Below are positions 1-44,587 of a stretch of 44,587 bases of DNA, one piece after another; the first letter of the stretch is position 1; each line of letters starts with the position of its first letter. The notes beneath the pieces are model-generated. The model ran no database searches and had not been told where the DNA came from. It was given only the letters and a program-made list of their open reading frames with translations. This DNA is from Ignavibacteriales bacterium (lineage in GTDB: Bacteria > Bacteroidota > Ignavibacteria > UBA10030 > UBA6906). The translations under genes and the position numbers were made by a program. The stretch spans positions 1 to 44,587 of the forward strand of contig JBBIRR010000034.1 in the NCBI GenBank assembly GCA_037441705.1, in the 5' to 3' direction.

Positions 1-131
1 TACGCCGGCTGGTGCAGTGGGTGTTGCGGAAATCGGTTTCAGGCTGAGAGCGACTTCGGCAAGGAACGAGTCCCGGCGTCTCACCGGCAGGGCGAGTGCC
101 TACCTGCTTTCAATGTCGGTTCTGTTATACG
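1..131. repeat. Degenerate intergenic repeat copy 1 (attC-like ends), truncated by the window edge
   Basis: Shares ordered blocks TACGCC, ATCGGTTT, GAGAGC, GCGAG(A)TGCC and terminal CTGTTA with 1050-1198; GTTATAC at 124-130. Confidence 0.4.
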
Positions 132-148
132 TCCGGGCGGCACCCCAA

Positions 149-1015
149 TTAGGAGTTCCAGTACCTGTAGGATTCGCTCATGATCTCCTTGAGCAAATCG
201 CAATGCTTCTCAATGTCTTGCTTCGTGAGACGAATTCGATATCGGTTGTTTCGGACATCATAATCCATCAGGTCAAGGCCGGAGCTTTCGAATTTGTCCG
301 TTAGCTCTTTTGATTGAACCTGAGCAAGTTCCATTCTTAGATTGTTCTTCTTCGCTCTGAAAACGACAAAGTTCAGAGGGAGGCCATTCTTTGCCAAACC
401 TATGTAATACTTGTTGTATTTCAGCTCAAAATTTGGCTCGAACGTCTTGATGATTTCTAACATTGCGTCTGCGAGTTTGAGAGTTTCAGGTGAACCTTGA
501 GATTCCCAGTAATCTCGATCGACGACTTCGGTGAGTTCTTCGTCCTCTTCAAGAAGGCCCATGTCAACCTTGTCAACAACTTTGGTGAAAGAAAGGCCCA
601 CTTCGCCTTGAAGCTCGAAAGCGTTCATTTGGAGTGCAATAATTGGAATGTACCCATTGAAAAGCTGAATAACGTTCAGGAATCTCGTTGTGATGTCCTC
701 TGCAATAATGACGGCGGTATGCTCATATTGCGGATAGCGTTTCCTTTCAATATCCCAGTACTCGATTGTTCTTATGATATGGCTTTCGTCTGTTTTGCCG
801 AGTTGGAGTTCCACTTCAAATCGTCTGTTTGAATCTCGCTCTTGCAATAACAAGTCAAGCCTTCCAGCATGTGGCTGGATTCGTTCCTTGTCGCGAATGT
901 CAACCTCCCCAAGGCCTAGGATTGATGGATCCTTGATGATGTGTTCCTGGATGACTTTCTCCGTTAGAGTGGGGTGATCTTTCAGGTTGAGCTTGCGAAG
1001 GTTCTTAATGTTCAT
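149..1015 (-). CDS. NucS/EndoMS-like PD-(D/E)xK nuclease-fold protein with C-terminal DUF5655-like domain
   Basis: 288 aa ORF; E-x2-Q..DPSILGL, GRLDLLL, FEVELQLG and IEYWD motifs; C-terminal KYNKYYIGL; GGAGG RBS upstream; AT-richer than the backbone. Confidence 0.65.
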   Translation of the reverse strand: MNIKNLRKLNLKDHPTLTEKVIQEHIIKDPSILGLGEVDIRDKERIQPHAGRLDLLLQERDSNRRFEVELQLGKTDESHIIRTIEYWDIERKRYPQYEHTAVIIAEDITTRFLNVIQLFNGYIPIIALQMNAFELQGEVGLSFTKVVDKVDMGLLEEDEELTEVVDRDYWESQGSPETLKLADAMLEIIKTFEPNFELKYNKYYIGLAKNGLPLNFVVFRAKKNNLRMELAQVQSKELTDKFESSGLDLMDYDVRNNRYRIRLTKQDIEKHCDLLKEIMSESYRYWNS

Positions 1016-1049
1016 TGAAAAGCCTCCTCAATGTTTGTGGGTGCCGCCT

Positions 1050-1198
1050 GTTATACGCCTGTTGCGCGCCGATTTCACAGATCGGTTTTCCCTTTTCGCT
1101 GCAATTCGAAGAGAGCACGCAAACTACGGTAAAAGCATTCCTTTCGATACGCGAGATGCCGATCGCGAAGATGATTGAAAGCGTCCAGACTGTTAGAT
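1050..1198. repeat. Degenerate intergenic repeat copy 2 (attC-like ends)
   Basis: Begins GTTATACGCC (1050) and ends CTGTTAGAT (1198; GTTRRRY core consensus); colinear blocks shared with 1-131. Confidence 0.4.
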
Positions 1199-1420
1199 TT
1201 TAGAAAACGCCCGAGTTGTTTCTCTCGAGATTCCTGGAGCCTCTTGACCTATCAATGCCTGCCGGGGGAATGTTTGCTCCTTGCTCCCGCAAAAGTAAAG
1301 AAATGTGTCCACTGAATGAGCGTCGTCGAACAGGAACAATCTCGTTGCTCTCGCAACCAAACGGTGGAAACTTTTCTCTTGAGTCTGCCCTTTTTTGAAG
1401 TGCTAAGCGTAGCTGCCGCT

Positions 1421-2506
1421 TCACTTAGGGTAGTTTTCATTTAGCAATCGATGTATTTCACGGAGTTCATTTAGTAGCGATTCTACGACTACATCTCTAA
1501 CGACACCCAAAGGAATCACCAAGGGAATAACGGGAAGTTGGTCGACAAAGATGTCATCAACGAGAAGCCTGCTCGGTATTGCAAGCTCCAATGATGCAAG
1601 GGCACGACGAACCCTCAGACGCTCTTCAACGGGTTTCCACGATTTGCCGTATACTTCGAGCCAAAGTGGAGTGTTGCGGAATTTGCTCCAACGTTCATTG
1701 TCAAACTTCAATGTGCAGAAGAAGTCGCCAAGCTTGAAGTATCTCCCGTAGTGATTTGGTCCCGTGGTTGGCTTGAGCTTTCCTCCATCAGTTGAACAAA
1801 ACCCCTCCCTGGCACCCGTGAAGACAACGTCATCAACCAGGTCCGCAAACTGCATGTTCCTCTGAGCAATTCCTGGTGAGAGTTCTGTGGAGTGAATCGG
1901 AAGAAACGCATCTGCGTCCATTTGCGAGCAGAGTCCCTGCAACTGGATCACATCCCCTTTGGCTATGAAATCGCCGCTGACTTCTAGTTCCATTGCGATT
2001 GTGTTTAGCAAGGCAGTCCAAGTGACCCCGCCTACTGAGTGAAACTTGTTGATCTTCCCGACAAAGGGGTCGATTTTGGAAGATCGAACTTGAAGCGGCA
2101 AGCTTGCCTTCTCGCATCGCAACATTACTTCGCTCCACAATGAGGGAAGTCGCTTCTCGGGTGCAAGAAAAAGAAGGAGAGATGGGATTCCTTTTGGTAA
2201 ACGACCAAGGTAAGCAACGGGCTGGTTCTCAGTCAAACCCGCCCAGAATTTTGCTTCAACGACAACGACCGGTTGACCGGCGCTATTGAAACAGATCAAG
2301 TCCGGAATTCCGCTCCCATCTTCTTGGTAAACTTGAGTCCTGACGGTGAGTTCTCCGCTGATCCTTGATTCGAATCGTGACACGAACTTCTGGAAGGCAC
2401 GGCGGGCGTTCTGGGAATTCCCAAGGATGTATGCGAGTGCTTCGGTCGCGATGTTCTCTGTCTGTGTTCCAAGTCGAGACGATATATGCCCGAATAATGT
2501 GTTCAT
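1421..2506 (-). CDS. PD-(D/E)xK nuclease superfamily protein
   Basis: 361 aa; N-terminal ENIATEALAYIL then PDL...VEAKFWAGLTENQ..Y catalytic pattern; AAGGA RBS; AT-richer. Confidence 0.7.
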   Translation of the reverse strand: MNTLFGHISSRLGTQTENIATEALAYILGNSQNARRAFQKFVSRFESRISGELTVRTQVYQEDGSGIPDLICFNSAGQPVVVVEAKFWAGLTENQPVAYLGRLPKGIPSLLLFLAPEKRLPSLWSEVMLRCEKASLPLQVRSSKIDPFVGKINKFHSVGGVTWTALLNTIAMELEVSGDFIAKGDVIQLQGLCSQMDADAFLPIHSTELSPGIAQRNMQFADLVDDVVFTGAREGFCSTDGGKLKPTTGPNHYGRYFKLGDFFCTLKFDNERWSKFRNTPLWLEVYGKSWKPVEERLRVRRALASLELAIPSRLLVDDIFVDQLPVIPLVIPLGVVRDVVVESLLNELREIHRLLNENYPK

Positions 2507-2560
2507 ACTGATTCCTTGCTGCGGCGAGTTGCCTAACTTCGATCAGCCGAAGCGTGAGCC

Positions 2561-3265
2561 TTACTGCTTCTTCTTTTCTTTTTCGCCTTCCTGATGAAGG
2601 TCAATCATGGTGATGTTCTTTGCGTACGGAACCGAGACAACGGTCTCGATGGACTGCGCCTTGCGGACGAGCGTCTCGATGCGCTGGAGTTGTTTTCCGA
2701 TCAATTCCAGATCACCTTTCAGACCGGGTGATTCCTGCACGGTGGGACTCTTGGAGATTCGTTGATGAAGGAGAAATGCGGTGGCTAACGGGTTGGCAAT
2801 TTCATGGGCGACCGCCACGGCCATTTCGATGACGGTTTTCTGTCGTGCCTGCTCGGCGACGCTGCGCTGCAGACGCATGGTGCGCAGGCCCACGTGCAGC
2901 CGCGCCAACAGTTCTTTCCGATCAAACGGCTTCACCAGGTAATCGTCGGCGCCGGCTTCCATTCCTTCGATGCGATATTGCATCTGGCTGCGGGCGGTGA
3001 TCATGATGACGTAGGGACGGAACTGCTCTTCTTTTTCCTGCAGCAACTTGAGGAGGTTGATGCCGCTGACTTCGGGCAGGTTCCAATCCAGCAGCACCAC
3101 TTCCGGCTTCTCTTTCTCGATCAGCTGCCATCCCGAACGCCCGTCGATCGCCGTGAGCACGCGATACCCCTCCAGCTTCAGCATCATCGTCGTCAATTCG
3201 AGATAGGCGAGGTCGTCGTCTATCAAGAGAATTGTCGCTTCGGAATTGTTCTGCGCCCCTTCCAC
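2561..3265 (-). CDS. Response regulator: REC domain plus HisKA-like dimerisation helix, no HATPase domain
   Basis: LLIDDD, LLDWNLP, MITA and KPF receiver motifs; AHEIANPL H-box near the C-terminus. Confidence 0.85.
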   Translation of the reverse strand: MEGAQNNSEATILLIDDDLAYLELTTMMLKLEGYRVLTAIDGRSGWQLIEKEKPEVVLLDWNLPEVSGINLLKLLQEKEEQFRPYVIMITARSQMQYRIEGMEAGADDYLVKPFDRKELLARLHVGLRTMRLQRSVAEQARQKTVIEMAVAVAHEIANPLATAFLLHQRISKSPTVQESPGLKGDLELIGKQLQRIETLVRKAQSIETVVSVPYAKNITMIDLHQEGEKEKKKQ

Positions 3266-3267
3266 GG

Positions 3268-3753
3268 CTACCCCGCATACAGTGTTTTCGTGTTCACACG
3301 GATACCCAGCACCTTGAGATTCAGATGCAATTCCATGAGATGATGGATGTGATGCTCAATCGCAAATGCACAGTAGCGCCAGTACGGGACCCTCCCCTTT
3401 TGCGGCGTGTCCAGCTCGCCGTTCTGAAACGTGTCTTCGGGTAGCGCGCTCACCACCTCTTTGAACTTTGACGTCGCCCAGCGCATACCCATCACCGCTT
3501 CTTCAACCGTTGCCGACGGTTGGTACCGATTGGCGATCATGATCTCGCGCATCGTGCGGACCGGCAGCGGCTCGTGGTTCATTACCTTCGCAAAGAACTC
3601 CAGCGATACAGGCATGTGCTTCAGCAGTTGACCGATGGTAAAGGAGGTTTCCGTCAGTTTCCAATCGAGCTTATCTTCAGGAACGAGATGAAAGACGGGC
3701 TCGGTGGGGTCAACCACTTCGTCGAGCCACGAGAGGTATTGCGCCTTCGTCAT
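3268..3753 (-). CDS. DinB/YfiT-like four-helix metal-binding protein
   Basis: LDWK..FTIGQLLKH and EHHIHH motifs typical of the DinB family. Confidence 0.8.
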   Translation of the reverse strand: MTKAQYLSWLDEVVDPTEPVFHLVPEDKLDWKLTETSFTIGQLLKHMPVSLEFFAKVMNHEPLPVRTMREIMIANRYQPSATVEEAVMGMRWATSKFKEVVSALPEDTFQNGELDTPQKGRVPYWRYCAFAIEHHIHHLMELHLNLKVLGIRVNTKTLYAG

Positions 3754-3969
3754 TGGGGAATAGAAAAATGATGATCGCCCGGCAGTCGTTACTTCCTGAG
3801 ATTAAGAAAGACGGGAGTGAAAAGCAAACGTGAGGCAACGCCGTACTTCACGGTTTCATCGGCGTCCGATACGACGGGCGAGCTTACTCATCGGGCCATC
3901 CCGCATCCACTTCTTTTCATTTCTCCTTCTGAATTCCTACCTTACCTGCGCAGAGATGCACCGATCCCC

Positions 3970-5358
3970 ATGATCGAACTCGAGCCACATAGCGCTGAAT
4001 CATCCCAGGTTCTTTCATTCGGCGACGGGTCGTTGATTCTGGACGGCAGCGACACGCACTGCCCGTTTTTTCGTCTGCACGGCGGGAAGCTGCGCGCAAT
4101 GCCCGTCAGCTACAAAAAGGTGGTAGAATGGTTCGCCTCCCGCGGCATTGCTCTCACCGACCGGGCCGACCAATCCCAACCAATCGACGCGACGGTGCAC
4201 ACTGCCTACGAAGACCGTCCGTATCAGCATGAAGCGGTGGAGGCGTGGAAGGCAGCCGGTTCCGCCGGTTGCGTTGTACTGCCCACCGGTTCGGGAAAGA
4301 CCCTCGTCGCGCTGCGCGCCATCGAGCACATCGGCAGAAGCACGCTTGTTGTCCTGCCGACGCTCGACTTGATGAACCAGTGGTATGAGATTCTCGGCAA
4401 CGCGTTCCGCGAGCCGGTCGGCATCCTCGGCGGTGGCTACCACGACGTACAACCGCTGACCGTGACGACCTACGATAGCGCGTTCCGCTATGTTGATCTG
4501 TACGGGAACCGCTTCGCTCTTCTCATCTTCGACGAAGTGCATCACCTGCCTTCCGAATCCTACTCGCAGATTGCAGAGCTGAGCATCGCCCCCTTTCGTC
4601 TCGGACTGACAGCGACCTTCCGTCGCACCGATGGACGGCAAGCGGCCCTCGCACACCTTGTCGGGCCGGTGGTGTACGAGCGAACAATTGGTGAGTTCAA
4701 GGGAAATGTCCTTGCCGATTTCGAGGTTCAGCGCATCTGGGTAGAGCTGAACAGTGAGGAGAAAGTTGCCTACGAGGCGAAGTACGCCGAGTACATCGGC
4801 TTCGTGCGCGAGCAGAAGATTTCGTTGTACGGCAAGGGCTGGGATCAGTTCATCATGAAGACGGCGGATAACCGCGCGGCGCGCAGCGCGCTGCTTGCCA
4901 AGATGGAAGCGGCACGCATCGCCTCACAGGCATCCGGGAAGTTTGATGTTCTGGAGTTGTTGATGAAGCTGCATGCGCACGATCGTGTCCTCATCTTCAC
5001 GAGAGATGTGGCCCTGACGTATGAGATTGCGCGCCGCTACCTCATTCCGCCCATCACGCACTACACCGATACAAAAGAGCGGAAAGACATTCTTGACAAG
5101 TTTCGTGACGGCGTCTATCGCATGCTGGTTTCTTCCGAAGTCCTCAATGAAGGAGTTGATGTCCCCGCCGCCAACGTGGCTATCATTCTCAGCGGAACGG
5201 CAAGTCCCGTGCGTCACGTGCAGCGCTTGGGACGCATCCTGCGGAAAAAGGATGAGAACAAGGCGATGCTCTACGAAGTGATCAGCCGCGGGACGAAAGA
5301 GCACGACGTCGCGCGCCGGCGTCGGGCATACGCCGCTTCCACCGAAGAGCCAAAGTGA
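3970..5358 (+). CDS. XPB/Ssl2-like superfamily 2 DNA helicase
   Basis: RPYQ Q-motif, LPTGSGKT Walker A, DEVH, TAT, EGVDVP and QRLGRILR; ATG 3970 preferred over GTG 3817. Confidence 0.88.
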   Translation: MIELEPHSAESSQVLSFGDGSLILDGSDTHCPFFRLHGGKLRAMPVSYKKVVEWFASRGIALTDRADQSQPIDATVHTAYEDRPYQHEAVEAWKAAGSAGCVVLPTGSGKTLVALRAIEHIGRSTLVVLPTLDLMNQWYEILGNAFREPVGILGGGYHDVQPLTVTTYDSAFRYVDLYGNRFALLIFDEVHHLPSESYSQIAELSIAPFRLGLTATFRRTDGRQAALAHLVGPVVYERTIGEFKGNVLADFEVQRIWVELNSEEKVAYEAKYAEYIGFVREQKISLYGKGWDQFIMKTADNRAARSALLAKMEAARIASQASGKFDVLELLMKLHAHDRVLIFTRDVALTYEIARRYLIPPITHYTDTKERKDILDKFRDGVYRMLVSSEVLNEGVDVPAANVAIILSGTASPVRHVQRLGRILRKKDENKAMLYEVISRGTKEHDVARRRRAYAASTEEPK

Positions 5359-5368
5359 GCAGAACGGA

Positions 5369-6577
5369 ATGCTGACGTTCGATCTTGCACGAGTTGAATT
5401 TCACGGCAACGAGGTGAAGCCCCGCTATGTCTCCCGCAAAGAAGCCGAGGTGTATTTGCCGATATGCGAGGAGATTCTCTCGCTGTTTCGTTCGAGCACC
5501 GGGAAACGGAAAGCCGAGATTGCAGAAGTGCTGAACGCCATCGAACACCGCGCCGACTTCAAAGTCGTGCGCGGCATAACGAAGCTTCTCGAAGATCAAT
5601 GCGAGTACGCTCCCGCCGAAGAGATGGAGTACGCTGGATTGCGCGCGGCGGTGTTTCGGGCGGCGCAAAGCCGTTACCCGCTTGTGACAAAAACCGACCT
5701 CCTCCACACAACACACCGGGACGAAGCCGTCGCCGATACTGCCGCCGAGTGCGGCTACGATCCTGCGCGGCTCGAAGCGCTTCTGTTCGCCGACTTACCG
5801 CAGTACCACGTCCTGCGCAGAGTGGATGCTTCGTTCACGCCCGAAACACTCCTGCAACGCTATAACCTCGCGCTCGCCCAGGCGCTGCTCTACCGCGCCT
5901 CAGAAATGACGGTCACGCTGCAAAGTGATTTCAAGCTGGTCTGGAAGTATCTGAAACTCGCCCGGCTTATCCACGAGATCACGAAATGTTCCGACGGTTA
6001 CACGATTCATCTCACCGGGCCGGTGTCGGTCTTCCGGTACACCCAGCGGTACGGCATTCGCATGGCGCTGTTCCTTCCCGGCTTACTGCTCGCTCGACGC
6101 TTTTCCATGGAGGCGCTGGTGAACATCAACGACAAGCAGCGTGTCTTCCGGCTCGATGATCGCAGCGGCTTACACAGCCACTATCGGGAGTCGCCTGGGG
6201 AATTCGACAGCTCGACGGAAGAACACTTCTATGAGCGTTTCGTTGCAAACAACGAGAGCGAGTGGACGATCCAACGGGAAGCAGACCTGATTGACCTCGG
6301 CAATACCGTTGTGATCCCCGATTTCACATTCACTCATACCGACGGCAGGAAAGTTTATTTGGAGATTGTCGGATTCTGGACTCCCGAATACATCAAGAAG
6401 AAGCTGAGCAAGCTCGCTCGTATTCCGAATACGAACTTCATCATCGCCCTCAGCAACACACTGAACTGCAGCCGCGCCGATCTGGAACGCTTGCATGATA
6501 AGACACTCATCGTCTTCAAAGGCGTATTAAAGGTGAGAGATGTCGTAGAGTGTTTGATTGGCATTTCTCAGTTCTGA
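5369..6577 (+). CDS. DUF790 / Bax1-like endonuclease (XPB partner)
   Basis: RYNLALAQALLYRA, TGPVSVF..TQRYG, FDSSTE and IPDF...LEIVGFWTPEY motifs; starts 10 bp after the helicase. Confidence 0.85.
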   Translation: MLTFDLARVEFHGNEVKPRYVSRKEAEVYLPICEEILSLFRSSTGKRKAEIAEVLNAIEHRADFKVVRGITKLLEDQCEYAPAEEMEYAGLRAAVFRAAQSRYPLVTKTDLLHTTHRDEAVADTAAECGYDPARLEALLFADLPQYHVLRRVDASFTPETLLQRYNLALAQALLYRASEMTVTLQSDFKLVWKYLKLARLIHEITKCSDGYTIHLTGPVSVFRYTQRYGIRMALFLPGLLLARRFSMEALVNINDKQRVFRLDDRSGLHSHYRESPGEFDSSTEEHFYERFVANNESEWTIQREADLIDLGNTVVIPDFTFTHTDGRKVYLEIVGFWTPEYIKKKLSKLARIPNTNFIIALSNTLNCSRADLERLHDKTLIVFKGVLKVRDVVECLIGISQF

Positions 6578-6595
6578 CTTCCTGCCGGAAACACA

Positions 6596-6627
6596 ACAGG
6601 GCGAACACACGCATGCGTCCGCCCTGT
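6596..6627. terminator. Stem-loop between convergent genes (terminator or REP-like remnant)
   Basis: ACAGGGCG...CGCCCTGT 8-bp inverted repeat; no clear U-tract. Confidence 0.35.
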
Positions 6628-6656
6628 GAAGCTATGCCGGGGTCTGCGTATGCCGC

Positions 6657-7946
6657 CTATTCCGTCTCCGGCCTCGGCATTTTGCTGATGACAACATCCC
6701 TGCCCGGTCGGTCAATCGGAAGCTGGTTGAGACGATTGTACCGCCGCATGTCGATCCACCGATGCCCCTCTCCGAACAGTGAGTAACGCTTTTCAAACAG
6801 GAGGCGATCCAGCGCGTTCGTGGCGTTCGTGCTTCCGGTGGGATAGGCGGCTATGCCTGCCGCAGCGCGGACGAGGTTCATGTCCGCTTCGGCCGGGGCG
6901 TATTGTCCCAGACCGATATTCGCCTCGGCGCGCAGGAGGATCAACTCCTCGTTGCGGATGATAGGGACACGATCCGTCGAGCTGCTCGTGATCGTGATGG
7001 CCAGATTGCTGGTCAGCTCGTCGAATGTTGTTGCCGTGCTTCGCACAAAAACCTTCGATGAAAAGCGTCCATCACCGGAAACCGCGTCCGTTTGGAAGCT
7101 CTGGTGTGCCATGAACTTCACAAACGGTGCCGTGGGACTTTCGAAGATCTCGTTGAGCTGATCGCCGAGTCCCGTGCCGTAGATGTGATAGACGCCGGTG
7201 TTCATCGGCCCGGCAGCATTCAGGAAAGAATTGGCGAGTGCATTGAGTGCCGCCTGGAAGTTGCCGCGATACACCTCCACGCGCGCCATCAACGCCCGAT
7301 TGAAGCGAGCGAATCCCGCCGGCGTGTCGAAGCCTGTAAACCCGCTGGAAAGTTTGAACGTAAAGCTGTTGCCGGCCGCTGCCAGACTTGTGTTCGCTTC
7401 ATCCAACAGTGCAGCGATCCGCGCAAACGCCTCTGCCTTCGAGGCGAACGGGACGTTGGGCGCGCCGGAAAAATCCAGCTTGATGCCATTGTCGTCCAGA
7501 TAGTTCAGGTTGAGAAGAAGCTGATAGGCAATGATGGTCTTGGCAAATCCTTCGGCTCCAGCCTTCTCCGCTGCCGGCGCATTCTGTACCTTGTCCAGCA
7601 ACAGATTGCACGTTGCAATCACCCGGTAGCGCGCGCTCCACGGACGATTCAACAAGAACCCTCCGGGGTCGGGGCTTCCCTGCAGCAACTCACCGGTGTA
7701 GCGCGGATCCGCAGGTTCGAAGTAGTATCCCTCACGCCCCAAACTCGTCACGACTCTGAGATAGATGGCATAATCAATCCGCATCCCGGCCTCGATGCCG
7801 GTAACCAGCGTCTGAACAGGGACACTCTCCACAACCGGGGAATTGGGATCAGGAAATTTCCGATCGCATCCGGCCAGGCAAAGCACGCACAGAAGGGCAA
7901 CAGCCCCACCGATCATCACGCGAGAACGCATTGTGTTTGTGCTCAT
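6657..7946 (-). CDS. SusD/RagB family outer-membrane lipoprotein
   Basis: Lipobox LAGC; C-terminal IIRNEELILLRAEA and EKRYSLFGEGHRWIDMRR SusD signatures; directly downstream of SusC. Confidence 0.92.
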   Translation of the reverse strand: MSTNTMRSRVMIGGAVALLCVLCLAGCDRKFPDPNSPVVESVPVQTLVTGIEAGMRIDYAIYLRVVTSLGREGYYFEPADPRYTGELLQGSPDPGGFLLNRPWSARYRVIATCNLLLDKVQNAPAAEKAGAEGFAKTIIAYQLLLNLNYLDDNGIKLDFSGAPNVPFASKAEAFARIAALLDEANTSLAAAGNSFTFKLSSGFTGFDTPAGFARFNRALMARVEVYRGNFQAALNALANSFLNAAGPMNTGVYHIYGTGLGDQLNEIFESPTAPFVKFMAHQSFQTDAVSGDGRFSSKVFVRSTATTFDELTSNLAITITSSSTDRVPIIRNEELILLRAEANIGLGQYAPAEADMNLVRAAAGIAAYPTGSTNATNALDRLLFEKRYSLFGEGHRWIDMRRYNRLNQLPIDRPGRDVVISKMPRPETE

Positions 7947-7961
7947 GATTTTCCTCCTTTC

Positions 7962-10900
7962 TCACAAGCCGAGAGAAACGTTGAAATAGAAACTGCGCGA
8001 CGACGGGAACGGCAGGGTGTCCACCGAGCGACCGATAGCCACATTGCCGAACTGACTCACCTCAGGGTCATAGCCGTCGTATCCCGTGAAGACCAGCAGG
8101 TTGCGAGCAGCCACGCCAATCCGGAGGTGCGAGACGCTTCCCCCAAAAAGACTGTTGACAAAATCTTGCGGCAGGGTGTAGGTCAGGTGCACCTCACGCA
8201 GCTTCAGGTAGGTTCCATCTTCGATGTACGGCGCAGTCTCAAATCCTAACACGGCCAGGCGCCCATCGCCTTTCTTCATCGTCACCACCGAGTCGCGCAC
8301 GCCGGTGCTGCGACGAACGAGCGTGAACGGAGCAGTCTCGTCGTAGTCCTTCGATGTACCGCCGAGATCGGTGATGAGTTTGCCGAGGTTGATCACGTCG
8401 CCTCCCTGCTTCCACTCCCACAGGAACCCAAACTCAAAGTTCCCGAAAGTCATCGTGCTGGCAAACGACATTTGAAAGTCGGGCGTTTCGTCACCCAGCT
8501 TCTTGTGTTTCATCGTTTGCGTGGCCGGATCGAACTCCATCTCCGCACCGACGATGGATGTAGGAGACCAGCCGGCTTCGATGCGGTAGGTGCCGAGAAA
8601 TGTTGCAAAGCCTCCGAGGTTGAACGGTGGCACAACCAGCTCGGTTACTTCGGAGCTTGTCTTGAAGAAGTTCACCCGCGACGTCCAGGTGAAGTCGTCG
8701 CCTGTAAAGGGGACTACAACGAGGCTTGCCTCAACACCGGTGGTGCGCATTTTTCCGCCATTGATGTATCGGTCGGTAAAACCGGAGGAAGGCGAGAGCG
8801 AGGGAATCAGCAGCAGGTCGCTGATGTTTTTGCGGAAATATGAAAACTCCAGGCTTGCTCGTCCGTCGAAGAGCGTGGCGTCGAAGCCCGTCTCCAATTC
8901 TTTCGTTCTCTCCGGTTTGATTGTTGGGTCGCCCCTGCGCGTATCGGGAATCAGACCGCCCAACCCACCGATATTGCGCGGCACAAGGGGAGTGAATTTC
9001 GCATTCGGCGGAGCGAGATTGCCCGTCTCACCGTATGCCACGCGCACTTTGAATTCGTTGATGGTGCTCGCCAGACCTTCCCAAAACGGATACTTCGACA
9101 GACGGATGGAACCGGACCCTTTCGGAAAGATGTAAAACTTATCCGGATCGCCGTTCACGCTACTCGCATCGGCACGAACACCGGCTGTCAGGAAGATCTC
9201 GTCAAACAGATTGACCTCTTCCTGAACGTAAAAGCCAAGCTCTCGTTGCTTGATGATGTTTTGATACGCATTGATGCTGGCCGCCTGGTCTATATTCGTC
9301 TGGGTAACGATGACGCCTCGTGCCTCGTTCAGCACACTGTTCAAGTCTTGACGCTCGTGCTGCACGCCCGTCGAAGTCTTGAACGAAATGTTGGACTCGG
9401 TTGTGTAGCTGTGAACGAGATTGACGTACACGTTGGCGTTGGTGCTTCTCGTTTCGCCGATCAGCGAAGCACCGGGTTGCGTTGCGTTGCGCTCGAATTG
9501 CAAATCAGGAGGTGAGTAAATACGATTCTCCTGCGAATAGAAGTCCACACCTGCCTGCGTGATGAAATCAAGTGATTGGGACTCCGTGCGGATCAGGTTC
9601 CAATCCAGCTGCAACGACCCGATGTTGCGGTTCACCACCTCGTTGTTCTGCAGCAGGTCACGCGTTTGAAACGGGTTTGAGGGGTTGAAGATGTGATCGG
9701 GATAGACGCCGTTCTGCGGCCGGATGTCGTAGAAGCTGGGTGTGAACGCAAGCGAGAATCCGAGGGTGGTATTGGTGTTGTCATTTCCGGTGATGGATCT
9801 GTCGGACTCCGATCGAATGATATTGGCGAACGCGGTGACGCGCAGGTCATCGCCGAACCTGTGGTTGATGTTCACCCGGCCTCCGTACTTCTTGTATCCC
9901 GTCTTCTTCACAATGCCGTTCTCGATGCGCGAGAGGCCCGAGGCAAAGAACTGCGTCTGATCGTTCCCGCCGGACGCGTTCACGTTCGTCTCGCTGATGA
10001 ATCCGTTCTCGCCGTACATCTCGTCCTCGTAGTCAATGAAGCGGTTCGGGTCTTGCAGGTACAGCGCCACGCCTGCCGAGCCGTACTTTTTTCTGACCTC
10101 GACGGTGTCCGGGAATTTGCGCGTCCCGATCTTTCGCAACAAGCTGTTGAAGCCGACTTGCTGGTTGATCTCGACACGCGTCCGCCCCGGAATGCCCTGC
10201 TTGGTCGTAATAATCACGACCCCGTTTGTTGCCTTCGAGCCATAGAGGGCAGCTGCGCTCGCGCCCTTGAGCACTTCGATGTTCTGGATTTCGTTAGGAT
10301 TGAGGTCGGCGATGCGATTGACGGGCTGTCCCTGCGGGTTATCGCTGCCGGCGGCCGCCGCTTTCGAGATGAAGTCAATGCCGGACTGGTTCGCCGCGTT
10401 GTTGACAATGACGCCGTCCACAACATAGAGGGGCTGAGTGGCTCCTTCGATTGTCGAGACGCCGCGCAGCGTCACGTTGATACCGCCGCCCGGCGCGCCC
10501 GTGTTCTGGCTGACGCTGATGCCTGCAAACTTCCCGCTCAACGCCTGATCGAGCGTCTGTGCCGGCGCCGCCACTAACTCCTTCGCCGAGATCGTTGCTA
10601 CGGAGTTCGCAAGATTCTCGCGCTTGACCGAAGATGCGAACCCGGTGGAAACGACCTCCGATGTCTTCAGAACGTCCTCGTCCAGCACCACCCGCAGGTC
10701 GCTGACACTTGCGTTGACCTCGAGCTCTCGCGATTTGTAACCGACGTAGCTGACGATAAGCGTGGCTTGTGTGAGTTCTTTGAGGGAGATTTTGAACTCA
10801 CCGTTGATATCCGTGGTTGTTCCGATGTTCGTTGCCTTGACTCGCACCGTAGCCCCGGGCAGGGGTTCCGCACGAACACCTCGTGCAACAACCTTTCCTG

Positions 10901-10979
10901 CAATCTCCAGGCCCTGGCCGAAGACCGCCGAGGCAGAGAACAACATCGTCACTACCAAAAGCGAGTAGAAACGACGCAT
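7962..10979 (-). CDS. SusC/RagA family TonB-dependent transporter
   Basis: Signal peptide, CarboxypepD_reg-like N-domain ([15 protein letters not shown]), [43 protein letters not shown] signature, YLKLREV near the C-terminus; AGGAG RBS. Confidence 0.95.
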   Translation of the reverse strand: [1005 protein letters not shown]

Positions 10980-11335
10980 AGGGTTTCTCCTTTCGACTTG
11001 TGAGGGAATATGTTAAAGAACAGTTGCCCCCCCAGAACCGCGAGGTCGAACACGTGTTGTGAACACCCTCGCGCAAGTAGGATACTCCCCTGATTGCTCG
11101 CGTTATGAAGGCAACCTCCATCGGTTGTGAATGAATGAGTGAATTGCGGCCGGATGAAAAACAGGAAAGGAATCTGTCGAGAGGGTTCGTGACATAGCAG
11201 GTCGATGAGGGTTTGACGATCTCTACGATGCGATGTGAAGAACAGGAGAAACTAAGGGTACAAATCTCTGGCACATTGTACCAAAAGCCACCACGATAAT
11301 CAAGAGGGTTTCCCCGGCGGCTTGCCGGAGTTTCG

Positions 11336-11806
11336 CTACCGCGCCACGTCTTCTTTCATCAAGCGTTTGTGTAAGCGATGGACCTCCAGCAACGCAGCAG
11401 AGCCGTACCAGGGATGGAGTTCCATAACCAACCTGCCGGCCTGAATGGCGGGGTCGGTGCCGGTGAGCTTGCGCGCCTCTTCAATCGAGGCGACGTTGAA
11501 GATGTAGATGCCGCGGATCTCTCCATCATCCAGAAAGGGACCGGCGAGGATCAGCGAGCCTTCATCCGCCAGGCGCTGGATGTTCTGCAGATGAGCTTGC
11601 TGAAGTTGCGCCGCCGTCGCGGAATCCTGGCTGCGGTTCGGACCTCTCCGCAGAAACGCCATCACATACCTCTTCATGCCATACTGATCCGCGCCAAGCC
11701 GCTGAGCAAGCACGGAGTCGTAAGAGGCCGACTCCTGTGACTGGGCAAACAACTCCATCGGACAGGTCAGAAACACGATAGCAAGTAGCGCAAGACCTAT
11801 TTTCAT
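11336..11806 (-). CDS. Exported YciI family protein
   Basis: LGADQYGMKRYVMAFL, AHLQNI, LAGPF and DPAI motifs; signal peptide from ATG 11806 (the longer ORF call runs through the octamer repeat). Confidence 0.8.
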   Translation of the reverse strand: MKIGLALLAIVFLTCPMELFAQSQESASYDSVLAQRLGADQYGMKRYVMAFLRRGPNRSQDSATAAQLQQAHLQNIQRLADEGSLILAGPFLDDGEIRGIYIFNVASIEEARKLTGTDPAIQAGRLVMELHPWYGSAALLEVHRLHKRLMKEDVAR

Positions 11807-11860
11807 CTCAAGACCGAGGTTGTTGAACATGGAAGAATCATCTCTCATCCCCCACCCCTC

Positions 11861-11905
11861 ACTCCAACACTCCAACACTCCAATACTCCAACACTCCAAC
11901 ACTCC
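11861..11905 (+). repeat. Octamer tandem repeat (ACTCCAAY) x5.6
   Basis: actccaac actccaac actccaat actccaac actccaac actcc read directly; intergenic. Confidence 0.9.
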
Positions 11906-11920
11906 CTCACCCCCTCACCC

Positions 11921-13345
11921 TCACAGCCCCTCTTCCGAAATGAGAAAGCACAGCAGCGCTTCCACGATCGCCCCCATTTCAATCTCGCGCGGATGCACTT
12001 TGTCAATCGTGTCGTTATCCGAGTGGTGGTAGTCGAAGTAGCGATGGTTGTCGGGCACGAGGCCGAAGCCCGGCACGCCCGTTCTCACCAGCGGATCAAT
12101 ATCCACGCCCGCATAGCCGATGTTGATTCTGCCGGCTTCGACCATCTCGAAGAGCGGCCGCCAGCGCAGCACGGACTTCAGCAGCAGCGAATCCCCTTTC
12201 ACATTGAAGCCGCGCGGCGTGTGTCCGCCCGCATCGGATTCGAGCGCAGCTATGTGCTTCTCGCCTTTGCGTTCGGCGGCAACGGGGTAGGCTCTTCCGC
12301 CGCGGACGCCGTTCTCTTCGTTCATGAACATCACGGCGCGGACTGTCCGCTTCGGCTTCACACCGATCTTCTTCAGCAGGTTCACGGCTTCAATCGCCTG
12401 CATGCATCCGGCGCCGTCGTCGTGCGCGCCGTGACCCTTGTCCCACGCGTCGAGATGTCCGCCAACGACGATGATCTCGTTCGGCTTCTCCGATCCGGTA
12501 ATCTGTCCAACAACATTCGCCGACTCGACATCGGGCAGTGTTCGCGGCGTAAGCTTAAGATGAATCCGAACAGACTTCTGCTTCTTCAGCATGTCGCTCA
12601 GCTCGTTCGCATGCAGCGTGCTGATGGCCGCGGCGGGAATCTTCTTTACCGTGTCGGCATAATTCATTGCGCCGGTGTGGGGTTTGTCGTCAATCCTCAG
12701 CGACATCGAGCGCACAAGTGCGGCCACTGCACCCATCCTTGCCGCTTCAATCGCCCCGCGACTTCTCTGGTCAACAGCGCCGCCGTACGCTTCGAACGTG
12801 TTGAGCTTCGTCGGGTCCATCGGGCGATTGAAGAAGACGATCTTTCCTCTCACTGTTTCCCCGAGCGAGCGCAGCTCATCGAAGCTCTTCACCTCCACCA
12901 CCTCCGCCTGAATGCCATCCCCCGGCGTCGCAACGCTTCCGCCGAGCGCACAGACGGCAAGCGTTTGCAGGCGCAGCGTTGTCGGTGCGTGAGAGACTGT
13001 CGGAATAATCCAGCATTCCTCCTCGCCGCGCACCCAGTGAGGCACCATCACTTTTTCAAGATGGACGTTGTCGAAGCCGCGATCCTCCATCATTTTCTTT
13101 GTGAGCGCAACAGCTTTCGCCGCGCCCTCCGAGCCGCTGAGCCGATGCGGCGCTTCCGCCGTTAATTGCTTCAGCATCTCGTACGATTCACAGTCACGCA
13201 AACCCGCTTCGAGCAACTTCTGGACGATGCCGGAATACTTTGCAACGTCGTCCGAGGGCGGACTCGCAGCGTCCGCTTTCGTTTGCGCGAAGGACATCTG
13301 CGCGAGCAACAACGTCGCGCTGATGAGAAATGGAAAACGATTCAT
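11921..13345 (-). CDS. M28 family metallopeptidase (carboxypeptidase Q-like) with PA domain
   Basis: Signal peptide; RLSGS, GGHLDAWD, GAHDDGAG, NEENG, LESDAG and YHHSDNDT zinc-ligand motifs; ATG at 13345. Confidence 0.9.
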   Translation of the reverse strand: MNRFPFLISATLLLAQMSFAQTKADAASPPSDDVAKYSGIVQKLLEAGLRDCESYEMLKQLTAEAPHRLSGSEGAAKAVALTKKMMEDRGFDNVHLEKVMVPHWVRGEEECWIIPTVSHAPTTLRLQTLAVCALGGSVATPGDGIQAEVVEVKSFDELRSLGETVRGKIVFFNRPMDPTKLNTFEAYGGAVDQRSRGAIEAARMGAVAALVRSMSLRIDDKPHTGAMNYADTVKKIPAAAISTLHANELSDMLKKQKSVRIHLKLTPRTLPDVESANVVGQITGSEKPNEIIVVGGHLDAWDKGHGAHDDGAGCMQAIEAVNLLKKIGVKPKRTVRAVMFMNEENGVRGGRAYPVAAERKGEKHIAALESDAGGHTPRGFNVKGDSLLLKSVLRWRPLFEMVEAGRINIGYAGVDIDPLVRTGVPGFGLVPDNHRYFDYHHSDNDTIDKVHPREIEMGAIVEALLCFLISEEGL

Positions 13346-13484
13346 GATACAAATCTCAACAAAAGAAAGTCCGATGATGGCACTCAAGGTAAGAAAATCG
13401 GTGTGAATTTCAATCGCAGGGAGAGGGAACTGAAGGGCCGAAAGACGGGCGTTTGGACTCGAGACTATCCAAAAAGAAACCATT

Positions 13485-13599
13485 GTCATTCTGAACCCTT
13501 CGGCTTCGCTCAGGGTAAACTCAGCGAAACGGAGTGAAGAATCCAGAAAATAGTCCAGTTCTGGATTCTTCGCCTCTGAAAAGCGAGGCTCAGAATGAC
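13485..13599. repeat. Palindromic MITE/REP-like element
   Basis: Terminal inverted repeat GTCATTCTGA/TCAGAATGAC (10 bp); inner perfect 13-bp inverted repeat GAAGAATCCAGAA (13536-13548) / TTCTGGATTCTTC (13559-13571). Confidence 0.8.
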
Positions 13600-13753
13600 G
13601 TACCAGTACTTTTGGTCAACCTCCTGCAGCGTCACGGCTCAACAATCTCAGTCGTGCGCCATGATGCCACACGAAGGCAACAGCGTTACTGCGCCAACGT
13701 ACCAATCCGTCATGCTGAGATTGCCGCAGGCCAGAGAAGAATCGAGACGGGTG

Positions 13754-13816
13754 AACCCTTAACCCTGAACCCTGAACCTTGAATCTCAAACCCCGAACCC
13801 CGAACCCCGAACCGCT
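13754..13816 (+). repeat. Degenerate heptamer tandem repeat (AACCCYG-like) x9
   Basis: aaccctt aaccctg aaccctg aaccttg aatctca aaccccg aaccccg aaccccg aaccgct, just downstream of the SDR stop codon. Confidence 0.88.
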
Positions 13817-13825
13817 CTCTGCCCA

Positions 13826-14860
13826 TCACCCTCGGTAGCGGTTACGTATGCCGGGAATAAGGTACTCATTGAACGCCCGTGCTTCATCGTACTCAGGCCT
13901 CCAGTCCCAATCCCTCCGTGCGGCCGAGTCGTCAACATCTTCGGGCCACGTATCAACGATCGCCTGGCGCTTGTCGTCGGGAAGAAATTTGATCTGCGCG
14001 TTCGGAAATTCCTTCTTGACAATCTCAAAAATCTGTCCCGCCGACGGGCTGAAGCTGGTGATGTTGTAAACGCTCGTGGTGAGCTTTTCTTTCGGAGCGT
14101 CATGCAGCTTGAGAAGTGCGGTGATTGCATCGGGCATGGCCATGAAGGGAATGCGGACATCCTCGCGCACGAAGCAGGAGTAGGGCTTGCCCTGTGCTGC
14201 GGCGTGCAGCATTTCGGGCGCGTAGTCGCTCGTGCCGCCGCTGGGCACCGTCACCGCACTGATGAGTCCCGGAAAACGGATCGCTCGAAAATCCACCGCG
14301 CCGCTCGGTGCGCTGTCCGATGCAAGCTGCCGGTAATGCTTCGAGTAGTAGCGGCCGAGGTGCTCGCAGTAGAGTTTGTTCACGCCATACATCGTGGTTG
14401 GGTAGTTCCACTCGTGTTCCTTCACCTTCCCTGCTCTCTTCTTCGTCTCTTTGTCGGGAAGGCCGTACACGGCAATCGAGCTGGGGAACATGAACTTCAC
14501 CGGCTGTCCGTGCCAGCGCGATTGTTCGATGGCAAGCTTCAGCAAATTGAGTGTGCCTTCGACGTTGACGCGGTGTGCAGCTTCGGGGGTAAATTCGGCC
14601 CGCGTCGAAAGCAGCGCGGCGAGATGGTAGATCGTGTGAACTTCATACTCGCTTTGCATGCGCTCCAACAGGCGCGTTTCGAGGATGTCGCCGGTGATCA
14701 CGTCACTGCATTTGGGCCGCAGCACTTCGTCAAGGGGCCGAACATCCAACGCAATGATGCTGTAGGCGCCGTTGCGAGCAAGTGCTTCGATAAGCCCGTG
14801 TCCCATCTCGCCGTTGGCACCGGTGACCAGCACGGCCGGTTTACGGATTGTTGCACTCAT
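13826..14860 (-). CDS. NAD-dependent epimerase/dehydratase (SDR), likely L-threonine 3-dehydrogenase type
   Basis: TGANGEMG Rossmann motif, YHLAALLS, PSSIAVYG, YGVNK (YxxxK), GGTSDYA and RQAIVDTWP, typical of SDR-type TDH. Confidence 0.8.
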   Translation of the reverse strand: MSATIRKPAVLVTGANGEMGHGLIEALARNGAYSIIALDVRPLDEVLRPKCSDVITGDILETRLLERMQSEYEVHTIYHLAALLSTRAEFTPEAAHRVNVEGTLNLLKLAIEQSRWHGQPVKFMFPSSIAVYGLPDKETKKRAGKVKEHEWNYPTTMYGVNKLYCEHLGRYYSKHYRQLASDSAPSGAVDFRAIRFPGLISAVTVPSGGTSDYAPEMLHAAAQGKPYSCFVREDVRIPFMAMPDAITALLKLHDAPKEKLTTSVYNITSFSPSAGQIFEIVKKEFPNAQIKFLPDDKRQAIVDTWPEDVDDSAARRDWDWRPEYDEARAFNEYLIPGIRNRYRG

Positions 14861-14966
14861 ACGGGATTCTCAGAATCGGTGTGAACAGAATTGTTGAGGA
14901 TCAAAGAACAGACCGAGAGGCGATCACAACGTTTGCTTCCCCCGGCATGTGTGCATGGGAGCGTGG

Positions 14967-15377
14967 CTAACTCACCCGCGAGGGCAGGCCCGGGAAACTC
15001 TGTCCCCGTTTGTCCGGGGGGGTCGTCAGATAGTTGACCCACTCGAGTAAGTCTTTGGGCGAGCTGCTCTTGCTGAGGAATCCCTCATAGCGCGGGTCGC
15101 GCACAGAACCGAGTGTCTCCTCGTCGCTGTGTCCCGAGACAAACAGAAAAGGAAGCTTCTCGAAGCGGGGCATCTCCCGCACTGCACGATGCAGCTTCCT
15201 TCCGTCCATCACAGGCATATACACATCCGAGACGATAATATCCGGCTCGATGATGGAGAGCTTGCGCAAGGCTTCCTCGCCGTTGGCCGCCAGCAGAACG
15301 TCGTGTCCTGCCGCTATGAGCAGGTCCCGCGCCGCAAGCCGATACGCAGGCTCGTCATCCACAATCAGAACTGTCAT
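14967..15377 (-). CDS. Single-domain response regulator (CheY-like)
   Basis: VLIVDDE, SDVYMPVMDG, FVSG and LSK motifs; ATG 15377. Confidence 0.88.
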   Translation of the reverse strand: MTVLIVDDEPAYRLAARDLLIAAGHDVLLAANGEEALRKLSIIEPDIIVSDVYMPVMDGRKLHRAVREMPRFEKLPFLFVSGHSDEETLGSVRDPRYEGFLSKSSSPKDLLEWVNYLTTPPDKRGQSFPGLPSRVS

Positions 15378-15411
15378 GGCGTCTTCCCCCAGGAGATTTT
15401 TCAAGATGCGG

Positions 15412-15681
15412 TTACTTCTTCTCACCTTCACTCGCATCCTGCTTCTTCTCGGTTTTTGCCGCATCGCTTTTGTGCGAGGAATGCGCGTCCTTCGCATTGG
15501 AATGTTTCATCTCCACATCGGAGCAGTCCCTCGCGCTCTTGCTTTCAGCCGAGCAGCAGGACTTCATCTCCTTTTTTGCCGGAGGTGCCTTCTTTGCTTT
15601 CTCGTCATTAGCAGATGCAGTGGCAAGCGCGAAAGCGAAAACAAGCGCGACTGCGAGTGTCGAGAAGAATCGGATGGTCAT
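15412..15681 (-). CDS. Small secreted Lys-rich protein with Cys-Cys motif
   Basis: Sec signal ending ASA, then a low-complexity K/E/A region with SCCS, DCS and His residues; AAAGGA RBS. Confidence 0.6.
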   Translation of the reverse strand: MTIRFFSTLAVALVFAFALATASANDEKAKKAPPAKKEMKSCCSAESKSARDCSDVEMKHSNAKDAHSSHKSDAAKTEKKQDASEGEKK

Positions 15682-15816
15682 CGGAGTTATCCTTTATTGG
15701 TGTGAATGAGATGAGATGGAAAATATTTGCTGAATCAATATACAACAAATGCTGCAAAGATACGACGCTGACGGCGACTGTGAGCGGATGGGTGTGTGAA
15801 GGGAGAAATCTGTGGG

Positions 15817-16797
15817 CTACTCCGCGCTCGGTTCCTCTTCGCTCAGATCGAAAGTGTAACCGAACTCCACGCCGAGCAAATAGGCAACCGTCAGTTGAAT
15901 TCCGCGGACGTTGCGATACACCGGAAGCTGCCCGAAGGCTCGAAGGTGACTCGGGCCGTCGTCGTAGGAGACCGACGCCATGAGATCGTGGTACGTGCCG
16001 CCGGTTGCTGAAAGGATGCGGCGACTTGCGTAATCCTGTGAAGCGAACCGGCTGCGCAGCAGAAGCGAGCCGGCGAAGTTCTCATCGAACGCATACACGA
16101 GGCCCAACCCCGTGATAATTTCGTCTCCGATTCTGTAGCCGTCGAAGTTTGTGCCGGCATAGCGGTACGTGCCCGACGCGATGAGGCGAAGCCCCAGAGA
16201 GGGAAAGGCGCGCATGAGATACCACCAGGCAACCAGGGACGCGGCGCCCGTCCCCGGCTGCAGGTCGATGGCTAACTGCGCGTTGTTTTGCTCCTTCGTA
16301 AAACTACCCGTCGGCACACCGGCTCCGCCGCCGAGTGCCAGCTCAAACGGCGATGTAATGGTCGGGGCAACCGCCTGATACTTCACCAGCAGCGTCATGT
16401 CGCCGATACCGGAGGAGCCGAACGTTGCGGTCTCCGAGAAGCCGGTGATCGCGTTGGTGACGGTGATCTCGCGTGACTTGTCCGCAAACGGCAGTGCCGC
16501 GAACAACGAGACGCGAGGGACGAGTCCGTACTCGGCGTGCACCGTGAAATAGCTGACGGCGGCAACGCGATGCAGCGGGTCGGCGATTCTCGTTCGTTCC
16601 TGATGCGTGCGAGTAAGCGAGTTGAGCTGATAGTTGACCCCGATGCTGAGGCGGTGATGGTTCAGCACGCCGCTCTCGACACCGCCGAGCGTGGACGCGC
16701 CCGCAGTGCAACAGCCCTGCGCGTACGCGTTTACGGCAGCACCGCATGAGATGAATGCAACAACGAAGGCAAACAGACGACAGGCAGGCGTGGTCAC
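15817..16797 (-). CDS. Outer-membrane beta-barrel, MetA-pathway/transporter family
   Basis: Signal peptide then QGCCTAG; SGIGDMTLLVKY, GVPTGS and LQPGTG motifs; alternating beta-strand pattern. Confidence 0.7.
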   Translation of the reverse strand: MTTPACRLFAFVVAFISCGAAVNAYAQGCCTAGASTLGGVESGVLNHHRLSIGVNYQLNSLTRTHQERTRIADPLHRVAAVSYFTVHAEYGLVPRVSLFAALPFADKSREITVTNAITGFSETATFGSSGIGDMTLLVKYQAVAPTITSPFELALGGGAGVPTGSFTKEQNNAQLAIDLQPGTGAASLVAWWYLMRAFPSLGLRLIASGTYRYAGTNFDGYRIGDEIITGLGLVYAFDENFAGSLLLRSRFASQDYASRRILSATGGTYHDLMASVSYDDGPSHLRAFGQLPVYRNVRGIQLTVAYLLGVEFGYTFDLSEEEPSAE

Positions 16798-16807
16798 GGC
16801 GAAGAAG

Positions 16808-17164
16808 TCAGTAATTGATGAACACGTCCACGCGTTCGGTCACGCTTCCGCCCGCATTGTCTTTCACGGTTACCTGGACGTAGTTGGGCCCGCGGCAGCA
16901 AAATGAAGCCGTGAAGCGTACGGACGACCCTTCGCCGATAATGTCGCCGGTCGATGCCGACCACTTGTACGTGAGCGGCTGATTGTCCGGGTCACTTGCA
17001 ACTACCTCCACCGTTGCGCTGGAGCCGACATTGATGGTGGAGGGAGTCGCTATCAAGGACTGAATGATGGGAAGACGATTGCCGGCAGTGCCGGCACCTT
17101 CATCCGTTGGATGCACGCAACTCAACGCGCTGACACCGATGCCGGCAAGAAGAAGCCACCTCAT
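16808..17164 (-). CDS. Lipoprotein with Ig/PKD-like domain
   Basis: Lipobox ALSC; ASDPDNQPLTYKWS and VTVKDNAGG Ig-like motifs; FCCRG; GGAGG RBS. Confidence 0.75.
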   Translation of the reverse strand: MRWLLLAGIGVSALSCVHPTDEGAGTAGNRLPIIQSLIATPSTINVGSSATVEVVASDPDNQPLTYKWSASTGDIIGEGSSVRFTASFCCRGPNYVQVTVKDNAGGSVTERVDVFINY

Positions 17165-17184
17165 GGTTCAACCTCCTGTAATCC

Positions 17185-17661
17185 TCACAGCATGGCTTTG
17201 ACGATTCTTTCAAAATCCGTTTTGTTCATGTAGCCGATGTGCTTCCTTGCGATGTTGCCGTTCTTGTCGATGATGAACGTCGCGGGAATGGCATCAATGC
17301 CGCCGTAGGCATCGGCGAGCGCTCCATCGCCAACCACAACAGGATAGGTGATGGGCATTCGAGCGAGGTAGGGTCTCACAACATCCCACCCCTCCTGATC
17401 GAGCGACACTCCGACGATTTCCAGCCCTTTCGACTTGTACTGATTGTACACCTCCATGAACCCCGGGATTTCTCTTCGGCAGGGCCCGCACCATGTTGCC
17501 CAGAAATTGACGACAACAACTTTCCCCTTCAGCTTGGCCAGTTCCACAATTTTCCCGTCCTGTGCCTTCAGCTTGAAGTTCGGCGCCTTTTGAGCAACGG
17601 CCTGGGCCGACGTCAACATCATGGCCAGAAGGCCAAGACCCACAATGTGTTTCAATGTCAT
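17185..17661 (-). CDS. TlpA/ResA family thiol-disulfide oxidoreductase
   Basis: Signal peptide, APNFKL, VNFWATWCGPCRREIP and IPATFIIDK; ATG 17661 with AGGAG RBS. Confidence 0.92.
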   Translation of the reverse strand: MTLKHIVGLGLLAMMLTSAQAVAQKAPNFKLKAQDGKIVELAKLKGKVVVVNFWATWCGPCRREIPGFMEVYNQYKSKGLEIVGVSLDQEGWDVVRPYLARMPITYPVVVGDGALADAYGGIDAIPATFIIDKNGNIARKHIGYMNKTDFERIVKAML

Positions 17662-17762
17662 ACTCTCTCCTGTTGTGTGGTTGAACGATGAATCTTCAGA
17701 GAGTATAACAAAATCTGTATAGAAATGTTCCTGAGGCGGATGGGCAAGCAAAGGTTCGAGCG

Positions 17763-18506
17763 TCAACGGGGGAGGCCGTCGAACTCTCCTCCAATCTTGC
17801 GAAGGGCAAGCCAGTCCAGAAGCGCTTTGTAGCTGATCTCCCACCGCCATTTCCATTTCTCGAGCGGTGAGACCCTCGGGACTTCAACAGCCGGGACCTG
17901 GTAGTGATGGAGGATTGCATGAGGATAGAACACCAGGGTTTCGACTTCTCCTACTCCTTCAAAGATTTCTTTGGAGCGCTGCGGCGTCAGACCAAAGAAA
18001 TCTCCGACGCGCGTGTACGCCGGTTCAGACATCATCACGTACTCGTTTGCCTGAACCGAGTTCTTGAGCATCCGATGAACAAGGATTACGTCCAGTCCGA
18101 AGAGTTTTTCAAACCGACCGATCCGTTCGACCTCCACCCGACCCGCGTGAACAACTTGTTTGAGCTGCAAGTCATGAATGTGCGTGCACGCATCGCAGGC
18201 ACACGTTCGGAGGGAGTCGATGGCGTGAAGTTCTTTTCTGAACGCGGCAAAGAACTCGAGCAGTTGATTCTTGACCTTCTGGGCAACGCCTTCGAGCGCG
18301 CTTCCGTTGGACGGCGCATAGAAGAAGACGGCGTCTCCTTCAAGCTCGACGACCTTCAAGGGCGGTTGTGCGGTCTTCATCAACACCGTCAGCAAGCGGA
18401 CGATGATTTGCTTTGCGTGACTGATGGCGATGGCATGTTGCTTCATGAAGCGGGTGTACCCGCTGATGTCTACGATGAGAAGGATCGTGTTGGGAGAAGT
18501 ACGCAT
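17763..18506 (-). CDS. DUF2652 family protein (class III nucleotide cyclase-like fold)
   Basis: IVDISGYTRFM, ELEGDAVFFY, CACDAC, LKQVVHAG and LFGLDVILVHRMLKN motifs. Confidence 0.75.
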   Translation of the reverse strand: MRTSPNTILLIVDISGYTRFMKQHAIAISHAKQIIVRLLTVLMKTAQPPLKVVELEGDAVFFYAPSNGSALEGVAQKVKNQLLEFFAAFRKELHAIDSLRTCACDACTHIHDLQLKQVVHAGRVEVERIGRFEKLFGLDVILVHRMLKNSVQANEYVMMSEPAYTRVGDFFGLTPQRSKEIFEGVGEVETLVFYPHAILHHYQVPAVEVPRVSPLEKWKWRWEISYKALLDWLALRKIGGEFDGLPR

Positions 18507-18703
18507 CGGACGCCTTGTTCCATCAACATACGTAGAGGCCGCCGCGTCTGGATTCCATACGCCTCCGCCGGCAGGGACGGCGCAAACTGCGTCTTGCCGC
18601 GTCTGCCTGACCGGACGCGGCAGGCTCGAGGACTGTGTGCAGACCCCTGACCGCCTGCCTCGCGTTCAAACCGTCGCAATCTCGATTGAAGAGTTCAACA
18701 CCC

Positions 18704-18749
18704 TTCCTACACGTAGGAAATCCCTGGGTTTGATTCCTACAATTAGGAA
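18704..18749. promoter_or_regulatory. Tandem 7-2-7 palindromic operator pair
   Basis: TTCCTAC-AC-GTAGGAA (perfect, 18704-18719) and TTCCTAC-AA-TTAGGAA (18734-18749), 30-bp period, in a divergent promoter region. Confidence 0.65.
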
Positions 18750-18905
18750 GCCCTGTGCTATCCTTTCAAACAATTCCCTCGTGGAATCCCATGAAATGAC
18801 CCTTCAGCACGCCAAAGCTTGCCGTCTGCAAATCGCCAAGGAGAGAGCTGTTTGGCATGTAAGTTGAAAAAGTCCACCCCAGCACAGAAAATCTCCTGCA
18901 GGGCA

Positions 18906-19406
18906 ATGATAAATCTTCGCAAGATACTGATCACCACCGATCTTTCGGGACACTCGGCGGCGGCATTCGAGTACGCTCTTTCGCTCGGCCTTCTGTACGC
19001 GTCGCGCATGTACGTCCTCTATGTTACCGAAAACGCGTCGCCGTTATTCGCGCGGCTTGCACCCGAGAGCGACGCGCCGCGAGAGGCGGCACGTATCGAG
19101 GAAGCGGCGCTGATGAAACTGGTTGACTTCATCACGACGCACGTAGGGAAAGACAGGAAGGTCATCCCGGTGGTTCGCAGCGGCAATGCCGAGCAGGAGA
19201 TTCTGCGCTTCGCGCAAGAGGAAGGCATTGATTTGATTGTGATGGCGACCCACGGGTGGACCGGGTTGCAGCATCTGCTCTTAGGCAGCGTTGCCGAGCG
19301 CGTTGTGCGCCGTTCGTCCATCCCGGTGCTGACAGTGAAGCCCCGTCCCGCGCGAGATGAGCTTGTGCGTGCCGAAGACGTTGCCGCACAGTTGCACGTT
19401 CAGTAA
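18906..19406 (+). CDS. Universal stress protein (UspA family)
   Basis: KILITTDLS..S..A and DLIVMATHGWTGLQHLLLGSVAERVVRRSSIPVLTV; ATG 18906. Confidence 0.92.
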   Translation: MINLRKILITTDLSGHSAAAFEYALSLGLLYASRMYVLYVTENASPLFARLAPESDAPREAARIEEAALMKLVDFITTHVGKDRKVIPVVRSGNAEQEILRFAQEEGIDLIVMATHGWTGLQHLLLGSVAERVVRRSSIPVLTVKPRPARDELVRAEDVAAQLHVQ

Positions 19407-19429
19407 GCCGTGCCGATGGGTGAACATGC

Positions 19430-19849
19430 ATGACGTTGGAAGTCGATAATCAAAATACTCTCCACGACAACGGTCCGACAGTGGACGAAGAGAAGAAGAC
19501 CATCCTCATCTACAGTCCTGACCTGAATTTCTGTTTCAGCCTCTCGATGCTGTTTCAGAACAGGTACAACGTTATCACGACGACCGATGCAACCATGCTC
19601 GAGAAGTTCGTGGCAAACTATGCAGCGAACCTTGTCATTGTGGATGCGGCCCCGACAGAGAAGATGCTCGAGCGTCTGCAAAAGGTGAAGGCAAGCAATC
19701 CGACCGTTCCCATCATCATGCTGTATGTCTACAGTCCGAAGGAGGAGCAGTTGGATCGGGCGGCGCGGCGTCACGTGGACTCGGTCTTTTACAAGCCGTT
19801 CGACCTTCCCGCAATGTCCAAACGTATCAGCGAGTTGTTGCCACTCTGA
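19430..19849 (+). CDS. Atypical single receiver-domain protein
   Basis: REC-like pattern (LVIVDA, PIIML, FYKPFD), but the acidic pocket reads ILIYSPD instead of ILIVDD. Confidence 0.7.
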   Translation: MTLEVDNQNTLHDNGPTVDEEKKTILIYSPDLNFCFSLSMLFQNRYNVITTTDATMLEKFVANYAANLVIVDAAPTEKMLERLQKVKASNPTVPIIMLYVYSPKEEQLDRAARRHVDSVFYKPFDLPAMSKRISELLPL

Positions 19850-20043
19850 GCCTCACATCGTTGCCGGCGGGTTTCCTTTTGCTTTTCCAAAACTGAACAC
19901 GTACGCTCCCATTTTCTGGAAATACAACCCGATATGTACCCATATTGTGGCATTTTTCAACAGATTCGATGAGGTTCTCAGTGGCATATCAATTGACCTC
20001 CCGAAGCGGAGGCGTGCGTTCTCCAGCTATTCGAAGGCTCTAC

Positions 20044-22254
20044 ATGCTTCAAGTGATGTCATACATTCCGACACTCCTTCGTCGGCTCATCGTCTTCAGC
20101 GGCGTTCTTGCTCTGCATGTTATCGCGGGGTCGGATGTTGCTGCGCAGACGAACGAGTCGTGTCTTACGTGCCACGCGGAACGCTCCTTGACGATGGAGA
20201 AGAAGGGCAAAACGATTTCGCTCTTTGTCGATGCGAAGGCGTTTGAACGATCGGCGCACGGACTGCTGGAGTGTGTGGCGTGCCATGAGAATTTCAAGCC
20301 GGATCAGATCCCGCATGCACGCCGCCTCGTGCCCGTTGCTTGCACTTCCTGCCATGCAGACGAGAAGTTCGTCAACTATGCACAGAGTGTCCACGGTACG
20401 CTGAAAGCGGGAAAGCCTGCTGCTGCCTGCACCGACTGCCATACGACGCACGCCATACAACACATCTCGGAGAAAGGAGTCGAGGAGAAGAAAGTCTTTG
20501 CCGAGCTGATCTGCGCCCGGTGTCATGCCGAGATAGAAACGAAGTATAAAGCATCCGATCACGGCATTGCGCTGCATGCGGGAGTGAAAGGCGCGCCGAC
20601 CTGTATTGATTGCCACGGCGAACACGAAGTGGTCTCGTCCACCGTGGAAGCTGCGCAGACAAGCAGGAAGAATGAAGCGACAATGTGCCTGCACTGCCAT
20701 CTCGATAATGCAGAAGTCCGCGCACGGGTGGGGCCTTCGGCGAAGTTCATTGCGAGCTACGAAAACAGCGTGCATGCGCAGGCGGTGCAGCACGGCAACG
20801 AAGCTGCCGCGACATGCACGGACTGCCACGGCAGTCATGAAATGAAAAAAGGCTCCAACCCCGAATCGAAAGTTTCGAAGAACCATATTGCGGAGACCTG
20901 CGGGCAATGCCACGGTGATGTGAAGGCGGAGTACGACGCCAGCAGTCACGGCAAGGCACTGCAGCGCGGCGTGCTTGCCTCGGCAACATGCACGGACTGC
21001 CACGGCGAGCATAATATTCTCTCGCCGACCGATCCCCGCTCGCCGGTTGCTCCGAAAAACGTCTCAGCGCAGGTCTGTTCGCCCTGCCACGCGTCGTTGA
21101 AGCTCACCGAGAAGTACGGTCTTGCCACGGATCGCTTCAAGAGCTTTGCCGATAGTTATCACGGTCTGGCGAGCCGTGCCGGTGCTGTGGAGGTGGCGAA
21201 CTGTGCAAGCTGCCACGGCGTGCATGACATCAAGCCCTCGACCGATCCGACGTCGCGCATTCACCCCGCGAATCTTGCAGCCACATGCGGCTCATGCCAT
21301 CCCGGCGCCAACGAAAACTTCACGAAGGGAAAGGTTCACGTGATTGCGACGGCGGGAGACGACAGGATTCTGTATTACGTCTCCACCGGCTACATCATTC
21401 TGATTGTTCTCACGATCGGGGGCATGGCGATCCACAACGTTCTTGATTTCATCAAGAGGGCGAAGAAGCAGCTCATGTACAGGCGCGGGCTGCTGGAGCG
21501 GAAGCATCACGAGCCGCGGTTGTATCTGCGCATGTCGTTGAACGAACGCGTGCAGCATGGGATTCTTGCCATCAGCTTCATGGTTCTCGTCCTCACAGGC
21601 TTCGCCCTCCGCTTCCCGGATGCATGGTGGGTGGCATCCATCCGCAATCTAATTCCGGCAGCATTCGAACTGCGCAGCCTGATGCACCGCATAGCAGGTC
21701 TGGCACTCATTGCTGTGAGTCTCTATCACGTCTATTATATCGCTGTTGTGCCGAGAGGGAAACAACTGTTGCGCGACATGCTGCCCGTTCAGAAGGATCT
21801 CACCGACCTGATCGGTTGCTTAAAATATTACCTCGGCCTCGCGCCCGAGAAGCCGAAGTTCGGCCGGTTCAGCTATATCGAAAAGGCGGAATACTGGGCG
21901 CTTATCTGGGGAACCGTCGTCATGGGGGCAACGGGCTTCATTCTCTGGTTCGACAACACCTTCATGGGCTTGCTGACGAAATTAGGATGGGACATCGCCC
22001 GCACGATTCATTACTACGAAGCGTGGCTTGCAACGCTCGCCATCCTTGTCTGGCATTTCTACTTCGTCATCTTCAACCCCGATTCCTATCCGTTGAATCT
22101 CGCGTTCTGGAAAGGAACCCTCACCGAAGAAGAAATGGAGGAGGAGCATCCGCTGGAGCTGCACGAAATCAGGCGGCGCGAAATGCTGGAACGGCTGGCG
22201 GAAGAAGAACGCGCAAAAGCTGAAAAAGAAGAAATCACCGCAAGTTCACAATGA
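20044..22254 (+). CDS. Fused 13-heme cytochrome c / cytochrome b inner-membrane quinol oxidoreductase (CbcL-like)
   Basis: Signal peptide, 13 CxxCH counted, TM helix, then FdnI-type diheme b domain (ERVQH..LTGF, MHR, GRFSYIEKAEYW, IHYYEA..WHFY); start 20044 or 20056. Confidence 0.85.
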   Translation: MLQVMSYIPTLLRRLIVFSGVLALHVIAGSDVAAQTNESCLTCHAERSLTMEKKGKTISLFVDAKAFERSAHGLLECVACHENFKPDQIPHARRLVPVACTSCHADEKFVNYAQSVHGTLKAGKPAAACTDCHTTHAIQHISEKGVEEKKVFAELICARCHAEIETKYKASDHGIALHAGVKGAPTCIDCHGEHEVVSSTVEAAQTSRKNEATMCLHCHLDNAEVRARVGPSAKFIASYENSVHAQAVQHGNEAAATCTDCHGSHEMKKGSNPESKVSKNHIAETCGQCHGDVKAEYDASSHGKALQRGVLASATCTDCHGEHNILSPTDPRSPVAPKNVSAQVCSPCHASLKLTEKYGLATDRFKSFADSYHGLASRAGAVEVANCASCHGVHDIKPSTDPTSRIHPANLAATCGSCHPGANENFTKGKVHVIATAGDDRILYYVSTGYIILIVLTIGGMAIHNVLDFIKRAKKQLMYRRGLLERKHHEPRLYLRMSLNERVQHGILAISFMVLVLTGFALRFPDAWWVASIRNLIPAAFELRSLMHRIAGLALIAVSLYHVYYIAVVPRGKQLLRDMLPVQKDLTDLIGCLKYYLGLAPEKPKFGRFSYIEKAEYWALIWGTVVMGATGFILWFDNTFMGLLTKLGWDIARTIHYYEAWLATLAILVWHFYFVIFNPDSYPLNLAFWKGTLTEEEMEEEHPLELHEIRRREMLERLAEEERAKAEKEEITASSQ

Positions 22255-24263
22255 AGCGATACGCGCGACACGTCGGATGGATTCTAGCGGGAACATTCCT
22301 CGCCGCCGCATCTCTCCCGGCACAGGAGAATGCAGACTGCATGCTCTGTCACGGCGACCGAACGCAGATGGGAAAGCGGCAGGGGAAGACAATCTCCGTG
22401 TTTGTGAATGAGAAGAAGTTCGCCGCGTCGGTCCATGGCACCGTCCCGTGCGTTGGGTGTCATAGCGATCTCGCGGGACAAGAATTCCCGCATGCAGAAG
22501 ATCTTGCTGCCGTGGATTGCGGAACGTGTCATGCCGAGCAGCAGGAACAGCATGCAAAATCGCTGCACGGCAAAGCGATCCGCCGCGGCGATCCATTGGC
22601 GCCGCAGTGCAAGGATTGCCATGGTACGCACGACATTCTCCCGCGGAACGATCCGAACTCTCAAGTTGCGGCGCTGAAGGTGCCGTTCCTCTGCGGCAAG
22701 TGTCATCAGGAAGGAACGCCGGTAATGCGTCAACGGGAGATTCATCAGGATCACATCCTTGAGAATTTCTCGGAGAGTATTCACGGCGAAGGGTTGTTGA
22801 GAAAGGGGTTGATTGTTGCACCGCACTGCGCCTCGTGCCACACCGCCCATTCCATTCTGCCGCACACCGATCCGAACTCGTCCATTGCACGACGCAACAT
22901 CGCCGCCACGTGCACGAAGTGTCATGCACAGATCGAGACGGTGCATCGGAAAGTGATTCGCGGCGAGTTGTGGGAGAAGCAGGAACACGTCCTGCCCGCA
23001 TGCGTGGACTGCCATCAGCCGCACAAGATTCGGAAAGTGTACTACACGCAGGGCATGGCCGATGCGGATTGCATGCGCTGCCACGACGATCCGCAGGTGA
23101 AGGCCTCGAAGGATGGCCGCTCGCTATTTGTGGACTTCGATGAAGTAAAGCGCTCACGCCATGCGAAGATCGCCTGCAGTCAGTGCCATGCCGAAGTCAA
23201 CGCCTCGAAGGTGAGGCCGTGTGAGTCCATCGTGAACAAGGTGGATTGCAGTTCATGTCATGCGGAGATTGCCCAGCAGTTCAATCAAAGCATGCACGGC
23301 GAGCTTGTTGCAAAGAACGACCCGAACGGGCCGACATGCAAGGAGTGCCACGGCACGCACGGCACGCGGGGAAAGCGCGAACCGACCTCTCCGACGTTTG
23401 CCACGAACATCCCCAAGCTGTGTGCCCGCTGCCACCGCGAAGGAGAGAAAGCGGCTGTTCGCTACACCGGTTCAGAACGTGACATCATCAACCATTACGT
23501 AGAAAGCATTCACGGCAAAGGGCTGATGAAGAGCGGCCTGACGGTAACGGCCACGTGCACGAATTGCCATACGGCGCATCAAGTTCTGCCGAAGAAAAAT
23601 CCGCAGTCGAGCGTGAACCCGCAGAACGTTCCGCAGACGTGCGGCCAGTGTCATCACGGCATCCAGGAACAGTTTGAGCAAAGCATTCATCATGTGAAGC
23701 TTGGCAAGACGGATAAACCGCTGCCCGTGTGCAGCGACTGCCATAGTGCGCACACCATTCAGCGCGCCGACGCCGAAGGCTTCAAGCTCGACATCATGAA
23801 TAAGTGCGGACGCTGCCACGAACCGATTGCCAGGACGTACTTCGAGACATATCACGGCAAAGTATCGCAGCTGGGCTACACGAAGACGGCCAAGTGCTAC
23901 GACTGTCACGGCGCGCATGATATTCTTCCGGTTGCCGATCCGCGCTCGCATCTCAGCAGAGAGAACGTCGTGGCAACATGCCAGAAGTGTCACCCCGGCG
24001 CAACGCGTCGCTTCGCCGGCTACCTGACGCATGCTACGCACCACGATCCGGAAAAATATCCGTTCCTGTTCTGGACATTTTGGGGCATGACGGGGTTGCT
24101 GATCGGGACGTTTGTCTTCGGCGGCGTGCACACGCTGCTGTGGCTTCCGCGCGCCTTGCAGATGCGACGCGAACTGAAACACAAAACCGATCGTCGCCCC
24201 GAACAGCTTCGCATGCAGAAGTCGCCACCTTCATCGAACACACATGACGACAGAGCAGATTGA
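22251..24263 (+). CDS. 19-heme cytochrome c with C-terminal membrane anchor (c-part of a split CbcL-like complex)
   Basis: Signal peptide; 19 CxxCH counted; YLTHATHHDPEKYP then TM helix; ATGA overlap with the upstream stop. Confidence 0.88.
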   Translation: MKRYARHVGWILAGTFLAAASLPAQENADCMLCHGDRTQMGKRQGKTISVFVNEKKFAASVHGTVPCVGCHSDLAGQEFPHAEDLAAVDCGTCHAEQQEQHAKSLHGKAIRRGDPLAPQCKDCHGTHDILPRNDPNSQVAALKVPFLCGKCHQEGTPVMRQREIHQDHILENFSESIHGEGLLRKGLIVAPHCASCHTAHSILPHTDPNSSIARRNIAATCTKCHAQIETVHRKVIRGELWEKQEHVLPACVDCHQPHKIRKVYYTQGMADADCMRCHDDPQVKASKDGRSLFVDFDEVKRSRHAKIACSQCHAEVNASKVRPCESIVNKVDCSSCHAEIAQQFNQSMHGELVAKNDPNGPTCKECHGTHGTRGKREPTSPTFATNIPKLCARCHREGEKAAVRYTGSERDIINHYVESIHGKGLMKSGLTVTATCTNCHTAHQVLPKKNPQSSVNPQNVPQTCGQCHHGIQEQFEQSIHHVKLGKTDKPLPVCSDCHSAHTIQRADAEGFKLDIMNKCGRCHEPIARTYFETYHGKVSQLGYTKTAKCYDCHGAHDILPVADPRSHLSRENVVATCQKCHPGATRRFAGYLTHATHHDPEKYPFLFWTFWGMTGLLIGTFVFGGVHTLLWLPRALQMRRELKHKTDRRPEQLRMQKSPPSSNTHDDRAD

Positions 24264-25155
24264 ACATAAGGACGAACGCCCTGGCGTATCGGAGGCAGAG
24301 AGCCCGGCACCGGATGTTACCGCGTTCGGCGATAAACAGTACGAGCGCTTCACGCGTCTGCATCGGACCCTGCACATTCTCATGATCATCAGCTTCATGA
24401 GTCTCGCGCTGACCGGCATGACGTTGAAGTTTTCGTACACCGGGTGGGCGGTGATCCTGTCGCGGCTGTTCGGAGGATTCGAGAGCGCGGGCTATATCCA
24501 TCGCGTTGCCGCCGTGCTGATGCTGGGTTTGTTCGTGACCCATCTGTACGATCTCGTTCGGCGCAAGCGAACGGAATTCGGTTCATGGAAGGCTATGCTC
24601 TTCGGGCCTGATACAATGCTCTTCACCAAGAAAGACGTCCAGGACTTCATCGGCAACATCAAGTGGTTTTTGGGTAAAGGTCCTCGGCCTGCATACGGAC
24701 GGTGGACGTATTGGGAGAAGTTCGATTACTTCGCCGTGTTCTGGGGAATCTTCGTCATCGGTTCGACGGGGTTGATGTTGTGGTTCCCGGAGTTCTTCAC
24801 TCAATTCATTCCGGGATGGATGCTGAACGTGGCGACGATCATTCACAGCGACGAAGCGTTGCTGGCGGTCGGGTTCATCTTCACGGTCCATTTCTTCAAC
24901 ACGCACTTGCGCCCTGAAAAATTCCCGATGGACATCGTGGTCTTCACGGGGCGCATGGATCTCGACGAGTTGCAGCGGGATAAGCCGTTGGAGTACCAGG
25001 CGTTGGTCGAACGGGGGGAATTGGAGAAGCATCTGGTTGATCCGTACCCGCCGATCGTCATCAGAGCAGCGCGCATTTTCGGTTGGTGCGCGCTCACGAT
25101 CGGCTTCAGTATCGTCGTGTGGATCATTTATGCCATGGTGTTTGCTTATCGCTAA
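24244..25155 (+). CDS. Cytochrome b subunit (FdnI/Ni-hydrogenase b-type), b-part of the split CbcL-like complex
   Basis: RFTRLHRTLH, YIHR..TH, GRWTYWEKFDYFAVFWG and IIHSDEALLA..VHFFNTH; overlaps the upstream gene by 20 nt. Confidence 0.85.
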   Translation: MTTEQIEHKDERPGVSEAESPAPDVTAFGDKQYERFTRLHRTLHILMIISFMSLALTGMTLKFSYTGWAVILSRLFGGFESAGYIHRVAAVLMLGLFVTHLYDLVRRKRTEFGSWKAMLFGPDTMLFTKKDVQDFIGNIKWFLGKGPRPAYGRWTYWEKFDYFAVFWGIFVIGSTGLMLWFPEFFTQFIPGWMLNVATIIHSDEALLAVGFIFTVHFFNTHLRPEKFPMDIVVFTGRMDLDELQRDKPLEYQALVERGELEKHLVDPYPPIVIRAARIFGWCALTIGFSIVVWIIYAMVFAYR

Positions 25156-25211
25156 AGGGAGTAGTACATTGACGCCATCTGAGTGCATCCATACACATCG
25201 CCGTTGAAGAC

Positions 25212-26705
25212 ATGAAGCGACTCTTTCCGACATCCTTCTACAATATCGTTACCCTCGTGGGCGCGGCAATCGCCGGCGTGAGTTTCGGACTGATTGTATT
25301 CCTGGTTCTCTTAGAGACGCTTGCGCCGACGCCGAAGCCGTACATGGGCATCATCGCTTTCGTGATTCTTCCCGGCATCATGCTCATCGGTATCGCTGTT
25401 GCGATCGTCGGTATTATTCGCGAGCATCGTCGTGAGCGCGCCGGAAAACCGCACGGCATGCATCTGCCGCAGGTGGATTTGAACAACCCGCGCCATCGTC
25501 GGGCGGTGGTCCTGTTCTCGACGGGGACCATCCTCCTGTTGTTGTTCTCCGCGTTTGGCAGCTACAAAGCGTACGAACACACCGACTCCGATCAGTTTTG
25601 CGGTCAAACGTGCCACACGGTGATGGAGCCGGAGTTCACGGCGTATCAGTACTCGCCGCATGCGCGCGTTGGGTGCGTGCAGTGTCATATCGGTCCGGGC
25701 GCGGATTGGTTTGTGCGGTCGAAGATCTCAGGCTCGTATCAGGTCTATGCCACGACGTTCAACAAGTTTCCGCGTCCCATCCCCACCCCGATCGAGAATC
25801 TGCGTCCGGCACAGGAGACGTGCGAGCAATGCCACTGGCCCAAACATTTCTTCAGCGAGAAGCTGCATACGAATACCTATTATCTCTCCGACGAGCAGAA
25901 CACAAAGTGGACGCTCAACCTGCTGATGAAAATCGGTGGCGGCAATGTGGAAGCCGGCCCGACCTCCGGCATTCACTGGCACATGAACATTGCCAACGAG
26001 GTCACCTACGTTGCCAGCGACTCGCAGCGCCAGGTGATTCCCTGGGTGCAGGTGAAACATGCCGATGGCAGAGTGGAGGTCTATCGCAGCACCGAGACCG
26101 CGTTGAGTGACGAAGAGCTTGCGGCGTTCAAGAAGCGTCGGATGGATTGCATTGACTGTCACAATCGACCGACGCATATCTATCATCCGCCTGCCCGATC
26201 GGTCAATCACGTCATGTCGTTGGGATGGATTGATCCGACGCTGCCGAATGTGAAGCAGGTTGCAGTTCAGGCGCTGGAAACTCCCTACAGCACGAAACAG
26301 GCCGCCCTCGATAGTATCAGGATTGTGATCGACGAATACTACAAAACGATGTATCCCGCCGTGGCCGACACACGCCGATCGGCCATCGAGCGCACCATCG
26401 CCGAAGTGCAGAAGATCTACAGCCGCAACTACTTCCCCGAGATGCGCGTCAGCTGGAAGCAGTATCCGGACAATATCGGGCATCTGTACTATAAGGGATG
26501 TTTTCGCTGCCACGACGATAAGCACGTCTCCGAGAGCGGCAAGGTGCTCACACGCGACTGTAACAGCTGCCACACGATTCTTGCGCAGCAATTTGAGAAA
26601 GAGAAACTGCGGATCGCCCTCGGTGGGGTGGAGTACAGGCACCCGACCGACATCGGGGACGCGTGGAAAGAGATGAACTGCAGCGAGTGTCATAATCCAC
26701 AATAA
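25212..26705 (+). CDS. NapC/NirT-family membrane heptaheme cytochrome, ImcH-like
   Basis: Three N-terminal TM helices; FCGQTCH (CX3CH) plus 6 CxxCH; SPHARVGCVQCHIGPGADWFVRSKISG and LRPAQETCEQCHWP motifs. Confidence 0.82.
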   Translation: MKRLFPTSFYNIVTLVGAAIAGVSFGLIVFLVLLETLAPTPKPYMGIIAFVILPGIMLIGIAVAIVGIIREHRRERAGKPHGMHLPQVDLNNPRHRRAVVLFSTGTILLLLFSAFGSYKAYEHTDSDQFCGQTCHTVMEPEFTAYQYSPHARVGCVQCHIGPGADWFVRSKISGSYQVYATTFNKFPRPIPTPIENLRPAQETCEQCHWPKHFFSEKLHTNTYYLSDEQNTKWTLNLLMKIGGGNVEAGPTSGIHWHMNIANEVTYVASDSQRQVIPWVQVKHADGRVEVYRSTETALSDEELAAFKKRRMDCIDCHNRPTHIYHPPARSVNHVMSLGWIDPTLPNVKQVAVQALETPYSTKQAALDSIRIVIDEYYKTMYPAVADTRRSAIERTIAEVQKIYSRNYFPEMRVSWKQYPDNIGHLYYKGCFRCHDDKHVSESGKVLTRDCNSCHTILAQQFEKEKLRIALGGVEYRHPTDIGDAWKEMNCSECHNPQ

Positions 26706-26726
26706 CGGTCAATCTTAGGATATTGG

Positions 26727-27467
26727 ATGAAGAGATTTCTGCACGCCATACCTGAGTCGTTGCGACGCCTGGTCGTTGTCTTCCTTCTGATGGTGGGCGG
26801 GTTTGTTCTGGTGAGAACGATGCTGCCATCGGAACTGAAGGACAATGCTCTTCACGTGCAGGCGACCATCGAACGGGAGCTGGCCAAACCCATCAAGCAC
26901 ACCGGATCAGAAGTCTGTGCAGATTGCCATGAAGAGTATGTCGTGAAGAAGGGCGGGTATCACCGGAACCTCTCTTGTGAAACCTGCCACGGCCCTGCGA
27001 GAGAACACACAGAGAATCCCGGTGAATCGAAGCCCACGCTGCCACGAATGCGCGAGTTCTGTGTGCGGTGCCATGCCTTCAATCCGTCGCGGCCGACAGG
27101 ATTTCCGCAGATCAACCCTGCCGCGCACAACCCACTGAAGCCGTGCGTCACATGCCATAACCCGCATGATCCCAAACCGCCAACGGTGCCCCAGGAATGT
27201 CAGGCTTGCCATGCCCAGATCGCGCGGACAAAAGCAGTCTCGCCTCACGTGGCTCTGGAGTGCACGACGTGCCATAGCGTTCCGCAGCAACACAAGATCA
27301 CGCCACGAGCAGTTCTCGCAACCATCCCTTCCGAGCGAGAGTTTTGCGGGAAGTGTCACGGCTTAGAATCGCCGGTCAAGGAAACTCCCAAAGTGGACAT
27401 AACGAAGCATGGCGAGAAATATCTCTGTTGGCAATGTCATTACCCGCATATGCCGGAGGTGCACTGA
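26727..27467 (+). CDS. Membrane-anchored octaheme cytochrome c (partner of the 4Fe-4S/NrfD module)
   Basis: N-terminal TM helix; 8 CxxCH counted. Confidence 0.85.
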   Translation: MKRFLHAIPESLRRLVVVFLLMVGGFVLVRTMLPSELKDNALHVQATIERELAKPIKHTGSEVCADCHEEYVVKKGGYHRNLSCETCHGPAREHTENPGESKPTLPRMREFCVRCHAFNPSRPTGFPQINPAAHNPLKPCVTCHNPHDPKPPTVPQECQACHAQIARTKAVSPHVALECTTCHSVPQQHKITPRAVLATIPSEREFCGKCHGLESPVKETPKVDITKHGEKYLCWQCHYPHMPEVH

Positions 27468-27469
27468 GT

Positions 27470-28210
27470 ATGGAACGGAGGACATTCGTCAAAAAACTTG
27501 CTGCCCTTCTTGCCCCTGCGACAGCCCTGGGCTTTGTGTTCAAGCGTGCCCGGGCAGAGACCACCGACTATGATCCGTCGAAGCACTACTACGGAATGGG
27601 AATTCAGGTTGACAGGTGCATAGGCTGTGGGCGCTGCGTCGAAGCGTGCAAAGATGAGAATGGTGTGTCGAAAGATCCTTTTTACTTCCGCACGTGGGTC
27701 GAGCGGTATACCATCAAGGAAGATGGTGAGGTCATCGTCGAAAATATTGACCCGAGAATCAGCGGCGCCAAAGAGTCCGTTGGCGACGGCGATGTGTTGA
27801 GAAGCTTTTTCGTCCCCAAGCTCTGCAACCAATGTGACAACCCGCCGTGTGTCCAGGTGTGCCCCGTGGGGGCGACCTTCAAAACCGAAGATGGCGTCGT
27901 GCTCGTTGATGATCAGCGGTGCATCGGCTGCCGCTACTGCATACAGGCCTGCCCGTATGGCGCTCGCTATCTCAATCCTGTGACGGAGACAGCCGACAAG
28001 TGCACGTTCTGCTATCATCGCATCACCAGGGGGATGCTGCCGGCGTGTGTGGAAGTGTGTCCGACCCAGGCCAGAATCTTTGGTGATGTGAGAAGCAGCG
28101 CCAGCCCGTTGACGCGCTTCAAGCGTATGAACAAGCTTCATGTGCTCAAACCCTCGTTGAACACGGAACCGAAGGTCTTCTACGCCAGTCTCGATGGAGA
28201 AGTACGATGA
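27470..28210 (+). CDS. Tat-exported 4x[4Fe-4S] protein (NrfC/DmsB family)
   Basis: MERRTFVK twin-arginine signal; CIGCGRCVEAC, CNQCDNPPCVQVCP, CIGCRYCIQACP and CTFC...CVEVCP. Confidence 0.92.
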   Translation: MERRTFVKKLAALLAPATALGFVFKRARAETTDYDPSKHYYGMGIQVDRCIGCGRCVEACKDENGVSKDPFYFRTWVERYTIKEDGEVIVENIDPRISGAKESVGDGDVLRSFFVPKLCNQCDNPPCVQVCPVGATFKTEDGVVLVDDQRCIGCRYCIQACPYGARYLNPVTETADKCTFCYHRITRGMLPACVEVCPTQARIFGDVRSSASPLTRFKRMNKLHVLKPSLNTEPKVFYASLDGEVR

Positions 28211-29421
28211 ATCCCGTTACGGAAAAACTGTACGACGTCATGAGCCAGATCGGGGGCTACATCTATCCCAACGAGATTGAAGTGCATTGGGGTATCCTGG
28301 TCGTGGTGTATCCTTACCTCACCGGCCTTGTTGCCGGCGCGTTCATTCTTGCCTCGCTCGTGAAGGTCTTCAATATCAAAGAAGTGCAGGCAGTCTATCG
28401 GCTGTCGTTGTTGACGGCACTCGCGTTTCTCCTCATTGCGCCGCTGCCGCTGCTGCTGCATCTTGGTCATCCGGAACGATCGTTTGAGATCTTCCTGACG
28501 CCCAACTTCAGATCCGCCATGGCAATGTTCGGCTTCGTGTATGCCTGGTACCTGATGGTCGTGCTGCTTCTGGAGATATGGTTTACGTATCGCAAAGACG
28601 TGATCCTCTGGGCGCAGAGAGAGCATGCTCCGATGAAGTGGATTCACAAACTTATTTCTCTCTTCTCCACCGATGTGAGCGACAGAGCCGTGGAGTTTGA
28701 TAAGAAAGTCGTTAAGGGCATCACGATTATCGGCATCCCTTCAGCGTTCTTGCTGCACGGATATGTTGGCTTCATCTTTGGGTCCATCAAGGCAAACCCG
28801 TGGTGGAGCAGCGTGTTGATGCCGATCGTGTTTCTCTTCTCGGCAATTGTTTCTGGCATCGCCCTGATCATTTTCCTGTATATGGTGGTGACCCCGTACC
28901 GCGGAGAGAAGATCGACATGCGCTGTCTGGATACGATGGCGTCGTTTCTGTTCTATGCCGTGATTGTTGACTTCTCTCTGGAGCTGCTCGATTTCATTCA
29001 CCGCCTCTATGAGAGCGAGGAGTCCATCAAGATTCTCTCGCAGATGGTGATGAACAAGCTGTACATCAGCCTTGTCATCATTCAGGTGCTCCTTGGGATG
29101 ATCATTCCCCTGGCGTTGATGGTGAGTGTAAAGCTGTTCAGGTTCGCGGATGAACTGAGGAAGCTTCTGTACTTTGTCGCCGTTATTCTGATCCAGTTGG
29201 GCATCTTCGCAACCCGGTGGAATGTTGTGATCGGAGGTCAGATGTTTTCAAAGAGTTTCCGTGGGCTCACGGCGTACAAAATGGAGTTGACGGGATGGGA
29301 GAGTCTGCTGATGGCGCTTCTCCTGTTGGTCTTGCCGTTTCTCGTGCTTGCTGTTCTCATCAGGATTCTCCCACCCTGGGAGCCATCGCCGAAACAGACA
29401 CTTGCGGAGGCAACGACCTGA
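28207..29421 (+). CDS. NrfD/PsrC family polytopic quinone-binding membrane protein
   Basis: WGILVVVYPYLTGLVAGAF, LLHLGHPER, LHGYVGFIFG and RWNVVIGGQ; many TM helices; ATGA overlap. Confidence 0.9.
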   Translation: MNPVTEKLYDVMSQIGGYIYPNEIEVHWGILVVVYPYLTGLVAGAFILASLVKVFNIKEVQAVYRLSLLTALAFLLIAPLPLLLHLGHPERSFEIFLTPNFRSAMAMFGFVYAWYLMVVLLLEIWFTYRKDVILWAQREHAPMKWIHKLISLFSTDVSDRAVEFDKKVVKGITIIGIPSAFLLHGYVGFIFGSIKANPWWSSVLMPIVFLFSAIVSGIALIIFLYMVVTPYRGEKIDMRCLDTMASFLFYAVIVDFSLELLDFIHRLYESEESIKILSQMVMNKLYISLVIIQVLLGMIIPLALMVSVKLFRFADELRKLLYFVAVILIQLGIFATRWNVVIGGQMFSKSFRGLTAYKMELTGWESLLMALLLLVLPFLVLAVLIRILPPWEPSPKQTLAEATT

Positions 29422-29469
29422 TGAACTGTACAACATCGCATGATTCAATGTACGATCGGAATCACAGTC

Positions 29470-29925
29470 ATGAGTGAACAGCCGACAAATCCTCTCGAAC
29501 AAACGAAGCGAGATTTTCTCAAGTACATTCTGGGCGGCGGATTCGTGGCCTGGGCTGCGTCGGTCCTCTACCCGCTGCTTGCGTACCTGAAGCCGCCCAA
29601 GCAAGCTGAAGTCGAGGTCACGAGCGTCAAGGTTGGAAAACTGTCCGCCATTGAGAAGGATAGCGGCACGATCATTCGGTTCGGCAACAAGCCGGTGATT
29701 GTGGTGCGCTCTGCGAACGGCGAGGTGCGGGCATTTTCCGCAACATGCACGCATCTGGATTGTACGGTCCAGTACCGGAAGGATATGGGCTTGATCTGGT
29801 GTGCATGCCACAACGGCAAGTACGATCTCAACGGCCGCAATGTCGGTGGTCCGCCTCCGCGCCCGTTGGATGAATACCGGGTCGTGCTTCAGGGTGAAGA
29901 CGTTCTCATTTCCAAAAAATCATGA
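29470..29925 (+). CDS. Rieske [2Fe-2S] subunit of a bc-type complex
   Basis: KRDFL Tat-like anchor; CTHLDC and CACHNG boxes; GPPPRPL. Confidence 0.93.
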
Positions 29926-31001
29926 CAACACTCGCAAAAAAACTCTACGCCTGGGTTGACGAGCGTGTGCAGCTCGAAAGTCTCGTCCAGTTCATGGGAA
30001 AAAAGTACGTGCCCTTGCATCGGCACTCGGTGTGGTACTATTTCGGCGGCGTGACGCTGTTCCTGTTTCTCATTCAGGTGGTGACGGGCATCCTGCTGCT
30101 GCTCTATTACAAGAGCGGCGAGGAATTGGCATTCGAGAGTATTCATTTCATCATGTCGAAAGTGCAGTTCGGATGGTTGATCCGTTCGATTCACAGTTGG
30201 GCGGCGAACCTGTTCATCCTCGCGGCGATGGTTCACATGTTCAGTGTCTACTTCGAGAAAGCCTACCGCAAGCCGCGCGAGCTGACGTGGCTTACCGGCA
30301 TGCTGATGTTGTTCCTCGGCCTGGGCTTCGGGTTCAGCGGGTATCTCCTGCCGTGGAATGAGCTTGCCTTTTTTGCGACGAAAGTCGGAACCGACATCGC
30401 CGGTGTCGTGCCGATCATCGGGAAGCCCTTGATGATCTTTCTTCGCGGCGGCGAGGACGTGACGGGCGCGACGCTGTCCCGGTTCTTCGGGTTCCATGTT
30501 GCCGTCTTTCCCGGCCTCTTCACCCTGTTGCTGGGGATACACCTGATTCTTGTGCAGCGCCAGGGGATGAGCGAGCCGTTGGGGATGGAGGACGCTCCAC
30601 CTGCAGAGCGAAAAGCCATGCCCTTCTTTCCAAACTTTCTTTTGAGAGATCTGTTGTTGTGGTTGATTGTGCTGAACGTGTTGGCGATTCTTGCCGTCTT
30701 CTTTCCGTGGGAGTTAGGAAAGAAAGCCGATCCGTTTGCGCCGGCCCCGGCAGGCATCAAACCGGAGTGGTATTTTCTGTTCATGTTTCAAACGCTCAAA
30801 TTCCTTCCAGCTCATATCCTCTTTATTGATGGAGAGGTGTTGGGCGTGTTGCTCTTCGGCATCGCCGGCGCCCTCTGGATGCTGGTGCCGTTCTGGGACA
30901 GAAGAAGCTCGCGCGGCCAGCAGAATCGAACCATCACCTACATCGGTATTTTTGTGGTTGCCTACATCATCGTTCTGACCATACTCGGATGGGTGCTCTG
31001 A
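29922..31001 (+). CDS. Cytochrome b of the Rieske/cytb complex (b6 and subunit IV-like regions in one chain)
   Basis: [26 protein letters not shown]-x14-H and PEWY motif. Confidence 0.93.
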
Positions 31002-32497
31002 TGCGAACCTGGCTCGCTATACTTGTTTTGTCGGCAACGCTTTGTCTCGCGGGAGAAATCACGCTCGGCAGAGATAAATGCTTCGAGTGTCATGACGCGC
31101 TGGGCGATAAACCCTCCACACTGTTCAAGCGCGACGTGCATTTTGCCAAAGGCATTTCGTGCGCCGGCTGTCATGGAGGTGATCCGAAGGCCGAGGACAC
31201 GGAGCAGGCGATGAACAAAGCCGCGGGCTTCATCGGCGTACCGCGCGGCGATGAAATCTCCGAGCGTTGCGCGTCGTGCCACTCCGATTCGACCAAGATG
31301 CGTCGGTATGGATCGGAACTTTCTACCAATCAATGGGAACTGTTGCAGACGAGCGTGCACGGCAAGCTGGCCATCACCGGCAAAGAACACATTGCGCAAT
31401 GCACAACCTGCCATAATGCGCACGGGATCGTTTCCGTGAAGAGCCCCGCCTCACCGGTGTATCCTCTCAATGTCGTTAAGACGTGCGCTGCCTGCCATGC
31501 CAATGCTACGTACATGCGAACATATAATCCCTCTTTGCCCGTTGATCAGCTCGACAAGTATCGGACGAGCGTGCATGGGATGCGCAACGCCAAAGGCGAC
31601 CCGAAGGTCGCCGAATGTGCAAGCTGCCACGGGAATCACGATATCCGCTCGGCGAAAGATGTGAAGTCGAGTGTGTATCCGACAAATATCCCTGCGACAT
31701 GCAGCCGATGTCATAGCGATGCCGCGTATATGAAGGCATACAACATTCCCACGGATCAATACGAGAAGTTTACCAAGAGCGTGCATGGCGTTGCGTTGCT
31801 GCAGAAGAAAGACGTGGGGGCACCGTCGTGCAACGACTGTCACGGCAACCACGGGGCAACGCCGCCGGGCGTCGAGTCCATCTCCAAAGTCTGCGGGACG
31901 TGTCATGCGCTGAACGCGGACTTGTTCTCTACCAGTCCGCACAAGCAGGCATTCGATGCGCTGAAGCTTCCCGAGTGCGAAACCTGCCACGGCAATCATG
32001 AAATCGTTGCTGCCACGAACGAGCTTCTGGGAACTGCGCCCGAGGCGGTCTGCAGTCGCTGTCACAGTTCTACCGAGCGCCCGAAAGGCTTTGCTGCGGC
32101 GGCAACGATGCGCCGTCTGACGGATAGCCTCGAAGCGTCGGAGGCGCATGCACGCTCGCTCATCGAGGAGGCGGAACAAAAAGGAATGGAGGTGAGTGAG
32201 GCGAAGTTCAAATTGCGCGATGCGCGGCAAGCGCGGTTAGAAGCGCGCACGATGGTGCACGCGTTCAGTGAGGAGAAGTTCCGCGAGACCATCGGCAAAG
32301 GCCTGGTCACGGCGGCGTTCGTGGCGGCTGAAGCGCGCGCCGCGATTGATGAATATTTCTTCCGCCGCATCGGGCTGGGGATTTCCACCTTGATTATTAC
32401 GGTTCTTGTGGTTTCCTTGTACGTGTTCATTCGACGCCTGGAGCGTCGACAGCAGGAGGCAAAGAACGTCGTCCAATCCACCAAACCTCTCACATGA
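31001..32497 (+). CDS. 11-heme cytochrome c with C-terminal TM anchor (acceptor subunit of the Rieske/cytb complex)
   Basis: Signal peptide, 11 CxxCH counted, helical stalk and C-terminal TM helix; TGATG overlap with cytochrome b. Confidence 0.88.
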   Translation: MRTWLAILVLSATLCLAGEITLGRDKCFECHDALGDKPSTLFKRDVHFAKGISCAGCHGGDPKAEDTEQAMNKAAGFIGVPRGDEISERCASCHSDSTKMRRYGSELSTNQWELLQTSVHGKLAITGKEHIAQCTTCHNAHGIVSVKSPASPVYPLNVVKTCAACHANATYMRTYNPSLPVDQLDKYRTSVHGMRNAKGDPKVAECASCHGNHDIRSAKDVKSSVYPTNIPATCSRCHSDAAYMKAYNIPTDQYEKFTKSVHGVALLQKKDVGAPSCNDCHGNHGATPPGVESISKVCGTCHALNADLFSTSPHKQAFDALKLPECETCHGNHEIVAATNELLGTAPEAVCSRCHSSTERPKGFAAAATMRRLTDSLEASEAHARSLIEEAEQKGMEVSEAKFKLRDARQARLEARTMVHAFSEEKFRETIGKGLVTAAFVAAEARAAIDEYFFRRIGLGISTLIITVLVVSLYVFIRRLERRQQEAKNVVQSTKPLT

Positions 32498-32511
32498 AAA
32501 GGAGAATACCA

Positions 32512-33051
32512 ATGAGTAAGCTACGCGCTGCAATTCTCGGATTGATTCCTCTTCTTCTGCTTGCTTTCACGGCACAGGCGCAGAACAAGTTCACCGGTTC
32601 GAAGTTCTGCGCGGCATGCCATAAGGCAGGAAAAGGGGGAACGTCCTATGCAGTATGGGAGAAAACCGCTCACGCCAACGCGTACAAAACGCTGCTGGGT
32701 GAGGAGGCAAAAAAGATTGCCAAAGAAAAAGGGCTGACCGTTGCGCCGAACGAGGCGCCCGAATGCCTGAAGTGCCACGTCACCGGCGGCGGAACGGCGA
32801 AGAATGTTGAAGCGTCGTTCAAGAAGGAAGAAGGCGTGGGCTGCGAATCCTGCCACGGGGCAGCATCGGGCTACAAGATGATTCACAGCAAAGGTGACAA
32901 AGCCAAGAACAAAGAGGCAGGCATGATCATCCCGGCCAAGGATGAGAAGCTCTGCGTTACCTGCCACAACGATCAAAGCCCGACATTCAAGGGATTCAAG
33001 TTCGCCGAGGCGTGGCCCAAGATCGAGCATGCCAAGCCGGCAAAGAAGTAG
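32512..33051 (+). CDS. Soluble periplasmic tetraheme cytochrome (c554-like family)
   Basis: Signal peptide ending AQA; FTGSKFCAACH, W..TAHANAY, CLKCHVTG, GVGCESCHG and CVTCH; AAGGAG RBS. Confidence 0.85.
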   Translation: MSKLRAAILGLIPLLLLAFTAQAQNKFTGSKFCAACHKAGKGGTSYAVWEKTAHANAYKTLLGEEAKKIAKEKGLTVAPNEAPECLKCHVTGGGTAKNVEASFKKEEGVGCESCHGAASGYKMIHSKGDKAKNKEAGMIIPAKDEKLCVTCHNDQSPTFKGFKFAEAWPKIEHAKPAKK

Positions 33052-33140
33052 TACGAATTCAACAACATTCGGCGGCAGGTCTCGTTGAATCTTGGGCTGA
33101 GCAACCTGCCGCTGCTGATACCATCGTTGCGGTTCGTTGC

Positions 33141-33187
33141 TTCCCATTTGTCGGAATAGCAACGTGCCGTTCTCTTACAATTAGGAA
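33141..33187. promoter_or_regulatory. Second tandem copy of the 7-2-7 operator, upstream of the porin-cytochrome genes
   Basis: TTCCCAT-TT-GTCGGAA (33141) and CTCTTAC-AA-TTAGGAA (33172), 31-bp period; the latter shares TACAATTAGGAA exactly with 18738-18749. Confidence 0.55.
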
Positions 33188-33316
33188 ACCTGCGTGTCGC
33201 AAGGCGGACACGATCCGCGTTCCCGTTGCATTTTTCATCTCTATCCCACCCCACCTCGTGGCACACAGGGTGCCGAACCGTTATCGGGTTGTCTGTCACA
33301 ATTCATAGAGACCGCT

Positions 33317-34603
33317 ATGAACAAGCTTACTCGAATCCTCTTCGCATGCGCCGTAGCTGCGGGGGTTTCCCCAACACTCTCGTTCTCGCAGCTCATCAAC
33401 GGGCGATTGATCGGCTCGTTCTACACGTTTGAAAAGTTCGATACCGTTGGCGTTTCCAAGAAATTCGTTCGTGGTTTCCAATCGGCGCTGTTCGATGTTG
33501 CATATGCGGACTTCAGCATTCACACGCATTTCCAGGTTGCGGGCAATCTGCAATCGAAGCTCGATGAGGTTCCGGACTACCGCTTCTATTACCTCTATGC
33601 AAAGTGGAAGAACATTCTTGATGTTGCGGAGTTTTCATTTGGGAGGATGCCGTACTTCGCCGGTGTCGGCAACGGAACACTCGATGGGGGCCTGCTGAAG
33701 TTCTGGTGTCCCGAGAACAGGTTCAAGCTCACGCTCTACGGCGGACAGACCACGCCGTTGGAGTATGAGCTGAAAGATTGGAAGAAGCTGAAAAACAATT
33801 TCACGGTTGGAGGCCAGCTTCTCATCAACGCCATTGATAACGCGCGCATCGGCATCAGCTATGTGAATCGCCATCGCGAGCGGACGGGCTACTGGGCCAC
33901 ACGCGAAGACTCGCTGCTCAATCCCGTCCAGGTGTACGTCGTTCCGACCGTCGCGCAGGAGCAATACCTCAGCGGTGATGTCTCCTATCGGTACGAACGG
34001 CTCACCGCGTACGGACGGTACGATTACGATCTGAACTTCAAGAAAACGCAGCGCGGGCAGCTCGGCGTCCGTCTCGGTGTGATGGATGATCTCCATGTCA
34101 GCGCCGATTACATTCACCGCGAGCCGCGCGTCCTGTTCAATTCTTTCTTTTCTCTCTTCGATCTAAAAGCTGTGGATGAATTCGAGCTGGGGGCAGATTA
34201 TATGGTGACGCCTGAGTATCGAGCGTTTGCACGCGTGGCGTATGTGAAGTACTCGGGCGACAACAGCGTTCGCTATACCGCAGGTCTTGCCCATCGTTTT
34301 GTCGGACTGACCTATCGTGGAAGCTCCGGCTACGCGGGCGAGCTGACCAACCTCAGTCTGCAAGCCTTCTATCCTTTCATGGACAATATGCTGGTTCCAT
34401 CGTTGGGACTTGCCTATGTTTCGTACAAGTTCGACGCGTCCAGCGCGCGAGAGGATGGGTTTGCCGGAACGCTGGGTGCATCCGTGCGGCCGTTGCAGCA
34501 GCTGTCGTTCGATCTCCAGGGTCAGTATTTGACCAACAGAGTGGTGAAGAGCGACCTGCGGCTGTTCGGCAAAGTCAATTTCTGGTTTACCGAGCAATGG
34601 TAG
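33317..34603 (+). CDS. Outer-membrane beta-barrel porin of a porin-cytochrome conduit
   Basis: Signal peptide; alternating aromatic/polar strands throughout; C-terminal aromatic end (VNFWFTEQW); no heme motif; lies between multiheme genes. Confidence 0.75.
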   Translation: MNKLTRILFACAVAAGVSPTLSFSQLINGRLIGSFYTFEKFDTVGVSKKFVRGFQSALFDVAYADFSIHTHFQVAGNLQSKLDEVPDYRFYYLYAKWKNILDVAEFSFGRMPYFAGVGNGTLDGGLLKFWCPENRFKLTLYGGQTTPLEYELKDWKKLKNNFTVGGQLLINAIDNARIGISYVNRHRERTGYWATREDSLLNPVQVYVVPTVAQEQYLSGDVSYRYERLTAYGRYDYDLNFKKTQRGQLGVRLGVMDDLHVSADYIHREPRVLFNSFFSLFDLKAVDEFELGADYMVTPEYRAFARVAYVKYSGDNSVRYTAGLAHRFVGLTYRGSSGYAGELTNLSLQAFYPFMDNMLVPSLGLAYVSYKFDASSAREDGFAGTLGASVRPLQQLSFDLQGQYLTNRVVKSDLRLFGKVNFWFTEQW

Positions 34604-34649
34604 TCTTCTGTCGTTGAGCTCTCGTCATTAGACAGAAAAGGAATCTTCT

Positions 34650-35738
34650 ATGATACGTCGATCTGTAATACTCATGGGGATGCTTGCGGTCGGCATCGGA
34701 GCCGTGCTGATGTACGTTGACGCGCCGCTGCAAGCAGAAGGAACGCCGGGGGCTGCGGCAACGGCAGGCAATCCGACGCTGAAGTTCTCGCACAAATTCC
34801 ACATCACGGAAGCGGGTGTAACGGATTGTGCAACCTGCCACGCCGCGGCGAAGACGAGCACACGCTCGTCCGACCACCTTGCAGCCAACCACGATGCATG
34901 CGTGAGCTGCCACGAAGAACAGGTGAACGACGCAACGCAGGCGCAGTGCATCTACTGTCACACCGATCCTGCCAACATCCAGGCGGCACCGCCGACGAAG
35001 CGCGAGCTATTCTTCTCGCATGGGCAGCATCTTGCATTGACCGATGTGGAATGTACAACCTGCCATGCCGGTGTGGAAAAGGTAGATCAGGTGACGGCGG
35101 CAAACATGCCGGCGATGACGACCTGCACCACCTGCCACAACGACCAAAAGGCGACCAGCACGTGCGAGTCATGTCACACGAATTTCGCAACGCTGCTGCC
35201 GGTGGATCATCAGCGCTCGGATTTCGTTCGCAACCATCGCGATCTCACGCGGCTCGGCGGATTGACGACAGATTGCCAGACCTGCCACACGGAGACGTTC
35301 TGCCAGCAGTGTCACCTTCAGGCGGAGGTGAAGTCGTATTCGTACGGCAGGCAGCGCGATCTGACCACGGAGCCTGCGCACAAAACGTCGACCAAAGACT
35401 CTCCGAAACAAACGCTTCTGCAGAATGTACACGAGCTGAACTATCGGTTCACGCACGGCATTGATGCGAAAGCACGCCAGGCGGAATGCCAGTCGTGCCA
35501 CGCGGTGCAGACATTCTGCGCGGAGTGCCACAATGCAGGCGGCAACATTACGCAGATCAAATTCAAACCGGCCTCGCATTCGGTTCCCGGCTTCACGACA
35601 CTGGGTCGGGGATCGGGCGGCGGTTTGCATGCCGAGGAGGCGCGGCGCGATATGGAAAGCTGCATTGCCTGCCACGACGTCGAGGGTCAGGATCCGACAT
35701 GCATGACGTGCCATCTCGACAATGGCCGCGTTCGGTAG
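34650..35738 (+). CDS. Periplasmic dodecaheme cytochrome c (c3/c7-like FSH repeats)
   Basis: N-terminal hydrophobic signal; FSHKFH and FSHGQH motifs; 12 CxxCH counted. Confidence 0.88.
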   Translation: MIRRSVILMGMLAVGIGAVLMYVDAPLQAEGTPGAAATAGNPTLKFSHKFHITEAGVTDCATCHAAAKTSTRSSDHLAANHDACVSCHEEQVNDATQAQCIYCHTDPANIQAAPPTKRELFFSHGQHLALTDVECTTCHAGVEKVDQVTAANMPAMTTCTTCHNDQKATSTCESCHTNFATLLPVDHQRSDFVRNHRDLTRLGGLTTDCQTCHTETFCQQCHLQAEVKSYSYGRQRDLTTEPAHKTSTKDSPKQTLLQNVHELNYRFTHGIDAKARQAECQSCHAVQTFCAECHNAGGNITQIKFKPASHSVPGFTTLGRGSGGGLHAEEARRDMESCIACHDVEGQDPTCMTCHLDNGRVR

Positions 35739-35791
35739 AGTGTATGATCAGAACGAACTATAGACAAGTCGCATCACAAGGAGACATTGCC

Positions 35792-36952
35792 ATGAAGAAA
35801 TCACACACACCCTTTGCCATGCTTGCCGTGCTGGTGGTGACGGCGATCGTGCTGTTCGGTTGCGAAGGTCCGCAGGGGCCGGCCGGGAAAGACGGCAAGG
35901 ATGGCCAGACCGGCGTGCTCAACCTCGAAGGGTTCGCGCCCGGCATCAATTGCGGGAGCTGCCACAATCCCGATATTGATACAACATACTACCTCTGGGC
36001 ACGACGCTATCAGTGGGAGCGCTCGCTGCACGCGTACGGTGGCGACTTAGAACGCAACGGGCCGAATTGCGCGGGCTGCCACACGACCGAGGGTTTCATC
36101 GAGCGATGGAAGAATAATTGGGCGACGCAAGTTGTGGGAGCGAAGGACAACCCCAGCCCGCCCGGATGCTTTGCCTGCCACTCACCGCACTCTCGCGGCA
36201 ATTTCACGCGTCGCGATACCACGCCTGTGACCATAGCCTCCTTCATTCAGGGAGTGCCTGATGCGACGTTCGATTACGGCAACGGCAACATCTGCGTGCG
36301 ATGCCATCAAACCCGTACCGCAAGCCCGATGACGCCAAAGCCCGATCCGACAAAGACCGCGCCGACCGATACCATTACGATCACCTCCAATCGCTGGTAT
36401 CCGCATTATGGTGTGCAGGGACAAATGTTGATGGGAACCGGCGGGTTCCAATTCCAGGGCTACAATTATCGCGGCAACTCCAATCACACAACGAACGCCA
36501 CCATCAGGCAGGAAGGGTGCCCGGCCTGTCACATGGCATCGCAAGTGTATCCGCCCGATCTTGGGACCGGGCGCGGCGGTGGACACACAATGAAGATTCG
36601 CTACTCCTCGGACGAAACAAACTCCGATACACTCTTCGTCCTTTCGGGATGCAATCAAAGCGGCTGCCACGGAGCCGGCGGCTTCACCAAGGCATCGTTG
36701 CTTGCAGCCGAGCAAGCGATCGAGGATTCGCTGCATGCGCTGGAGACGTTGCTCATCCAAAGAGGGTGGCTCACAACGTCCGGCTTGGTCAATGCCAGCA
36801 CGAGTCGTCCGTTGAAGATCGCCCCGGCGGCGAAGGCGGGTGCGTTGTACAACTACCTTTTCATCGAGCACGATGCCAGCCGCGGCATACACAACACGAA
36901 GTACACACAGGATTTGCTCAATTCATCGCTGCAGGCGTTGAGAACACCATGA
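35792..36952 (+). CDS. Lipoprotein multiheme cytochrome c (5 CxxCH + 1 CX4CH) with short collagen-like linker
   Basis: AAGGAG RBS, lipobox LFGC, GPQGPAGKDGKDG; CAGCHTTEGF; CNQSGCH; C-terminal YNY..IEHD.SRGIHN..Y..LL reminiscent of OmcB-type cytochromes. Confidence 0.82.
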   Translation: MKKSHTPFAMLAVLVVTAIVLFGCEGPQGPAGKDGKDGQTGVLNLEGFAPGINCGSCHNPDIDTTYYLWARRYQWERSLHAYGGDLERNGPNCAGCHTTEGFIERWKNNWATQVVGAKDNPSPPGCFACHSPHSRGNFTRRDTTPVTIASFIQGVPDATFDYGNGNICVRCHQTRTASPMTPKPDPTKTAPTDTITITSNRWYPHYGVQGQMLMGTGGFQFQGYNYRGNSNHTTNATIRQEGCPACHMASQVYPPDLGTGRGGGHTMKIRYSSDETNSDTLFVLSGCNQSGCHGAGGFTKASLLAAEQAIEDSLHALETLLIQRGWLTTSGLVNASTSRPLKIAPAAKAGALYNYLFIEHDASRGIHNTKYTQDLLNSSLQALRTP

Positions 36953-36965
36953 CATGGTGACGACT

Positions 36966-38033
36966 ATGAAAGCGTTCATGAGGTTGACACTCATCTTCAT
37001 CGGTACAGCCGCGCTGATCGGCGGCTGTACGAAACTCAAGGACGACTTGCCGCAGCCCATCGAGCCGGGGGCGCAGGTGCATCTGCCAAGCTGGGTGGAC
37101 ACTGCTTCGGCGAACTTTCACGGCAAGGTCCTGAAAACCTCCGCGGTCGATGTGCAGACGTGTCTGGTCTGCCACGGCAGCGATTACAACGGCGGCACAT
37201 CCCGCGTTTCGTGCATCACGTGCCATAACGCCGAAGGCGCGAACATCCACGGTCGTGGATGGGAAGATCCGTCCTCGGCCAACTTTCACGGCAAAGCAAT
37301 TGCTGCTGCGAATTGGGATATGCGTCCGTGCCAGCCCTGCCACGGCACACGGTACACGGGGGGCAGCACGCCTGTTCCGTGCACGACGTGTCATAACCAG
37401 CCAGGCGGACCCGAGAACTGCGCGACATGTCATGGCTCCACGAATCCCGCTCCGCCGCGCGATCTTCATGGCAACACCGCACGCGGCATGCGCGGCGTGG
37501 GAGCGCATCAAGCGCATGTGGCGGGAACGTCCCTCGCAGCCCCGATGTTCTGCCACCAGTGTCACACCGTGCCCGGCGCGATCTACGAGCCGACACATAT
37601 CGATCAGACACCCAACGCGGAAGTTGTGATGTCCGCGCTTGCAAGTACAGTAACCAACGAACCGGGCACCACCACCTACAGCCCGACGCTTCCGTTGTTT
37701 TCTCCCAACCCGACGTATGACGCCGGCACGCTCTCGTGCGCATCCACGTATTGTCACGGCAACTTCAAGAACGGTAACCCGAACTTCGTGCCGAGTTGGA
37801 CGGATACCACCGGGGCGGCAATGGCGTGCGGAACCTGCCACGGCGACGTGACCAAACCGACGCTCGCCGAGAAGGCGCTTCCCAAGACTTCGGCGCAAGG
37901 GGGAACGCATCCCAACGTTCTGACCTGTTCTGCCTGTCATGCCGGCATTGTGGATGCCAATGCACGCATCATTGATCCGGTCAGACATATCAACGGCAAG
38001 TTGAACGCGTTCGGACAGGAGTGGGATTTCTAA
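36966..38033 (+). CDS. Lipoprotein multiheme cytochrome c with CxxxxCH...CxxCH domain (8 CxxCH + 1 CX4CH)
   Basis: Lipobox IGGC; CASTYCHG...W...CGTCHG motif of the Geobacter-type C4xC_C2xCH family; GAHQAH; HING end motif; start 36954 or 36966. Confidence 0.82.
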   Translation: MKAFMRLTLIFIGTAALIGGCTKLKDDLPQPIEPGAQVHLPSWVDTASANFHGKVLKTSAVDVQTCLVCHGSDYNGGTSRVSCITCHNAEGANIHGRGWEDPSSANFHGKAIAAANWDMRPCQPCHGTRYTGGSTPVPCTTCHNQPGGPENCATCHGSTNPAPPRDLHGNTARGMRGVGAHQAHVAGTSLAAPMFCHQCHTVPGAIYEPTHIDQTPNAEVVMSALASTVTNEPGTTTYSPTLPLFSPNPTYDAGTLSCASTYCHGNFKNGNPNFVPSWTDTTGAAMACGTCHGDVTKPTLAEKALPKTSAQGGTHPNVLTCSACHAGIVDANARIIDPVRHINGKLNAFGQEWDF

Positions 38034-38059
38034 GGGAGAGGAACACGTTGCAATGTCGG

Positions 38060-38099
38060 CATGTCCCATTCACGACACGTGAGTGGGACATGTTTTTTT
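38060..38099 (+). terminator. Rho-independent terminator closing the cytochrome cluster
   Basis: CATGTCCCATTCACG-ACA-CGTGAGTGGGACATG 15-bp stem (one G-U pair) followed by T7. Confidence 0.85.
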
Positions 38100-38474
38100 C
38101 AGCGTGGCGGAACAGCGACGCTGTTGAAGAGATCAACACTCTGATCCTGAAACGCAAGAGGTCGCAGGATCGGTTAATAATTATGGGAGGAAGAACTTCC
38201 TCTACGCCTGCGATGCAGAAGTTTCTCCGAAGTGAATGCGTGTACGCATCGTAGGACAGCATGTGTTGCGGGTTCGACACTCACCGGCAAGATCCGTGTG
38301 TCGTTCCCAATTGCAGGTTCCGTTTCCCACGCATGAGAATGAGACGGGCATGAAGAGCGCAATTCACAGGGATTTGACCACCTTTGAAATTGATCCTGCT
38401 GGCATATCTCTTGCGCCTTTCTGCACCGGAACGTTGAACGGTTGTTTGCTACCTTGGAAGGAGGAATCACCGAC

Positions 38475-39242
38475 ATGAAAAACGGGGCAGAGCAAGTGGC
38501 GAACGTGGAAACAACGCCAACAGCGTACGGACGCCCTGAATTGAAAAGCGCGTTTCAGCGCAACTTTGTTCGCGGCATGCTGATTTCGTTCGTGCTTCAC
38601 TTTGCGCTGCTCGGGACGTATTACCTTGTCCAGTACCTTGGCGAAAGCGATGACGATATTCCGACGGTGAGCGTCCGCATTCTGAAGTACAGCGATCTGG
38701 GGCCGCCGCCCTCGATTGCGGCAGTGCCGCCGCCTCCGGCTATCGGCGTCACCGCGGCGGTAAAGCCTTCGATCGGCGTTCCTGTCCCCGTGCCGGATGC
38801 TGAGGCTTCTGCCGAACAGACACTCGCAACGCAGGCAGAGTTAAGCGCAACACCATCACCTGCACTTGAGCAGGGTGCCGAGGGCGGCGATGTGCAGGTG
38901 CAGCAGGATATCGTGATCGCGCCCGAAGACGAGCCGGGCATGGATGAGTTCATCCCTGTTGAAAAGCAACCGCAGATCGTCAAGCGCGTGATTCCGAAGT
39001 ACCCGGACATGGCGCTGCGTGCAGGCCTCGAGGGGACGGTGTGGGTAAAGATTCTGGTGGATAAGGACGGCCTGCCCAAGAAAGCCGTCGTCGTGAAATC
39101 TACCGCCGAGTTGTTCAATGATGCGGCGATTCAGGCGGCGATGGGTTTTGTCTTCACCCCTGCCGTCATGAACAACGGCCCCGTAAAAGTGTGGGTCTCG
39201 ATTCCCTTTAAGTTCCTGCTGAAGGATGCACAATCGAGCTGA
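38475..39242 (+). CDS. tonB: Energy transducer TonB
   Basis: YGRPELK, single TM helix, Pro-rich linker, C-terminal PKYPDMALRAGLEGTVWVKILVDKDG...FTPA..NGPVKVWVSIPFKF; GGAGG RBS. Confidence 0.88.
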   Translation: MKNGAEQVANVETTPTAYGRPELKSAFQRNFVRGMLISFVLHFALLGTYYLVQYLGESDDDIPTVSVRILKYSDLGPPPSIAAVPPPPAIGVTAAVKPSIGVPVPVPDAEASAEQTLATQAELSATPSPALEQGAEGGDVQVQQDIVIAPEDEPGMDEFIPVEKQPQIVKRVIPKYPDMALRAGLEGTVWVKILVDKDGLPKKAVVVKSTAELFNDAAIQAAMGFVFTPAVMNNGPVKVWVSIPFKFLLKDAQSS

Positions 39243-39275
39243 GCGCCAAGCGCAGCAGCGTAAAGGAGATTGAAC

Positions 39276-39623
39276 ATGGCAACACACGATGAAATCTGGC
39301 AGGCGCTGCAAGAGCGGGTCTGCGTGAAGTGTCTCGATGGCAACGGGTTGGGCGACTGTCGCATTGCGCAGGATGGATTCTGTGCGCTGAAGGCATACCT
39401 CCCCGCCATCATAGACGTTGTAGATTCCGTCCAGAGTTCTTCCATCCTTCCGTACGAAGAGCAACTGCGATTGAAAGTCTGCAGCAGATGCAAGAACCAG
39501 TCGAGCAACGGCGAGTGCGTTCTGCGCCGCTACGTTGATTGCGCCCTCGATCGCTACTTCCCATTGATTGTGGAGGTGATCGAAGAAATGCAGCGCCGCA
39601 CGATGCCCGTCGGCGTGTCGTGA
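39276..39623 (+). CDS. Small Cys-rich protein with duplicated CX2CX8CX7C module
   Basis: AAAGGAG RBS; CVKC-x8-C-x7-CAL and CSRC-x8-C-x7-CAL. Confidence 0.7.
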   Translation: MATHDEIWQALQERVCVKCLDGNGLGDCRIAQDGFCALKAYLPAIIDVVDSVQSSSILPYEEQLRLKVCSRCKNQSSNGECVLRRYVDCALDRYFPLIVEVIEEMQRRTMPVGVS

Positions 39624-39654
39624 ATGGCGATGAGAAGGGACAGGAGGGTTCATC

Positions 39655-39924
39655 GTGATCATCTTCCTCTTCATTCTGAGTTTTCTGGTCAACTTCATCG
39701 CAATCACGATGGCTTTGCCCACCATCATTCATACGTATCAGCGGTACAGCCGCGGCAAGTTGGTGACGTGTCCCGAAAAGAACCAGCAGGCAACCATCGC
39801 GTTCGCTCCGAAGGTCGCGGCGATTTCTGCCGTATTCATTCCGAAAGAAATCCGCATCATCAAAGATTGCTCGCTGTGGCCGGCAGTGCAGTGCACGCGA
39901 GCGTGCCGATTGCAGGTGCAGTAG
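39655..39924 (+). CDS. Small membrane protein with four Cys
   Basis: AGGAGG RBS, GTG start, N-terminal TM helix, VTCPE...CSLWP-x3-C-x3-C. Confidence 0.6.
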   Translation: MIIFLFILSFLVNFIAITMALPTIIHTYQRYSRGKLVTCPEKNQQATIAFAPKVAAISAVFIPKEIRIIKDCSLWPAVQCTRACRLQVQ

Positions 39925-40031
39925 CCCGGTTGCACGCCTCCCTCTAAATCCGTAGCTTGAGACACGCTCACGAGAAGAGAATTCGTGTCTCGATGCGTTT
40001 TTCGCGACGATAGAACCAACGAGGAGATTTC

Positions 40032-40397
40032 ATGCAGATTTACATTGGCAACCTCCCGGCCGATGTGACGGACGAGCAGTTGCGCGCGATGTTTCAGCAG
40101 TACGGAACGGTACGGGCAGCCACGCTGGGGCGGAACAAGAAAACAGGAGAATCCGAAGGCTATGGGTTTGTGGAGATGCCCGTGAAGTCCGAAGCCCGTG
40201 CCGCCATCGAGGCGCTGCGCGGGAAGGAGATGCAGGGGAAAGTGCTGCGCGTGCGTGCGATAAAACCCGGTGACGAGTTTCATCAATTCGCCCATACGCT
40301 TCATGCAAGTTCGCAGAAAGCGCCGAAGGGCTTCAATCCGGCGCAGCAGCCCCGCAACATGGGCGCGATTCGCCGCGGTGGTCAGCGCGGCACATGA
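40032..40397 (+). CDS. RRM-domain RNA-binding protein
   Basis: RNP2 IYIGNL and RNP1 EGYGFVEM; GAGGAG RBS. Confidence 0.92.
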   Translation: MQIYIGNLPADVTDEQLRAMFQQYGTVRAATLGRNKKTGESEGYGFVEMPVKSEARAAIEALRGKEMQGKVLRVRAIKPGDEFHQFAHTLHASSQKAPKGFNPAQQPRNMGAIRRGGQRGT

Positions 40398-40981
40398 TGC
40401 GCGGTCGCTCCATGAGTACGCCTTTCCGCGGTAGCTCAACATTCAGCTCGTCCGCGTGCAGGGTGCAGCACGCTGCACGTTTGTGGACGTCATGGTGCGC
40501 CGTCGCCCTCCTGTTCTTCATGCCGTCATCAGCTCAGGCAGCACCCGCGGACAAGGGAAAAGTCGCGATGCAGGTGACACTCGCGCAGGACAGGGTTCAT
40601 GCCGGTGCAACATGCACCGCGCTGGTCGTCCTCTCCATTGCCGACGGCTGGCATATCAACTCCGCAACTCCGTCAGACGAGGCGCTCATCGGTACGTCCG
40701 TCGAGGTCGCGAAGAATAACGTGCTTGACTCGACAGATGTCTCGTTCCCGCCGGGAATCGAGAGAGAGTTTGGCTACGCGGAGCAGCCTGTTGAAGTGTA
40801 CGAAGGCAGAGTCTCTATCCGCCTTACCCTCCATCTCTCCAAGAATGTAACGCCCGGAGAATACGTCATCCCAATCAGCGTAACGTATCAGGCGTGCAGC
40901 GAGAGCGTTTGCCTCGCTCCGGCAACCGCTGCGGCTGACCTTCCGCTGCATGTCGTTCCTTCGTCGGAGTCAATTCGGTAG
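40394..40981 (+). CDS. Stand-alone DsbD N-terminal-like (protein-disulfide reductase) domain protein
   Basis: Signal-like segment, IADGWHINS, VYEG and YQACSESVCLAP (CX4C) motifs; true start uncertain. Confidence 0.75.
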   Translation: MMRGRSMSTPFRGSSTFSSSACRVQHAARLWTSWCAVALLFFMPSSAQAAPADKGKVAMQVTLAQDRVHAGATCTALVVLSIADGWHINSATPSDEALIGTSVEVAKNNVLDSTDVSFPPGIEREFGYAEQPVEVYEGRVSIRLTLHLSKNVTPGEYVIPISVTYQACSESVCLAPATAAADLPLHVVPSSESIR

Positions 40982-41066
40982 ATAGGTGTGCAGTACCCCT
41001 CACCGGTTTTCTAGTCAGCTTCATGTTTGCTATATTTATGTATGAAGCAAGTAGAGATGACAATAC

Positions 41067-41612
41067 ATGCCAAATTACATACGGAATGCCCGAACCCCCT
41101 TTACTCTTCGAGGCGGCGAAACGATATACTCCATCCTGGATATCCAACTCCAGGATGGCCTGACGCTTTATGTTTTTCCTGGGTCACTCAGTCCAAACGA
41201 CATTTGGGTCAAGTATCGCAAGAACAGCTCACGAATCAGAACGCCCAAGCACATCCATTGGGCCGTCAACCTCTTGATCAAGAAGTTCTTGAACAGAGAA
41301 CTCACCAACTCCCTTCTCGGAGTTTTTCAGCTGTGTTGGGATGACGTTCAGGGACTTCCTGATAGAGATGCTGACTCTATTGTTGGAAGTTTGTCAATCG
41401 CTCAAAACCAAGAGCATCTTCGACAATTTGCACCTTTGAATGATTTGGGCTTTTTCAAAATCGACTTTCTCCTGCATTTGATGGAGTTGCTAATGTTGCA
41501 AGAGAAAACAAACAACCCAAATGCGTATATGTTCAAAGATGTTCTTGATGGACTTCTCAATTCCAGTGATCTCTACAAGATAATTTCAGCCGTTACTCAC
41601 ACGGGTAGATAA
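41067..41612 (+). CDS. Hypothetical protein at the head of the R-M-like island
   Basis: 181 aa AT-richer ORF, 5 bp upstream of the MTase; motif-like RTPKHIHW and QEKTN segments; family not recognised. Confidence 0.6.
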   Translation: MPNYIRNARTPFTLRGGETIYSILDIQLQDGLTLYVFPGSLSPNDIWVKYRKNSSRIRTPKHIHWAVNLLIKKFLNRELTNSLLGVFQLCWDDVQGLPDRDADSIVGSLSIAQNQEHLRQFAPLNDLGFFKIDFLLHLMELLMLQEKTNNPNAYMFKDVLDGLLNSSDLYKIISAVTHTGR

Positions 41613-41617
41613 GCCTC

Positions 41618-42538
41618 ATGTACCTGCTTGCAACCAAGGCAAAGCCGTTCCTCAAATGGGCCGGTGGCAAGGCTCAACTCCTTGAACAGATCATTGAACA
41701 CTTACCACCCGAACTCAAGCTTGGCAAGATTCAGCGATATGTTGAACCCTTCGTTGGAGGCGGCGCTCTGTTCTTCCATGTAGCTCAAGCATATGAAATC
41801 GACGAATTCTACATATCCGACGTGAACGAAGAACTCATTCTCGTCTATAAGACAATCAAGCAAAATGTCCACGAGCTAATACCTCTTCTCCACTCCATGG
41901 AGCGGAAGTATCATCGCCTTACACCCAATCGCCAGAAGGAATATTTTTATTCTGTTCGCTTTGAACTAAATGAAAATCGTCCATCAATCAATTACAATGA
42001 ATATAACGACTCGTGGGTTGAGCGCACCGCCCAAATCATTTTTCTCAATCGCACTTGTTACAATGGCCTGTTCAGGGTTAACTCGAGGGGCGAATTCAAC
42101 GTGCCCTTCGGGAAATATAAGAACCCATTGATCTGCTCTGAAGAGAATCTCCGGTCCGTCTCTGAGCTATTACAGCGTACTGAAATTCGTCTTGGCGACT
42201 TCTCTGATTGCGAATGTTTCGTTGACGCATCAACTTTCGTTTACTTCGACCCTCCATATCGGCCCATAAGCAAGACAGCAAGCTTTACCTCGTATTCACG
42301 GTACGACTTCAATGATACTGCTCAACTTCGACTCGCCTCCTTTTACAGATTGCTTCATCGAAAAGGTGCTAAACTAATGCTCAGTAACTCCGATCCCAAG
42401 AATGAAAATCCCAAGGATCATTTCTTTGATGAGGCCTACAAAGAATTCCGAATCGTACGTGTGAAAGCTAACCGAATGATCAACTGTAACGCCGAGAAAC
42501 GGGGGGCCATCAACGAGTTGCTTGTTCTGAACTACTGA
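41618..42538 (+). CDS. Dam/DpnM-type (D12 class) N6-adenine DNA methyltransferase
   Basis: KPFLKWAGGK, EPFVGGGA, FLNRTCYNGLFRVN..GEFNVPFG, DPPY and LSNS motifs. Confidence 0.93.
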   Translation: MYLLATKAKPFLKWAGGKAQLLEQIIEHLPPELKLGKIQRYVEPFVGGGALFFHVAQAYEIDEFYISDVNEELILVYKTIKQNVHELIPLLHSMERKYHRLTPNRQKEYFYSVRFELNENRPSINYNEYNDSWVERTAQIIFLNRTCYNGLFRVNSRGEFNVPFGKYKNPLICSEENLRSVSELLQRTEIRLGDFSDCECFVDASTFVYFDPPYRPISKTASFTSYSRYDFNDTAQLRLASFYRLLHRKGAKLMLSNSDPKNENPKDHFFDEAYKEFRIVRVKANRMINCNAEKRGAINELLVLNY

Positions 42539-42551
42539 GGGTCTCAAACAA

Positions 42552-42881
42552 ATGCCAAGAAGAAAGGATTACATTCAATCGCCCACTCATTGGAAAAAAA
42601 TGTACTCAAACCCATCTTTCAATGGGATGTGGCAAACGATTGATAAAGTTCCGATTGATTTTATCAAAGTCGACAAGTCTCTCCTTTCCTTTGCAAACGA
42701 GGTTGACACTTCACAAGTGTTGCATATGCTTGTCAACTTTGACCAAGAGCTTTGGATGCCAGTTCTTGTTGATCGAAACCTTTTCCTTCTTGACGGACAA
42801 CATAGGTTGGCGGTCGCACGGCAATTGTGTCTAAAATACATCGATGTTGTTGTCCAAACTGATGGCTATACAAGACCATAA
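42552..42881 (+). CDS. Small ParB/Srx N-terminal-like domain protein
   Basis: PVLVDRNLFLLDGQHRLAVARQL matches the ParB-like DGxHR motif; 109 aa with no HTH. Confidence 0.7.
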   Translation: MPRRKDYIQSPTHWKKMYSNPSFNGMWQTIDKVPIDFIKVDKSLLSFANEVDTSQVLHMLVNFDQELWMPVLVDRNLFLLDGQHRLAVARQLCLKYIDVVVQTDGYTRP

Positions 42882-42891
42882 TAATCCAAGA

Positions 42892-43497
42892 ATGGAACGA
42901 AACGAGGCAGTTCGAAGACTTAGGCAACTCGAAGGCAAAGACCTTAGAGAACTTGCCGACAAGTACCGAGTAACAGTTTGGAAATCAGGCAAGCTCAATA
43001 AAGGTTGGGCTGGCCACGTAATCGAACGGTACCTTGGGCTGCCAATCAATTCAGCACAATCTCCGAATTTTGGATCGTGGGAACTTAAGATTGTGCCACT
43101 GAAAAAACTCAAGTCAGGCGAAATTGTGGTCAAGGAAACGATGGCTATTACGATGATAGACCCAATAAACGTCCTAGCTAAATCCTTTGAAGAAAGCCAC
43201 CTCCTTGCCAAGCTCACTAAACAAGTCGTCTGTGCTCGATTGTTCGAGTCTAAACAGGAGCGTTCATCAAAACTCGTTCGAGTGGGTACCTTCGATTTGA
43301 GTAAACCTGAGATTTACAATCAAGTGAAAGCAGACTACGACCTTGTGAGGCGTACAATCCAGCGAGAAGGCTTTCATGCTCTCACGGGCAAGATGGGCGT
43401 GTTGGTTCAACCACGGACAAAAGGTCCCGGTCACGGTTCAACCTCGCGGGCGTTCTACGCTCGTAAAGAATTCGTCTCTCTCATTCTTGGTTTATGA
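42892..43497 (+). CDS. MutH/Sau3AI-family endonuclease-like protein
   Basis: NKGWAGHVIERYLGL..NS...PNF..WELKIVP, KETMAITM, IYNQVKADY and QPRTKG...RAFY motifs; ATG 42892. Confidence 0.8.
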   Translation: MERNEAVRRLRQLEGKDLRELADKYRVTVWKSGKLNKGWAGHVIERYLGLPINSAQSPNFGSWELKIVPLKKLKSGEIVVKETMAITMIDPINVLAKSFEESHLLAKLTKQVVCARLFESKQERSSKLVRVGTFDLSKPEIYNQVKADYDLVRRTIQREGFHALTGKMGVLVQPRTKGPGHGSTSRAFYARKEFVSLILGL

Positions 43498-43508
43498 TCC
43501 TTTCTTCT

Positions 43509-44384
43509 ATGGCGAGGGAACGTTCCAAACATATCCGCTACAAGAAACGCAACACAGCTACAAGTCTCATTGCAGAATCACTCTTTGGCTACGATACCAT
43601 CACCGGTGATAGTCCGAACGGCTTCACTCCCGAAACCACGACTGTCTGGGATTTCCCAGTTCGTGGTAACTGGGCAACCCACAAATCCGACTACCGAGGT
43701 AACTTTGCTCCACAGATCGCCCGGAACCTCATCCTTAACTACTCGAGGGAAGGAGAAGTTGTCCTCGACCCGATGGTTGGCAGTGGCACGACCTTGATTG
43801 AGGCCAGATTGCTTAATCGAAATGCGATTGGTTATGACATAAACCAAAAAGCTGTTGACATTACCAAGGAGCGGCTAGAATTCAAAGTGGACAACAACTC
43901 CACGCAGACAGTGGCAATCGGTGATGTGCGTAATCTTAACAACCACAAGGATAATTCTATCGATCTCATTATCACTCACCCACCGTATGCAAACATCGTT
44001 ACCTACTCAGACCGGAAAAACCCCAATGATCTCTCAAGTCTCTCAGGCATCCCGAAATTCCTCGACGAGCTTGAACTTGGCATTAAGGAACTCTTCCGAG
44101 TTCTCAAACCCAACCGCTACTGTGCCATCCTCATTGGCGACACACGCAAGGGCCAACACTATATTCCACTATCATACTTTGTCCTTGAACGATGTCTTCG
44201 GAACGGTTTTGCCTTGAAAGAAGAGATCATCAAGACCCAGCATAATACAAAGTATGCTCAGCGCTGGAAAGATAAGGCTAAGGATTTCAAGTTCTATCTG
44301 ATAATGCACGAGCACTTGTTTGTCTTCCGCAAACCGAAACCTGATGAAGACCTTTCAAGAATTCGTTACAGCATCCTCAGATAA
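43509..44384 (+). CDS. Amino (N4-C/N6-A) DNA methyltransferase with HPPY catalytic motif
   Basis: TTVWDFPVRGNWATH..YRGNFAPQI, DPMVGSGTT (motif I) before THPPY (motif IV), RVLKP and HEHLFVFRK; start 43494 or 43509. Confidence 0.85.
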   Translation: MARERSKHIRYKKRNTATSLIAESLFGYDTITGDSPNGFTPETTTVWDFPVRGNWATHKSDYRGNFAPQIARNLILNYSREGEVVLDPMVGSGTTLIEARLLNRNAIGYDINQKAVDITKERLEFKVDNNSTQTVAIGDVRNLNNHKDNSIDLIITHPPYANIVTYSDRKNPNDLSSLSGIPKFLDELELGIKELFRVLKPNRYCAILIGDTRKGQHYIPLSYFVLERCLRNGFALKEEIIKTQHNTKYAQRWKDKAKDFKFYLIMHEHLFVFRKPKPDEDLSRIRYSILR

Positions 44385-44429
44385 ACGGCGCCTTACCGAA
44401 CAGCCGCACCACACAGCGAAAGGAATCGC

Positions 44430-44587
44430 ATGACACGCCTTCTTTTTCTTTTCTTCATTCTCGTTTCCGTCTCAGCGGCGCAGCAGGATTCGGCGGCCTA
44501 CCGCGCTGCTACTGCCCTGACGCAATCGGAGGAAAGACTGCGTGCGCTCGAGAAGTTTGTGGCCGACTATCCTCAGAGCAAATTGCT
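44430..44587 (+). CDS. 5' part of a secreted protein (possibly TPR-like), truncated by the window
   Basis: AAAGGA RBS, ATG 44430; MTRLLFLFFILVSVSAAQQ signal peptide then LEKFVADYPQS; backbone-like GC content resumes. Confidence 0.6.
   Translation, partial: MTRLLFLFFILVSVSAAQQDSAAYRAATALTQSEERLRALEKFVADYPQSKL

Follow-up and report, generated by a model that had tools for sequence, protein, structure and literature searches.

A conserved cluster of predicted quinol oxidases and a porin–cytochrome conduit behind candidate sigma-54 promoters in an order of Ignavibacteria

The window analyzed here is positions 1-44,587 of contig JBBIRR010000034.1 of an Ignavibacteriales bacterium (GCA_037441705.1). 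Fifteen plus-strand open reading frames (ORFs), g1 to g15, occupy positions 20044-38033, and nine of them encode multiheme cytochromes: g1 contains 13 CxxCH motifs, g2 19, g4 six plus one CX3CH, g5 eight, g10 11, g11 four, g13 12, g14 five plus one CX4CH, and g15 eight plus one CX4CH. The sum is 86 CxxCH and three atypical motifs, so the 89 heme motifs reported by a first-pass annotation of this DNA include the atypical ones; the 15 co-oriented genes and nine multiheme cytochromes that it listed were likewise recovered by ORF and motif counts. The translational overlaps it described are present (ATGA at 22251, 28207, and 29922; TGATG at 31001), g2 and g3 overlap by 20 nt, and the one strong terminator said to close the cluster is a plus-strand intrinsic terminator at 38058..38094, whose 17-pair hairpin, followed by a T run, is the longest among 25 terminator-like sites in the scanned interval 19300-38800. 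Of the 267 CxxCH motifs counted across the 33 ORFs of the genome with at least two, 86 lie in this locus, which is also conserved in relatives; both facts argue against a chance grouping of heme proteins. The division into ImcH-like, two CbcL-like, NrfD-type, Rieske/cytochrome b, and porin–cytochrome modules also held, with the ImcH and CbcL family assignments based on published motif positions, not on alignment to Geobacter sequences. All genes, promoter elements, and hairpins described below are on the plus strand.

The first gene, g1 (20044..22254), encodes a CbcL-family fused cytochrome bc with 13 c-type hemes and an FdnI-type cytochrome b domain (Pfam Ni_hydr_CYTB, 1.8e-16). It has the architecture of the CbcL/MtrH/MtoC family, in which 3-23 N-terminal CxxCH motifs and an FdnI-like diheme b domain of about six helices share one chain; a simple scan found five hydrophobic segments past residue 450, where the membrane His ligands 505, 548, 562, 656, and 671 lie. 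The next two genes encode a 19-heme cytochrome c with one C-terminal membrane anchor (g2; 22251..24263) and a diheme cytochrome b (g3; 24244..25155; Ni_hydr_CYTB, 4.8e-9), which appear to be the c and b halves of a split CbcL-family protein. All 19 motifs of g2 are offset by +5 to +7 from those of Caldithrix Cabys_319, a member of the published CbcL list, and g2 is 65% identical to a fused 927-aa protein of a related genome, G109, whose C terminus is 73% identical to g3. The counterparts are fused in G109 and G233 and do not form a single chain here, where two overlapping genes reproduce the CbcBA layout of a separate diheme b subunit and a C-terminally anchored multiheme c subunit. The g3 protein is 32% identical to g1, and its clade is separate from the g1 clade with 100/100 support; g1 and g2+g3 are two old CbcL-family paralogs, one of them split. 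The FdnI-type diheme b and multiheme c domains are shared with Geobacter sulfurreducens CbcL (Cbc1) and CbcBA (Cbc5) and with the CbcL/MtrH/MtoC family (PMC6295460), and the split, C-terminally anchored layout is that of CbcA/CbcB; the likeness to CbcBA is one of layout, not of alignment to the GSU0593/0594 sequences. Heme numbers differ, at 13 (g1) and 19 (g2) versus 9 (CbcL) and 7 (CbcBA), and the c gene precedes the b gene, unlike in G. sulfurreducens CbcBA. Expression of cbcBA is under sigma-54 control (10.1101/2021.04.15.440034), as is predicted for this locus.

The product of g4 (25212..26705) matches the published ImcH signature and is a predicted homolog of ImcH, a protein required for extracellular acceptors of high potential. 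Its 497 aa fall within the ImcH range of 495-519 aa, its three N-terminal membrane helices (15-33, 47-65, and 98-116) coincide with those published for ImcH (13-35, 45-67, and 100-122), and its CX3CH, located by the membrane domain, and six CxxCH motifs all lie within -2 to +4 of their positions in G. sulfurreducens ImcH (GSU3259). If an offset of +2 is assumed, with no direct alignment, D125, K171, and F186 of g4 line up with ImcH E127, K173, and Y188. K171 is invariant in all 148 aligned g4 homologs, the D125 column is D or E in 148/148, and the F186 column is Y in 114 and F in 33. ImcH has so far been tied to quinol oxidation only, and a 2018 survey saw no mtrAB or mtoAB beside imcH (PMC6295460), whereas here imcH lies inside a conduit cluster.

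An NrfCD/Ttr-type quinone module, consisting of an NrfD membrane protein and a 4x[4Fe-4S] subunit, is encoded by g6 and g7. The iron-sulfur subunit g6 (27470..28210) is of the TtrB/NrfC type (TtrB 223 bits, below the cut-off), with 16 Cys and a twin-arginine-like N terminus, and g7 (28207..29421) is an NrfD-family quinone-binding membrane subunit (Pfam NrfD, 4.5e-42). The locus encodes neither a catalytic molybdoenzyme nor NrfA as a partner, the molybdopterin matches of the genome sitting on other contigs; instead, the module includes g5 (26727..27467), an octaheme cytochrome c anchored by one N-terminal helix. A close ortholog of g7 is present in 14 of 121 genomes of the order and in none of seven same-genus genomes, and the putative NrfD module (g5-g7) is accessory. 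The following module comprises a Rieske 2Fe-2S protein with both Cys/His boxes (g8; 29470..29925; Pfam Rieske, 3.6e-13) and a cytochrome b (g9; 29922..31001; Pfam Cytochrome_B, 2.6e-48) with the four heme His (91/105/192/207) and PEWY at 281, which scores 201 bits against the ExtP model, below its cut-off of 290. The monoheme c1/f partner is absent from g8-g10 and is replaced by g10 (31001..32497), an 11-heme cytochrome c with a C-terminal anchor, which follows g8-g9 in all host-order neighborhoods that show these genes far enough. Cbc3 combines Rieske, cytochrome b, and multiheme subunits, and Cbc4 combines NrfD, Fe-S, and multiheme subunits. In G. sulfurreducens, Cbc3 (cbcVWX), Cbc4 (cbcSTU), and Cbc6/Ext form separate quinone oxidoreductase clusters (10.1101/2021.04.15.440034), whereas their counterparts, likened by description and not by sequence comparison, are adjacent here.

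Downstream, g11 (32512..33051) encodes a soluble, c554-like tetraheme cytochrome (Pfam Cytochrome_C554, 8.2e-21) that is likely the periplasmic carrier; its position directly 5′ of the porin recurs in Ignavibacterium and Ignavibacteriaceae loci. The conduit porin, g12 (33317..34603), is an outer-membrane β-barrel with no Pfam or NCBIfam family match. Its confident, all-β model (pLDDT 96.6) has about 22 strands and no plug, and its best structural matches are TonB-receptor barrels (Z 20.6; rmsd 4.6, 363 aligned), with MtrB at Z 17.1 (rmsd 4.9, 346 aligned); the 22-strand receptors are matched in their barrel parts only, and the model is consistent with an open barrel able to hold a cytochrome. 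Ignavibacterial porins elsewhere have been reported as OmbB-like. The next protein, g13 (34650..35738), is a 12-heme periplasmic cytochrome with c7-type repeats (best solved relative 3OV0, 1.5e-27) that likely threads into the modeled g12 barrel. The predicted g12+g13 complex scored 0.57 versus 0.00 for the best control, and its runs agreed in at least 59% of contacts with a partner pLDDT of at least 61. The mark set for the complex score was reached by 116 of 157 solved pairs and 2 of 215 mismatched pairs, and scores of 0.60 or less came from just 18 of the 157 solved pairs and from both passing mismatches, so the value obtained counts as weak support.

Two lipoprotein cytochromes complete the cluster. 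The lipobox-like Cys of g14 (35744..36952, with a start at 35792 more likely) is conserved in homologs, and g14 was not seen 3′ of the conduit in G037, G229, or most Ignavibacteriaceae loci. With a TIGR01904 match over the cut-off and a conserved lipobox, g15 (36966..38033) is the candidate surface terminal cytochrome; the strict Bacteroidetes export signal (PMC5080379) was found in 0/34 g15 homologs and 0/15 g14 homologs, and a loose C-[STQA]-[DE] signal in 27/34 g15 homologs. A porin (g12), a periplasmic multiheme cytochrome (g13), and predicted outer-membrane multiheme cytochromes (g14/g15) are thus adjacent, as in a Pcc conduit. For Ignavibacterium album IALB_1837-1840, the accessible part of PMC4245776 describes a periplasmic cytochrome, a porin, a large periplasmic multiheme cytochrome, and an outer-membrane cytochrome with an atypical motif, an order and make-up that match g11-g13 and g15. 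Three Ignavibacterium sp. loci (L016, L018, and L020) encode proteins 34-47% identical to g11-g13 and g15, and there the porin is followed by a 400-aa 14-heme protein, as the same portion of that report describes for I. album; g13 is 36-40% identical to this 14-heme partner. The present cluster differs from the I. album conduit in the 12 hemes of g13, the second lipoprotein g14, and the five attached quinol modules. No quinol module lies next to the conduit in the named Ignavibacterium loci, and I. album is reported, in the accessible text of PMC3362086, to be without a cytochrome b-Rieske complex.

Two conserved genes upstream of g1 had been overlooked. The first encodes a universal stress protein (usp; 18906..19406; Pfam Usp, 1.5e-30), found in the same place in L007, G037, and G229, and the second a receiver-only response regulator-like protein (19430..19849; Pfam Response_reg, 5.6e-5, below the cut-off), homologs of which adjoin the cluster in six related loci. 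Both stand behind a sigma-54-type -24/-12-like element, P1 (18853..18867), preceded by two 16-bp palindromes 30 bp apart (18704-18719 and 18734-18749) that are predicted sigma-54 activator sites. The palindromes occur at the same position in L007, G037, G229, and the held-out G145, and their 12-base core has two exact matches in 3.83 Mb against 0.13 expected. A second, weaker element, P2 (19982..19996), precedes g1 and is at the same place in L007 and G037 but not in G229. Likewise overlooked was the 265-bp gap between g11 and g12 (33052-33316), which contains a hairpin without a U tail (33072..33112), a possible transcript end or stabilizer (84-nt stretch, -28.4 kcal/mol, z -1.9, with 13/200 shuffles as good, a weak signal); a second palindrome pair, 31 bp apart (33141-33156 and 33172-33187), aligned and conserved with L003, L005, L007, and L010; and a sigma-54-like element, P3 (33259..33273), a predicted internal promoter 58 bp before the porin. 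Sigma-54-like sites precede the conduit block in 6 of 13 held-out neighborhoods of the order, and no internal promoter was found in the other seven. Scored against the sigma-54 -24/-12 consensus, with a matrix trained on relatives only, P1, P3, and P2 ranked 1, 2, and 7 among the 343 relaxed sites of the genome; 1 in 20,000 random anchors reached 27. The genome encodes an RpoN-box ORF on contig C11, and candidate regulators, a PAS-type kinase and an NtrC-type activator, are encoded elsewhere in this genome and beside the cluster in relatives. Every component expected of an enhancer-dependent sigma-54 promoter has a predicted counterpart here, from the -24/-12 element and the palindrome pairs ahead of it to RpoN and a candidate activator. 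Sites that rank next lie ahead of hemN (over the cut-off), ccmF, a malic enzyme gene, and an operon for a sulfhydrogenase-type NiFe hydrogenase, a putative regulon that looks like heme supply and anaerobic redox balance.

Because palindrome pairs and a sigma-54-like site precede both usp and the porin, at the two top ranks, the cluster is probably not one operon. The proposal of one super-operon gave way on two counts, the conserved promoter architecture inside the cluster and a predicted main promoter 1.2 kb upstream of g1, where that operon had been taken to begin. In its strict version, with one wire, physically continuous and built in gene order, encoded on a single 18-kb transcript that starts at g1 and stops at the terminator, it is very improbable. 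The junctions within each block are tight, there is only one strong terminator, g11 and g12 are nearly adjacent in G229, G109, and G369, and read-through past the g11 hairpin is possible, as it lacks a U tail; against it stands the promoter architecture conserved both ahead of usp and between g11 and g12. Nor is the inside-to-outside gene order conserved, since relatives place the conduit first or move g11.

The physical link between quinol oxidases and conduit was borne out and stands out within the class: no more than 15 kb separates imcH from the porin gene in 18 of 21 host-order genomes versus 3 of 72 elsewhere in the class, a contrast inflated by kinship and by fragmented assemblies, with imcH and porin on separate contigs in 62 of those 72. 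The conduit porin is present in 95 of the 121 genomes of the order searched. An imcH match is absent from 32 of 125 class genomes having the porin, so the conduit does not need ImcH.

We consider it fairly probable that this is a co-regulated cluster for anaerobic, outward extracellular electron transfer. Under anoxia, the PAS-type kinase and NtrC-type activator would turn on two sigma-54 units, one from usp to g11 (quinol oxidases and carrier) and one from g12 to g15 (conduit). Menaquinol would be oxidized by one of five membrane modules (g1; g2+g3; g4; g5-g7; g8-g10), whose periplasmic heme chains would pass electrons to tetraheme g11 or directly to g13 inside the g12 barrel, and from there to lipoproteins g15/g14 at the surface, which would reduce an external acceptor such as Fe/Mn oxide, humic matter, sulfur, an electrode, or a partner cell. 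The ImcH and CbcL-family signatures, plug-less barrel, I. album-type conduit, linkage, and promoter motif favor this reading, and the presence of the motif before hemN, ccmF, and the hydrogenase operon favors anaerobic export. So does the host gene content: futalosine-pathway menaquinone genes are present, RuBisCO and acetyl-CoA synthase were not found in this 100%-complete genome, in which positive controls were detected, and NosZ and CoxI each adjoin a Rieske/cytochrome b of their own, as NrfA adjoins NrfH. Direction, which had been held unreadable, is not wholly so, as the predicted regulon and gene content favor export. Against this reading, CbcL/MtoC homologs also occur in Fe(II) oxidizers, no feature separating the directions (PMC6295460). 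As to the acceptor, I. album, with the same conduit type, is reported to be unable to use Fe(III)/Mn(IV) oxides (PMC4245776).

The same genes could instead be independent quinol cassettes under one anaerobic regulator that load a common pool of periplasmic hemes, from which NosZ, NrfA, and molybdoenzymes are supplied or in which charge is stored. NrfD-type and CbcL-type modules might run backwards, and the conduit would be one minor outlet, not the cluster's purpose. Modules have been gained, lost, and shuffled, as the sparse occurrence of the NrfD genes illustrates; G369 retains only g1 and g4 of the quinol modules, and G097 and G353 have g1 and g4 with no porin nearby. The conduit has its own predicted promoter, and the genome encodes many periplasmic reductases. 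We nevertheless judge this account rather unlikely, with donor modules already adjoining NosZ, CoxI, and NrfA and a conduit linkage that survives rearrangements in the 18 genomes. In the opposite direction, the conduit would take up electrons from a partner cell, a cathode, Fe(II), or reduced humics, and the modules would pass them to quinone, from which oxygen, N2O, or nitrite would be respired. Potential sinks exist in the host, which has genes for NosZ, NrfA, and two heme-copper oxidase subunits I, and MtoC-type CbcL homologs do lie beside conduits in Fe(II) oxidizers (PMC6295460). Electron uptake is less likely still, given that ImcH is not known from metal oxidizers (PMC6295460), that RuBisCO and acetyl-CoA synthase were not found, and that the predicted regulon looks anaerobic.

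Outward electron transfer by this cluster would draw on parts that are each of a known kind and that together look, from their sequences, like a complete pathway for respiration on extracellular acceptors. To call it an undescribed system was too strong, because such a conduit has already been published for I. album (PMC4245776), ImcH and CbcL homologs are listed for Ignavibacteriae, and two cymA and one mtrH beside mtrABC are in print for Rhodoferax ferrireducens (PMC6295460). In that mtr cluster the quinol oxidases are proposed to serve different acceptors; it differs in having an Mtr-type conduit and CymA, not ImcH, with no Rieske or NrfD module mentioned (PMC6295460). The seven-gene Bacteroidetes_1 cluster (PMC8258643), with matches in Ignavibacteriae, and the peat clusters EET1-4 (10.64898/2026.05.27.727921), transcribed in situ, also combine multiheme cytochromes with a barrel in uncultured lineages; they are likened by description only, and the accessible parts of both sources describe no quinol module series. 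Sequence cannot show that the system is "multi-potential," a label that rests on analogy with Geobacter.

A bolder reading, which we regard as doubtful, is that a whole uncultured Ignavibacteria-type order respires extracellularly with a compact cassette, holding counterparts of nearly all Geobacter quinol oxidases, co-transcribed from one sigma-54 promoter and selected by protein-level redox gating. If it were true, oxidases transcribed together could not be chosen by inducing them one at a time, as Geobacter does with cbcBA, and the choice would fall at the protein level. Nature would then have supplied in this locus a ladder of potentials that can be transplanted and whose operator is known, and outside Desulfobacterota and Proteobacteria no larger group of extracellular respirers than this order would have gone unrecognized. 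Enrichment of Ignavibacteria on anodes and in sediments that reduce Fe(III) has been seen repeatedly (PMC7399161 and PMC6137239). As no part is a new kind of protein, the gain lies in wiring and testability. The route from quinone to the known conduit in Ignavibacteria is not set out in the accessible literature, and the locus offers candidates for every step. It allows one to ask whether co-expressed quinol oxidases direct their electrons according to the potential of the acceptor, and what contribution the little-studied NrfD and Rieske modules make to energy yield. Its predicted operator and regulon may serve, through promoter reporters or metatranscript start sites, as direct markers for when uncultured cells turn the pathway on.

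The 15 genes described by the first-pass annotation (g1 to g15; window positions 20044–38033, + strand) are present on the window sequence as stated, the gene overlaps it claimed are real, and so is the terminator behind them (38058–38094). Its count of 89 heme motifs across nine proteins also holds once atypical motifs are included: 86 are CxxCH, one is CX3CH (g4), and two are CX4CH (g14 and g15), with 58 in the membrane-bound modules, 4 in the soluble tetraheme cytochrome g11, and 27 in the conduit. The host genome (3.83 Mb) is rated 100% complete, the window is the entire contig C34, and the nearest named homologs come from Ignavibacteriae and Bacteroidota MAGs, which marks the host as an uncultured FCB bacterium of Ignavibacteria type. 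An Rfam scan of the window returned no matches, and a σ70 scan returned 6 sites against 8.9 expected. The contig ends (41067–44384 and 149–2506) have lower GC (46 to 48%) and carry ORFs resembling DNA methylase and restriction-type genes.

Each part of the cluster is of a known kind. The g4 protein (497 aa, three helices, CX3CH plus six CxxCH) has all seven motifs within −2 to +4 positions of those of GSU3259 in published supplement rows, and by sequence it fits the ImcH definition of PMC6295460; its sole match in a PDB sequence search was NrfH. Judged likewise from sequence, g1 joins a 13-heme part and an FdnI-type cytochrome b in one protein, which matched one cytochrome c in the PDB. The adjacent g2 and g3 are two halves of one 19-heme member of the g1 family, because the motif spacing of g2 equals that of Caldithrix Cabys_319, an entry in the published CbcL list (PMC6295460), and because equivalents of both halves are fused in two related genomes (G109 and G233). 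In their b domains, g1 and g3 share 32% identity and fall into separate, fully supported clades of an unrooted 44-row tree in which long branches meet; we therefore consider them old paralogs. Given identities of 27 to 32% and the two deep clades, we rejected a recent duplication as the source of g1 and g2+g3. The split layout of g2+g3 is shared with Geobacter CbcA/CbcB (10.1101/2021.04.15.440034).

Of the remaining modules, g5–g7 comprises an octaheme cytochrome, a 4×[4Fe-4S] protein, and NrfD, a catalytic subunit being absent. In g8–g10, a Rieske protein is followed by a cytochrome b that has four His and PEWY and by an anchored cytochrome with 11 hemes. A serine in the second Rieske box is typical of ubiquinol-oxidizing proteins; the second box of g8 is without it, which fits menaquinol. 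Futalosine-pathway genes were found in the host genome.

The putative porin g12 (positions following a 265-bp gap after g11) matched none of the family models searched, and neither its sequence nor its profile drew a significant match in the PDB. Folded as a single sequence it reached a pLDDT of 29, and with a 103-row alignment it gave an all-β barrel with a pLDDT of 96.6. TonB-dependent receptors align to this model over their barrel part alone (best Z 20.6, rmsd 4.6, 363 aligned), and MtrB gave a Z of 17.1; the fold-match lists contained no solved Geobacter-type conduit porin. With only the barrel part of the receptors covered, g12 models as a wide plug-less pore, a fold match not being equivalent to function. 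Loci of Ignavibacterium sp. carry in series a tetraheme cytochrome, the porin, a 400-aa 14-heme cytochrome, and a lipoprotein cytochrome, the same series that PMC4245776 describes for IALB_1840-1837, which assigns the conduit to a type already in print. The predicted complex of g12 with the 12-heme g13 scored 0.57 against 0.00 for the best control (shared contacts at least 59%, partner pLDDT at least 61), a weak rating, as scores of 0.60 or below were given to 18 of 157 solved pairs and to both passing mismatches of 215. The lipobox Cys is conserved in homologs of g14 and g15; the strict Bacteroidetes export signal, as defined in PMC5080379, was found in 0 of 15 g14 and 0 of 34 g15 homologs, and a looser polar-acidic start in 27 of 34 g15 homologs.

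Behind the cluster (region 38400–39242) lies a TonB-family gene, which also adjoins it in five of the loci read (L003, L004, L007, L009, and L019). It is preceded by a perfect σ54-like element at 38400 with no strong palindrome pair (rank 24). On host contig C10, an octaheme cytochrome whose C terminus carries a type IX secretion sorting domain (L045:7406–8815, − strand) may be secreted and accept electrons from the conduit; a second 8-heme gene is nearby, and both have weak cluster-type promoter sites with scores of 4 to 6, in the background range.

Two 16-bp palindromes 30 bp apart (18704 and 18734), whose core has its only exact matches in the host genome there (0.13 expected), are followed by a σ54-like element at 18853, behind which two genes, usp and one for a receiver-only protein, are conserved ahead of g1. 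A like arrangement, conserved in four relatives, occupies the 265-bp gap that precedes the porin (33141, 33172, and 33259). The plain σ54 pattern alone gave 15 matches against 13.9 expected, so it is the paired palindromes and the conservation that make these sites meaningful. With a matrix trained on 13 sites from six relatives, none of them the host, the three sites of the window (18853, 33259, and 19982 before g1) ranked 1, 2, and 7 of 343 relaxed σ54-like sites; random anchors scored at least 27 in 1 of 20,000 cases and ORF-upstream anchors in 4 of 2,591. Of 13 held-out neighborhoods from the order, 6 have a like site ahead of the conduit block, and no such site was found in the Ignavibacterium or Ignavibacteriaceae loci. 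A sulfhydrogenase-type hydrogenase operon lies behind the site ranked 3, malic enzyme behind rank 4, hemN behind rank 5, a phosphoglycerate dehydrogenase-like gene behind rank 6, and ccmF behind rank 8; the pyruvate:ferredoxin oxidoreductase (PFOR) site ranks 13 with a score near background; among ranked-site genes, hemN and PFOR alone passed curated cut-offs. In the related genome G037, a kinase and an NtrC-type activator adjoin the cluster, and their orthologs (72% and 75%) are on host contig C23, with the NtrC-type protein at 27628–28980. In relatives, ccmF-like genes, so named from the host ortholog, and genes resembling those of heme biosynthesis often lie 3′ of the cluster (L004, L007, L017, L023, L025, L027, and L039).

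The recurrence of promoter-like sites before usp and before the porin points to two or more co-regulated transcription units, as predicted from motifs. The single operon originally proposed has the tight gene junctions within each block in its favor, but a strict single operon is very improbable against this motif evidence, even with read-through possible past the weak hairpin after g11.

In the class, the porin was matched in 125 of 201 genomes and imcH in 98. Both were matched in 93 genomes. In the host's order they are no more than 15 kb apart in 18 of 21 (all on the same strand, host counted), compared with 3 of 72 from other orders, where they are on different contigs in 62 and far apart on one contig in 7; kin are not independent, and fragmented assemblies weaken this contrast. 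Large contigs separate imcH and porin by at least 0.5 Mb in G097, G451, G465, G493, and G498. Within the order, the porin was matched in 95 of 121 genomes and the NrfD gene in 14 of 121, and in none of seven from the same genus. Among 22 neighborhoods picked and read, part of them chosen for carrying NrfD, all five modules plus conduit occur besides the host in G037, G233, and G605; most have three or four modules, G369 has two, and gene order differs, the inside-to-outside order of the host not being conserved. Across the order the cluster thus recurs as a set of modules, and the host copy is among its fullest forms.

Several relatives carry additional genes. G037 (C2; L022/L023) has an insert between the g10 and porin homologs that encodes 4-heme, 5-heme, 817-aa twin-arginine, Fe-S, and membrane proteins and has its own promoter-like site; by layout alone it would be an alternative complex III-like sixth quinol module. 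G089 (L070/L071) and G551 (L075/L076) have extra cytochrome genes with 7 hemes (about 630 aa) and 9 hemes (about 925 aa) between quinol block and porin. An Acidobacteriota-titled MAG (L011) has g1-, g11-, g12-, g13-, and g15-like genes in series, either a reduced version outside the lineage or a mis-binned record.

The feature is real. Ignavibacteriae were already listed with ImcH and CbcL homologs (PMC6295460), conduits were reported in Ignavibacteria (PMC4245776), and several quinol oxidases beside a conduit are in print for Rhodoferax (PMC6295460). The available parts of PMC5492636, PMC11475568, PMC10504345, and PMC9386147 hold nothing on this arrangement, and we found no description of arrangement or operator in the literature covered, gene-map figures, preprint supplements, and the 2013 Melioribacter roseus paper being outside its scope. 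Within that literature, the candidate "undescribed system" first proposed is new in arrangement and operator, but not in its parts.

The host genome has further cytochrome loci. Cytochrome b genes of Rieske-type complexes number four (C2, C17, C29, and C34): one beside clade II NosZ, one beside CoxI with an 8-heme partner, one in this cluster, and one on C17; Ignavibacterium album was reported to be without a cytochrome b-Rieske complex (PMC3362086). The C29 oxidase is CoxI-like, its reading as NO reductase having been ruled out. An alternative complex III-like locus is on C30. A second large cytochrome locus (C1:216425–225174) has ORFs with 16, 34, and 20 CxxCH motifs surrounding a flavin/Fe-S oxidoreductase and an unknown protein of 531 aa. 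L046:5329–17536 (C21) encodes two 10-heme proteins, one of them a 1242-aa LVIVD-repeat protein, together with a cNMP-binding Fe-S protein and FHA-domain proteins. L047:5398–15701 (C12) combines twin NrfCD modules with a 13-heme cytochrome and with regulators that carry glycine-cleavage H-like domains; a comparable block adjoins the conduit cluster in G337 and G101.

The reading we find most likely, with somewhat better than even confidence, is outward electron transfer under anoxia. Counting for it are the linkage of ImcH solely to quinol oxidation (PMC6295460), shown as menaquinol oxidation for Geobacter ImcH (10.1101/2023.05.03.539133), the predicted regulon of heme supply and anaerobic redox enzymes, and the lack of detectable RuBisCO and acetyl-CoA synthase genes in the 100%-complete host genome. 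Against it stand CbcL homologs acting in Fe(II) oxidizers (PMC6295460), the failure of conduit-carrying I. album to use Fe(III) or Mn(IV) oxides (PMC4245776), and the independent gain and loss of modules. Weighing both sides, we regard a periplasmic hub as unlikely and electron uptake as somewhat more so. Citing work describes M. roseus as an Fe(III) reducer and credits its 2013 description with proposing quinol:acceptor modules for Fe(III) reduction.

Also in favor of outward electron transfer, NosZ, CoxI, and NrfA each have a neighboring donor module of their own, a sign that the quinol modules of this cluster may serve the conduit. In Geobacter, ImcH is used above −0.1 V, CbcL below it, and CbcBA below −0.21 V (10.1101/2021.04.15.440034); by analogy, the modules of this cluster may cover different potentials.
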